Below, piece by piece: positions 1 to 64,000 of a stretch of 64,000 nucleotides of DNA. The position numbers and the translations under genes are program-made. Each line of letters starts with the position of its first letter. Position 1 is the first letter of the stretch. The stretch spans positions 4,154,001 to 4,218,000 of the forward strand of contig JANJGN010000034.1 in NCBI GenBank assembly GCA_026770705.1, in the 5' to 3' direction. Origin of the DNA: Isurus oxyrinchus. Taxonomy: Eukaryota. Below the pieces are notes generated by a model. The model was not told where the DNA came from. It saw only the letters and a list, made by a program, of their open reading frames with translations, and did no database searches.

Positions 1-3000
1 AACATGATGTAGTGCTTCATATCGACAACACCAAAGTCGCTGAAGTCACTGTTAATTCATGAAAGATTTTTTCAATAGCAGAGTTTAAGTCAGGTAAGAG
101 ATTGGGCAAACCATAGATCTAGAGGCAAGAGAGGGAAATAGGCACGACGTTATATTTTGCTCCAAATGGGGTTATGTCTTTGCTCCATATGGATGGCAAT
201 GAGACAAGTGTTTCACAATGTAGTTCGAGCATAATGGATACTAGTTAATGGTGGGTAATATGTTTAAGGTGGAAAGGACATAATATGTTTTTTTAACCTA
301 TTTCACAGCAGCATAATGCAATATTAATTGACTTTTTTGTTTTAAGATGCCTTTTAATATGATGCCATATAAGATTAAGTGAGGGCAGGGCTTGGGGCCA
401 AGAGGTCAAACAAAGGCAGTCCTCGATTGGAGAGGCAGCAACCCAGTTCTTGGTGGAATTCAACAAATTGCGTCGAAATACCATGTTCTGTTTGGAAGGT
501 ACTGAAGTGTCAAGTGTTTGCACTTCCTCATTAAAACTGTCAAATTGAGATAATAGTGTAGGAAGTGAGATGAGACAGCAACTGACAATATAACGAATCG
601 CTGTGGCTGGACGGAAAATTGGCAGGTCTGCAACCAACGGCTGCAAGGACATCTCAAAGGCTCTTGTCTTCTGCGATGGAAAATAAGATCATTTAGCATC
701 CACCGAAAATCAATTAAAATCCAGGTTTGTAGTGAAATGGAAGCTCAGTAATAGCTATATGCTTTAGAGAGTAAAGACGCCAAGGCAGCCTTGCATGGAT
801 CTTTAGAAGATAAGCTAAAATAAATGTATTTTGACAGACATACCCAGGCAGAGAACAACTTACTGGAAACTGCACAATTGTACAGCGCAGCTTTTTGCTC
901 CTTAGCACTTGAGGGTTCATTTTGAAGTCACAAAGGCTTGTGCTTCAAGAATATAGATGTCATAGTAGAAATGCACGCAAGTTGCCAGAAACCCAGCTTA
1001 TTGAAAATCTCGCAAACAGGTGTGTAGGTTATGCTGTTTGAGCAGTGTTTGATTTAGCACCATTCAAATTCAGGGCAGTCCAGAGATTAGCAGCGTTGAG
1101 AACACTCGATGCAACAGAAATGTCCCCAGTGCTATCGTTTGGAAAACAAATAATGGAGCATTTTTAAACGGATAAATATCGAGATGTGAGGAGTAGTTTA
1201 AAGTTGTCCATTCAATTAGTCATTTTGATCTATACATGTCATTGAAAGAGCTGTTTCAGATGATTCAATAATACTTTACCTTCTCTGCGATGACACAAAT
1301 TTGAGTGGGACACATGCAGTCCACATTGATGACAAAAACAGTGCCGGTTTGATTGCTTAACAATTGCAAAATCCTCTACGACTGGAATCTGGATTTTTCC
1401 CGTTGAATTACTCTGAATGTCGCCTCAGAATTCCATGCTTTTAAGTAAGAGATTTAAGTTCTCAAACTGCATTTAATTAGCTTCAACTCAGTCCAGTTCA
1501 TCCTGCTCTTAAAATTCTTGATATATTGTCCACCTCTCTTCTTCAGTAAAAATCTATTAGTCCGCCCACAAAGTCGTTGGGATTACACTTGCTGCTATTC
1601 GAATATAACACAAGTTTCAAAGATCCATTCATCACGCTTCATTCGTTACAGTCGTAACGACCAAAACACCCAAACACCTGATAATCTGCCCTAAATATCA
1701 CGAGATAACTTGATACCAGATCCATCTTGATGACAGTCCTTGAATACAGTTAGGAGGATTCATCATATTATCAATAAAATTCAGAAGAATTCGATACCGT
1801 GTTTTCCTTAGTGTATGAATCTGGAACAGCAATCAACGCCAGTGTAACCAAATATTTCCATCGTTTGTGATATGTGAAACGCTGCTGTATTAGAAAGATG
1901 ATTTAATATATATTCTACCGTTACTAAAAGGCTGATGATTCTCGAGATGTTCCCAAACATCTGCAAAGTTGTTGTAGTTCCCTTTATTTGTGAAATACTG
2001 CCATTGAAGAGCCCAATAATTGTTTCTGAAGTACGAAATGTCTGTAGTTATGTCTCTGAATGTCAGCTTGACATGAGATGACCTGGAACTTCATTAATGT
2101 ACAATTGAGATTACCAATATGTTGTCACGTTGATTTGCATACTGTTAACTCTCTCGGAACTGACAAATTGCCAAAAATTGTCAGCAACATTGTGTAAGCT
2201 TTTATACTTAATTGCATATGAGCAAGCCGTATGAAATTATTCGGAAGGAGTTAGAATTAAAATGCGGGTGAGAGAGACAGACAGACAGAATTAGCTAGCG
2301 AGAGAGGCGGAAGAAAGAGGGAGAGATGGAGAGAGAAGATCGAGTGGCTGATAGAGGTGTAGACAGTAAGAGAGAATGACCTCGCTGTGAAGGACCAACT
2401 TAAAGATGCATATTGATGCCAATAAAGACGCTTTGGCTTTTAATGAATTCGCTGAATAAACAATTTGGCAAGCCACAACGCAACATCAAGTCAAAGCAAA
2501 ATCCTGCATTTTTGTCGGCTGATGTTACTGTGGTGTTGGTTAACCAAAATTAAACGTGGGGCAAATTTCAATATTGATCATTTTTACGCTTTCAGACCTA
2601 AAGTGGAAGGAGGATGATAAAGTCATGCCAGTTTAGATTTAGACAAAAGAATGCATAGAACAATGTTGTCCAAGTATCTGCTTCTAAAGTATACATGGGT
2701 CACATTGTCGAATTACATTCAAGTAAATGGAATGGTGTTAGTGTCAGTCATCAAAGGAAGTGAGTTCGTTCTTCAAAATAATTAACTGAAGGAAATTTCT
2801 GCTCGTCTATTCCACTTAGGAACGTATTTGCACAAATGACAAACAATAATAAAGCAGAGAGAGGTAGACAAGATGTAGAACAGTGCATCATCAACAAATG
2901 TGGGAAGGCACTGCTAATTAATGTAAAGTTTCAGAAAAGCAGTGTGGAAGTTAAATAATGCACTTTACAAACTTTGCCAATTGGTGACAGTGGAGGGAAA

Positions 3001-4078
3001 TGTCCAAGAAGTTCAAGTAAAATCAATGTGTGTGGTATATTTGCAACAACTGGGTAGACAACGAGGCAACAGTTGCCCAATTAAGCTCTAACAGAATGAA
3101 GGCAGGTTGATGGGAGATCAACTGCTTCAGATGCAATAGAGAGAAAGCTTTCTTCTAATTCGTAGCACTGCAAAGTTTTTTTTTCTATGGCACTTTCAAG
3201 CAAAATTGTTATCTGATGGCATCTTAGGTAAAAGTAAAGAACGGCTTAACTCTGATGTTCGGAGGAATAGACATCAATTGGAAGGACAAAATGACATTTG
3301 GTTCTAAGGCAGCTCGTTAAGTTCAAACACCATTTGCTGTTCAAATGGAACCGACACTGAACTGGTTCTTCTTCAATGGTGATGATGTGGCATTTCAGGG
3401 CAACATCACAGAACGAGAGATGAGATCACAATTCAAAATACGACAAAGCAAGAAGTTGCGTGGCCAGCAATTATTGGGAACATGGACTTGGGAAGGGATT
3501 CAAAATTCGGAATTGCAAATGAAGATCCTACAGCACTCCTCGAAAAAACAAACAAATTAAATCCACTTTTGACCTGAAGTAAAGGCACATTAATAGCATG
3601 ATGATGTATAGAGCATGGAAGCCATATTCATGCAAAACAATTTCAGGTTACATGCTACCACTTGTAGGCTTTAATAGAAATTGTGAAATAAAAAAATATC
3701 TTGGTGGCAATTGCACTTTGAACCAGCGCAGCTCCACGCCCCTGAGCTCGTGTGGGTTACCTCTCACTACCAACTATATGGGAGATGCTGTGAAGAACAT
3801 TAAGCAAAAATTTAGAGAAGAATGTAGTCAAGGAATATCTGCAATTATGGGTGACGTTAAGATGGATATAGTTTGGGCATATCAAATTAGTTACAATACC
3901 TTCTTGGAGGAACTGCTGTATTGAAAAAGGGATGCATTTTATGTACCAATACATTGGGGAAAGACCCAGAGAACGGGCTATCCTCCACTGAATAATTGAC
4001 TATCTGGTTGTACGAGTTCCATTGGGAATGAGCGACTATTATATGCTAGAACTATTCATCAAGGTGGAGAGTGATATA

Positions 4079-4377
4079 ACACCAGAATTACCTGGAAAAA
4101 CTCAGCAGATCTGGCAGCATCGGCGGAGAAGAAAAGAGTTGACGTTTTGAGTCCTCATGACCCTTCGACAGAACTTGAGTTCGAGTCCAAGAAAGAATTG
4201 ATATTTCAACTCTTTCTTGGACTCGAACTCAAGTTCTGTCGAAGGGTCATGAGGACTTGAAACGTCAACTCTTTTCTTCTCCACCGATGCTGCCAGACCT
4301 GCTGAGTTTTTCCAGGTAATTCTTTTTTGTTTTTGTCTTGGATTTCCAGCATCCGCAGTTTTTTTTGTTTTTATCTC
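4079..4377. mobile_element. Palindromic Penelope-like terminal-repeat insertion nested in the CR1
   Basis: ~118-bp inverted arms at 4084-4201 and 4206-4323. 14-bp TSD tggagagtgatata at 4065-4078 and 4378-4391. The sequence resembles the Penelope end at 48142-48275. Confidence 0.88.
4232..4270 (+). ncRNA. Minimal type I hammerhead-ribozyme-like motif (mirror copy on the - strand in the left arm)
   Basis: agtt-CTGTCGA-a-gggtc-atgag-gactt-GAAAC-GTC-aact shows stem I, the core boxes, stem II and a minimal stem III. Penelope pLTRs are known to carry minimal hammerheads. Core A6 is U here. Confidence 0.55.
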
Positions 4378-7300
4378 TGGAGAGTGATATAGTTGATTCT
4401 GAACCTTGGGTCCTGAATCTTACTAAAGGAAAATATGATCGTATGAGGCGCGAGTTGGCTATGATGGATTCGGAAATATTACTTAAAGGGATAATGGTGG
4501 ATATACAATGGCAAACATTAAAAGAGTGCATGGGTGAACTGGCAACAATTGTTTGCTCCTGCGCGGCACAAAAGTAAAAGAGGAAAATTGGCCAAGCCAT
4601 GAGTTACAAGTGAAATTATAGACAGTATTAGATGCAGGGAAGAGCCATACAAATTAGCCAGCAAAAGCAACAGACCTCTGGATTGTGTAAAGTTTAGAAT
4701 TCTGCAAACGAGGATCAAGGGATTGATTAAGATGGGGAAAATAGAATACAAAAGTTAGTTTGCAGGGAACATAACACATGACTGAAAACTTTTCTTTAGT
4801 TATGAGAAGAATTAAAAAAAATGTTTGGTGAAGACAAACGTTTTCCTTTTCAGTCAGAAACCGATGAATTTATAATGGGGGAACAAAGAAATGGCTCACA
4901 AACTAAATACATATTTTGGTTCTGTCTTCAGAAAGGAGGACACTAATAACATGCCAGAAATTTTGGGGACCACAGGATTTAGTGAGAGGGAGGAATTCAA
5001 AGAAATAAATATTTGTAAGGAAATGGTGTTGTGGAAATGGATGGGATTGAAGGCCGATACATCCCCGGAGCCTGTTAACCTGCATCCCAGAGTACTTAAG
5101 GAAGTGGCCCTGGAAATAGTAGATGCATTGGTGCTCATCATCCGTGAATCTGTATACTTTTGAACAGTTCCAAAAGATTGGAGTGGAGCTAATGTGACCC
5201 CACTATTTAAGAAGGGAGGCAGAGAGGAATTACGAATTTATGGACCAGGCAGCCTGAGGTCGGTATGGGTAAAATTGCAGAGTCCATTATATAAGAGTTA
5301 ATAGCTGCACAAAAGGAAAACAGTGGCAGAAACACAAAGTCACAATGGATTTATGACAGGGAAATCAGGCTTGATAAATAAACTAGATTTTTTCGTCGTT
5401 GTAACTAGTAGTGTGCTCAACCAGTTAATGTGGTTTATTTGGGCTTTCAGAAGGCATTTGACAAAGACCAACTTAAGAGATTGACATCTAGCATTAAAGC
5501 GCATGTGATTGGGGTTGGTGTACTGAGATGGATAGAAAACTGGTTTATTGACAGGGGACAAAGAATAGGAATAAACTGGATTTTTTTTTTTCCGAATGGC
5601 AGGCCGTGACTAGTGGGCTGAAGCAGGGATCGATGCTGGGACCCCAGTTACTGACAATATATAAGATTGATTATGATGAAGGAATTAACTGTAATACTTC
5701 CAAATTTGCAGATCACACAAAGCCTTGTGGGAGCATCAGTTGTGAGTAGGATGCAGATATGCTTCAGGGTGATTTGTACTTGCTGAGTGAATGGCACATG
5801 CATGGTAGATGCGGTCTAAGATGGATAAATGTGAGCTAATACATTTTGGTATCAAAAACAGGAAGGAAGATTATTATCTGAATGGCTATAAATTGAGAGA
5901 GGGGAAAGTGCATTGAGACCCAAATGTTCTTGAACATCAGTGTCTGAAGGCAAGCAGGTCGGTGCAGCAGTCAGTATAGAAGGCAAATGGTTTGTTGGCC
6001 TTCATAGCCATAGGATTCCAGTACAGGAAGATAAATTTCTTGCAGCAGTTGTACAGGGCCTCGGTGAGACCACAACTGGAATATTGTGTACAGTTTTGGT
6101 CTTCTTATCTCAGGATGGCTGCATTTGCTATTCATGGAGTCCAGCGAAGATTTGCCCGGCTCATTCAAGGGTTGGCTGGATTGACATATGAGGAGAGATT
6201 GAGTCGATTTAGATTATATTGCTGACTTTTAGAAGAATGAGGAGGGATCTCATTGAAACCATTCTAACATAACTAGATCATGCAGATGCAAGAAAGATGT
6301 TCTTGATGTTGGGGAGCACAGAACGAGGAGTCATAGTCTGACGATATGGGCTAGATCATTTAGGACAAAGATGAGGAGAAATTCTATTCACCTAGAGTAT
6401 GGAGAGCCTGTGTAATTCGTTACCACAGAAACAAGTTGAGACCAAATCATTGTATTTTTTAAAGAAGACGTTAGATATAGCTCTTGGGGCCAAAGGAATC
6501 AAAGGTTATGGGTAGAAAGCAGGAGCAGGTTATTGAGTTTAATTATCAGCCATGATCTTAAAGACTTGCAGAGCAGGCTCGAAAGGCCGAATAGCCTAAT
6601 CCTGCTCCTGGTTTCTATGTATTTTTATGTTTCTCTCACTTTCCAATGCCACGTGCTGCAGTGATGCAAGCATCATACAAGATATTCTCCTGAATTATTA
6701 GAAGCACAAAGGATCCATAACACCAAAATCATGCTTCTCAGATATGTTGGTTGAGACATGCTTGGCAAATTACCTTTTCAATTCAGGGCAACCTAAAGAA
6801 CAGCTGTCATCGGGACATTTTATCTCTTAGAAATGACACCACTGCTATTTGAAAGGCAGAAGACAGTGACAGGACATACTGATGATATTCCAGACGGAAG
6901 GAGATGATTTACGCCATTAATTAAATTGTTTATTTTGATCTAAACATACCAATTGAAGTCCTGTTTCAAATGTTGCCATATTGCTTTCCCACATATCTGG
7001 TGACAAATATTTTTTGGGACACCTCCAATTCAAATTAACATAACAGCAGTGTATGGGCCAAGTGCATAACAATACGAAAGTCCCAGAATATGACTGGAGG
7101 GATATAGGCATATATCATGAGTTTTTTCAATTCTGCATTACACTGACTGACGATTCATAAAGTGATGATTATGAGCAAGATATTCCAGGCTTCACAATTA
7201 ATTTATTGCGCATCAATTTTTTTCATGAGCTTCCTGCATTTACACTTTTGAACTCTTGAAATTTCGTTTATAACCATAATTTTATTTGTTATTCCGATCA

Positions 7301-7688
7301 TGAAGTCGAACTTTCATTTGATCATAACATTATCTAAAACGTTATTTTAAAAATTGAAAGTGCCATGCTTCATTCGCAAGGGTATTAACTAATAACATGA
7401 CCAAACACTTGATCAGCTGCAAAACCATATCACTAAATGGCATAATGCATGATGTTGACATTTGCACTCCTGGAAGCAGTTTCAGAAGAACACCTTGTTA
7501 TGAGTAGCATTCAGAACAAGTTGGTGCTGCCTTGAAATGTTGTTAAAATGTACCAAATGGCTTCAAGATTTATCTGTGAATTTCAGCTCGACATGAGATG
7601 ACCTGATATGATGCTAAAACTGAATTGAGATATGCGTACGTTATCAGGTTGATTTGGCTATTAACATGTATACTGTTAACTCTCACAG

Positions 7689-7709
7689 AACTGACAGAAT
7701 GCCAGGAAG
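7689..7709 (+). CDS. 21-nt type A micro-exon, (E)LTECQE
   Basis: ctgttaactctcacAG|aactgacagaatgccaggaag|GTaatg. Confidence 0.6.
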
Positions 7710-10700
7710 GTAATGCAATCGTTTTTCCTTCTGATTCCTATGTAATTGCTTAATTGATTTTTGAGCAGGCCACCTGGTATTATTGAGAGAGAGAGAGAGA
7801 GAGAGAAGAGAGAGAGAGGGAGAGATGCTAAGAGAGAGAGAGAGAGCGGGGTCCTATCAACGCAGGATCAACCAGGAGACATGATTGATTGCGAGTGGTG
7901 CCCCAGAGGCTTTCAGCGGAGCCCCATCAAGAACAAATTGGCAAAACAAGCTGTGTCCCACGTTCGATTCTGCTGTCGATGAGCTGGTCAAACAACACGA
8001 AAATAAACATAATGGGAAATATTATTATTTCATTCCACTTAATCATTCAAAGCTAAAGAAGAAAGGGGAAGGATTTAGAATTTTTGATAAAAAACTAATT
8101 TAAATACGATTGGCATGCAACCTTTTTCAATTTTAGCCTTTGGTCACTTTGACAAAAGACGTTCAATTATCTGAAATGCTGTTTGAGCCGGAGGTCAAAG
8201 TCAATGCCTTTTTTCTTTCTATTGATTTATTTCATGAAATTTATGGTCGACCATTTTAGATCTAGGAAACGATTTCCCTGACTAAGAGTCATTGATGAAG
8301 CAGAGTGAGGATGACTTGATGATGAGCTGTGGGTCGTTAACAGCACTGTGGAGAATTGAGTGTTAAAATTACACTGTTTTCGGATAGCAGAACTTAAATC
8401 AAATAAGGAATTGGATGGAATTTAGATCTTCGACGGCATCAGAGGCAACGGTTCATGATTTTGAAGTGGAACCAAACCTTGAAAGCATTTTTGGTACAAC
8501 CGGTTTGGCCGAGATGCAAATGTTGTCCAATTCAGTCGTGCATAATGAACACATGTCAAAGTAAAGTCATTCGTTTAAGTGGCAAACCATATATTTTTTC
8601 CCTATTTCACAGCAGTATGGTGAAATATTTTACAGTTCAAAAATAGTTCGATGTTTAGAAGGAACTGCAGATTCAAATGTTTTTGGTTTCCCTGGGTGCT
8701 GCTGGCTCATTCGAGCTGATTAGAACAGAACATGAGGACAGATAAGAAGCAATCACAGCACAAGCGTCCTAGCATCAACAGGAAATTGGACGGCCTACAC
8801 TCATATGGAACAGTGATATCACAAAGGAGTTCCATCTTCTCCACCGCTAAATTATGTCATGTGGCAACATTCGAAAAAATCAATCAGAAACCTATATTTG
8901 ACCCGGAAAAAGGATGCACATTATATTATACATAAGAATATGGGCACCAGATGACCTTGTATGCAATGAGCAAAATATATTTAATGGAGATTGTGAAACC
9001 GAAAAAAAAGCGTAATGGACACAAGACTCTTTACATTCAGCTTGTATGGCTACACTCCGCTAATCTGAAGCTTTTTGCACAGGAATACAGTGGTCGCAAT
9101 GAAATGTACATTAATACCCAGAGTCCCAGGCAATTCCACATCAATAGGACATGTACCTTACAGATGCTGTTGGAGCAGGGAATGCTTTAGAACCTTTTTT
9201 TAAAAAATATTGGGCAATCTAGAGAACACCAGTCATCAGGGTCACTTGATGGAAAGGAAAAAATACCACTGCAATCGCATGAAAAAGCAACGTGCACTGA
9301 TATCAGATGCTGAGGAGAAGACAGATGTAAGGTGCTAATTTATGGTGTTAATTTCATTTTTTTTATCTTCACTTTCCAACTGAAAGTGCTCTTTCAGATT
9401 ATGCCAATATATTTTTGACGTTCATGGTGCCATATATATGTTTGGACTGATGCCATCTACGTTCATTTATTTCCAACTTTGGAAATATAACAAAATTCTT
9501 ATTAGTAAAAAAATGATGCTATATAGGTTAACAAAGCGTTTAAAAGACTGACTGGCCTTCATTTCCCTTCAACCATCTGTCAATTACTTGCAGTTTGCAT
9601 AGGTTAAAAACTTTCTGACTGAAATTGTGCCCTTGACGAGCCAAGTCGTTATTTCACCTAAACTGAATAGCATTAAGCTGTGGCCATAACTGCCAGCCTT
9701 GACATGAGATGGCCTCTCTCGCCTCAAGGTAGAGTTCAGAAGCATGGCCGGAAAAGTGTGACTGCGGCCTCTTCGCAGTCCCAGTCGTAGCAAATATGTG
9801 ACTCTGGTTAAGAGTCAAATTTCCAATAAAGTGACTTCGGTTTCAACATTTCAGTTAAAGTCTATTACTGGTAACGTATGTTCTAAGGTTTAATGTGGTG
9901 TCCATGCTCTCTAAGTTAGGTAGCTCTTCAAGTATAACCTTTTCGCTTCGAATGTGGAACAGTGATTGATTATCCGATTTGCTACAGTGCCAACTTTTCG
10001 ATTACGGAAGTTTGACTGCCTTCCAACTATCCCCGTTCCCGACTCTAGCCGAAAATTAAACTTTTCGTCCAGGCTGGAACTTTGCTGGTACTGTTAAGAG
10101 CTATCTAATTTCCAGTTAATTTTCTATTACCCTCACGTAAGGTAACATCAAGAATGTAGACCAAACAATTGAACTTTCGCTTTCTTCTTAACAGCAAATT
10201 ATATTTCAACTGCTTGTGTTGTATTCCATCAAAGGCTGCAACGTTGCTTCTCGAATCGAAATCTGCCTATCGACGAAATCCAGTCTTTAACCCCTACTAT
10301 AATTTTATCTCATTTGTCGTCATGAAAAAAGACCGTTTGGACACGTGTTAAAATATTACTTTTAACCGTTTGGAAATATAAAATGAACAATTCCCCCTTT
10401 CCATGTTAAACAGATGAACCTAATTCAACTGAATTTTTGAAACCGAAGGCACCTTAATGGAAACTTCACTATTGGCCTAAGTACATTCATGTACTTCAGC
10501 TGATCTGTTTTCCATCCGATATTCCAAAAGCATGTGTTTCAGATATTCTAGCCTCATACCAGATATCCAGAATCATTTCCAGAATCCCAGATAATTCAGA
10601 ATCTCGAAAAATGCGATCAATGATATACTGTTTCCACAGTTTTTGATTATTCAATATGAAAGTGCAGGGCAATTAAGACTGCAGCAGTCTTCAGGAAATC

Positions 10701-13700
10701 TTATATTTTGGAAATTCTCCCGCTGCTACAGTTTGAAAAAGGAGAGGTCTCAGATAAAAGAACCTGATGAAAATGCTGATAAGAGGTGGTGACTTATGTT
10801 GTCAATTAGCTTAGGTATTTTGATCAACCCACACAAATTGAAAGAACTGTTTCTCTTGATGCAATTATACTATTCCCAGTGTACTGTCATAAACATTTGA
10901 GTGGTACTTAGGCAAGCAGTCTTCAAATAAGCGTCATGAAGTACTAATTGCATAACGATTGCAACGTCCTAGAATATGAAAGGAAAGATCAAGATGTCCA
11001 TCTAGAATTGTCCTGCTGAATTACATTAGATTTGGTGTGCCTTGATGTCAATAAAGATGGACCAGATCTCAAGTCTCTTTTAATTCTCGTCAATTTTTAA
11101 CATCATCCTGCCTACAACACATAGGAAAATTTGGTAATTTAATTTCTAACATAAAATTATATTGTTCCGACCTTGTAGTCAGGATTTATTTTCATGATAA
11201 GAGGAACTTCTAAAATAATTTCGAAAATTCATCTATCAAGCTAAAAATGAAAGACTATTTTCAAATAATATAGCCAAGCATGTGATCATCTGCACAAATA
11301 TTGCACGTGGTGAATTAATGTGAGGCAATGATTGATTAAGCACCTGAAATTAGTTTGGGAACATTCAACACATTATGAATGACATTCAGAACAAGCTGAT
11401 GCTGTTGCTTTCCTTAGTCTATGATAATGTAACAGCAAACAATGTCACTACCGATTTTTTTCGGCGTTCTGACATATATCAAATGCAGCACTAGGGGAAT
11501 TATGTCATTATAAAAAAAATCTAAGTTGATAAAAAAGTTGTTAATTTCCCATATTCTTCCACACAGCTGTCGATTTGATGATTTTTTCTGACCTTTAAAT
11601 CATTCTTTCTGAAAGCCAAAAGTTGAAAAGCCACAGTATTGTTTCTGTTCTAAATAGGTTGAAGCTGTGTCTGCGAATGTCAGCTTGACATGAGAAGGCC
11701 TGCTATCTCAGCAAAGTGGAGAAGAGACATTTAGACAGTGCCCCGTTGTTTTGGATATTCAGGTGCATAGTGGTAACTACAACGGAACTGGCAAAATACC
11801 AAGAAATTAAAGCAAAACCTTTGCCTTTCCAAATATTTTTGCTTCATCTTTGAGCAATTCGTATAGCATTATTGAGGTAGAGACAAAGACATATATAGAG
11901 ATAGATCAGGGGAATGGACGGAAGGGGACAGATAAAGCCCTATCAGTGAAGCATCAATCGGGAGACCCGACTGATCGCAATTGCTCACGTTTTGCATTTT
12001 AGCAAAGTCTCTTGTAAAATTGTAAAATACTGAAATAATGTTCTTGATGAGCTAAATTCTTGTTACATTTGTATCAAATGGCTTGAAGCTCTTCTTGCGA
12101 ATGTGAGCTTGATAAGATATTGCCTGAGATCTCGAATAAGTAGCGTTGACATAGCTTTTTTTTTTGTCGGGATTAATTGGATGTTCAGATGTTTACTGTT
12201 AACTTCTCACAGATCTGACGACATGCCAGGAAGGTAAGACCGTAAAATTTATCGCAGCGCAGCATCTCATCTTGGCAGTTCCCCGCGTTGTTTTCTGCTT
12301 TCGATGCCATGGTAATTGTTGATTGGAAGGTAAATGTGAAGAGAAATGCATATTTCTAAATGCCATTCAACTTTTCAGAGCTAAAGAAGGAAGGAAAAGA
12401 TAAAAACAGGACTCAAATGTCATTTAACTCGCTTCAACGCATTTCATGATCCACTTGCCTTTATTTTTTCTGAGTACTTGGCGAATTCCTTTTTAAGTTA
12501 CAATTCAAGTCTTTCGACCCTGAAGTCAGAATTTTATTTCTTGTTCAGAGAAATGCTACAAAAATTCTGAAAAACTTTCAGAAGAAATGAATGATGTTAA
12601 AAGCAAAATACTACGTATTTTGGAAGTATGAGACAGAAACAAGCAATGCTCCAAAAACAAAATAGGCCTTACGCATCTGTGGAGAAAGAAAATGAGCTAA
12701 ACTTTCCAGTCAACACAACTCTTGATAATGCCAGTTTATGATGGTGTTTATCTTGAAGGATGGTGCTATAACAGCAAGCAAAGCAATTATAATAAAGTAC
12801 AAACAACACTTGTTATATATCAAATACCGCACTCACATAAATATGATGTAGCATGCCTTGCTAAAGGGGAAGAGATTGCGTTGTGGCATTGTGCTGGGCT
12901 AATAATCTAAATACCCTCCGTAATGTTCTGGGGACCTGTGTTCGAATTTTGCCATGGCAATGGCAGAATTTCAATTCAATAGAGATTTGGAATTGAAAGT
13001 CTAATGATAGTCATTGAATCATTGTCAATTCGTTTAAAAACTCATCTGTTACAAACATGTCCTTTTGTGGTCTGGCCTGCATGTAGCTCCAGACGAACGA
13101 CAATGCCATAAGCTCTTAAATGTCTTCTGAACAAGGGCAATTAGGGATGGAAAATAAATTCTGGCCTAACCAGTGACGTCCAGGTCACGTACAATAAATT
13201 GTGTGATCAAGCAGCGGATGATCGCCAGATTCTTCCAAACATCTGTCTTGGTGTTGAAGATTCTTCCTTTGGAATTGCTGAAAAACTGTTCTTGACGGAC
13301 CAACTCATTGTTACATTTGCATCAGGTGGCTTGATGTTGTGCCTGCAAATGCCAGCTTGACAAGGCATAGCCTGATATCTCGACAAAGTAGCGTTGAAAT
13401 ATATATTTTTTTTGTTGGGATACTTGGATATTAAGAAGTATACTGTTAACTTCTCACAGAACTGACGAGATTCGAGGAAGGTAAGACTGTAAAATTTATC
13501 ACAGTGTGGCATCTCATCACAGCTTTTCCCGCGCTGTTTTCTGCTTTCGATGCTCTGGTCATGGTTGAATGGAAGGTAAACGTGAAGAGAAATACAATTT
13601 TAAATGCTGTTCAACTTTTCAGAGCTAAATAGGGAAGGAAAAGATAAAAACAGGACACATATCTCATTTAATTTGCTTTATCGCTTTTCTTGATCCACCT

Positions 13701-16700
13701 GACTTTAAATTTTAGGAGTACTTGGCCATTTCCTTTATACAATACAATTCATTTATTTCGATCCTGAAGTCAGAATTTCATTTGTTGTTCAGAGTTGTTA
13801 CTAAAGTTCTGATAAACATTCGGAAGAAATGGATGATGTTAAAAGCAAAATAATGCGAATGATGGAAGTATGAAACAAAAACAAGAAATGATCTAAAAAA
13901 GTAATGGGTCTTTATTCATATGCGGAGAAAGGAACTGAGTTAAACTTTCCGATCAACACGACTTTTAATCAGGGCATAGGATGACGCTATGAGAGCAAGC
14001 AAAGCCTTTATAATAAAATAAAATCAACACTATGTCTATACCAAACGCCGCACGCACATTAGTATTATATAACATGCCTTACTAAAGGGGGCACGATTTT
14101 TTACTGGCATTGTCGCTTGGCTAATAATCGAAATACCCTCTATAATGCTCTGGAAACATGATTTCGAATCCTGCCATGGCAATAGAAGAATTTGAATTCA
14201 ATAGAGGTTTGGAATTAAACATCTAATGATAGCCATTGAATCATTGTCAATTACGATAAAAAAAATCATCTGCTTCAATCATGTACTTAACTGGTCTGGC
14301 CGACATGTGGCTCCAGACGCACGACAATGCTGCAAGCACTACAATGTCCTCTGAACAAGGGCAATTAAGGCTGGGAAATAAATTCAGGCCTAGCCAGTGA
14401 TGCCCAGGATACATGAATCAATAAATTGAGTGAACAGGCAACTGGTGAGCGCCAGATTCTTCCAAACATATGTTTCGGTGTTCAAGAGTCTTCCCTTGGA
14501 ATTTCTGAAACAATGTTCTTGACGAGCCAAATCATTGTTACACTTGCATCAAGTGGCTTGAAGTTGTGTCTGCGAATGCCAGCTTGAAAAGTTATTGCCT
14601 CGGATCTCGACAAAGTAGCATGAAATATATTTTCTTTTTTGTCGGGACACTTGGATATTCACAAGTATACTGTTAAATTCTCACAGAACTGAGGATATTC
14701 CAGGAAGGTAAGGCATTAAAATTTATCACAGTGGTACATCTCATCACAGCAGCTTCCTGCGCTGTTTTCTGCTTTTGATGCTCTGGTAATTGTTGAATGG
14801 AAGGTAAACATGAAGAGAAATATATTTTTTTCAATGCTGTTCAAGTATTCAGAGCAAAAGAAGAGAGGAAAACATAAAAATAGGCCACATATCTCATTTA
14901 GTTTGCTTCATCACTTTTCATGATCCACATGCCCTTTAACTTTATGAGTAGTTGGCCTTCTCCTTTATAAGATATAATTCAAGTCTTTTGATCCTGAGAT
15001 CAGAATTTAATTTCCTGTTCAGAGAAATGTTATTAAAGTTCTGATAAACATTCGGAAGAAATGTTTGATATTGAAAACAAAATATGACGAATGATGGAAG
15101 TTTGAAACAAAAACAAGTAATGCTCGGAATACATAATAGGCCTGAAAGCATCTGCGGAGAAAGAAACTGAGTTAAACTTTACAGTCAGCACAACTCTTAA
15201 TCATGGCATTTGATGATGGTCAATATCTTGATGGATGATGCTATTACAGCAAGCAAAGCAATTATAATAAAATCTAAAACACCATTGACATATATCAAAT
15301 GCTGTACTAGCATGAACATGATGTAACATGCCTTCCTAAAGGGGAGGCATTGTGGAGTGGCAATGGAAGAATTTTAATTCAATAGAGGTCTGGAATTGCA
15401 AGTCTATTGATAGCCATTGAATCATTGTCGACTGCTGTAAAAACTCATCTGCTTCTATTATGTCCTTATGTGGTCTGGCCTACATGTGGCTCTAGCCACA
15501 CCGAAATGCTGGAATCTCCTAAATGTCCTCTGAACAAGGGTAATTAAGGATAGCAGATAAAATCTGGCCTAGCCAGTGACGCGCAGGTCACGTGAAGCAA
15601 TAAATTGAGTATTTAGGAAGCTGATGATCGCCAGATTCGTCAAAACATCTGTCTTGGTGTTGAAGATTTCTTCCTTGCAATTGCTGAAGCAACGTTCTTG
15701 ACGAGCCAAATCATTGTTAAAATGGCAGCAAATGGCTTGAACCTGTGCCTGCGAAAGCCAGCTTGACAAGTTATTGCCTGAGATCTGGACAAAGTAGCGC
15801 TGACAATTTTTTTTTTTTTGTTCGGGATTACCTGTAAATTCTCAAGTGTCATGTTAACTTCTCACAGAATTGACAACATGCCGGGAAGGTAAGACCATAA
15901 ATTTACCACAGCATAGCATCTCACCACAGCAGTTTCCCACTTTGTTTCCTGCTATCGATGTGGTCGTAATTGTTTAATGTAAGGTAAACATGAAGGAAAA
16001 TACATTTTTTAAATGTCTTTCAACTATTACAAGCTGAGGAAGGAAGGAAAAGGACAAAACAAGACACATATCTCATTTAATTCGCTTCATCGCTTTTCAA
16101 TATCCACCTGGCTTTTAATTTTATGAGTACTTGGACATCTCCTTTATAAGATACAATTCAAGTCTTTCGATCCAAAGGTGTAATTTCATTTCTTGTTCAG
16201 AGAATTGTTACTAAAGTTCTGAAAAACAATCAGAAGAAGTGGATGATATTAAAAGCAAAATACTACGAGTTATGGAAGTATGAAACGGAAAGAAGCAATG
16301 CTCGAAAAATGTAATAGGACTTAAAGCATCTGTGGAGAAAGAAACTGAGTTATATTTTCCGGTCAAAGCGACTCTTAATCAGGACAGTTGATGATGGTAT
16401 TTATCGTGAAGGATGACGCTATTGCAGCAAGCAAAGCCACTATAATAAATTCTAAACAACAGTTGGCCTATGCCAGACGCCGCACTGGCATAAATATGAT
16501 GTAACATGCCTTACTGAAGGGGAGGCGATGCTTTAATGGAATTCTCGCTGGTCTAATAATCTAAATACCCTCTGTAATTATCTGGGGACATGGATTCTAA
16601 TCCTGCCATGGCAATGTAAGAATTTCAATTCAGTAGAGATCTGGAATTGAAAGTCTAATGATAGCTATTGAATCATTGTCCATTGCTCTAGGAATTCATC

Positions 16701-19700
16701 TTGTTCAGACATGTTCTTTTCTGGTCTGGCCTATATGTGCCTCCAGACGCACGAAAATGCTTTAATCCCTTAAATGATTTCTGAACAAGGGCAACTAGGG
16801 CTGGGAAATAAATTCTGTCGTAGCCAATGATGCCCAGGTCACATGAAGAATTAAATTGAGTCACTAGTTAGCTGATGTTCGCCAGATTCTTCCAGACATC
16901 CGTCTTGGTGTTGATGATTCTTCCCTTGGAATTGCTGACACATTGTTCTGGACGAGCCAAATGATTGTTACATTTGCATCAATTGGCTTGAATCTTTTCC
17001 TACGAATGCCTGCTTGACAAGTTATTGCCTTAGATCTCATCAAAGTAGCGTTGAAATATATTTTTTTTTACCGGTATTACTTGCACATTCAAAAGTCTAC
17101 TGTTAATTTCTCACAGAACTGACAACATGCCAGGAAGGTAAGGCTGTAAACTTTTGTGTACATTTCCATTTAATTCATAATTCAGCAAGCCATACTGGTT
17201 TATTGAGAGAGAGAAAGAGGGAGATCGTATTAGTGAGATAGAGAATGAGAGAGAGAGATAGGGAGAACCTCACAGTGAGAGATCAAGTGGAGGAGATGTA
17301 TTATTGCCTAAACCAGCCTTTCCCCTTTTAGTGAAGTCACTTCAAGAACAATTTGACAATACGCAGCGTCACATCTCGCTAGACATGTACCCCATCATTG
17401 TTTCTGCTGAATATGTTATGGTATTTTTTCAATGGAAAATAAATGTGGAGAGAAATTTAATTCGCTTTTTTTCACCATTCAGAGTTAAAGCATAAGGGAG
17501 ATGGTAAGGACATAGTGGGTATTCGTTTATATATTGATTGCATAAATTCCGCTTGGCGAGCACACAATTTCAGGTTTTTAGAATGGTCACTTTGGCAAAA
17601 TTAATTTATCACAGTCATTAGTTTTTCTGTTGTTCAACAACTGAGTATTTCTAAAATTCAACTATGAAAAAATGGCCTTGCAATCAATGGGACACCCGCA
17701 AGAATGCCAGTTCGAGGGGGGAGGTTTTAATTTATGCTGTATGTAAAGAGAGTGCTGATAGCTTGTGAAATGGAGTTGCCAAGGCGAATGGACCACTGTT
17801 GGTGACTGGCAGTTAACTGTCAAGCATTGCCTGAAAATTAAATCAAGCAACTTGACCTTGACTGGGCAAGTCATTGCCCTGATTAATGCGTCCCGAAGTA
17901 TGTGCCCCTTAGTTGGTTCAAATGAAAATGAGGCAATGTATGTTCTTGATCTTTCTGTCTGCAAGTAACTTGGTCCAGTGTATTAATACATGTAACTTCA
18001 ACAGAAACCCAAGTGTTCCACAGAGGAAGGCTGCATCAAATTATTAATTTGGTTTTCCAGATAGTTAATAAAACAGTGAAGAATATTCAGCAATTGTTGT
18101 GGATTAGCAATATCCCAAATAATGTTGAACACTGTGTTTTAACCTTTGCTAGCATGGGCTGTTTGGGTACGGTCAGCACCCTGCCCTTTGTGAACAACGG
18201 TTGAGTCAATTTTTTTGACGCAATCCTCAAGTCTTTATGCCGTATTTCCTACATTCTAACATCACATTTGGCGTTGAAAATCATAAACTAGTTTCACCAT
18301 ATCTGAGACAGCCAGGTGATCTATTTGGCTTGAGGACAGCGCTCTGTTAGTGGCGAGTACCAATCGAGCTGGATATGCTTTGCAGCTGAGAGAAGTAGCT
18401 AGCTTAATTTCATGCTCAATTGTTTGGTATATCTTGACCGTCATGGGATTCAGATGTTGACTGATCACTTTGGAGGGCGTAAGTTGATGACCAAAGGCCC
18501 GTTCATGATTTTGTGTTATCTGATCAGACTCACCATTATTTTGCAGGGTGCATTTGATGTGCCTTTGTTTCACTATGGAACTTGCACAGTGGGCAAATTT
18601 CTCGTGCCATACTAACAGGTTTGACAATAAGACTAATGGTATAGCATCTGGATCTTTAAGATTCTCAGCACATACAATGAGAAATGTGTGTACGTTTGCA
18701 GCAGACAGTGTTAGAGGATCTCCTGGCGGATTTCTCAACTAATAAGTCCAGGAAGGGGAGTTTATCAGAATGATTAATTTCAAAGCAGTATTGAGGGCAA
18801 GATGAAACCCATTAAGATAGTAAGGAAATTGATACATACAACTGTGATTAAATATAGAAAATGTCAAAAAAGTGCTTGAAAATCGAACCAGCTAGTTTGC
18901 TACCCACTGGTCAAGGCATTGGCGTGAGGAATTCGTTAGCGGATGGTTACCTGAATCCGGCGCAATTTACTTACATGGCCTTTCTGTCCATTACGAACAG
19001 GGCCCTGTGTATTAATATGCTGTAGTTCCAAATAATTCAGATATTCCACAACGCGAGCCTGGCTGGCAATCTCAAATTGTTTGTGAGAATAATTTCTATC
19101 ACGTTGCTGATAATTCAGCAAATGTTGTCAAATCACGGAATCATATCAAAGATTGAACACTGTGTTTTAAGTCCTGCATGTAGTCTGTGCCATGCTCATT
19201 CCGAACTGTGGCTGGGGCAGTTTGTTTCTTACGATCAGCCAATTATTTGGAATTGCGACCCGCAAAATCTGGATCACACACCAAAAGAAATTCATTTACC
19301 ACCTAACCAATTTGTTTGATAGGCAAAACGCAGTTTTGGTTTGATTGCAGCATCCTGATATTAACGAATTCCAATCCACTTGCTGCTGCATAATAGCAGC
19401 GAGAAGCTCCTGTTGCTCAATGTTTTGAGATATCCAAGGGAATCTGACGTAGGATGGGAAAGTTTCAGGGCCTAACGTGAAGGCTTTATGGCCGTTCATA
19501 TGTTTGTGTGATATGCTGTGCGAAAAGACGTAAACAGCATAGATGTTATCTGCCCGATGTCTTCGTTTCACTTTATTTCAGCTTGGAAAGTGCAAGGTGT
19601 GCAAATGACACGTGCTCTATTTACAAGTATGCCGATAAGACCAATCCCATAGCGTGTGGAAATCAAAGGATCCAAATGCCCATACCAACTCGTGAAGATA

Positions 19701-22700
19701 GACTTGCAGTGAACAGTGGTAAAGAATCCACCGGCAGATTGCTCAGCTAATACTTCAATAAAGTGGAGTTAGTTTGGTTGCTCTATTTCAAAGGTGTGTT
19801 TGAGCGCAGGATGGGAACCATAACAGGAAGTAAGGATATTATGACGTTCCATTAAAAACACCTTTCTCATGGAGAACAACAAAGCTGTTTGCAAGATCTA
19901 GGATTAGATGGAACCCCACGGTAACAGCTTCCATTCGGGGATGCATGGTGTCAGTGTAAACAAAACTCAACTGCAGGAATTGTAGAGTTAATAATTTCAC
20001 AGAATACTGATTCACACAAAGGTGAAAGGACCGCATGGCCTTGATATAATGCTGCAGCGGTTTCCTTAAGTGGGACATTGATGAGAAGTCTAGCATTGCC
20101 AAATGAAAAATTGGCAGAACATTGCTTTCGATATGCAAGTCATTTATAGCCTTCGAAATGTCGAGGAGTCTATCAACTTGTGTGCAGGAATCTTGATCAA
20201 CAATGGTTGTTGAAGTTCGCCCAGGCATTTGCCAATTCATGTTTTGCACGACCTATCATAGCTAAAATAGGGATTAGAGGGACATCACTGTTTCCTGTCG
20301 AGGTCAGCTAAAATATACTTGGACATAGAGAACAGGGAGAATGAACATTTTCATGTATATTGCGTGGTAGCTGAGACCTGTCTCTTTTTTCTCTCCTAAA
20401 GCAAATGAGTAGGATTTTTTCTCCTCGTCAATAGCCAATGCAGGAAGTTGTCCTTCCAACTGTCAACCAATGACGGAGCTGACCGAGGTGAACGTGATAT
20501 AGTGCTGCATATCGTCAAGATAAATGCCAATGAAGAGCTTGTTTATTTATTTAAAATTTCTGAATACAAGATGGCTCCGATACGAGATTGGAGGAACTTA
20601 AGATCTGCGGATGCATGAAAGGTAAAGATGCATGTGTCATTTTTGCTCAAAATGGGTGGTAAAATCATTGGGTTTTGCCCAATACAGTTACAGCATAAGC
20701 ACGGCAATTTCAAGGAGGATTGTGCATTTCAGATGGAAAAGCGAGATTTTTTTGTTTCCAACATAATTTAATAATTAGTGGGTTTTTTTCAAGGAAGGGT
20801 CAAATATGATGCTAAATGAGATTAAATTCCACTCTGTGTTATAGCTTTGGAGCTCGTACAAAGGCAGGCTTCTGCTGGAGATACAAGAACACAATCTTTT
20901 TGGCATAGGGCATATGAAGTTGAAATCTATGTTTTTTGTTTCAAAGGGAGTGAAGAGTCATTATCTTCTTTGCTGATGCTGGCTGATTTGAGGCTACAGT
21001 ACATAATTTCAGAAAAAATAGCCATTATTAATACAACGACCCTCTGATGCTGGACGGGATATTGGACTGTCTGCAATGATAGGTAACAGGGGCATAGGGA
21101 AGGCAGTAAAACTTTTATAATGGAAACTGAGATTCTATAGCATGTCTCAAAACATAAAGTTCGTTGCGAAATGGATGCTCAGTGAAAGCTACATGAATTG
21201 GAGAGTAAGTACACAAGTAAGTCTTGGATCAAGCTTTATAATTAATGCTACATATGATGGAATTTTACAGTAATTATGAAACAGAAAACATCTTAGTGGA
21301 GACTCGACTCTTGCCACCAGTAGCATCTTGTCCTTCGGTTCGTTTTCCCCTTTCGAAATTCCAAAGGCATGTGGTACCAGAATGCAGGCGTCATACCAGT
21401 AAATCACAGTAATTACCAGAAAGAGAGATAATTCATCATCTCTGGCATTTGAGGAGTGCATGATTTCGCAACATACATACTCAGGGCAATGGTGCAAACA
21501 CAGTCATCATGGCTTTTGATGTCATGGAAATGCTCTCTCAGCTCGCACTTCAATGCAAATGTCACGTCTTTTAAACGCTAGAAAACCGATCCAATTGTGA
21601 GGAGATGATGTATGTTGTTCATTAAATTACTTATTTTGATCTACACACACCAGTTGAAACAGTTATTTCAAATGATCCCATAAAAATCTTTTCTCGTGTA
21701 AGTTGACACATATTTGCTTAAAAGACATGAAGTCCAGTTTGTTATGGCAGCAGTGTAGGGCTAATAGCATAGCTAATTCAAAATCCTATAACGTGAAGAA
21801 AGTGCGCTAGTCCTAAATCTACATTGCCCCCCGATGAATTACACGAACTTTCGAATCAACATTTCTCGGTTTTAAGTAAGATATTCCAGTACTCAAATTT
21901 CATTTATCTCATTTCAAGTTTCTCTTCGATGATCACATCATTTAATTGTTTGAGACATTTTGCTTCTAATTTCTACCTTACATTTGAAATGTGCCGATAT
22001 TGAACTCGGGATTTAATTTGTTGATAACCAAATCTCCCAAAAACTTCAAAAGTCCATTTATCACTCTTCTTTCGAAGCATTGGTAACTAACAATATAGTC
22101 AATCATTTGACTGTCCACACAAAAGTAACAGGAGCTGATTTAATGCTAGGTGTTGCCTTATTAAACAAATGAATCATGTGCCGAAGATTTAGGTTATTAT
22201 GAGTATCATTTGGAAAACGTTGATATTGTTTATCCTGGTTTTTGATCATATAACAGCAAATAACGCCACTCTAACGAATCACTACCAACCTTTGATATAT
22301 ATAAAAAGCTGCATTAGGAGAAATATAATTAAAAATACTTTTCCACTGTAATCAAAAGGCAGCAGCTTCTGCAGATCCTCCCAACTAACTGTCAAGTTGT
22401 TAAAGTCTCCTGCCTTTGAAAGCCTTTTGCTGGAATATTGTCGGTAAGGAAACAAAACATTGTTTTGTCTGCACTAGATGGCTTGAGGTTGGGTTTGCCA
22501 ATGACAGTTAGACATGAGATTACCTACTATCTCGATTAAGTAGATTTGAGATATTGTGTGCTGACAGCTTGAGTTGAATACTCACAAATATATTGAAAAC
22601 GTTCGCATAACTGGCAAAAAATTCTGTTAGCTTTTCTGTGAAACTTAGTTTTGAGCAAGCCGTCTGTTATAATTCTGAGAGTGAGAGACAGAGGGAAAGA

Positions 22701-25199
22701 AAGGTTGGAAGGGACAAAGATAGGGAGTGCAAGAGATACGCAGAGATGGATAGTGACTGGAAGACAGGAAGAGAGAAAGAAAAGTGTTCCACGCTGTGAA
22801 GAACCATACTGAAGACGAATGCGATTAACATTCCTTGACTACAGGCTTGTAGCGAAACAATTTCATGAAATAACTTTGACAAATGAAGGTGACAACTCGC
22901 CAAAACATTCACCCACGTTAGTTTCTGCTGTGGTTATTGTTAAATCGAAAATAAATGTGGGGGCGGGGTTTTGTAACTCATTTTCAGCGTTTAGAACTAA
23001 AGAGAAAGGAAGACGTGAAGTACTTAACAGATTTTATTTTGTTTTGTTTCATTACACATGCATAAAAGGAGCAATCTTTTGCAAGGCTATGTATTGGTCA
23101 CATTGAAGAATGAAACTGCAGTGTAGGGAATTGTGTTTCTGTCGGGTGAGAAAGACAACTCGTGTTTACTTCATGTTGCCTAATTGGAGGAGATATCTGC
23201 AGGTCAATGTCGTATGTAGGAAAGTATTCGCCCATCTGATAAACAATTGACGACACAGAAGGAGGTTGCCAAGATGTACGAATGTATATCGAGAGGAAAA
23301 TTGTGGAGAAGTAACTGCCAGTTTGTCAAACAGCTCTGAAGATTTGCTGTTAACAAGGAGCTGGAAATCCAGTGTGTTCCCTTTCCTTCATGACACTGGC
23401 TCATTTGAGGGAAATGTCACTAAACTTGAGATAACATAGCGATTTAAAAACAACACAAGTCCAAACCTCGAAGGCATATTGGATGACAGGTGATTATCCG
23501 GGACTTGGTAATTAGGATGACACTCAATCTTTTGTAATGGAAAATTACGTCACATTGCAAGTCTCAAAACAATTCATTATAAATCTACTTTTAATGCGAA
23601 ATGGATGCACAGCAAGAGCTATTGATTCAGAGAAGATGGACGCCAGTCATTCTTGCATCAAAATTTAGACTGTACGATAGCAGCAATAGGGCTCAAGAGA
23701 AATTGTGAAACATAAATCTTCTGAATGGAAAAGGGACTTCAACCAGCGTAGTTCTATGCTCCTGAGCTTGTGCACGTTCTCTCCGAAATTTCAAAGCCAT
23801 GTGGTTCGGGCACGTAGGCGTCATACCAGGAATGCACATGAATTACGAAAATGCCAGAGAATGATGAAGCTTGAAAACAGGCATCTAAGATATGCTACTT
23901 GAGCAGTGATAGATATATCATCTTTATAAAAAATAGCAACATCCAAATTCAGGGCCTTCTAGAGAATAGCAATCATTAGACATATCTGATCTCTTGGAAA
24001 AGCTCCCACTGTTATCGTTTGAAAAACAAAGGACGGATATATAAGAAACTGTTGAAATTCCAGATGCGACGTTATGATGTATGCTGTTAATCAACGTAGT
24101 TATTTGATCTACACACACCAGTTGAAAGAACCATTTGAAAATGTGCCACAATGCTTTTTTCTCCGTGTACAACGAAAAGTATTTCTTTGGGAAGCATTTA
24201 CTTTAATTTAATACAGTGGGATTATAAGGGCTCATTGCTTAAGTATAGCAAAGGTGCAGAATATGAACGGAGTGAACTAGTCAAACAGCAATATTTGCCC
24301 CCGCTGAACTACACTGACCGTATATTCAAAATATCTTGATTTTACTTAAGGCACCCAAGATACCAAACCTCATTTAATGCTTTAGCACTCCATAAGGTCA
24401 TACCACATTTTAAACTCGTCATCTGTTGGCCATTTCATTTCTAACGAATAAATCAATTCTCCTGATCTTGAAGTTTGTATTTCATTCGAGGATTTTAGAA
24501 TTTCTCGAAATGTTCTCCAATACCCACGTGTCATGCAGCATTCGAAATATCAACAACTAATAACATAGCAATGCATTATCATTTGCACAAACATAGCACT
24601 CGCTGACTCGAATAGAGATGTTTGAAAGAATTTGGGAAGATCCATTTTATTGCAATTAAAGTTTGCAAGCTGATGTTGAATAAATTTAATTGATTCTTTA
24701 GAGCAAATAACGCCACTCTGTCAGAATGTTTCCAAAGTTTGAAATATATCAAACACTCCATTAGAAGAAAAATGATATAATATATATTGCTAGATTGTTC
24801 AAAAGTCTGGTGATTCCCCATTTCCCTTCCAAATAACTGCGATGCTTTTGAGCTTCCATGCCCTTGTAACGTTTCTGACAGAAATATTGTTCTTGAAGAG
24901 CCAAATCGTTGTTTTCTCCGTAATAAATGGCTTCAAGCTGTATCTGTGAATATCAGGTTGACATGAAGTGGCCTGAATTATCGGCAAAGTGGAGTTGAGA
25001 TATGTTGATTTGGATATTCACAAGCATCGTTTTAACTCTAACATAATTGATAAAATGCCAGGAAAGTAATGCAGTAAATTCGTGTCTGCAGTTCTAAGCA
25101 ATTGCCCTTTCAGCATGCCACATGTTGTTATTTAGAGAGAGGAAGAGATTGTTAGAAAGAAAAAGAAAGAAAGAGTGTGAGAGAGAGACAGAGAGAGAT

Positions 25200-25234
<35 letters not shown>

Positions 25235-28200
25235 TAGCGATATTCGCAGTGAAGGACAACGGAAAGATAGATGTGATTGCCAGTACTGGCCTCCTGCTTT
25301 TTAATGGAGTCTTTTAATGAACAATGTGACAAAGCGCCGTCCTTCATTTTATCAGATCAGTGTCCAGCATTTGTTTCTGCTGTCGTTGCTCTTGCCATTC
25401 CTAAATCCAAAGTAGATGTGGAGGAAAATATTTTTTTGTGTCTTTTTCAATAATTCAGAGCTAAAGACGAAGGAAGAAGGTAAGGATAAAATAGGTTCTT
25501 TCATTATAATAATTGCATAACTGACGATTAGCGAGCAGCCTCTATCAAGTGTAGGAAACTGTCTCATTGATGAATTACATTCCAGTATCTGCAATGATGT
25601 TTGTGTCGGGGTTCAAAAGCAATGCTTTTCAGTTCATAATAACTAATCAGAGATAATTTCTGCTCGTGAATATCCGGCATAGGATAGTATTCGCCCAATT
25701 GAGGGGCAATACCTAAAAAGAGAAATGTGTACATGATGTCGAGCTGTGAGTCATCAACAGAAAAAATGGAGAATTGACTGTTAAATTTACAGCATTTCCG
25801 ATTAGCAGAGCGTAAATCAAATATGGGATTGCAACAAGTTTCGATATCTGGGTGCATCGGAGGTACAGCGTCATGAAGTTGAAGAAGAAGCAATGTTTGC
25901 GTCGTTTTTGCTACAACTGGTTGGTAAAAAAAACTGGCTGGCTTAATTTATTCTCGAGGGTATTGAAAAAGATTTCAAGAGGACCATCTCTTTAAAAAAG
26001 GGAGCGAGAGATTTGTGTTTTTCTGCGCTATTTCTAAATAATGTAATTCTCTGTAACTTCTTCAAGTAGGCTTTCAATATGATTGTAAATGACATAAAAT
26101 GATAGTTGGACTCCTTAAAGTTCTTAGGAAGGCAGATTTTGATTGGAGACGCAACAACAGTTTTTGGTTAAATACGGCAGATGGTGTTGAAATACCTAAT
26201 GCTTTTTAAAAGGTGGTGAGTGATCAAGCAAATGTTCTTGTTGGTGATGGTGCTTCATTTCACGAGATAAGATAGCAATTAATAATGCAACAAATGGCCG
26301 ATTCTGGGCAGCAAATTGGACGTTCTGCAATAAAATGTGATAGCGATGTTGGGATGGCGTTCAATCTTCTTTAATGGAAATGTTGATCCTATTTTCCTAT
26401 TCTGCGAAAAAATGAATAAAAATCAACATTTTGGGGAAATGGATAATATGGGCTACAGGACATGAAGTTTATTCACGCCAGTCAACATTCTATTAAAATT
26501 TAGATTTTATGCTACCAGTAATGCACTTGAACTGAGGTTGTGAAACAGAAAATGCCTAAGTGGAAGCTAGTCCCCGTTGTGCTTCAGATTATCTGGGATC
26601 ACTCCACTGTTCCAAATGCTCGTGATTCAGGACTGCATTGTGTGATACCGAAATGCAAATAAATAACTAGAAACACATGAAATACAACATTTGCAATACA
26701 TGTATTTCGGGTGCGCAGTTTGAGCAGTGCTTAATTTATCACCTTCAAAATTCAGGGAAATCTAGGGAACAGCAGTTATCAGGACTTTTGATCTCTAGGA
26801 AATGGTCCCACTTCTTTCATTTAAAAACCAGAGGACACAGATATAAGAAACTGATGAAAATCCTGGTGCGAGTGGATTATCTTGCTGTTTATTTAATTAG
26901 CTTTTCAGATCAGCCCACACAAATTTAAAACGCTGTTTCATATTATGCCATTTTTTTCACGATTGCAGCAAGAAATATTGATTGGTTTGCGTGCAGTCTA
27001 CCATGATATAACTGCTGTTCAGGGTTTATTGCATAACGATAGCAAACTCCAAGATTATGGTGGAGTCAGCTACGTCTACATGTAGATTTGCACACCAGTA
27101 CCCAACATCCCGCATTACACTGACTGAGATTCATAATGTTTTGATATTTTGCATCTCAAATCCCATTTCATGCGCTTCAGCGGTCTTTAAGATTGTCCTA
27201 CATTTAAACATCTGAACACATGATCCTTCCCTTTCTAGCCGAATTTTCTAATTCAATTAGTCCGATTTTCAAGTCGGGATTTCAGTTGATGATCAAAGGA
27301 CATGTAAAAAGATGGAAAATTTACATGTATCATTCTTTATTGGGAAGATATATAACCAGTATTATTGCAAAACATGTGATGATCTGCACAGATATAGCTA
27401 TGGTTTGACTTAATTTGAAATATTGATGATAGCACGCCCTGAATGCAGCTTCAGAAGTTGCCCCTTACAATGAACAAGTTTGAAAACAAGTTAATGTCGT
27501 TATTTTTCTTGGTGTATGATTCTCCAACGGCAAACAACACCACCCTCTGCAGTATTTCTATGATTCGAAATACATGAAAAGTGCATTAAGATACTTATAT
27601 TGCTGTATACTTTACTAAGGTGCTCAAAAGGCTTATATTCTCCACATTCTTCCAACCAACGGTCAATTGTTTGAAGTTTCCTGACCTTTAAAACTTTTTG
27701 GCTGAAACATTGTCCTTGAAGAGGTAAATTATTTCATCACCTTAATCAAATGGCTTGAAGATGTGACTGAATGTGAGCTTGACCTTGCATGGCCTAACAT
27801 CCACTCATGGTAGAGTTGAAGCATGGTTACGTTGTGAAGTTCATTTGGATAAACAGAATTTTACATTTATCTCTCACAGAACTGACAAAGTGCCAGCAGG
27901 GTAAGGCCATAATTTTATGATTGCATTTCTGTTTAACTGATCTTTCAGTAAGCTGCATGGTAGTATTGAGAGATAGAGAGATAAAGTAGAGAGGGGGTGG
28001 AGCTTAGAGAAAGCGGGAGAGGGAGAGAGGCGGAGACAGATAGACAGACAGACAGGTAAAGTGTTACAGCAATTGAGATGCAGGGCGAGAAAGTATCTAG
28101 GAGATCCTCACAGTGTATGATCACGCTTATGAAGCATTTCACTGCCACTGCTTGTTTATTGGCTTTTAGCGAAATCTCTTCAAGAACAATGTGACAAAAT

Positions 28201-31200
28201 GCAACGTGACATCTCATGATAACAACGTGTGCAATTGCTGTCGATGTTGTTCAATCGAAAAGAAATGTCATGGGAAAAACATATTTTTATCCCTTTAAAC
28301 TTTCAGTACTCACAAAGAAAGAAGAAGGTAATGATATGTCAGGGTTTTTTTTTAAATTTTGTACCGAATACATAAAACAAAGTTGATAAGCAACTTGTTT
28401 CAAATTTATTCATTGATCATTTTGACGAATGGCATCACAGCATTTGTATTGGGATTGCGTTAGCAGTCAAAGGCAATGTTTTTTTCTCTTCCTAATGTTT
28501 TCTTTGCAGGAATTTTGCACTCTCTAAGATCCAATGCCAAAAAAATATTTGCCCAACTGACAAGCAATCACTAAGCAGAGAGGCGAACGTGATGCACATC
28601 TGTGTATTGCCAACGGTAGTGCTGACAGTATCAGAGTATAAATCAAATAAATTCTTGATCAAGAGTAGATCTTCGGAGGCTTCAGGTGTCAGCTCGCACG
28701 AAGTTGAAGAGGAACCAATGCTACAACTCGGTTAGAAAAGAAGCGACTGTTGTCCAATTCTTTCAAAAATAGAAAATAGTAAAGTGAAGCAGGAGTAGGC
28801 CAGTTGGGCCTTCGAAACCGCCTGATCATTCCATTTGACGCCAATCTTAGTGCCATACTCTAGTGCTCTCAATGTTCCTCTTGATGCCTTGACAGTGCAG
28901 AAAACTATCGATTTTATTTTGCGGTAGACAATTACATACTTTCACCACCCTCTGAGAGAAGCAGTTTCTGCTCTTCTCAGTACTTAATGGCTACCGTATC
29001 CTGAGACCAAACCCCTCCGGCACCCCATACAGAGAAAATATCAAACCTGCATCTAGACTATACATCTCTCTCTCAATTTTATATATTTCAATAAATTTCC
29101 CTCTCATTCTTCTAAACTCAAGCGACTGCATGCCTAGTTAGCCCTGTCTCTCCTGTTACAACAATCATGTCAGTCAGGAAGCAATCTGATGAACATTCGC
29201 TACACTCTGTTTACGGCAAACATATCCTTTCTTAGATAAGATGACCAAAGCTGCATACAATACTCCAGGTGTAGTCTCACCACGGCCCATAAGTTGTAGA
29301 AATACATAATTGTTCCTGAACTCAAACCCTCTCGCAAGGAAGGCAAACATACCATTTGGCTTCTGAACAGCTGGCTGTATCTGCATGCTTGCTTTCAGTG
29401 ATTGATATACAATGACACCCTGGTCCCTTTGTACAACAATATTTCCTAATCTATCAACATTTATGTTCTACCTTGCCATTCCGTATTTCTTACCAAGGCA
29501 AATAATTAACGGCATGCTTATGCACGTTATCCTGCATCAGTCATCAATTTGCCTACTTATGCAAGCTGCCCAAAACAGATTGAAGCCTTTTAAAAACGCT
29601 CCTCATCGCCGACGATCTTACCAAAACATTGTGTTGTCCTCAAACTTGGAAATGTTACATTTGCTTCCATTATCCAAAATCAGTGATCTCTGGCATGAAT
29701 AGCTGGGATCCAAACACGGATCCCTGTGGTATCGCACAATACACCACATGCCACTCTCAAAAAGACCAATTTATTTTCTGTTTTATGTATGCTAACCAAT
29801 TTGGAATCCATATCAATATACTAGACAAATCCCTTTTGCTGAAATTTCACACACTAACCTATGTGGAGCATTAAAAAAAGCTTTCTTATTCAAAAAGTAA
29901 CACATCCACTGCTTTGCCAATTTGTATTCTGCGAGTTATGCACTCAAAGAACTCCAAACATGTATTCCCTTTAATATATTCACATTGTCTTTACGTGGCC
30001 CCATTGATATTTTTCACTGTCCTTTTGTCACTTCATCTATGGTATTCTCTAACATTTTACAAATATTGATGTTATGCTAACTGGTCTGTAGTTCGCTTTT
30101 CTCTCGGCCAATTTATTTAATTACTGGGGTTGCATTTGCCTCCCACCAGTCTGGCAGGGCTCTTCCAGAATGTTTAGAATTTTGGAAAATGATAACCAAT
30201 GCATCTAACATTTCTAAGGCCACCTGCTTTACTGCCCTGGGAAGTCGATTATCACACCCTTGTGACTTATAGTCTTCGAGTTCCATTAATTTCTCTAGCA
30301 TTATTGGTTTTGGTAAAACTAATTTCACTATCTTCCTCTTTCTCCATTTAAGGCTTGGTTCCGATCTACTCCCATGAAAATATTTTCATTTTCTTCCATG
30401 GACTCGGTGCTAAATAAGATTTCTTTAATTTCATCTGTTTGTCAATTCCTTGCTTTATATTCTTATTTCTCTTGCTTCGGACTGTAAGCAACCTAAGTTT
30501 GTTTGTGGCATTCTTCTTCTTATATATTTATGAAAGGTTTTACAGTCTGCTTTTATATCCATTGCAAATGTACTCTCATAGTCTAATCCCCCTCTTAATC
30601 AAACAATTGGTCATCCTTTCTTGAATTATAAACTGCTCCCAGTCTTCAGCCTTGCTAATTTTTCTAGCAAATTTACATGACCCATCGTTGTATCCAGCAA
30701 TAGCATAAATGTTTTTTTATAACCCTGCTTGGGCGGCATTTCCTATTGTGTTATGCGCCCGAAATTTAATACGTAACTGTTGACGTGCATACATTCGTTC
30801 CTTAGACATTAGTCATTGTCTATCTGTCATCATACATTGTAATGAATTTCCACAGTGCATCTAAACCAACTCACACCTCATAGCTTTCGTGGTTGCCTCC
30901 GGTAAGATTTGGACCCTAGCATTGTATCCGACTACTGCACATTCCATCCAAATTAAAATTTATATCATGTTATGGTCACTGTTACCTAAAGGAGCCCGAA
31001 CAGCAGTGCCATACATTATACCGCTTCTATTGCACAATGCCAAATCTAGGATAGCCTGTTTCACAGAATAATGATGACACGTTGAAAGGTGAAAAATAAA
31101 CATTATTGTTTTCTCTTCCACAGCAGTATTTTGTGGCTTTTTTAGGTATTCCTTAAACCTAATGGCAAATGAGATAAAATAATAGTGGGGCAGGATGGTT

Positions 31201-34200
31201 GGAGATCGTAAAAGGAGACAGATCGATTTGACAGGCAACAAGACAGTCTTTGACAGAATGCATAACATGAAGTTGAAATACCATTTGCTGTTTAGAAAGA
31301 AATTAAGCGTTAGTTGTTTACACTTCTTTGATGCTGCTGTCTCATTTGAAGATATTAGCACAGAATTTGAGATTAGACAGAAATTAACATTATAACTAAC
31401 GTCCGAGAATGGGAAGGGAATTCAACGATCTGCAATGATCTTGAACAGCGTCATTTGGAAGGTGTTCAATGTTGCGTAGTTGAAAAAGCGATCCTATAGC
31501 AAATTTTAAAAAAAAAATAATCAGAAATCGGCATTTCTATTGAAAAAGGATATTCTGTTTTAACTTGATGATTGGAAGAGTATGGATGCCAGTCAACAAA
31601 CTATGAAACAACAATATAGGGTAGAAATAATAGGGTTCAGCAGCGATTGTGAAATAGAAAACAAATCAGTGAAACGTGAATTTTGACCAGCCGTTTCATG
31701 CCCTTCAGCTCGTGTGGTTCAATTCTATATTCCAAATGCCATGTGCTTCAGCAATTCAGGAGTCGTACCCGAAATGCACATGAATGGCCAGAAACCCAGA
31801 AAATTCTGAAGCTCGCAAACATGTGTCTAGGATATACGATCTGATCAGTGCATGATTTAACACCAGTCAAATTCAGGACAGCCGAGAAAGCAGAAGAAGT
31901 TAGGAACTTTTATCTCTTGGACACCCTCCGAATGCAATCGTTTGAAAGATAGAGGGCACTTATTTTATAAAAGGATTTAGTTGAAGATTTATGTTGTTAA
32001 TTAAATTGTTATCTTTATCTGCACACTCCAATTGAAAGAACAGTTCCAAAAGTGCCATAAGATTATTTTTACGATGATAATTATTTCATTGAGTCTCATG
32101 CATTCCAAGCCCATACGACGTCTGTTTAGGATTAATTGCATAACGATTGCAATGTCCCAGAATATGAAGCGATTGAGCTAGGCCTACTTCCAGATTTGTC
32201 CGTGAAAATAAATATCAGGTATGATTCCCAATGCTGAGCCATTAGCTTTTCCGAACTCTCTACAGGAACATTTTGACAGAACACAGCAGAACGTGAAAAC
32301 GATTTCCCATGTTTATTTCTGCTTCTGACATTGTGCTAATATATCATCTGAAAATAGATGTTGGGAGAAATACTTTTAATGTCCTTTTAATTCATCTAGA
32401 ATTAATTAAGATGGGAGGAGGTAAGGACACTGTAATTCGTGAAAAAAAAAAAACAAATGCATTAAATAAAGCCGGCAAGCAAACTTCTTCAATATTATGC
32501 ATTTGTCACCTTGACAAGTCATATTCCAGTAACTGGAATAGTTTTTGCGTTGGAGATCAAAAGTAAGGCTTTTACTCTTCCAAATGAAAAAAAAAACAGA
32601 AAATTTCTGCGTTCAATGTCCGATGTATGAAACTCCTCCTCCAACTGGCAAGCAGTGATGCAGCAGACAGAGAGCCGAAAGTGATGTAAGATGTAAATTG
32701 TCAAAATGTTGATGAAGTGACGGCTAATTTTATTAACAGACCATAAATCAGATAAGGGTTTGGAACAAGTTTCGAAAGTCGGAGGCATTAGAAGTAAAGC
32801 TGCATGGAATAGAAAGGAAACCTATGCTTGTCATATTTGTGCAACATCTGGGTGGACAAAGAAGCGACAGTTGCATAATTTAACTTCGAGCGTAATGAAG
32901 GAGGAGCATATTTTAAACATGAATAATGGAAAATTCTTTATATAGAGTAATATAACATTTTGTGACATTTAACTGAACCCTTTAGAATTAAAGTATGCGA
33001 GTTACAATAGTTATTAGGGTGTGATGCCTGGAATTAGAAGGAAGAAGGATATCTATGGGAGAAGCAACAACAGAGTCTTTTGTTCAATTTAGCACTTGGG
33101 ATGAAGTGTTTGCATATCCGTGATGGAACTGGCTCATTTGAGAATAATAGTGCTGGTCTTGAGATAAGGAAGTAATTATTAATACAGCGAACTTTCGAGG
33201 CTGGAGGGGAATTGGACGGTCTGCAATTATCGGAAACAGGGGCGGTTTGCAGTGGTCCAATTGTCTCTAATCATATTGAGCTCCAATAGCATTAACTGAA
33301 TAAATATTCAAAAATCCACATTTGATGAGGAGAGAATGCATAGCAAAATGATTTGGAATCACCGACTATTGAAGCATGTCTACATAGCAGCAAAGTTTGC
33401 CTGTAAAGAATATAACAGGGATTGTGAAACAGAAAACACCTTAGGGGAGATGGACGCTTGCCCAGCGTGGCTCATACCCTTCTGCTCATTTGGGTTCACT
33501 CCTACATTTGAAATGTATACAGGTCAGTAATGCAGGCTTCAAAGCTTAAAGGCAATCGAATTACAAGGACGTTGTAACTTTCAGAATTCCGAAATCACCT
33601 CTTTAGGATAAGTTACTTGAGCAGTGCTTGACTTAGCAATATAGAGAACAACAGTCATCAGGATTCTGAACCCTTGGAAAGGCTCCTGCTGCCATCGTTT
33701 GAAAAACAAATGACACAGATAAAATGAACTGATTTAAACAAATCCAGTAAAGTGGTGAGCATTTATGCTGTAAAGGAATTTATTTTTTTTGATCTACAAA
33801 CACCAATTTGACGAGCTGTTTAAAATGATGCCACAATTCCTTCCCACGCGTATGATGAAGAATAATGAATTGGGAGGTATGCAGCCTACCTTCATCTAAC
33901 AGCAGTTCAGGGATAATTTGCTAATGATCGCAAAGTCCTGGGTTATGAATGAGTCATCTTGACCTACCTATGAACTTATCCCTTATGAAATGCATTGTAT
34001 ACGATTCAGAATCTCTTGATGCTAATAAATATTCCACGGTTCAAATCAAATTTAAATGGCTTCAATATTATTTACGATCCCACTGCATTTAAAACTTTGG
34101 AGGCCGTTGACGCCCTCACTTGTAAATTAACACACAATTATTCTCACTTAAAGTCGGGATTTAAGTTGTTGATCACGAGATCAATGGCATTTTCTCCCAA

Positions 34201-37200
34201 AACCTTTTTTTTTTAAATAACAATGCTTTATTCAAAAGATTCGCAACAAACAAAATGACCAATCGTTTGATCATGTACGCAAATATAGCACGAGAAGACT
34301 GTATGTTAGCTGCTGATTGGCTACACTATATGAAGCTTAAGAACATTTGCCTCATGACGACTAACATTCATGATAATTTGATGTTATTATTTGTTTTGAT
34401 GCATGACACCTAAAACAGCAACAACGCCAATGTACCAACATATTTCCACATTTCCTACTATATCAAAAGCTCTTTTTGAGTAGATGTGATGTCATGCAGA
34501 TGGCAAAGACGATTAAAGTGATGATGATATTCCAGTTTCTTCCAACCATCTTTCTTATTCTTTTAGTTATCTGCCTTTGAATCATTTCTGATTCAAATTG
34601 TGTCCTTGAATACCCTTAATAGATCTGCAAGCAAATTGCTTGAAGCCAAGTCAGTGAAAGTCAGCGTGTCATGAGGTGAACTAAGGCCTCCTCAATGTGC
34701 TGTTGAAAAATGGATTTGAAGCAAGTATGATTTAGAAATTCACCAGTCTCCTGTGACCTCTTACGGAACTGACAAAGTGCCAGGAATGTAAGATAGAAAT
34801 ATGTGACATTTGCATTTCAATCTAATAGATTTGTTTTCGCACCCCACATGATATTATTGAGAGAGGGAGAGAAAGATAAAGAGGGAAAGAGAAAGAGAGA
34901 GCGTGAGAGAGAGAGAGAGAGATGAGAGGGGGAGGGAGTGAGAGAGAGAAAATAGGTGTGGGGGGCCGAGAGAGAAAGAGAGGGTGAGGGAGGCCATCAC
35001 AATTAAGGAATAATTCATATATTAGAAAAGTTCGATTTATAATGCTTTAGTAACAAAGTAGCCATATGTAAAGTGATGATTCATGTCGTTATGGAAATAA
35101 ATTATTTTAACCTAAGCACGTAAATTGAAAGAGTAGCTTCAGGTGATGCCATAAAGTTTTTCCACGTGTACAGTGACAAATTCTTTACTGGGTCACATGC
35201 AGTTTACTTTCTTATAACGGCAGTTGTGGGCTAATTATATAACGGTTGCAAAGCCCCACAATACGTATTGAGTGAGCTATACCTACATCTTGTTTTGACC
35301 CTTTTGTATTACACTGACTGTCGACTCATAAAGTCTTGTTGTTAAGTCGTGCCAACTATCATCATGGTCTCCCTGAGTTTAAAACTTCCATCCACTTTGC
35401 TGTCTCGTTTTTAGCCAAAAAATCAAATGTTCCAAACCTGAAATCGGGATTTGGGTTGCTGATAACATAATCTACGAAAGCACGTCAACGTTCTATTTGT
35501 CAATCTTCTTTTGAAGCCTAATAACGAATAATAGTGCCTAACAACTGCTCACCTTCATAGATATTGCACTCGGTAACTTGATACCAGAAGCTAATTAGTC
35601 ACACACCTTGAAGTAGTTAGGGAAAATTCAGTTTATTATGAATACAAGTAGGTTGGGAGCTTAGCCTAAATAGCCAAGTGGTTATGGTACTGGGTTTGTA
35701 ACCCCAAAATCAAGAGTTCAAATCTCACAATGGCAAACTATGAAACAATGTAAATTCATCTGAAACAGATGGAAACGGGTTTGTACTCGAAAGAGTTACA
35801 AGTAGGTTGGGCTTGGCCCAAATAGCCAAGTGGTTATGGTACTGGGTTTGTAACCCCAAGATCAAGAGTTCAAATCTCACAATGGGAAATAATGTAACTT
35901 CATCTGAAACAGGATTGTACTCGAAAGAGTTACAAATAGTTGTGATATATTGCTTGGCCTAAATAGCCAAGTGGTTATGGTACTGGGTTTGTAACCCCAA
36001 GATCAAGAGTTCAAATCTCATAAAAGCGAAATAATGTAACTTCATTGGAAACAGGTTTGTACTCGAAAGAGTTGCAAGTAGGTTGGGCTTGGCATAAATA
36101 GACAAGTGGTTATGGTACTGGGTTTGTAAGCCCCAGATCAAGAGTTCAAATCTCACAATGGCAAAATATGAAACAATGTAACTTCATCTGATACAGGTTT
36201 ATACTCGAAAAAGTTACAAATAATTGTGATATATTGCTTAGCCTAAGTAGCCAAGTGGTTATGGTACTGGGTATGTAACCCCAAGATCAAGAGTTCAAAT
36301 CTCATATTGGCAAAACTATGAAATAATGTAACTTCATTGGAAACAGGTTTGTACTCGAAAGAGTTACAAGTAGGTTGGGCTTGGCCTAAATAGCCAAGTG
36401 GTTATGGTACTGGGTTTGTAACCCCAAGATCAAAGAGTTCAAATCTCATAATGGCAAACTATGAAACTATGTAACTTCATCTGAATAGGAACAGACTGAA
36501 ACGGGTTTGAACTCGAAAGAGTTACAAGTAGGTTGGAAGGCTTGGCCCAAATAGCCAAGTGGTTATGGTACTGGGTTTGTAAATGCAAGATCAAGAGATG
36601 GAATCTCACAATGGCTAACTATGAAACAATGTGACCTCTGGGTCAGTGAATGTGGAAACTGCACCTGGAAACAGTCTGGGGACAGCTAGAGTTGCCTGAT
36701 TGGCTGCTAATCCTATTGGAGTATTAATAACAGGTCCGTTCACACCTGGGTATTAAATGCTCCTAATTATTCTAATATCTGAAGGTATGTCCCCCAAGCT
36801 CCCATGCGAGCTTGGCCTAAATAGCTAAGTGGTTATGGTACTGGGCTTGTAACCCCAAGATCAAGAGTTCAAACCTCACAATGGGAATCAATGTAACTTC
36901 AACTGAATAGGAACAGATGGAAACGTGTTTGTACTCAAAAGAATTACAGCATTAACAGAGCTCACTTTGGTACATAGGCTCTTACATTCTAACATACCTA
37001 ACAAGAAGAATGCGCTTTTGGCCTAAATAGCCAAGTGGTTATGGTACTGGGTTTGTAACCCGAAGATCAAGAGTTCAAATCTCACAAAGGCAAACTATGA
37101 AACAATGTAAGTTCATCTGAAACAGATCGAAATGGGTTTGTACTCGAAGGAGTTACAAGTAGGTTGCAAGGCTTGGCCTAAATAGCAACTGGTTATGGTA

Positions 37201-40200
37201 CTGGGCTTGTAACCCCAAGATCAAGAGTTTAAATCTCACCATGGCAAATTATGAAACAATGTAATTTTATCTGAATAGGAACAGATGGAAACGTGTGTGT
37301 ACTTGAAAGAGTTACAAGTAGGTTGTAGTTTCTCTTTTGTTGATTTTATAACAGCAAATAACGCCATTTTGCCTAAATACTTCAAACAATTGACATTTAT
37401 CAACTTCACCATTAGGTGAAATATAATGCCATATATCCTACTATAGCAAAACTGAAGTTGGCTATAATCCAGATTCTTCAAACCACCTTATTGTTGTTGA
37501 CGTTTCCTGCCATTGAATCATTTCTGAAGGTAATAATGTCCCTAAAAACCTAAATTATTGTTAGATTTGTACCAAATGACTTGGAACTTTTTCTGAGAAT
37601 GGTTGTTTGATATGAGATGGCCTGATAGCTCGTCAAAGAAGATATGAAATGTGGATTTGTTTTCAGCGTGATTTGAATAGTAATATGGATATAAACACAG
37701 AAGATGTTAACACTCACAGGACTGAAAAAAAGTGCCAGGAGTGTAAGGCAGGAACGTTGCGGTACATTTCTGTGAAAGTCCAGCAGGAAGAGAGATATGG
37801 CTACGAATGCGGTTGTGAAGGATTTTGGTGAACCCACCCTAAATTCAATATGACCTTATGCAGTGAGAAGTCTCGCAAAAGCTAGATCCCACTTTTGTTT
37901 CGGTGTTAATTGCTCATCAACATTTCATGAAGAGGGAAAGATATTTTTTGCCTTTTTTCACCATGAAGAGGCAAAGAAGAAGGACAACGGCAATGCCAGA
38001 AATTTCCTTATAAAAGCAAGGGCATAAAAAACAGTTGACGAGCTATCTTTTTCAGATTGATCTATGAGTGCCTTTCAAAAATGATGACCCGGTATCTCGA
38101 ATATTGTTTGTGATGTAGGCCAAGGACAATGTGTTTGATCCTCCTAATAACTAATTGGATGACATTTCTCCTCGTCAACATCGGATGAAGGCAAGTATTC
38201 TCCCAAATGAGAACTCATGACGAAGTAGAGAGAGAGATGGACGCGATGTACAACGTAAGTGTGTATTATTGTAATTTACAGAATGTTTTTGAAAATCAGA
38301 GCATAAATTGGGAAGGGCATTTGAACATTTCATAATATCGGAGCTATCAGTGCATCAACTTGAAAAGTAAACAATGCTTTTGATACTATTGCTCCTACTG
38401 GAAGGGTGATAATGCAATGAAATATCCGCTGTCAAATATGTCAGGAGCATAAGAATGAAACGTTGAAACATGAACATATTTTTATTGTGCAACATTGAGA
38501 ATTGTTTACCTATTTAACAGCAGCATAATATTTCATATTTTGCTAGTTTGTCACTAAGCCTTTTAGTATGATTTCAAGAGAGATACAAGGATAGAAGGGC
38601 TTGAAGTCTGGAGTTCCTAGAAACACAGACATCGATTGCAGCGGCAACAACAATCTTGGAATCTATGGAATTATGTTTGATGTTGCATTTAGAAGGGACT
38701 GAGATGCCAGGTACCTGATTTTCCTTGGTAATGCTGGCTCAGGTGAGGGTAATAACGCAGAACTTTAGATGAGATATCGGTTCATATTCCTACGCACATA
38801 GAAGCCTGGAGAGAAAATGTGATCTTCTGCAATTATCAGGAACAGGGAGCTAAGGAATATTTCATCCCTCTGTAATAGTAAAGCAGATTTATTTTTTGTT
38901 GATAAATTTCAGTAAGTCAGTCAAAAATCCATATATGATGCGATTAGAATGCACAGGTAGATCTACTTGACTTAGAGAGTGCTGATTCCCAGTCAACCTT
39001 GCATCAGACATTAGAATACCTGTTACTAGTAAAGTAGTTTAATCAATATTGTGAAAGCTTTAAGGATTTGATGAAAACTGGGAGTCCTGAGCAGCGTAGC
39101 TTCGTGCAGTGCTGTTTGCATGGCGTTCCTTTGATAAACCAAAGGCTTCTGATTCACGAATTTGGATGTCATAACTGAAATTAATATGAATTAGCATAAA
39201 GACAGAACATTCAGAATCCTCAATACAAATATCTTGCATAAACTGTTTGAGGAGTTTTTGATTTGGAAACATTAAAATTAAGAGCAATTTATAACAGAGC
39301 AGTCATTAAGGAAAGAGATTGCTTGGATACGCACTGACCTCCATTGTTTGATAAACATATGAGGCAGATTTAAGGAGCTGAAAATTATTTGGAAGTGAGG
39401 CGAGGTTTTAAGCTGTTGACAAAATATGTTACTTTGATGAGTGCACAAAGATCGAAAGAGCATTTTTGATGATGCCATATTACTTTTTGCAATTGTAAAG
39501 CGCCCAATACTTGATTGTGATGCAGGCATTCTCACTGAAAATAAGCGTGGTGTAGGGACAATTACATAGCTATTGCTAAGTCCCAGGATCTGAAACGATT
39601 GAGCTGGTCCTCCCTTTCGTTCTGTCCCAGCAGAATTGCACTGCCTTGGATTCAGAACGACTTGATTTTAACAGCGTTATTCCAGTTTTCATATCCCAAT
39701 TAATTGATTCCAAATTATTGAAGGCCTTCCTGCATTTAAAAGCTTTGATTACTTTGCCGTCTGTTTTCCAACTTAAAACTCAATTATTCCCTTCTTGGAG
39801 CTGGGAATTCAATAGCTGATAAAGTAATCTGCGATATTTACTCTCCAAAAACTTCTAAAACCTATTCATCTTTTGTTGCCTGAAAGTCGCTTAAATAAAA
39901 ACTATGCCTAAAGATCTTATTACCTTTACTAATTTCACTCTTGAGGACTTGATGCTAAATGTAGGTTTTCACAGCGCTTGAAGCAGTTCATGAAGATTGA
40001 CCTTATTATGAATAACATTAGGTACAACCTCATGTTCTTCTTTAGCCTGATGGTTGGTATTAAAAGAAATGAATGCCACTTTACCTAAATATTTCCAACA
40101 TGTCGCATATATCAAACGCTGCATTGGCAGCAAGGTGATGTATCGTGCATTACTCAATAACTCGGTCTTGGTTCCCTAGATGCATTCAAATATCTTTCTT

Positions 40201-43200
40201 GTTGATGACGTTCTCGCCTTTGTTTTTTTTATTTCTGACTGAACCACTGTCCTTGAAGAGCAACTCATCCTTCTATATTAAAATAAAAAAAGTAAGAATG
40301 GCTTGATGCAACTCCACAGGACAAGAGCTGGCCTAATAACTCATCAAAGTAGAGTTGAACTCTAGGTTTGATGTCAGTATATTCTGGCTAATCATTATTA
40401 AGCTGACAACTCTCATTCCCCAGGTAAAGTGCCAGGAATTCAAAGCGGTAACTTTCTGTTTGCAATGCTAACTGCAATTTTTGAGGCAGCCTCATGGCCG
40501 AGAGAGTGCGAGAAAGCGAGAGAGAGGGAAAGGGAGAGAGAGGGAGAGAGACAGAGCAAGAAAGAGAGAGAGAGAGAGAAAGAGAGAGACAGAGAGATAG
40601 GGAAATTTCCAGCAAGGCAATCTTCATCAAGATTTAAATATGTATCTCCCAAACATTTTGCCAAAGCAGCATACCGGGTTCGGCTTTGTTTTCAAAGTGG
40701 TGGTCATTCTCAATTCCAGAATCAAAACATATACTTAAATAATTGTTTATCCCTTTAATGACGCAGCACTGACAAAAATGGCAGGATGAAATTTCAGAAC
40801 TGCGGTACTTGAAGCAAACGCATCTTTCTGGATTGGTGAATAAGCAGTCTCAGATATAGGGGTCAGTCATGTTGATGAAGGCATTAACGTACGTGGAATA
40901 ATACTTGGGCCGTCAGTCAAATTCATTGACGTTGACCTTCCGAATTAATAATGGGAGGACCTCTTTCCTCATGCTTTTTTTTTAGATTGATAAAGTTGTC
41001 TCCCTACGGGAAGTGGCGTTGGTGCTGTTGTTTACACCGTTCATTTCAATGTGCATCTTGAAGTAATCTAATTGATGATACATAAGCGATACGTGTAAAT
41101 GGGATAGACGAATGGATCAAAATCAGATATTTGAAGGTGCAAGCACTATTGTGTAGAATTTAGTGGAGAAACTATTTTTTTGGTGACATTTAGCCTATGA
41201 CTTGTTAGGTCACAGTTCAACAATTTGGCTCTTGCCAAACTCAGTCCGAACAGGCACGTGGAGGATGATGATGTGGTAATGTGGAAGAAGGATTTGGTAC
41301 GACGATGAAGGTGTAATACTGCTACTCAAAGAAATGCTTTTAAAACTGAGGCAGTGGGATTGATCTGTTGGAAAGAATACAAAGCTTGCCTTCTAGAATA
41401 TAAGAATGCATTGAGGGCCACAACAGAATTAAATGCAAAAGACAGTGATTTGAGTGGGTTAATTAACATTTTCAGGGAGGTCACGTGTTTTTTTCGACGG
41501 TTGATGAATGAAGATTTAATCATAAGTACATCGTACATGAGTGGAAAGCTAAAAATAATTTAGTGTCCGATGGAGCGATGGATTAGCTTGATTGTCCATT
41601 TTCTTTGATAAAAATGGGAGGCGGATTGGACTTCACTTTATTGGAGTAGTAGGTTCTATAATACCTACCTAGAAATCAAATATTCCATCATTTTTTATGC
41701 ATATCCGATGTTCAGTTTAAATTAACTAATTTAGAGAATACAAGTCACCTGGCAAATTAACACCAGCATTGCAGTGGTATTACAATTCAGAAGGCATTAT
41801 GATGCAAACCATTCCGTATTGGAAGCTGAGGCGTCTCACGAGCGCAGCCTCATGCAACGCTATTTTTATTGGCTCCACTCGGTTTGACAACAAGTCCTGA
41901 TTCAGAAAGAGAAGCTTCAAAATTGTTATCGATCCAAAATTCAGAAAGTCCAGGGAATCCGAAGCAGATGGACGTTTCCACAAACGTTTAGTTTAGCAAG
42001 ATGGAGTGGGGCAATCTTTTTGGATTATGAACACTCAAAATTTGATACCACTTGATAAAAACGTTAGGCAGATTTAAGATTAGCACCGCCACAAACGTTC
42101 AACATATTAACAATAGCAGTGAGAAGGCGTTGATTTTCCTGATCCTCCCATGTGATGATTCTATAACATATTTGAGCAAAATAACACAAAGCATGTGAAG
42201 AGGGTACTATGAATCCAGCGACCGCTGGAGCAATGAATTCGATCGACTTTATCTCTGAAAACAGGAAGAGAGAGATTGCCTTCAGCCACTGTAGTAGAAC
42301 AATAAGTCCTGAAACACATTTCGATAAATCAAGTTTACAACCAAGATTGATGCATATACAATACCGAGAAAAAGATGATAATTTAGAGAGTTGCATAAAT
42401 AAGTATTTAATATCGCTGTACATGCTACCTTTATTTCACTTTCAAAGAGATTGTGACACAGAACACACTATAAAGGAAAGCAAAATGACGTGCACTGCCT
42501 CATTGCTTCTACAGCTTCCATGCCAATTCGCTTTGCCAATGGCTCAAGAATGAAGGCTTTGTAACAATTTGAACTTCCAAAAAAATCCAGACATTGACAT
42601 AAACGCCGCCAAATACGTAGGGTGCATTGCATAGGCATTTTTGCTATCTTAGGAAGAGATAGGGGAGCTGCCATCAGGGAATGTGGTCATTTGGAATTAC
42701 GCACATTTGTATGGCCTGATAAAGACTTACACAGATTTAAGCTAAGTCGTCCCTGAAGAAGCTTCACAATTTACCACATGATAAAAGTAGCATTCAGAAA
42801 ACACCAACTTTCTTGTTCATCTAATTCGAAGTTTCTATAACAGCAAGCAATGTCTTCGATCTGAAACAATGCCAACGTTTCACATTCCTCAAAAAACTGG
42901 CAACAGGAGAAATATAATGCAATCTGAATTGCTCACGTGATTGAGATACTGAGGATATTGGGTACTTCTCACAATTTTTATGTTAAATTGGGAACTGGGT
43001 GCTGGTGTTGATTTTGTTATTAATAAAAAAACGCGGCGAGAAAGGAAGAGAGAGCACGAAGAGATAGAGGCGGTTTTCGAGAGAGCAGGCTGAAAGAGAA
43101 TGGGAGAGAGGGATAATCGCGGTGATGGATGGAACAGAAGTGGACATTTAAAGCGAAGAATTGGCTTTTGCCTTTAACCTCAGCCTCTTCCTCATTGTTT

Positions 43201-46200
43201 TGAACTTACTCTGTTCGAGGTCTCATCATGCCACTACCCTTACCTTTTTATTCTTCTCACTTCTGTATTCAATCTTCAAACAAATATGAATGAGGAAGGA
43301 CATATTTTTCATCCCTCGCACCACGTACAAATAATTAAGAAATCACAAAGTAATTTTTTTAAAAAAATCAGTGGTTTAATAAAACTTATAATTCAGGCTT
43401 GGAGAACTTTGAGCTCTGATTCAGCTTGGGGCCATGCACATTTTGAAGAAAGTTCTGAGCTTCTGTTACATTTTGCTTGTTTCGGAGGTCAAAAGCAGTG
43501 TGTTGTGCGTTCTTCAGAGCTAATTGAAGGAAGATTATTCATATCAAATTCAAACGTTGGAAGTTGTTCTCCCAATATACCAGCCAGAAACAAATTGAAG
43601 GAGTTGGACGACATGGAATCTATTGCTCGGCAACATAGATGCGGTTGAAGAAAATGTTATATCAGAGGGGATTATGCAAACCTAAGTAAAATCAGTATTC
43701 TAAAGGTATTTATTTAACTATCTGAAAAGAGGTTGAAAAATATTCGGAAAGTAAACTTCCCTGAGAAAGACCTGACATAGACCAAATAGCTGAACGTACT
43801 CATTTTTCATAAATATCTTTCATATTGATTATATGATTGTCTTTGCTCAGTATCAAGTTAGCCACTATTCCAGGAATTTGATTCTTGCAGCGCTGGCTAT
43901 ACATGAAAAAAAATCTTCTGAAAGTACTTATAAATGGCTGGTGATCATGGCAGGAACTTTGTAAATTAAAGCATCTCCCTCTTTTCTTGCCTCTAGAAAG
44001 GACAGTACTGAAGACGGATGTAGCATTATTAAGTGAGCCGTAGTTTCTCCAAATTATTGCTGCGTGCATCATCTCACTATCATTTGTCAAACTTATAAGG
44101 GTCTGGCACATACAAGGTTATGCTGGGTGCATTGCTCTTACAATGATGTCTGAAGAAAGTGCGAAGGGGTCAATGTGCTGTTGCACAGAAACGTGTAAAG
44201 ATATGAGCATGGAGAGAGCTCCAAATCTTTACTCTACCCGTGGAAACATTTCTGCTCGCTAAAGAAGACTTACATTTAACCAACAGAATAAAGCGAAAAA
44301 AACTTTTAAAAGACAAAATGTCATGCGACCTGCACAAGAATTGCTTGGGCAATTTTCAGGCTTGAACTGAAAGTGGAAAGTAACATTTCTGCCACAAAAT
44401 TGCCAAACAATAGCATATCCAATAACAGAGAATAGCAACATCACCCCTTTACAATCAGTCGTATTACCATTGCTAAATCCAACATGATCAGCATACTTGG
44501 GCAGGGTGGGGGTTGCTGCTTTTGGTTAGAAAATCAACTGGACCACCGCATAAATATTTTGTCTGCATGGGAAGGGAAGATCAATGGTTGGGAATTCTGC
44601 GATGATCGTGCTGGCAAGCCATAATGCTGAGGTCAGGAGCGTGACGGGTACTGTCCGCTTCCCTAGACGATTGAGGCTCCAACACACACACAAACCCCGA
44701 CACTGTCCCTGACAAAGCAGAACCATTGATTGGCACCCATCTAAAACTTTTAGCTTTTATGTCCTCCACCACCGATCACAGTAGAAGCAGAATGTGCCAC
44801 AGACAAAATGCATTACAGCTCAGAAAGACTTCATCGATGGCCCTAAAGAGTCCCGTGACCTGTACTGCCTTGAACAACAGGAGCACCAGATGCATCAGAA
44901 CACCACCACATTAAATTTACCCATCATGCCAAAAACATTATGACATGGAACTATATTGCCGTCCCATCACTCTCACTGAGTCAAAATCCTGGAATTCACT
45001 TCCTAATAATGCTATGGATGCATAACCATCACATGAGTTGCACTGGATTGTGAACGCATTCAGCACCACCTTACAAAGGCTGTGAAGCAAAGGCAAGAAA
45101 TGCTGGCACAGCGACTGACACCCAAATCACATTAAAGAATAACAAGGATAATAGCAATAAATATACCATCTCACGCATAGCCCTCGAACCTGAAAACTAA
45201 ATTTGGAATGCGACTTATGGCATGTCTTGTGTCAGAGGATTTTTTTTTATTATTATTTAACTTAACTGCATTCCTTGTGAAGCCATTTCACCAATTTCAT
45301 CAATTTCAAATTGCTCATAGCTGTGACGTTCATTGAGACACTTTGCAATGCATCAATGGATTTGGTATTCTGGAAAACGAACTGCATCAGATAAAAAGCC
45401 ATTGGAAATCTCAATTTACACGTCCATTCCTGCTAATCTGAGTCATGAACTTTTTGAAGTCATTTCGAAAATTAAAATATCAAATGGCTAATCTCATTGT
45501 GAAATTTGTGCGCTCCTCAGCTATATATTTGTCATTAGGGTTGTGCAAATTGTTCTGATGGTTATGAAGAACGCACGTTATAGCAACATGCGAGTTGGCC
45601 ATTCAGACGATCGAGTCATTTCAGCAATTTCAGCTAATTTACAGCACGGTTCCATTTTTAGTTCTTCTCAGGTCTTTGTGTCTCACATCCATTTATTGAT
45701 GGTTGAAATATGTATCGTGCAGGAGCAATACATATCCATACAGTTTGGAAATTGAAGAGGTTCTGAACCTATTACCGAATTACATGACCATTGGACTAAT
45801 GAGGTATTCCTGTGTCTCAGGCTCCTCGAAAAGTGAAGGGAAAGCGATCTGATCCACAATACCATCAGCTGTTATCGAAATACTAAAACGACATTGAAAG
45901 TGCATTTAACCTTTAATATCTCATAATACACAAGCACAGATACCATAAACTTACCCCACAACATAATTCTTGAAAAATATGTTACCACCTGGTGACAATA
46001 ACTGCACTTCACTCAATGATACTGCGACTTTCCATTGTCTGAGGAGCTCAGAAATATACAGGTCGTTCCGGATGGGTGCAAATTCAGGAGTTGGATACCA
46101 ATATCAATTCTTCACGTCTTTAAATTAGAGCAACCTAGCTAAAAATGCGAATATTCCAATATCTATTTGGATTAAAAGTTGTATCTGAGTCGGTACTATA

Positions 46201-47486
46201 TTTTAGGGGATCATTGAGATCGACAGAAGTAAAATCATTGCAGGCAACTCTGGTCCGTGCATAAATTGAAAATATTTTGCTCTGTAGCATTTTAATTAAT
46301 CATAAATGGAGATATTTATTTCTGGTAATATTGTCAGAATTATAATTATTATTGTCATTATTATTATTAGTATTAGTCTTAGTATTATATTTAGTGGTGT
46401 TAGTTTTAGTAATAATAGTAGTAGTTCTTATATTATTATTACTATTATTATTTGTATCATTATCGTTTTTGATGTTACATAGATTCTGGAATGTATTCTT
46501 ATTTTGTCACGTTAAACTTCATGTTTCTTTTCCTACCTTTTTTTGGAAACGCTACTCATTCCTTCCAAGAAAAAGAACTGGAAAACGTACAAATTGGTAA
46601 TAAACAGCAATATATATATATATATACATTTTTTCAAGTGCATATATGAAGAGAAGGCAAGTAACCTTGTACCTCTGATTTTACTTGCCTTCTCTTCATA
46701 TAAAGGCTTGGAATTTTCTGACATTTAAAGCCATGACATGACGTGCAGGGAAACTAATAGCGTGCTATCCACCTTCAGATTCAAAATCTCAAATCTAAAT
46801 GGTGTTCAATGACGCACCAAATTCAAAACAAACAAAGCTGAAGGCGGGTCCATTTTACAGATGGACAACAAGGGACCAGAGATAAGACATCCAAAAAGTG
46901 AATATATCCCTGTGAGTTCATTGTTAAAAGAAACATTGAACAAATTGTTCGTTCCATTTCCCACATTGTTTTGGATATGATGTTGACCTGATTTGGGAGA
47001 TATCTGTCAAACGTTTCATCTGAAACGCATTGCTGCTTCCCTTCAGTTAAACCAACAGAGTATGTTATGTATTCAAATCTCTGGTGCAGAAACACAGGCC
47101 TTGACTACATTTGTCCGATGTGTGTATGATACCTGTAAGCCACGGCTTAAAATACCAAAATTGTTTTTAAAGGTATAAAACATGTTCTTGAAATTAAATT
47201 TTGCTGTTTGTCCTGCATGAGATGTCGACGATGCTGTGAGCTTCATATTCCTGGAATTAAATTTTGCACGACTGAAAAAAGACAGCCAAGTTAACTTCCA
47301 TTTGATGCATCTTAATAATAAAAATGTTACAAATGTATAACAGAATATCAAACAATTGTTTCCACCATGCCAGACCATCCCACTGTAAGAGCTCTTTTTG
47401 CTTCCTTTGCAGTACTGAAACAATCCAAACACGATCAGAAAGAGGCTGGTACGAGAAAAAAAAAACTTTCGTTGACCTTGATATGA
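7689..47486 (+). CDS. Putative multi-micro-exon gene segment encoding a heptad coiled coil (BG/butyrophilin-tail-like architecture); 5' part not seen in window
   Basis: Eleven AG/GT-flanked 21-nt exons, all ending in G. They join in phase 1 without a stop to give ELTECQE DLTTCQE ELTRFEE ELRIFQE ELTTCRE ELTTCQE ELKHKGD ELKTKEE ELTKCQQ VLTKKEE ELIKMGG. Leu is kept through codons CTG/TTG/TTA/CTA/CTC. Family identity is inference. Confidence 0.6.
9770..10400 (-). repeat. Inverted segment of the tandem unit
   Basis: The reverse complement of 10190-10330 aligns by eye with 31160-31300 (caaatgagataaaat..gttgaaata..atttgctgt). ORFs 10169..10351(+) and 30960..31361(-) share FLLNSKxYFN..YxFISF. Confidence 0.8.
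12213..12233 (+). CDS. 21-nt type A micro-exon, (D)LTTCQE
   Basis: ctgttaacttctcacAG|atctgacgacatgccaggaag|GTaaga. Confidence 0.62.
12866..13199 (+). mobile_element. tRNA-derived SINE, SacSINE1/Deu-domain-like (copy 1)
   Basis: tRNA-like head with B box (gttcgaat), body tggtctggcct..ctccagac, tail aagggcaattagggatgg..aataaattctggcct. Family name is from recall. Confidence 0.75.
13460..13480 (+). CDS. 21-nt type A micro-exon, (E)LTRFEE
   Basis: ctgttaacttctcacAG|aactgacgagattcgaggaag|GTaaga. Confidence 0.62.
14086..14425 (+). mobile_element. SacSINE1-like SINE (copy 2, duplicated with the unit)
   Basis: Homologous to 12866-13199 with the same flanks. Confidence 0.75.
14687..14707 (+). CDS. 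21-nt type A micro-exon, (E)LRIFQE
   Basis: ctgttaaattctcacAG|aactgaggatattccaggaag|GTaagg. Confidence 0.62.
15341..15605 (+). mobile_element. SacSINE1-like SINE (copy 3, tRNA head internally deleted)
   Basis: Homologous to copy 1, with ~70 bp missing between two tggca motifs. Confidence 0.72.
15868..15888 (+). CDS. 21-nt type A micro-exon, (E)LTTCRE
   Basis: atgttaacttctcacAG|aattgacaacatgccgggaag|GTaaga; synonymous CTG>TTG at the Leu. Confidence 0.62.
16519..16856 (+). mobile_element. SacSINE1-like SINE (copy 4)
   Basis: Homologous to 12866-13199 with the same flanks. Confidence 0.75.
17117..17137 (+). CDS. 21-nt type A micro-exon, (E)LTTCQE
   Basis: ctgttaatttctcacAG|aactgacaacatgccaggaag|GTaagg. 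Confidence 0.62.
17483..17503 (+). CDS. 21-nt type B micro-exon, (E)LKHKGD
   Basis: ttcgctttttttcaccattcAG|agttaaagcataagggagatg|GTaagg; strong polypyrimidine tract. Confidence 0.62.
17620..20330. repeat. ~2.7 kb non-unit insertion containing a diverged ~1.0 kb tandem duplication
   Basis: gtgtattaata at ~17978 and ~19007; ttgaacactgtgttttaa at ~18125 and ~19153; atttcaaag..ttgag..gtaagga at ~18777 and ~19786. Unit sequence resumes near 20340. Confidence 0.7.
25459..25479 (+). CDS. 21-nt type B micro-exon, (E)LKTKEE
   Basis: tgtgtctttttcaataattcAG|agctaaagacgaaggaagaag|GTaagg. Confidence 0.65.
27880..27900 (+). CDS. 21-nt type A micro-exon, (E)LTKCQQ
   Basis: catttatctctcacAG|aactgacaaagtgccagcagg|GTaagg. 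Confidence 0.62.
28307..28327 (+). CDS. 21-nt type B micro-exon, (V)LTKKEE
   Basis: tttttatccctttaaactttcAG|tactcacaaagaaagaagaag|GTaatg. Confidence 0.62.
28765..31066 (-). mobile_element. CR1-clade LINE, degenerate
   Basis: Minus-strand relics EQAILDLALCN..PLGNSDHNMI, LEKLMELEDYKSQGCDNRLPRAVKQVALEMLDALVIIFQNS..WWEANATPVIK and AVQKPNGMFAFLARGFEFRN. The 3' end ggcctactcctgct lies near 28790. Confidence 0.9.
32400..32420 (+). CDS. 21-nt type B micro-exon, (E)LIKMGG
   Basis: gtccttttaattcatctAG|aattaattaagatgggaggag|GTaagg. Confidence 0.58.
35644..37324 (+). repeat. Tandem array of 10 tRNA-Thr(TGT)-derived units (pseudo-tRNA / SINE-like satellite), ~140-160 bp core period
   Basis: GGCCTAAATAGCCAAGTGGTTATGGTACTGGGTTTGTAACCCCAAGATCAAGAGTTCAAATCTCACAATGGC starts at ~35663, 35815, 35956, 36091, 36240, 36383, 36544, 36814, 37020 and 37175. 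It has an A box, a TGT anticodon loop and a B box, but the acceptor, anticodon and T stems are mispaired. Confidence 0.88.
37720..37742 (+). pseudogene. Type A micro-exon copy with a +2 A expansion (23 nt to the homologous donor, 21 nt to an alternative GT)
   Basis: cactcacAG|gactgaaaaaaagtgccagga|GT|GTaagg. Confidence 0.45.
37969..37989 (+). CDS. Type B micro-exon copy with GC donor, (E)AKKKDN; possibly dead
   Basis: ccttttttcaccatgaAG|aggcaaagaagaaggacaacg|GCaatg; the Leu is lost and the donor is weak. Confidence 0.3.
44460..45145 (+). mobile_element. Decayed 3' part of an L2/CR1-group LINE sharing its tail with the SacSINE1-like SINE
   Basis: gacaaagcag..ttgattggcaccc, gaacaccaccac, tggaactatattgccgt..gtcaaaatcctggaattcacttcctaa; tail caccaccttacaaagg..ggcaagaaatgctggc. 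Recalled shark LINE 3' region. Confidence 0.65.
46338..46466. repeat. Degenerate (TAT/TAG)n trinucleotide tract
   Basis: attattattagtattagtcttagt..tagtagtagt..attattatt. Confidence 0.85.
46570..46596 (+). CDS. Candidate 27-nt exon (E)KELENVQI, or 21-nt exon from 46576 (E)LENVQI
   Basis: ctcattccttccaAG|aaaaAG|aactggaaaacgtacaaattg|GTaata; same phase-1 EL start; lies outside the tandem unit. Confidence 0.35.
46643..46702. other. Perfect 22-bp inverted repeat with 16-nt loop (60-nt hairpin)
   Basis: tatatgaagagaaggcaagtaa (46643-46664) / ttacttgccttctcttcatata (46681-46702). Confidence 0.9.
47413..47486 (+). CDS. Candidate downstream exon: 36 nt (V)LKQSKHDQKEA to GT at 47449, or terminal exon reading ...GTRKKKLSLTLI*
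   Basis: Strong acceptor ctctttttgcttcctttgcAG. The phase-1 frame starts xLK like the heptad exons and reaches TGA at 47484-47486. Confidence 0.35.
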
Positions 47487-47689
47487 CCATGCTGAGACAT
47501 ATTGGGAGCAGCTCGAAACAGACAGAAAGGGAAAAGAAACTCTAGCGGCCTGCTGGCACAGTCATCAACGAGGAAGTAGAATGCCACCGTGTTATCGAAA
47601 CCTAGTTCTCAAAATGGAATAACGTAGCTGGGTAGAGGGTGTAACTGTGGGTATGGCAAGTGCCCAGGAATAAAATGCAACTAAAGGGA

Positions 47690-48140
47690 GGGAGTGTGGG
47701 TAATGTATAATCAGGCAGAGTCTTCATGTTTGAGTACAATGGAATCATTTTAATCAAGATATGCGAGTCCTTTGAGAAAATAATATCTGTTCAGTATAGA
47801 GGGGAACAGATGTATGTACTGTACTTAGATTTCCAAAAGACATTTTATGATGAACCACATCAGAGGTTATTGCGTAAATAAAAGCTCAAGGCATGTGGTA
47901 AATATTGGCAGAGCTGGAACATTTGCTGGCTAATGGGAAGCTGAGAATAAGTGTAAATGAATATTTTACAGGTTGGCAGAATCTGTGCCAAATAGATCAG
48001 TTTTGAGGTTCAACTGTTTACTATTTATGGAATTGATATGCATTATTGGATTGGTTGGATGGATGCCTAATTTGCTGATTACACGAAAAAATGTAGGAAT
48101 GTTAATTCTGACGAGGACAAATGGAGGCTACAAAAACATT
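47690..48140 (+). mobile_element. Old CR1 RT fragment
   Basis: atcaggcagagtc..gtactgtacttagatttccaaaagacatttt..ccacatcagaggttattg (YLDFQK..PHQRLL) and tttgctgattacacgaaa. Confidence 0.75.
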
Positions 48141-48141
48141 T

Positions 48142-49355
48142 AAAAGAAAAATACTGCAGATGCTGGAAATCTGAAACAAAAACAAAAAATAGTGGAGAAA
48201 TCATGCTGATCCGTCAGCATCTGTGGCGAGCATCACAGACTTAACGTTTTGAACCCGTGTGATTCTTCTTCTGAGCTATTGTGAAGTAGAAATGTCGTGG
48301 AATATACACTTTGTAAGGGTGCAGGAATGGGTGAAGCTGGATGGAAGACCAGCTATAGGTGGAGGCAAGGACAGTTGTCCAAATATGCCACAAACAAAAG
48401 GTCAAAAGTGTGTTAATGCTGGTGACTCTTTCTAAAGCATGTTTAATGTTGGCATTAAGAGCGGAAAGAAGAATGTGCTAATGGAAGGCCCAGTGTAAAC
48501 ATTGTCGTAATTGACAAATAGGGTAGTGTGGTTGGTGGTTCTTGGGGTTTGGGGGTGGGGGCGGGGGGTGGGATGTTGGTGAGGGGCACTGTGTTTGCTG
48601 GAGGGCGGGATGGTGGTGGGAAAAAAGATCAAAAAGGTTGAACGCTGGTGTTGAAGCAATAAATAAAAATGGAAATAAATTGTGAAAATAATAATAATGA
48701 AAATCAGATGAGAATAAATAGATTCATAAAATTGAAAAATCAAGCTTTATATAGTGAAAAGGAGGGATCGAAAAGGGGTTGGGATTGAGGAGGGAGTTCA
48801 TGGCCTGAATTTCTTGAGCTCAATGTTAAGTCCGCAACACAGTCAATGCTTTGTCGTAAGATGAGGTACTGTTCCTCCCGTTTGCATTGACCTTCATTGG
48901 AACATTGCAGCAGGCCAAGGAAGGACATATGGGCAGGAGAGCAGGGTGGTGTGTTTAAATGGTAAGTGACAGCAAGGTCTGTGTCATGCTTGTGGACGGA
49001 CCGAAGGTGTTCCCCAAACCCTCCTCCTGGTTTGCGCTTGGTATCTCCAAGTTCGACGACACCACATTGTGCCAATGCACTAGATAAATTTGAGGGAAGT
49101 GCAAATGACACGTGGCTTCCCTAGAAAGGAATGCTTGGGCCCTTGGATGGTGAGGCAGGGAGAATGAAAAAGGCGGGCACTGCATCATCTACAATTGTTT
49201 GGAAGGCACCGCATGTGGCCTTGATGTGTTGGGGGTAAATGAGAAGCGGGCCAGTGTGTCCCAGAGAGAATGACTGCTATAGAATGCTGACAAGGGTGTG
49301 GGGGGAATTGGAGAAGTATTTGGTAATGACATAATTCTGGAGTTGTTGGAAGTTT
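48142..49355 (-). mobile_element. Penelope-like element 3' part: GIY-YIG endonuclease relic plus terminal repeat
   Basis: ORF 48740..49111 reads SSNL..QCG..GDTKRK.G..FGEHLRSV..DLAVTYHLN..MSFLGLLQCSNE..KREEQYLI, the typical PLE endonuclease C-terminus. Terminal repeat at 48142-48275. Confidence 0.85.
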
Positions 49356-49369
49356 GCAGTCACGCTCGT

Positions 49370-49850
49370 GGGCACCATAGGCTACTCGGCCATCACTGCC
49401 ACAACCTTAACAGCTGCCCACCGCAGATTTGCATGCCCGGGCAGAAGGTGAAATACCCGTCCATTTACATGCACCGTACTCAACATCCCCGCGTCCAGAA
49501 AGTTCTATCAAGTGAAGCAGATCTCCAATTCGAAAACATTCAATTTGGTTTAGTGCATTTCCTGTTCCCAATGCGGACTCCGCTACACTGAGGAGACTGA
49601 TCGCTGACTGGGTGAACATAATACGGGACACCTTCCACCTGTCACCAAGCGTGACCTTCCTGTTACCTGCCATTTCAACACTACGCCCTACTCTAATGCC
49701 GGCATGTTCATCCTTGATCTGCTGAAATGATCCAATGATTTTCAAGGCAAACTGGAGGAACAACAGTTCAGCTTCCAATGAGGCATTTTACACCCTTTGG
49801 ACTTAACATTCAGTTCAACAAACTCAGAGCATGAACCTTCACCTGCATCC
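49370..49850 (+). mobile_element. Second Penelope GIY-YIG relic in the opposite orientation
   Basis: ttcaatttggtttagtgcatttcctgttcccaatgcggactccgctacactgaggagact..ccttcctgttacctgccatttcaac..aaactggaggaacaacag (NLV*CISCSQCGLRYTEET..LPVTCHFN..KLEEQ). Confidence 0.82.
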
Positions 49851-52638
49851 CCACTTGAAAAAGAGTGAGTACGTGATATGCTGCATTCACTTAAAGTTGG
49901 CAAGTATTGCATAACCAAGTTATTTACAGAGTGCGTGGGAAAGAAGGATTGAAGTAGTGAAGGTAAAGGCCTAAGTCTTCAATTCTCCTTAGATAAAAGG
50001 TGCAAGATGGCTTCAGGACTAAACCATCTGCAGACTTTTCTTTTACAACATGGGCTTTTAGCCTAATTCTAGAAAACATAGGTCATGCACTTTATCCGTA
50101 ATGCTGGGAAGAATAATTTTTGAAATGATAACTCTGGACAAATTTAACTGTGACTTCAGCAATTGTGGATTTTTATTTTCAGGAATTCAAGTTCGTTAAC
50201 TGCCATTACAAGGGCATTCCTGCTAAGCCAACTTGTTCCAGCTAATTATAAATGTAATGGCTGAGAAGGAAAGATGCTATCGGTGTATTGAACATGGATA
50301 TTAAATACATATGATAACGTGATACAAAGTAGTCTAGTTCAGTGAAGTGGGAATAAATTCAACAAGTAGTACATTGGCAGCATGGACATGAATTTGGTGG
50401 CCTGATTGGAAATAGAGAGTTGACAAACTGGTCAACTTGCGGAAGGGATGATCAAGCTCTGGTAAAGGTGCTCCAAGATATTAAATGCCACAGAGTGTAT
50501 AGAGGGAAAACTGTTCCCCTTGGCAGAAGATCGTGATCCAGCCGACATGCATTTAGTGCAATTAGCAAAATGGCCACTGTTGACAAGAGTATTCCAAACG
50601 ACCCAACCCAAAAGCACACACACATGCATCGAGATATCAGGATCAGGAATACATTGCTGCATGCAGTATCCTAAATTGAAATAAATGCACATGAATCGGA
50701 ATCTCAACTGGATGGAATATTTGGGCTTCAGACAATGAGCAGACGAGAAAAATGGCATTTGTTTCATCATCTGGACTTATATGGAAAAGTATTCTGGGAA
50801 GAGACTGGTGCTGGTCTCTTTGAGGTGCGCTCACGATATTGCAGAGGAAATGTTTCCTTCAGATTGCTGGAAGATGATGGGAAAACAATAGGTGTCTGGA
50901 TGGGAAATCAGTTGCAGATGTTGGGAACATACAAGGGTGATCAATAAAAAAATGAAGGCTGGAAGGTTTTACGGTGAGGGCGAGAGCTTGGTGGAGCCCA
51001 CGTATTCGTGGGAATGGTGACAGCTGAAGCGCTGTACTGAAGGCATTGAGGTCTATGGTCCTGACACACATCTGAGGTGCTGCCAAGTAAAATAGCATCC
51101 TCACATCAAATTCAAAGTGGTTGGTTGAATCAGAAGAATGCGCCTTCTCCACCTATGACTTTAAAACCGTTCGGGGTAGTTCAAAGTTGAACGGGCCTGA
51201 ACTTTTGTGGCAGGTTTTATTCCAGCGTCAGTTGTACTTTCGTGAATGTGGCCAATGTATCGCTACTTTCATTGCAGACAGCAGAAATAAATTTGGGTCC
51301 CCCAGTTGCTAAGCAGTTGAAGCAATTTCCACGTGGCTTTAGCTGAGATCAAGATACGCATGGTCATTTTTAATGGGGGACTCAGTGGCAGTACTGGGAT
51401 TTAAAAATATGCCAGTGGGTTATGTATTGTGAAAGCCTCAGGAGCGAACTAGACCTCATTTAGAATGGCAGTGGGACAGTAACCAAAGAACACATATATA
51501 TCCTCTTCGGGGATGGTTTACAACTTAAAACGCCAGTACACTGTCAATTTGTGGATTTGAGCAAGAAATTATCCCTCAACGTTTGAGTCGGTGCCTTATC
51601 AGCGATCTCTCACACACAGTCTCTGACAGTGCCTGGGCCATTGACTGAAAGTAAATATTTTTCTCGGGGTTAGAGGGCGTTTAATTTCCTCATGGGATGA
51701 GTTATCCCCCCCCCCCCCCCACCCCCGCAACATCACCCCCTCCCCCCGCCATACGTCAGGTGTGCTGGGCAGGAGCGGTCAGTTTCGGCCAGCCCGTTTT
51801 GTTATTTTGATTGTTATTTAAATAGCCTGAATGGCGTTGGAGCGCTCCGCGGGAGCGCAGCCGATTCTGGTGCACGGTAACACAACTGAAGATTTGAATG
51901 ATGCACAGTGACATCATGGCGCAGCACCAACGTCACCTCACGTCATTAACGCGTCATGGAGGGGGGACCTGCCGTGCATATGTTTCTGGATGTTCGTTTT
52001 CCTGTAGCTCTATGCCCTTGCAGCAACTTTCCTCATCCATTGGAGCAACTTCGCTCACCCACGCGGAACAATCCCCTGCCCCTTGTATGAGTTCCTCCTA
52101 CATCATCCTGCTCCTGGGGAGCAAAAACGCACTGAGAACATTTTCACCTGCCTGCTTGCAGTAGCCCCGAAATAGCCTCAAACCATAACAACAACCAACT
52201 AGCAGGATCTAACTTGATCAGGCATAACTCTGCTATCAGGAATACAGGGGAAGAGTTTTGCTGTGAGGGTCATTGTGGAAATTCTGCAAAGAGGAAACCT
52301 GAGACTGGTGAAGACATTTGGAGGTGCATTGGGCGAAGTCTGTCTGAGGACCAGAATTTACGGAAGAGTTTATAGATTGCAGTATTCTAATGTGTGAGTA
52401 GGGCACGGATTTTCATGTGCGACAAAATCACCTAAATAAGTATCAAAGAACAAGAAATGGCTCCAAAACACAAGTATGTGCCACAATTCTAAGCAATTTC
52501 AATGTTTGCAAAATCATTTGGATGTTTGTGCCGCTGATAGGAATTTTTGGAGATGCACACAGATTATTGCCTTATGATGAAGGATGTAGCGGGGAGCCAG
52601 CGAGATATAGAATGTGTGAGAGAGTGCATGAATGAAAT

Positions 52639-52682
52639 ATGTGCGTGTATATGTGTGTGTGCGTGAGAGAGAGAGAGAGAGA
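52639..52682. repeat. (GT)n(GA)n microsatellite
   Basis: gtgtatatgtgtgtgtgcgtgagagagagagagagaga. Confidence 0.9.
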
Positions 52683-54010
52683 ATAAAGGCCACTTCAAAG
52701 CTCCATTGGATGAGGTGAGTTGCTGCAAGGGCATATGGCTACATGAAATGTTGGGAGGAAAATACTGTGAGAGGGAGGGAGTGATTAAATCATTGATTGA
52801 GAGACAGAGAAAATTAAAAAGAGGGGGGTGGAATTATATTGTCTGTGAGAGAGGAGGAGAAGAGAGGGCATTAATAGATTGAGAGGGAGGGGGAGAGATA
52901 GTGAGAGAGAGAAAGGGAAAATCTGTCCAATGTTACACAAGCCTACCAAAGGAAAAAAGATGTGAAAGAAATGTTGTGGGATCTGCAACATTAATAGGAG
53001 TAGAACATTAAGGATTGAATTAATCCTCCGGGTTGATCTTGGCCGGCTGCATTACCCAGGCTCAGTGGTGAGAGGGGTTAGGTTTTGGAATAGATAGAGT
53101 GAGAGGAAATGGGGTGAGGAGACGTTCTGAAGATAAATGGAGATGTAAAAGCGTGGTTCAAAAAACTTTCCACCGGTCTGACCAGCGCTGTATCCGCAAG
53201 CCCTCTGGTGAATCGTGTTCATATTGTCGAAGAGTATGTTACCCTGGAAGAACAGCAGCAGAGATGAAGAAAATGTCCGCAGCGGTAACATCAGCAGAGG
53301 AGGAGAGTGTGGTGCAGGGAACAGCTGTGTCAGTGAAGGAGGAGGCAGAAATAGCGGCGGAGGTGACAGGGAGAGAAGTGTTCGCAGCGAAATCGGAGAC
53401 AGCAACTACAAGTCCGGAAAGGAGAAGCCGAGAAAAAACTAGAATTATTTTTATAAAGAGCTGGTCTTTTCGATTTCACCTAAATATTAAGCAAAAAAGG
53501 TGGCAATTTATCCTCTGGCCATTGCAAAGTATGTATCTTGAGATATGTTGAGCTTTTCTTCTGTTGTCTGCAGAGGCTGGCAAAGTTTTCGGGGAGCTGA
53601 ACTCATCAATGTGCTTCCGGATTTGAAAAGTTTGGAACTATGCTATTGAGAGTGACAGCACGGCTAACAATGTGCTTCTTAAAAATTCAAGTGGCCATTG
53701 GAATATGCTGCTGCTGCCAGCTCCATGTTCTCCAGCAGAGATTGATTCATATAATCGTATAGGATAATATCACATTTTCACACAACTGCTTGAAATGCTA
53801 TCTGCTGAGAAGCAAAGAGTGCATGGAACTTATATGGCTGCTCATACTTGTAATACCGAAAACCTTGTTATTTTATCTGACAGAGGGATAAGATGGTGTG
53901 GGCATATGCCGTCCAACAGAAGAGGCTGGGGAGAACGATTTACTAGCGGCTAACACTGAAGAAAAAAGCCATCAGTCCATGGCCCCCAGTACAGTGCAGT
54001 GCCCGCCTGG

Positions 54011-54322
54011 CACCAAGAGCAGACTACCTGTCAGAGGCTGGAGGCAGATAAGGCGGCCTTCCACTCCAAAATGGAGGCACAGTAGGAAGCCCTCCACTAG
54101 TAGCTGGAGGCTGGGAAGTTGGTCGCAAAGTAGAAGCTGGGAATGGACAAGTGGAGACAGCAGAAGTGGGTGGCACAGAATGTGGCACTCCAAAAGAAGT
54201 TGGAGGCAGATAAGGCAGCATCCCTGCAGAAACAGTGGGCAGAAAATGCGGCCCTTCAGCAGACGTTGGAGGAGGGTTTTGGGTTCAAACAAGACCTCAA
54301 GGCGAATTTCGGGGAAACTTAG
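54011..54322 (+). pseudogene. Decayed coding segment with 33-bp / 11-aa coiled-coil repeats (QKLEAxKAALQ-like)
   Basis: Frame from 54011: HQEQTTCQRLEADKAAFHSKMEAQ*EALH**LEAGKLVAK*KLGMDKWRQQKWVAQNVALQKKLEADKAASLQKQWAENAALQQTLEEG.. TAG stops at 54083, 54098, 54101 and 54131. Confidence 0.6.
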
Positions 54323-55699
54323 TGGTGGAACTGCAAACTGCTGGATGAATTTCTCACCACCTAGAGGCAGAGTTATATTTCATTTTTATCTCTGCAACCC
54401 TTATCTTCCATGCAACAGCTGTATTAATGCTGACAAATTATTTTAGGTTAACTATTTTCTTTCTTTCTGATGCAGCCCGAGGACCAGAGTGGCATCGTGT
54501 GGAGACGCTGACTTTCAGGACCATGCCAATCTTCGAAAATAACCCAATCTAGATTGAAGCTCAATCTGCATCAATGCTCACCGTCAGAATGCCACCAAAT
54601 GTACAGAGTTAATTTCCACCGTAATGGATAGAACAATAATCATTATTTCAATACTCCAGATAAAAGCATTGCACGCTCACACCATAAACACAATTCAACG
54701 TGATGGTGAAAAGTCAACGGCCAATTCGGGGTAAGCCCCTGGCTGTTAATCTGCGGACTCCATATGCACTCACATGGAGTCCACATATGCTCACTCTTGT
54801 CAAAGCTCCAACACACTGCCACACATGCCTCAGCAGAAATAATGTTCTCAACAAATTTGGCCTTTCACAAGCACTGTTTGCTTTCTCTTTTTTCTGTTTA
54901 TTACAGAAATCCATCTGTTTATGTGTCTCGCATCTCCGTGCGAGCAGTGTCACTTCTGCCAGAATTGTGCTGTCATGTATTACTTTAACAATTGTAATGA
55001 AGCCATGCTGACCTTATTGCACTTCCCTCTATCTGCAGTACGTATCGCACATTGATTGAAGGTGAACGAGTTGAGTGAGGAGCAAACCTCGAATGAGCTT
55101 AGCAGGCTGAACAATTAAATAACAGTGAAGATCATGGGACTTAACAGAAATAAAAATCAACCCGAAATCAATAACAATGTAGTGTAGTGATGATGCACAT
55201 TTATTAGTGTTTGCTCTTTTTTTTACCCGCAGTAGTAGAATCGGTGCCACTTCTACTGAAACAATTATCCAGACTTAGATTTCAATGGGGCTAGTTGTAC
55301 ATTTCGATTATGCATAGTTGCCATTTTTCAGCATAATACTTGCACAGCTTTTAGTCAATTTAGACAATCTTTAACTCTGAGTGGTTTTCGTTGCATAATT
55401 TACACATTTGCAGATTCAGACCTGTTAACATTGAACGTCATGAGCTGCAAAATTAGACACCGCGAGTAGTTCTTCCAGATATATATATATTTTTTAAATG
55501 TACCTGTTGATGCAAATTCGAAGTGCGCCTTAAGGCCATTTGATAGAACGAGAAAGAAAATGTACAAGTCGATGTGAAATCATCAGTGCTATTGAGTTTT
55601 CCCATTGGCGTTAATGGCAACACATTGAGTATCACAGGCACTCCCTCTGGAATCCCAGTTCTGAATTGTTCTTTTTAACCGTTGACGAACCATAGCTAG

Positions 55700-57750
55700 C
55701 TAGTGCCCGCAATGCTCTAACTTCCTACTCAGCTGCACATTTTAACGTCATTTCCCCTGATGATCTTCCCTGCCCAGCTTTCAAACACATAGGTCCCCGC
55801 CTTTTATCGCCCGGCTTCCGCAAGTCCTGCACATTGCAATGTTCTGAGACAGATGGTTTCGTCTTATTCCATCCCGAATGCGAGGATTTCGTCCAAATTT
55901 ATTTCCCTTTTAAGTCCCGACATACCTCAATGTGTAATGCTGCCTATATTCTGTGATCCTTTAATGACTTCCAAATGTAGGGTAATTTTTTGATCATGGA
56001 CATCTAATGCCTCTATTATTTTCACTCACTACATTGGCCGAATTTGTGACGTCGTCTATTCCTTGAATAGATTACAAACAAGTTTGTACCTATTCCCATC
56101 ATCATCCCTTTTACGAACTTAATTGCACGTTATTCAGACTTTATTCAACTCACTTCTTCAAAAATAAGAGATTTTATTTTTGGCAGATAATAAACTGTTC
56201 CAAAGTTGCCATCAGGCTTGTTGATTATTATTGATGTTCGACATGGGAGAACAGACCGCAGCATTCTCAGAGGGACACATGATAGATTTAACAAGGGGAG
56301 CAAAAACAAAATGACGTTCCTGTCAAAGCTGCACGTCGCAATGAAAAGATCAAATACGGATAAGTTATCAGCTGTATTGTTTCGGGAGCAGCGAGAAAAC
56401 CGGAGATTGGTCCAGAGTTTCATTCGGACACCTGGCCAAAGAAATGGACACAACGGCGGCAACGAAAGGTCAAAGTTTTTCCTATCCAGAAATTGATGTA
56501 ATTGGACACTAAGTGAATATCCAAGGGCATGCCCTTCACGATTAGGAATCCTGAGCCTGAAGTGCATCCATTTTATAATGTAAGAGGAGCTTTCGAACCA
56601 GGCGGAGGTGAGCAATAAAAAAGGATACTGGTCTTCAATCTGGTAGACCCCAAGTCCGTGTATCCTTCCTCATCGTCGTTCTTGGGTTGCACTGGGGAGG
56701 AATGGCTGCGCCCACAGCACACCCTAAGGGAAAGCTTATATTCACTGTAAGAACCTTTTAGATTTCCGATACCTTCTGCTGCAATGTGGATTCCAGAATT
56801 TGCATATTTCAGTACAATGATAGCGGCGAAATCTGACTGTATCGCGGTCAATATCTGCACAAAATCCTGTTGTTATAATGCTGTGAATATCTTATCATGT
56901 TAATTTTTTAATCCCTGATCCTGTAATTTTGTTATCCGCTAACGCTGCGATCCAATGTTTCTAAGACATTGCATGTTGTTTACCACAAACAGAAAAATAC
57001 AAACAAGAGCTGGATACTAAAGGTAGTAATATGAAACAATCACGACAATAGTTACTCAAATGAGCAGCATGCCGTTGCATTCGTGTGTGAAGCTGAGGGA
57101 GTCAGGAAGTTTGTGAATCCAACGCCGACATCTGACCTATTTTGTTCGTGCGCATATGATACAGGAAAATAGATTTGAATACGTTTGTGGGCTCTGTCAC
57201 ACCACCATCAAGGGTTCTGTTTCAAGGGGCAAGGTTTGAGCATACCTGCAAACTTCCCACTTTAATTTGACTCCAGCTTCCATAAAACTTCAAAGTTGCG
57301 AGCCATCTCCTTATAGGAGCATAAATGTTGTTTTAAATTTGTTGACCATTGTACTTCTCTCGCTTGTTGCAATCCATATCCTCCCCCATGCTTTTACACA
57401 TTTAAGGGCCGCCTCAATTGTAAGGCAATGTTGTTGAGCAATCAATATCAAATAATCCGTCTCGTTATATGTCATCCTATTGCCCTATTCATTGAAAAAA
57501 TTGGAAGAGGCCCAGAAATGTAATGAACTACGGAGGGCCATTATCCCAATTTCGTCGATAGCGTGATCGAATAGATGTTAGAAATACACCGCATGGAACT
57601 CATTTTCGGCTAATAGTATGGTTGTAACTTCAGAATTAGACGAATAAATATGCGTCGGAATTTTCCCCTGAGAGCATTTTAGTGTCCCGCCGAAGCGAAT
57701 GCAATGTAGTGACTGGGCCGTAAAATTATTCTCATGAGGATTTTTCCTGC
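55700..57750 (-). mobile_element. Highly decayed LTR-retroelement (Gypsy/ERV-type) pol relic
   Basis: Minus-strand motifs in pol order: CVKAWGRIWIATS (YxDD-like, ~57362-57400), FMEAGVKLKWEVCRYAQ (~57236-57286), VGFTNFL (~57103-57123), IPNREGHALGYSLS (RNase H end-like) and HSGWNKT..LRK (integrase zinc-finger-like, ~55860). No LTRs recognised. Confidence 0.5.
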
Positions 57751-59329
57751 CAAATTCTAAAAGTATAGCTATGTTTTTGTTTCAATTTCTACAGCACAAG
57801 AACTGGCTGCGAAAGAGACAGGTATGCGTGGGGCTATAATCAAAACTGTTAGTAAAATATCCACGTCATTCGTTTCATGTGTTGTAGTTTCAAATATGCA
57901 ATGGACATTCACTCGACCGGTGCAAGGGACGAACGGTCCCACGTAGGATTAAAGGCTGTGATTCCATAATCCTGTACAGATTAAATGGAGGGCAGATTAT
58001 TTTAAATGTAATAAAATACATGACGCGGTTTGATAGAGAGGCAACAAACAAAAAAAAAAGAGGAAATGTGCTCAGTTGTTCAACGGGCAGTAAAAATATG
58101 CGACAACTTAAATGTAGCGAGCAAATGAAATAGAGGGATCATGGAGAAAAATAATCGTGAATTGTTATGATCGGACATGCAATGTCAGAAAGGCTGCTGA
58201 CATTGGATGCTATAACCATTTCTGAAAGTGCAATTAATTATTTAATAAATATGAAAATGGGCAAATGTGTCCAGAAGGGTCTCAGTCCAGGAACTATTTT
58301 GTTTTGTTTGTGCGGGTAAGTATATGTAGTGGTCGAAATGGTTTCCATGCGTTTGGTCTTGCACTCATCAGAACTGATCACAAGAATACCGACAGTAATG
58401 GTAACAGCAACTTCATTCTCAATGGCAATGCTTTTAGAATAAGTTTCGAGCTGAATGATTTGAATTTGAAGAACATCTTGAAAGTTAACTCTTCCCTCCT
58501 GTATTCGCCGTGGCACCCCTTTAGAAATCAGAGTTCACTTGCCAACCAATCAGTAGATTTTATTACTGAGGTGTAAGTTGCTGCTATCTTTAATATCGGT
58601 GGCATTTAAGGTTGACAATCTTGCGAAAAGTTGAAGGAACTAATTAACATGAGAGGGGCATTTCGACTTTGTGCTGTAATATTTTATAATCATGTGTTCT
58701 TTGTACATTGCTTTAGGTTTTCTTTGTGTATGAATAATGACATGATTTCTGAACTTGCCATATGATAGAGAAATGTGGTGCTTTACAAATCATGGAAATG
58801 TATTTTCCTCTTAAATGAAGACGATGAAAGGGGCATGGAATGGAGCCGATTTGAACGACTGAGACCTGAAGGTCTGACAGCATGCTCCTGAATATTTTGA
58901 ACTGTTTTGGTCAATTATAGGCACTTTTTTAAAATGATGGAATGCATTAGTGAAATCTTCTTGTTCAGTGTCGGGAGAGACGGAACTTCATCCTTATCCT
59001 TGATGTATAAGTAGAATACAATGTCGCTCACAAATACCCCAGTGAAGTATCAAGCATTGTGTAACCGTTAATTAATGTTAACAGTGGAATGTAAAAATGA
59101 GTTGTCCTTGTGTCGAGGGAATTTTTCAAAAGAAAATCTTAGTGTATATTTATTGGTGTTTGGAAATCCAAATGTATATTTTTGTTAAATAAGTTTGTCT
59201 TATGCAATTCAGTTACTGATTCCCACATGTTCCACCAGCACAGCAAGCCTCCCCTGGGTTTTCCTACTTTCCTCTTTGTTGCTTTATTGCATTATTTCTT
59301 TCTTTCTCGCTTTCGCAATATTTTTCTTT

Positions 59330-59354
59330 ATTTCTTTCTTTCTTTTCTTTCTTT

Positions 59355-59401
<47 letters not shown>

Positions 59402-59410
59402 GCCTTTCTT
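59330..59410. repeat. (TTTC)n microsatellite
   Basis: Direct reading: tttctttctttctttc.. Confidence 0.95.
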
Positions 59411-61789
59411 CCTTCTGTTCTATCTCGCTTTCTTTCATTCATAATTACTTACCTATCTCTTTACATATCTGTCCCTCAGCAGGACACATATCCAGCCATC
59501 TCTCCAGACCTCAGCCTCCATAGACGTCTATTAAAAGTCTTTATGGGCCTCTATCTAGATATAGATTTTTGAATCTTATCTCGAAAATTTTGTACTTCGG
59601 TACTGATCGCACATATCTTTCTTCCTCTGCTTGCATAACTCTGGCCCTAACTCTACTTCTTGCTCAGTTTTTTTTTTTAAAATCAAATTTCTTACTTGGA
59701 GCCCTCAACATAATTGGTCTCCTTAGCTCTCTCTCTCTCACTCTCTTTTCCTATGTGTTTTTCTATATCTTTTTTTCATTTTCACATTTTCCTTTACTCA
59801 TCCAGTCCTCACCTTGACTTCCAGTTTGTTCTCGCTGTCCTCCTCTAAATAATCCTTTCTCTCTTTTTCACCCATTGTAACTTTCCATTTCATTGTCAAA
59901 GGCCTCAGCAAACATGACCCAGGCAGCCTTGACTTTACCTGGCCGAATGCGCCCCTTCAGCTGATATTTCATTCGGCTTTGGTGGGTACCAAACTAATGG
60001 AACGATAAGGGAAATCATTGAGAACATTTCCATGTACGTCTGAATGTAACATGGTGCCAAAACAATGGAAATAAAAAAAAATCGTAATGTTTACTTTTGA
60101 CTAATTACTGTCCATCTTCATTTTCAGCGTTTGGTCTATCGGAGGAAAGGGCAACATCATTAGGTGCATGCCGGCTCTGATTTAACATGACATATTTAAC
60201 CAATAAATGCTGTGTGGAACTTTAAGCTTTAGCAATGACACAGATGTGTGGTAAAGGATCAACAGCCAGAATTTATTGAATCCAATCATCCTGCTCCCCT
60301 TTTAATTATTTATTTCATTTTTTTCTTACCCAAAACGATTCTGACTATGGGCTGTATCTGCATTTTCCACTGTGATATTTTCGTAAGGAAACATTTCATT
60401 TGATCAGCATGTAGACTTTTGACATAATACATTGTGCGACGTTCACTGTTTGTCATGACTTTAGAAGCATACTATCGGCGGGGGTTACATGGTGAAGGGA
60501 ACAAATGAGATAGCATTTACCCATCGTTAAACAGACGCCAGCCTTCGATCTATTGAAATGCATAAGACTCACTATCCTGAATGAGCCCTAACGACTGCGA
60601 CCATTGAGTTCCCCACCTCACCTTGCTGCCTGGCCGTCCCACCTAACCTTCAGGCAATGCAACCGAACCACGCCCCCCACTCCCACACAGTTATGCAAAG
60701 TTAGACCATCTGAGTTAATTATAGCTCAGTTGTCGCCTGCTTTTGACTTTAGTCATTGCAGCAGAAATAAATCATCAGTTATGACACCTTTATGGCGTGC
60801 CTGTGTTAGGTGATGGCCAGTACAAATAAAATACATTATTTTACTTGTACTCATTACGATTTGTCATTTGATATTCTCGCACCTGCAGTCCCTTAACAGT
60901 CTACGTTGTTTGAGTCTGTGAGGATTAAATTAGTAAAACTCCTGCTCCTGTGTCGGAAATGCATGGATTCATTCGCCACCCCAATGACTTCAATGTTATA
61001 CCCAAATGGACAATTCAATGTACATGTAAACAAAATCGTCGATTCATGTTGTCGACAAGCAGTAGAGGACCACCAAATGTCTTGGACTAATTGTATCGCT
61101 CAGGCATCCAATATTAGAATATATTAAATTAAATGCAGCTTTCGGTTGTTTGGATCCTGTTTAAACTTACTATCTTGGGAGTTCCCTTCTTTACAATAAT
61201 GTTTATAGTTAATTGGCGGTAAGCTCTTGGTGATAGTAAGACTTCTGTCCATTTTGCTGCACATCATATGGAATACACCTTCATGAGCATTATTTCAATT
61301 CCGGTCAATTCCAGTTCATTAGATAATTACTAGTCTTGTTTCAAGCATCCCTAATGATAAAAATGCAAACAAAATATGACGATTTTCGAACGCTTTCCAT
61401 ATTCCTAACAAGTATGAAAGTTCTTACAACCCAGAAAAATGTGTTAAAATTGTTTTACCGCCTGCATTATGCTAGAAAACAAAATAAACTGTCAGACCAA
61501 TGTGACACATCGAAATTCAAACCAGGGCTAGGTGAGAATGAACGAGTGTTATTTTTTTCCTTTTTCTCTGTCGTTCATTGGGAAATAGGTACTATCAGGC
61601 ATATAAGAAAACAATCCTGCTCTCTTGATAACAGTTTTGTGGCATTGTTTATGTCCTCTTTAAAGTACAAGTGTTTCCTTGGTTTATTATCTCAATCCAT
61701 ACCAAACGGCATCTTTCATTTACTGCCCTCCGTGGATCTTCCACCTATGGGTTGTTTGAAGTCCTTCTTGACCGCCAAATATTTTGGCC

Positions 61790-63960
61790 AGGGATAGCAT
61801 GAATTTAAGCAACATAAGGCAGGATCTGGCCAAGGTAGTCTGGGAACAGATACTTGTGGTGAAATGTACAGAAGACCAGTGCGGGGTGCTCAAATAGGAA
61901 AAGGGGAGGGTCAGGTTCAACATGTTCCCTCGAGGGTGATAGGAATGTGTAACAAGCCCAGCGAACCATGGATGAGAAGAGATATTCAGGTTATGATGAC
62001 AAGGAAAAGAGGCTTTTAGCAGACACAAGGTAAGCAAAACAATGGTGGCATTAGTGGCCTACAGAAAGTGCAGCGTGGAGCTTAAAAAGCATTTAGAAGA
62101 GCAAAAAGGGGACATCAGAAAGCGCTGGCTAGTAAAATTATGGAAAATCCTATGATATTCTCTAAGCACATCAATGGGTAGAGGATAACCAGCGAACGAA
62201 TAGGGCCCAAAGGGGGCCAAGGGGGCTACCTATGTGTGGAGACACAGGATATCGCTAAACTGTTGAATAAATATTTAACATCTGTCAAGAGAATTTGGAT
62301 GAAGGTTTTGATCTCGGTGAGAGAGATGGGGGAGTTTCATCAGCAAATTGATATAGGGAGTGACAAGGCATTGGATGTGCCGGTCGGCTGAAAGGTAGTC
62401 AAATTTGCAGGTCTACATGATGTGTGACCCAGGCTGCTCGGGGAGGGGAGAGAGGAGATCCAAATTATTAATTGCTCTCTGGCCATGGTGGATGTGCCAG
62501 TAGACTGGAGAACAGCTGATGTGGTTCCAAAATTTAAGAACTGTTGTAGAGATAGGACAGGGAACGGCAGGCCAGTGAGTCTCACGTCATTTTTAGGGAA
62601 ACTATTGGAGAAAGTTCTGGAGGTATGTATCAATCTCCACTTGGAGAGGCAAGGTTTGATTAGGGATATCAGCATGGCTTTCTCAGTCGGAGATGATGCA
62701 TAACAATTTTGATTATTTTCTTTGGAGGATGTTACCAGGTGTGTCAGTGAGGGTAATGAAGTTGATGTAGTTTATATGGAATTCAGCAAATATTTTGACA
62801 AGGTCCCAAAAGGGAGAGTTACAAAGAAGGCAAATGCACATGGGATACAGGGCAAATTGATAAGGTTAATCCAAATTTGGCATAGTTGTAGGAGACAGAG
62901 GGTGATGAAAGAAGGCTGCTTTAGTTACTGGAAGCATGTGTCCAGTGGCGTACCACAGGGGTCTGTGCTCATTCCCCTATTTTTTTCATTTATATAAACT
63001 ACATTGATGACAATGTAGGCAGGGGTGGGGCGGTGAGGATTAGAAATATTGTGGATGAAAAGAAGATTGGCCGGGTGGTTAAAAGAGAGTTTCAGTGTCA
63101 TGGCCAACTGGAGGATATAGGCGGGATGGACAAATGGGCAGGTGATTGGCAGAAGGAATTTAAACCTGAAAGCTGTGAGGTGGTACACTTGGGAAGGAAT
63201 TATTTGCCCAGGAAGTATTCATGGTACAGCATGACAATTGGAAGATCAGAAGAATAAAGTGACCTTAGCGTGTCCGTCCATAGATCTCTCGAAGCAGATG
63301 GTCATGTTAGTGGGATAGCAAAAAAAGGCATATGGGACACTTGTCCTTATCAAAGTAAGCACAGATTAAAACATAGGGAGGTCATGTTGGAGTTGTGTAG
63401 AAACTTAGCGAAGCCACAGCTGGAGTACTGTTTGGAGTTCTGGTCGCCACATTATACAAAGGATATGATTGCTTTGGAGGTGGTGCAGAGGAGTTTCATC
63501 AGGATGGTGCCTGGGTTGAAACATATGAGTTATGAAAGTGAATTGAATATACTTGGGTTATTTTCGTTGTCGCAGAGAAGACTGAGGGGCGTCAGGATCG
63601 AGGTGTACAAGATAATGACCGGCATGGACAGGGAGGATATGGAACAGCTGCTCCCCTTAGTTGAAGGGTCAGTCACAAGGGGCATGAACTCAAATTGAAG
63701 GGCAGGAGGTTTAGGGGGTATGCGAGGAAAATAATTTTTACCCAGGGGGTGGTTACAGTCTGTAATGTTCTGACTGCAATGGTGGTGGATGTGGGTTGCC
63801 TCAACACCTTTAAAACGTACCTGGATGAGTTCTTGGCACGTCATAATATTCAAGGCTATGTACGGAGTGAACAAGGTAGATAGGTTAGGCGATTCCCACA
63901 GGCTGGTGCAGACTCGATAAGCCGTAAGGTGTCTTTGGCACTGTCATTCTATGATTCTTT
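61790..63960 (+). mobile_element. CR1-clade LINE, 5'-truncated, degenerate
   Basis: VPVDWRTADVVPKFK..RPVSLTSFLGKLLEKVL, VDVVYMEFSKYFDKVP..VSSGVPQGSVL.PL and LAKPQLEYCLEFWSPHY..LFSLSQRRLRG; tail attctatgattct. Confidence 0.93.
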
Positions 63961-64000
63961 TATTATGGGTGCTAAGCCTTCTACAGTGTATCAAGCAATC

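Follow-up and report, generated by a model that had tools for sequence, protein, structure and literature searches.

Conserved one-heptad micro-exons in a shark, likely an internal segment of a giant gene predicted to encode a helical rod with a SPRY end

The helical tail of chicken BG proteins is, in the accounts drawn on here, encoded by strings of 21-nt exons contributing one heptad each, codons 4 and 7 of the exon specifying hydrophobic residues (PMC5938342, PMC4046983) and a first codon split 1+2 between exons (PMC5938342). According to the same accounts, 13-36 such exons, among them occasional variants of 18, 24 or 27 nt, follow the signal, IgV and transmembrane exons of a compact gene; their number shifts by duplication of exon-intron units, and the last exon is the 3'UTR, no B30.2 being described (PMC5938342, PMC4046983). 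Butyrophilins (BTN/BTNL), as far as the cited sources describe them, display IgV and IgC ectodomains, a transmembrane segment and few heptads, the heptad micro-exons being followed by a C-terminal B30.2/SPRY exon (PMC4046983, PMC12841164).

This study concerns 64,000 nt from the shark Isurus oxyrinchus (hereafter the window; contig JANJGN010000034.1, positions 4,154,001 to 4,218,000, counted below from its first nucleotide, with negative values upstream). It holds part of an array of 21-nt slots that resembled chicken BG, as portrayed in those accounts, by its many 21-nt exons with a first codon split 1+2, its 18-nt and possible 27-nt variants and its duplicated exon-intron units. It differed from that portrait in size (33 intact and about 39 decayed slots over 125 kb, against 13-36 exons in a compact gene) and in its hydrophobic residues, which lie at codons 2 and 5 (Leu; Cys or Phe in type A exons) instead of 4 and 7, codon 5 being Lys in type B exons. 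Moreover, no signal or IgV exon was found in the upstream ORFs searched, and a SPRY exon, presumably linked to the array, lies far downstream at +662.5 kb, whereas the BG accounts describe no B30.2. Like butyrophilins in the cited sources, the locus would combine heptad micro-exons and a SPRY exon in one transcript; unlike them, it showed no IgV or IgC exon in the ORFs searched and has tens of heptad micro-exons in the array, probably hundreds in the predicted gene, instead of a few. The BG- or butyrophilin-like gene proposed in the initial annotation agrees with the one-heptad phase-1 21-nt exons and the downstream SPRY exon, and finds no support in the upstream searches for Ig or transmembrane exons or in the hydrophobic residues at codons 2 and 5. 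This proposal is partly supported: the array would work like a BG tail, which stops short of family membership.

In the micro-exon genes (MEGs) of Schistosoma, the coding sequence consists largely of symmetric micro-exons whose skipping is frame-neutral; these genes encode small secreted flatworm proteins that are not known to have heptads or a SPRY domain. The symmetric micro-exon principle alone is common to them and the shark array, and no homology between them is known.

Two slot types, A and B, alternated along the array. Type A consists of an acceptor ..ctcacag, the exon AACTGACAAAATGCCAGGAAG and a donor gtaag (peptide L-T-K-C-Q-E), and type B of ..ttcag, AGCTAAAGAAGAAGGAAGAAG and gtaag (L-K-K-K-E-E). 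Intact exons read [E/D]-L-T-K-C-Q-E in type A and [E/D]-L-K-K-K-E/G-E/D in type B. Read directly, the window sequence displayed 11 intact slots, each preceded by AG, followed by GT and ending in G. At codon 2, frame 0 runs into a stop, which is TGA in type A and TAA in type B. The frame skipping two bases was open in 11 of 11 and had Leu at codon 2, encoded in five ways (CTG, TTG, TTA, CTA and CTC). The splice flanks, the final G, the stop at codon 2 and the five Leu codons, as well as the invisibility of the slots to ORF finders, had been claimed in the initial annotation and were all recovered, and its three exon junction strings fit exon ends and starts at 7709/12213, 25479/27880 and 27900/28307. 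Its count of 28 slots was approached, a profile search of the window recovering 24 at E<=1 together with remnants. A twelfth slot with AG..GT, at 37720, owes this to a 1-nt insertion. The slots of the window were as follows:

7689..7709, + strand: type A micro-exon, intact, (E)LTECQE
12213..12233, + strand: type A micro-exon, intact, (D)LTTCQE, opening a series of five in a young 1.25-kb tandem block
13460..13480, + strand: type A micro-exon, intact, (E)LTRFEE
14687..14707, + strand: type A micro-exon, intact, (E)LRIFQE
15868..15888, + strand: type A micro-exon, intact, (E)LTTCRE, Leu encoded by TTG
17117..17137, + strand: type A micro-exon, intact, (E)LTTCQE
17483..17503, + strand: type B micro-exon, intact, (E)LKHKGD, Leu encoded by TTA
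25459..25479, + strand: type B micro-exon, intact, (E)LKTKEE, Leu encoded by CTA
27880..27900, + strand: type A micro-exon, intact, (E)LTKCQQ
28307..28327, + strand: type B micro-exon, intact, (V)LTKKEE, Leu encoded by CTC
32400..32420, + strand: type B micro-exon, intact, (E)LIKMGG, the array's final intact 21-nt exon
37720..37740, + strand: type A slot, ambiguous, 1-nt insertion, shifted GT retaining 21 nt with an altered peptide (LKKSAR)
2159..2179, + strand: type A slot, decayed, without AG, 1-nt shift, in-frame stop
2596..2616, + strand: type B slot, decayed, AG present, GT lost
8053..8073, + strand: type B slot, decayed, indel, GT lost
11786..11806, + strand: type A slot, decayed, neither AG nor GT
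12379..12399, + strand: type B slot, decayed, in the young tandem block, donor AT
13623..13643, + strand: type B slot, decayed, GT lost
14853..14873, + strand: type B slot, decayed, GT lost
22995..23015, + strand: type B slot, decayed, GT one base out of place
25045..25065, + strand: type A slot, decayed, AG changed to AT, GT present
34767..34787, + strand: type A slot, decayed, AG changed to GG, final T
37969..37989, + strand: type B slot, decayed, donor GC
40426..40439, + strand: type A slot, truncated remnant, the 3' 14 nt alone left
40767..40787, + strand: decayed slot, type B by its score (E 0.38), GT lost, the final one that can be recognised

A profile built from the window exons extended the array to 72 homologous slots, all on the + strand, over ~125 kb (window coordinates -83,502 to +40,787). 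Initially placed at 2158-43349, the array thus starts 83.5 kb upstream of the window start and is about three times larger than first reported. AG..GT was retained in 33 of the 59 gapless slots. None of these 33 exons contained an internal stop, codon 2 was Leu, Ile or Val in 32 and the final nucleotide was G in 31; one of them, at -60,360, ends in T and would make a stop with the next exon. One size variant, of 18 nt, lies at -40,243, and a second one, of 27 nt, may exist at -5,409. Since a splice site was lost in 26 of the 59 gapless slots and in further indel-bearing ones, much of the array is dead.

The length of 21 nt stood out on one strand. Within 224 kb around the window, the pattern YAG-N21-GTRA with a pyrimidine tract occurred 44 times on the + strand versus 13 on the - strand, and each of 27 other exon lengths (12 to 39) gave 12-28 matches on the + strand; inside the array, the 21-nt pattern was found 36 times on + versus 5 on -. 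The 21-nt splice-flanked signal is more than chance. The unit of the array is confined to a single locus, with seven of seven genome matches within C34:4.109-4.171 Mb.

The slots multiplied through tandem duplication of exon-intron units, as in the following block:

12030..17154, + strand: young tandem block of four to five ~1.25-kb units, ~80% identical, with one intact type A exon each

Its splice signals were nearly invariant and its exon bodies varied; with exons ~78% identical versus ~80% for introns, the splice signals alone stand out. The AT donor of slot 12379 was common to the copies at 13623 and 14853, which indicates that GT was lost before the block multiplied. The repeated units of the array also hold SINE-like pieces and (GA)n tracts.

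A paralogous gene with the same exon types was located 0.9 Mb away, at C34:5,084,784-5,108,037. As the initial annotation had suggested, exons and splice sites were compared with the rest of the unit, here by ungapped identity between 17 type A exons of the array and 8 of the paralogue. Identity was 0.63 in the exon, 0.54 at -20..-1 and 0.78 at donor positions +1..+6, and it fell to the level of shuffles (0.28-0.31) in the flanks, with 0.27 at -60..-41 and 0.29 at +7..+26. Between the two arrays, nothing beyond the exon and the splice signals is conserved. In the Leu frame, pN/pS was 0.54 for type A (n=18) and 0.37 for type B (n=15), against 0.98-1.51 in the other two frames, the paralogue pairs being non-independent. 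At the sequence level, selection is visible on the slots in the Leu frame and on the splice signals.

These observations bear on a first alternative, namely that the array is a graveyard of once-coding exons inside a long intron of a giant gene, none of them being spliced now. Such a graveyard would account for the loss of AG or GT in about half of the slots and for the stop created by the exon at -60,360. Yet it appears unlikely, since 33 slots retain AG and GT, the precise length and an uninterrupted frame, and since the splice signals of the young block stayed nearly invariant despite varying exon bodies. Likewise, similarity to the paralogue restricted to exon and splice sites indicates that selection acted for a long time, and decayed copies beside working ones would be the expected residue of birth-and-death turnover of units.

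When the 33 AG..GT exons were joined into a conceptual peptide and compared with 158 proteins, the best match was XP_042192744.1 (residues 378-576; 30% over 214 residues, E 1.2e-9), followed by a second protein at 0.09. The match scored 52.4 bits, whereas 2 x 200 shuffles averaged 18 and never exceeded 25.8. The protein is an uncharacterised database model of 1697 aa from Callorhinchus milii named 'nuclear-pore anchor-like'; another such model of this species, XP_007898089.1 ('myosin-2 heavy chain-like'), stands with it among the closest known counterparts of the locus. Like the array, XP_042192744.1 displays a long helical Cys-studded heptad region with the motif [ED]LxxC[QKR] (9 observed versus 0.11 expected), and it ends in a SPRY domain that shares 36% identity with the exon at +662.5 kb (E 5.6e-20). 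It begins with a hydrophobic-plus-basic segment, for which no convincing counterpart was found at the shark locus (tblastn with N-termini: best E 0.41, for this same protein), and the 27/36-nt part of the locus, described below, matches it weakly (E 0.036).

A chance motif in a satellite or transposon-derived repeat, with no gene at all, is already contradicted and deserves hardly any credence: the slots do sit in tandem units with SINE-like pieces and (GA)n tracts, but their excess is seen for a single length, 21 nt, and for the + strand, a single locus holds the unit, and one frame alone gives a pN/pS below 1. Conservation versus the paralogue is limited to exon and splice sites, and against the Callorhinchus protein the joined peptide scores well beyond its shuffled versions.

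On both sides of the array, candidate micro-exons were mostly of other lengths. Between +42 and +663 kb, 27-nt candidates numbered 115 on the + strand versus 60 on the - strand, and 36-nt candidates 103 versus 50; upstream, good 27/36-nt candidates extended from -143,734 to -132,060. Few pattern-level candidates occurred from the last intact 21-nt exon (32,420) to the first dense 27/36-nt run (~+83 kb). The window contained these:

47413..47448, + strand: candidate 36-nt phase-1 micro-exon, LKQSKHDQKEA, a pattern match only, possibly a link to the 27/36-nt part
56993..57022, + strand: candidate 30-nt phase-1 micro-exon, KYKQELDTK, a pattern match only
57795..57821, + strand: candidate 27-nt phase-1 micro-exon, QELAAKET, a pattern match only

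The peptide of 97 candidate 27/36-nt exons gave weak matches (best E 0.009) and contained 4 junction stops.

Exactly one SPRY exon was found in the 987 kb examined, on the + strand at +662,455..663,024 (53.4 bits versus a cut-off of 26.3); PRY was not detected in it at E<=0.001. Its acceptor splits the codon 1+2, the phase in which the micro-exons end. Its best named longer relatives were butyrophilin-like proteins of gar and arowana (31-32% identity), closer fragments, including those of Scyliorhinus and Leucoraja, reaching 43-55%. Five related SPRY exons on the same contig are consistent with a cluster of such genes. The downstream B30.2 domain envisaged in the initial annotation thus has a counterpart of suitable strand and phase, 662 kb away, which presumably belongs to the same transcript as the array.

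The signal, IgV, IgC and transmembrane exons for which the initial annotation proposed inspecting the upstream sequence were not found in the 216 kb before the first slot. No V-set/Ig domain occurred among 25 + strand ORFs of at least 65 aa from -100 to -80 kb (part of 119 ORFs screened) or among 120 + strand ORFs of at least 85 aa from -300 to -100 kb. Crude scans for hydrophobic-plus-basic segments from -200 to -83.4 kb yielded one weak ATG candidate (-157,715) and nothing else, and these upstream searches revealed no first exon or 5' end of the gene. After the array, no terminal exon was recognised. A CpG-island-like block (-86,099..-85,299, observed/expected 1.08) lies ~2 kb upstream of the first slot (-83,502), and a second CpG-rich block, at +51.5-52.2 kb past the last slot, could be an internal promoter separating two genes.

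The array could be a separate BG-like gene, with a promoter near the upstream CpG-rich block and an end before ~+47 kb, outside the SPRY gene. Besides the two blocks, the almost exclusive use of 21-nt exons in the array, the remaining region having 27 and 36 nt, speaks for such a gene. It is nevertheless quite improbable, as first, transmembrane, Ig and terminal exons were not found in the searched flanks, + strand 27/36-nt candidates flank the array on both sides, and the matching Callorhinchus region (residues 378-576 of 1697) is internal. Furthermore, the 200 kb upstream of the paralogue's 21-nt array displayed an excess of + strand 27/36-nt candidates, which places that homologous array inside its gene.

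We favour, with confidence somewhat above even, the reading of the 21-nt slots as conserved one-heptad phase-1 micro-exons, likely an internal segment of one ~0.8 Mb + strand gene whose predicted product is a very long alpha-helical rod with a SPRY (B30.2-type) domain at its end. What had been read as a 43-kb array is most likely such a segment, the other exons being mostly of 27 and 36 nt: these would flank it at -144 to -107 kb and at ~+47 to +575 kb, and the SPRY exon at +662.5 kb would come after the downstream ones. The spliceosome would join the intact exons and, since each of them measures 21 nt and has phase 1 at both ends, whichever of them are joined would remain in frame. Duplicating an exon-intron unit in tandem would lengthen the rod by 7 or 14 residues, and loss of a splice site would shorten it with the frame unbroken. 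About 30 heptads would give ~210-230 residues of predicted helix, with Leu at position a and, at position d, Cys or Phe (type A) or Lys (type B). Lys at position d is poor for a canonical coiled coil; the pattern suggests a dimeric zipper with a core-cysteine ladder, broken by weaker, highly charged turns.

More tentatively, and a little short of even confidence, cartilaginous fishes may carry a cluster of megabase-scale genes, each with hundreds of frame-neutral micro-exons encoding a rod that would measure hundreds of nanometres and bear a SPRY/B30.2 sensor at its tip. The 21-nt array would be a Leu/Cys zipper module of this rod, adjusted in length as exon-intron units are born and die, and perhaps also through the choice of exons, in an ectodomain-less branch of the butyrophilin/BG design. 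This branch, if real, would be undescribed, and its genes would be among the most exon-rich known; we found no published description of a rod and SPRY gene architecture without an Ig domain. Provided that it is transcribed as proposed, the locus would show that a cartilaginous fish follows the BG principle, by which each 21-nt exon supplies one heptad, at a DNA scale about twenty times larger, and would offer a clean natural case of a rod changing in 7-residue steps with its frame undamaged. The array further illustrates selection holding a 21-nt exon and its splice signals while the surroundings randomise. ORF finders, and probably many gene predictors too, fail on such micro-exon genes, whose database relatives bear misleading names, 'TRIM39-like' as well as the 'nuclear-pore anchor-like' and 'myosin-2 heavy chain-like' mentioned above.

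The 21-nt slots had been accurately reported in the initial annotation: an AG-N21-GT scan with per-slot read-out yielded 11 window segments preceded by AG, followed by GT and ending in G, and these fell into two types sharing one open frame with Leu encoded by five codons. The consensus of type A was AACTGACAAAATGCCAGGAAG (preceded by ..ctcacag) and that of type B AGCTAAAGAAGAAGGAAGAAG (preceded by ..ttcag); where both remained, B lay 166-437 nt downstream of A. Frame 0 met a stop at codon 2 (TGA in type A, TAA in type B), and the frame skipping two bases was open in 11/11, its first residue being Leu through CTG, TTG, TTA, CTA or CTC. Direct reading of 12000-14600 showed ...tactgttaacttctcacag/ATCTGACGACATGCCAGGAAG/gtaagac, a structure recurring 1,247 nt further on with AACTGACGAGATTCGAGGAAG. 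Profiles based on flanked exons (7 of type A, 4 of type B) recovered 24 window slots at E<=1, plus one remnant; the number had previously been put at about 28.

Slots of the array (window coordinates; negative positions lie upstream of the window)
7689, 12213, 13460, 14687, 15868, 17117, 17483, 25459, 27880, 28307, 32400 (+): starts of the 11 intact slots
37720: twelfth AG..GT slot, with a 1-nt insertion
40426-40439: remnant of a cut-off slot
-40,243: 18-nt variant form
-5,409: possible 27-nt form or GC donor
-78,479: GC donor

The array exceeded chance expectation. In the window plus 100 kb of upstream and 60 kb of downstream sequence (224 kb in total), YAG-N21-GTRA preceded by a pyrimidine tract occurred 44 times on the plus strand versus 13 on the minus strand, and each of the 27 other lengths between 12 and 39 gave 12-28 plus-strand matches. 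A 181-nt type A unit had 7 matches in the 4.98-Gb genome, all within 4,108,844-4,171,154 of contig JANJGN010000034.1 (C34), on which the window occupies 4,154,001-4,218,000; it is not a dispersed repeat. Nor was the array confined to 2158-43349, as first proposed, since the profiles located 72 distinct plus-strand slots from -83,502 to +40,787, of which 48 precede the window and 24 lie in it; a further 200 kb upstream contained no plus-strand slot. Among 59 gapless slots (28 A and 31 B), 33 kept both AG and GT (18 A, 15 B), and none of these 33 contained an internal stop. Self-comparison revealed that entire exon-intron units of 0.2-2.3 kb were duplicated across the array with 69-92% identity. 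The youngest tandem block occupied 12030-17154 (period about 1.25 kb, identity about 80%). In three of its copies the type B donor was AT, which indicates that type B was lost before the block multiplied and hence leaves five consecutive type A heptads.

The 33 intact exons displayed a heptad pattern. In every exon but one, the split codon was G followed by AA, AG, AT or AC and encoded Glu or Asp; the final base was G in 31/33.

Main residues of the intact exons (type A, n=18; type B, n=15)
Codon 2: A, L 16; B, L 14
Codon 3: A, T 12; B, K 13
Codon 4: A, K 12; B, K 8
Codon 5: A, C 13, F 3; B, K 10
Codon 6: A, Q 14; B, E 7, G 7
Codon 7: A, E 11; B, E 10, D 4

In a Nei-Gojobori-type count over all pairs, which are non-independent, and with the contrast between frames as control, pN/pS was 0.54 (type A) and 0.37 (type B) in the Leu frame, versus 1.49 and 1.51 (A) and 1.04 and 0.98 (B) in the two others. 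Within the array, pairwise identities from gapped alignments were higher in exons than in flanks, a contrast that the young age of the copied units blurs. This was no longer the case for a paralogous array at C34:5.07-5.13 Mb, where the same slot profiles detected exons of both types between 5,084,784 and 5,108,037 (peptides LKKCKN, LKKCEE, MKKYEE, LAHCQR, FKKTEE, LTKCQT, VQKNDQ, LTQTKD, LSECQE and LKKCQE). Ungapped comparison of 17 intact strong type A exons with the paralogue's 8 placed exon and splice signals above shuffle level and the flanks at it, bearing out the exon-versus-flank distinction that had been proposed as a check. Similarity is restricted to exon and splice signals, which speaks against both a dead motif and a satellite.

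Identity within the array and to the paralogue
Within array, exon: type A 0.73; type B 0.64
Within array, -40..-1: type A 0.68-0.69
Within array, upstream flank: type B about 0.5 (-40..-21) and 0.54 (-20..-1)
Within array, +20..+140: type A about 0.60; type B about 0.5
Within array, further out: type A 0.45-0.5; type B 0.31-0.47 beyond about 200 nt
To paralogue, -60..-41: 0.27
To paralogue, -20..-1: 0.54
To paralogue, exon: 0.63
To paralogue, +1..+6: 0.78
To paralogue, +7..+26: 0.29
To paralogue, shuffled copies: 0.28-0.31; 0.37 for +1..+6

Concatenation of the 33 exons by script gave a conceptual peptide of 230 residues with one junction stop, due to exon -60,360 and its final T. Compared with a set of 158 retrieved proteins, it matched only residues 378-576 of XP_042192744.1 of Callorhinchus milii, with 30% identity across 214 positions and E 1.2e-9 (runner-up 0.09). 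The score was 52.4 bits, whereas 400 shuffled versions (200 with residues shuffled throughout, 200 within heptads) had a mean of 18 and a maximum of 25.8. This protein, named 'nuclear-pore anchor-like' (1697 aa), has a hydrophobic stretch and then a basic cluster at its N-terminus, carries [ED]LxxC[QKR] 9 times in its long helical region (expected 0.11) and has a C-terminal SPRY domain. With its Cys-heptad region as protein query, no match appeared among shorter proteins, and at similar length only the two Callorhinchus models, this one and XP_007898089.1, were matched.

The tail of chicken BG genes is encoded by 13-36 exons, each 21 or 24 nt long (PMC4046983), with the same split codon as in the shark array (PMC5938342). 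The array works like this tail in its short exons and split codon, and likewise displays slot-length variants, but departs from BG genes and butyrophilins in Ig exons and heptad register. The BG/butyrophilin-like interpretation is therefore partly supported, and the nearest relatives of the array are unstudied chondrichthyan models. In the literature searched (mostly non-subscription journals), we found no published description of shark butyrophilin heptads or 21-nt exons, nor of B30.2 coiled-coil micro-exon genes in cartilaginous fish.

Ig exons, expected upstream, were not found in the ORFs searched: Pfam analysis of 303 ORFs (119, 132 and 52, the last from the window) showed no V-set, Ig or further SPRY domain and only two sub-threshold matches, RVT_1 and DEC-1_N. 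The former, at 62713-62994 (+; E 0.0012, under the Pfam cut-off), is probably a decayed retroelement. Neither tblastn with the N-terminal parts of 28 long SPRY proteins nor further scans found a convincing transmembrane-like first exon. A cluster of weak minus-strand tblastn hits at -175.3 kb (E 0.46-2.8) was rejected as RING-finger cysteine patterns. Likewise discarded as an Ig-plus-long-tail form was a 1645-aa Narcine protein (P0022), a model that seems to merge two ordinary butyrophilins.

A SPRY/B30.2-type exon did occur downstream, although not adjacent to the array. Exactly one SPRY exon was present in the 987 kb scanned (-300 kb to +687 kb), at +662,455..663,024 on the plus strand (53.4 bits versus a cut-off of 26.3). 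It terminates in a stop, and its acceptor (..tttacag/TA..) divides the codon 1+2, matching the end phase of the 21-nt exons. Its closest relatives were chondrichthyan fragments (43-55% identity) and the best named longer ones butyrophilin-like proteins (31-32%). A protein search with a SPRY exon as query revealed five related exons on C34.

Related SPRY exons on C34
2.709 Mb (-)
3.474 Mb (-)
4.8165 Mb (+)
6.396 Mb (+)
7.496 Mb (+)

Micro-exon candidates (plus/minus strand)
21 nt: array (-84 to +42 kb) 36/5; +42 to +663 kb 52/53
27 nt: array 11/6; +42 to +663 kb 115/60
36 nt: array 15/11; +42 to +663 kb 103/50
Good upstream candidates (+): -143,734 (36 nt), -142,680, -140,037, -133,128, -132,060, about -107,000

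Candidates of 27 and 36 nt were dense from about +100 to +575 kb, and the paralogue's 21-nt array was preceded by 200 kb with a plus-strand excess of such candidates. The most economical reading, in which we infer the joins, is a single gene that spans about 807 kb (-143.7 to +663.0 kb) and contains the 21-nt array as one of its internal modules. A neighbouring minus-strand gene of the same kind appears to lie head to head with it, with micro-exon candidates at about -300 to -205 kb and a SPRY exon at C34:3,474,116-3,474,661 (-) that is, by eye, about three-quarters identical to the Scyliorhinus canicula model 'TRIM39-like'.

Because all the exons are phase-1 symmetric, every combination of them would remain in frame. 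A duplicated unit would add 7 or 14 residues and a lost splice site would silently drop residues. Purine-rich exon bodies and invariant TACTGTTAAC..CACAG and GTAAG signals would aid spliceosome recognition of such short exons. In the predicted product of about 30 heptads, Leu would occupy position a, every other heptad would have Cys or Phe at position d, and the intervening B-type turns would be rich in Lys and Glu.

Contigs from five same-species runs, guessed to be RNA, gave no joint at a micro-exon in 12450-32449, and contig placement could in general hardly reveal 21-nt exons; they aligned on this stretch only as 40-71-nt pieces (90-95% identity) on SINE-like repeats. On the stretch carrying the first slots, only 19-22-nt chance pieces were obtained. 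The CpG-island-like block located there (-86,099..-85,299; observed/expected 1.08), which precedes the first 21-nt slot by 2 kb and bears a TATAAAAAG motif on its 5' border, was without contig cover. Many contigs matched short array pieces at 90-95% and high depth; these are copies of an abundant, probably transcribed interspersed repeat in array introns.

Other features of the window
13132-13177, 14357-14398, 19847-19896, 29075-29119, 29243-29456: pieces matched by run contigs
7785-7846, 25164-25234, 34859-34949, 40500-40597: (GA)n tracts
35643-37325: tandem tRNA-derived SINE-like cluster, an insertion into the array's decayed tail, with Rfam tRNA matches at 35964-36021 and 37021-37092
48000-56000: GC-richer block (0.43-0.45 versus about 0.38), peak at 51501-52201
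4084-4323: near-perfect palindrome

The (GA)n tracts are 60-100 nt long and follow type A slots 7689, 25045 and 34767 and remnant 40426 at a downstream distance of 60-120 nt, which makes them part of the ancestral A-to-B intron; they may act in splicing as a purine-rich intronic element or may just be an inherited microsatellite. In the SINE-like cluster, TRF gave a period of 284 nt and self-matches an offset of about 154 nt and multiples. A bacterial-style tRNA scan found nothing. The GC-richer block has a CpG-island-like core (GC 0.56, observed/expected 0.80) and showed no Pfam domain on the plus or minus strand; it may contain a promoter, internal or alternative, situated between the 21-nt array and the 27/36-nt exons. 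The 240-nt palindrome is 95% identical to its own reverse complement.

What the first reader, a model, noticed from the sequence alone, without database searches (positions are those of the whole stretch)
2158..43349. Exon birth-and-death: over half of the micro-exon copies are killed by splice-site point changes
Seen: 15 of 28 slots lack AG or GT but mostly keep the 21-nt length (cag>cgg three times, cag>cat twice, gt>at repeatedly). Inference: 21-nt symmetric exons can be gained, lost or skipped without a frameshift, so single mutations or unequal crossover would change tail length by whole heptads. This could produce allelic and isoform diversity, as in BG tails.
Basis: partly seen in the sequence, partly recalled or inferred. 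Interest (0 to 1): 0.7.

Follow-up and report, generated by a model that had tools for sequence, protein, structure and literature searches.

The report
Dead micro-exons in giant shark gene
About half of the copied 21-base exons in this stretch have lost a splice signal and are likely fossil exons inside a very large, apparently still-working shark gene for a long helical rod; the pattern of losses suggests that an exon can be dropped on its own when it encodes exactly one seven-residue helical repeat.

Summary
The array extends 83 kb upstream (34 of 75 slots usable). It lies in an inferred ~810-kb gene of 21/27/36-nt phase-1 exons ending in an open B30.2/SPRY exon. That exon is constrained against a related species (dN/dS ~0.4), so this is not a whole-gene pseudogene. 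The three cgg copies are independent losses (AU p=0.0002); the four gt>at copies are two events. New here: in the gene's equally old 36/27-nt array, 74% of slots survive and losses keep the 36/27 alternation (21 residues; p≈0.0007 in the conservative test), whereas neighbouring 21-nt exons die independently. Not supported: a BG-type tail (no Ig exon found) and present-day allelic length diversity (long duplicates ≤81% identical, older than the species split). No RNA was available.

The parts
2158..2178 (+). A slot, dead (cgg acceptor, donor lost)
2596..2616 (+). B slot, dead (gt>at, independent event)
7689..7709 (+). A exon, intact (LTECQE)
8051..8071 (+). B slot, dead (caa / ga)
11786..11806 (+). 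A slot, dead (cgg / tt)
12030..17154 (+). Youngest tandem block of ~1.2-kb A+B units (about 80% identical): intact A exons at 12213, 13460, 14687, 15868, 17117; dead B slots at 12379, 13623, 14853, 16032 form one clade (one inherited loss)
17483..17503 (+). B exon, intact (LKHKGD)
22609..22622 (+). A slot, dead (cat, deletion across the donor)
22995..23015 (+). B slot, donor lost or shifted by one base
25045..25065 (+). A slot, dead by a single change (cat)
25459..25479 (+). B exon, intact (LKTKEE)
27880..27900 (+). A exon, intact (LTKCQQ)
28307..28327 (+). B exon, intact (LTKKEE)
32400..32420 (+). B exon, intact (LIKMGG)
34767..34787 (+). A slot, dead by a single change (cgg)
37720..37742 (+). 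A slot, AG and GT present but 23 nt (frameshifting)
37969..37989 (+). B slot with GC donor; status uncertain
40419..40439 (+). A slot, dead (all four splice bases changed)
40767..40787 (+). Weak B slot, dead (ga)
   Evidence: (E 0.11)
43329..43349 (+).
57795..57821 (+). 27-nt phase-1 exon candidate (QELAAKET); the gene continues beyond the window to a B30.2 exon at G000:C34:4816512-4817024 (L098:8512-9024)

Best explanation
The window holds 27 duplicated 21-nt exon slots, 15 without AG or GT; these are likely pseudo-exons left by old tandem duplication inside an apparently functional ~810-kb cartilaginous-fish gene predicted to encode a long coiled-coil rod ending in a B30.2/SPRY domain. Shown: the slots, their lesions, independent origins of the repeated lesions, the open terminal SPRY exon and its constraint between species. 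Inferred mechanism: intron-exon units were duplicated in tandem long ago. Each 21-nt exon is in phase and encodes exactly one heptad, so a splice-site mutation makes the spliceosome skip it at no cost to frame or helical register; it then decays as intron. Selection keeps a subset (about 45%) rather than each copy. Where exons are 36 and 27 nt, a single loss would keep the frame but break the register, so losses there are rarer and tend to be balanced (21 residues = 3 heptads). Inferred and untested: one transcript across 810 kb, actual skipping of dead slots and inclusion of intact ones, rod length as the selected property, and the protein's location (a signal peptide is possible).
For: 75 slots over 124 kb, 34 usable (one transposon-interrupted slot at -44683 dropped). 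More slots have intact sites than a neutral simulation on the flank trees gives: A 19 of 38 vs mean 6.0 (0 of 600 runs); B 14 of 33 vs 4.0 (P 0.005). Exon bodies show pN/pS of 0.49 (A) and 0.34 (B) in intact slots. Over 208 slots in both arrays, stops or frameshifts occur in 3 of 135 site-intact vs 18 of 73 site-lost slots (p 7e-7). cgg clade rejected (p-AU 0.0002); at-donors are 2 events; at least 9 live/dead changes on each tree. B30.2 exon vs organism B (three runs, same 15 differences): 7 synonymous, 8 nonsynonymous, no stop or gap; 2.9% vs 6.2% in window DNA (p 0.0005); dN below the flank rate (p 0.00015), dS equal to it (p 0.86). Register control: the two arrays have similar flank identity (0.635-0.66), but 98 of 133 vs 34 of 75 slots are usable (p 8e-5). 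Same-size neighbours among usable 36/27 exons: 7 of 93 vs null 21 (0 of 20000); after removing inherited-dead slot types, 7 vs 17 (P 0.0006-0.0008). The D and G 36-nt slots are never both usable in 14 units (p 0.03). Neighbouring A and B exons die independently (p 0.67).
Against: No transcript evidence for any exon of this gene. The neutral simulation loses significance if branch lengths are overestimated (scale 0.7: P 0.02 and 0.08; scale 0.5: P 0.21 and 0.36). Within the 21-nt array alone, the stop/frameshift contrast is not significant (1 of 35 vs 6 of 40, p 0.11), nor is pN/pS of live vs dead slots (p 0.32); dN vs dS in B30.2 alone gives p 0.08. The constrained B30.2 exon is ~620 kb from the window, so its link to these exons rests on strand, phase and the absence of another B30.2 match between them. 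Profiles seeded on intact exons under-count badly decayed slots. The register test uses related units and a regime split chosen after seeing the data. The first coding exon was not identified.
Confidence: 0.72

Rival explanations
1. The 21-nt array is a wholly dead or skipped segment (or the gene is a pseudogene), and the intact-looking slots are simply those not yet hit.
For: With branch lengths halved, the intact counts fit neutral decay. Live and dead slots do not differ significantly in pN/pS or disruptions within this array. Several 'intact' donors score weakly.
Against: Excess of intact slots at face-value branch lengths; clades of intact copies with conserved sites, e.g. five A exons at 80% flank identity whose B partners are all dead; Leu/Ile/Val at the first heptad position in 18 of 18 intact A exons vs Leu in 11 of 15 dead; constrained B30.2 exon and a strong live/dead contrast downstream.
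Confidence: 0.12
2. One reading: the array is a currently active generator of allelic and isoform length diversity, by single splice mutations and unequal crossover, as in BG tails.
For: 22 of 40 dead slots have a single splice-base change. Two apparent rescues by a new in-frame site (-5409, 27 nt; +321157, 42 nt). A 7.45-kb 99.2%-identical duplication in the downstream array. Predicted isoforms of distant relatives differ by 6-, 7- or 9-residue blocks. BG exon number varies between alleles (PMC5938342, passages).
Against: Long duplicates in the 21-nt array are at most 80.6% identical, far older than the split from organism B (6.2%). Organism B contigs align colinearly over all 16 slots between 7000 and 25146, though with contig breaks. 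A same-species contig spans 13139-16515 in one piece (possibly the assembly's own sample). The 99.2% duplication is close to the 0.64% same-species difference and may be a false haplotype duplication.
Confidence: 0.15
3. The exons encode the cytoplasmic tail of a BG/butyrophilin type I membrane protein whose Ig and transmembrane exons were missed.
For: Same exon size and phase as BG tails (PMC5938342, PMC4046983, passages); terminal 27-nt exon plus B30.2 as in butyrophilins.
Against: No Ig Pfam match in 140 plus-strand ORFs of 75 aa or more from -220 kb to -83 kb, nor in 132 ORFs of 60 aa or more before the next paralog. A minus-strand paralog's exons begin by about -215 to -227 kb, which limits the space. 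Six database relatives match only SPRY/PRY. Frequent Cys in the rod.
Confidence: 0.06

Closest known systems
Chicken BG genes (PMC5938342 and PMC4046983, passages read; PMC8813856, abstract only)
   Same: Coiled coil written in many phase-1 21-nt exons, one heptad each; exon number varies between genes (13-36) and alleles; evolves by duplication and deletion.
   Different: BG has IgV and transmembrane exons and no B30.2. Its variation is by unequal crossover and intron read-through; the passages read report no pseudogenes and mention no dead tail exons. Here units are 1-5 kb, old and diverged, half are dead, and the gene is ~810 kb with 27/36-nt exons and a B30.2 end.
Butyrophilins (PMC12841164, passages; PMC5938342, passages)
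   Same: Heptad repeats of variable number followed by B30.2; present in cartilaginous fishes.
   Different: IgV, IgC and transmembrane domain define them and were not found here; they have few heptads, against well over 130 usable micro-exons here.
Arthropod Dscam exon arrays (PMC3236188, passages)
   Same: Birth-and-death evolution of tandemly duplicated exons within one gene, with old paralog divergence and little recent conversion.
   Different: Dscam exons are mutually exclusive alternatives for Ig domains; here the exons appear additive, so losses would change rod length.
Unstudied chondrichthyan coiled-coil + B30.2 models (XP_055510696.1 skate, XP_069775384.1 electric ray, XP_042191566.1 chimaera, XP_038668997.1 and GCB73088.1 catsharks)
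   Same: B30.2 36-61% identical, short coiled-coil N-terminal part, only SPRY/PRY Pfam hits; predicted isoforms differ by micro-exon-sized blocks.
   Different: Models are 190-450 aa and carry TRIM-like names without RING or B-box; much shorter than the rod inferred here.

Membership tests
Chicken BG | 21-nt phase-1 heptad exons | tested here: met
Chicken BG | N-terminal IgV exon | tested here: not met
   No Ig Pfam match in 140 ORFs or 132 ORFs in the paralog; 78 shorter ORFs listed were not scanned
Chicken BG | Transmembrane exon before the heptads | tested here: inconclusive
   The 111-nt exon begins with a short hydrophobic run; first coding exon not identified
Chicken BG | No B30.2 domain | tested here: not met
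   Open SPRY exon, E 2.9e-14; same-transcript link inferred
Chicken BG | Allelic variation in exon number | tested here: inconclusive
   Only one same-species sample listed; no copy difference seen where contigs span
Butyrophilin | IgV-IgC-transmembrane | tested here: not met
Butyrophilin | C-terminal B30.2 after heptad exons | tested here: met
TRIM | RING and B-box | tested here: not met
   No motif or Pfam match 5' of the micro-exons; none in six relatives
Birth-and-death exon array (Dscam-like) | Tandem paralogous exons with independent losses and surviving constrained copies | tested here: met
Birth-and-death exon array (Dscam-like) | Mutually exclusive splicing | not testable with these tools
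   No RNA holder listed

The most novel reading that the evidence does not exclude
Exon death in this giant gene is filtered by coiled-coil register rather than reading frame: one-heptad (21-nt) exons are free modules that die singly, while 36- and 27-nt exons survive or die so that 21-residue pairs are kept. The fossil exons thus record selection on the geometry of a very long, possibly secreted, Cys-rich rod carrying B30.2, and rod length may still vary between alleles, species and isoforms.
Probability: 0.45. Interest if true: 0.68.

Novelty: new variant of a known kind. Interest (0 to 1): 0.47.

Why it matters
Pseudo-exons after tandem exon duplication are ordinary. What is unusual is one gene holding more than 200 alignable slots with many independent losses and two exon architectures of similar age. 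That makes it a natural experiment separating frame constraint from helical-register constraint on exon loss. It also warns that gene models of this poorly annotated cartilaginous-fish family must tell live from fossil micro-exons.

Tried and rejected
No RNA holder was listed for the B30.2 exon. One guessed-RNA run laid on window 7000-26000 gave only repeat-derived pieces. Neither bears on expression. Genome-wide PRY and V-set searches scored only 150 candidates each and missed the divergent B30.2 exon, which a motif scan found. Pfam on 112 downstream ORFs (+43 to +164 kb) gave only a weak GDSL-like hit and an RT fragment; +164 to +556 kb had a motif scan only. Searches for the first coding exon gave unconfirmed candidates, the best at -172539, not conserved in the paralog. 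A one-clade test for the two in-window cat copies was not decisive (p-AU 0.20). Protein searches with the B30.2 exon or the skate protein found no long full-length ortholog; the atlas gave generic SPRY clusters. Paper searches (listings only unless stated) found no description of this family or of register-coupled exon loss; the library lacks most subscription papers, and no supplements were read. Rejected: length retention as a sign of selection; cgg as an inherited lesion.
Full report
Coordinates are window coordinates; negative or >64000 values extend along G000:C34, where the window is 4154001-4218000.

Observation. A splice-site scan showed 21-nt AG...GT segments with an open phase-1 frame as the commonest strong class. 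Iterated profiles found 38 type A and 38 type B slots from -83.5 kb to +40.8 kb. One B slot interrupted by an insertion (-44683) was dropped from counts. In the window, 11 of 27 are intact, one is 23 nt and 15 lack AG or GT. The 28th slot is a weak remnant without AG. Array-wide, 35 of 75 slots have no change in the four splice bases, 22 have one, and 18 have two to four. Length retention in 35 of 40 dead slots is about what the indel rate predicts.

Host gene. Phase-1 exons of 21, 27 and 36 nt continue from -143.7 kb to +657.9 kb. They are preceded by a 111-nt exon at -148463 and followed by an open exon at +662.5 kb matching SPRY (E 2.9e-14). Five related B30.2 exons lie on this contig between 2.7 and 7.5 Mb. 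A second paralog starts at +705 kb with matching first exons, and a minus-strand paralog lies head to head. No Ig domain matched in 140 ORFs 5' of the array (one boundary-crossing ORF and 78 ORFs under 75 aa were not scanned) or in 132 ORFs before the second paralog. Database relatives are from sharks, skate, ray and chimaera and match only SPRY/PRY. The skate model begins with a hydrophobic leader that looks like a signal peptide by eye; the ray and chimaera models do not. A single 810-kb transcript is inferred, not shown. Earlier notes of this scan describe the same family and this gene; I reached the structure before reading them.

Is the gene alive? Three runs of organism B differ from the B30.2 exon at the same 15 listed sites, 7 synonymous and 8 nonsynonymous, with no stop or gap. 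That is 2.9% against 6.2% over 16.6 kb of window DNA (p 0.0005). dS matches the flank rate and dN is below it (p 0.00015); dN against dS alone gives p 0.08. Across both arrays, disruptions sit in 3 of 135 site-intact and 18 of 73 site-lost slots, but the signal comes from the downstream array; the 21-nt array alone gives p 0.11. A neutral simulation on flank trees predicts 6 of 38 and 4 of 33 intact slots against 19 and 14 seen (four divergent B slots were left out of that tree). The excess fades if branch lengths are halved. Dead slots also keep some coding signal (pN/pS 0.42 and 0.72 to consensus), as expected if they were used for part of their history; this measure has no transition correction.

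History. Trees were built from flanks with the exon and splice bases removed. The three cgg copies fall apart and a single clade is rejected (p-AU 0.0002). The two cat copies are unresolved. Three of four gt>at donors belong to the 1.2-kb tandem block, where intact A exons were copied with an already dead B passenger. Most dead copies are long branches from an old radiation. The best long self-matches among the units are 80.6% or less, so births predate the split from organism B. Its contigs align in order over the 16 slots between 7000 and 25146, with breaks. Ongoing unequal crossover among such diverged units is unlikely (general knowledge, not tested).

Register control. The gene's 36/27-nt array (about +273 to +490 kb) has similar flank divergence but 98 of 133 usable slots against 34 of 75. 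C36 and E27 slots survive at about 85%. D36 and G36, two 36-nt slots in one unit, survive at about 50% and are never both usable in 14 units. Usable exons alternate 36/27 with 7 breaks in 93 steps, against 21 when deaths are shuffled within slot type, and against 17 after removing the inherited-dead types (P about 0.0007, a post hoc split). Neighbouring A and B exons show no coupling (p 0.67). All these exons keep the frame when skipped, but only the 21-nt exon or a 36+27 pair keeps the heptad register. An earlier scan note found the pairing rule only partly held in another genome; I did not test that gene.

Comparison. BG tails use the same exon size and phase and vary in exon number (PMC5938342, PMC4046983; passages), but BG has IgV and a membrane span and lacks B30.2. 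Butyrophilins have B30.2 but also Ig domains (PMC12841164; passages). Exon birth-and-death is known from Dscam (PMC3236188; passages). Predicted isoforms of distant relatives differ by 6, 7 or 9 residues; that such models usually rest on RNA-seq is recalled, not checked.

Verdict. The finding is real and the gene is probably alive. The dead copies are old pseudo-exons, a known kind of outcome. The interesting part is the apparent register filter on which exons may die. Present-day allelic and isoform diversity remains untested.

Noticed in passing
window 35643-37326: Tandem array of about ten ~150-nt units inserted in the exon array; six match the Rfam tRNA model (23.8-32.9 bits) though ARAGORN calls none. 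Likely decayed tRNA or tRNA-derived SINE copies.
   Followed up: partly
L018:4591 region (window coordinate -5409): Apparent rescue: the original donor is GC and a strong new GT lies 6 nt downstream, giving an in-frame 27-nt exon. A similar case at +321157 has a new AG 6 nt upstream (42 nt).
   Followed up: partly
21-nt array, -66 kb to +41 kb: GT>TT donor losses are unexpectedly common: 8 A slots needing at least 6 changes, plus 2 B slots, against two GT>AT events (rough p 0.0008). Not seen in the 36/27 array. Unexplained.
   Followed up: partly
G000:C34 about 4625475-4640371 (window coordinates +471475 to +486371): 7.45-kb tandem duplication at 99.2% identity carrying a 27- and a 36-nt exon; a recent birth or a false haplotype duplication.
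   Followed up: no
window coordinate +432107: 36-nt slot with AG and GT intact but two in-frame stops: possible poison exon or silent remnant.
   Followed up: no
G000:C34 2.7-7.5 Mb: Five related B30.2 exons spaced about 0.8-1.6 Mb apart, two on the minus strand, head to head with this gene.
   Followed up: partly
window 4084-4323: 118-nt arms, 96% complementary, 4 nt apart: two head-to-head copies of a common short repeat.
   Followed up: no
window 53892-54446: Decayed coiled-coil-like reading frame, probably a transposon fragment; no Pfam match.
   Followed up: partly
G000:C21 82-118 Mb: Very large cluster of PRY/SPRY exons, more than 100 matches.
   Followed up: no
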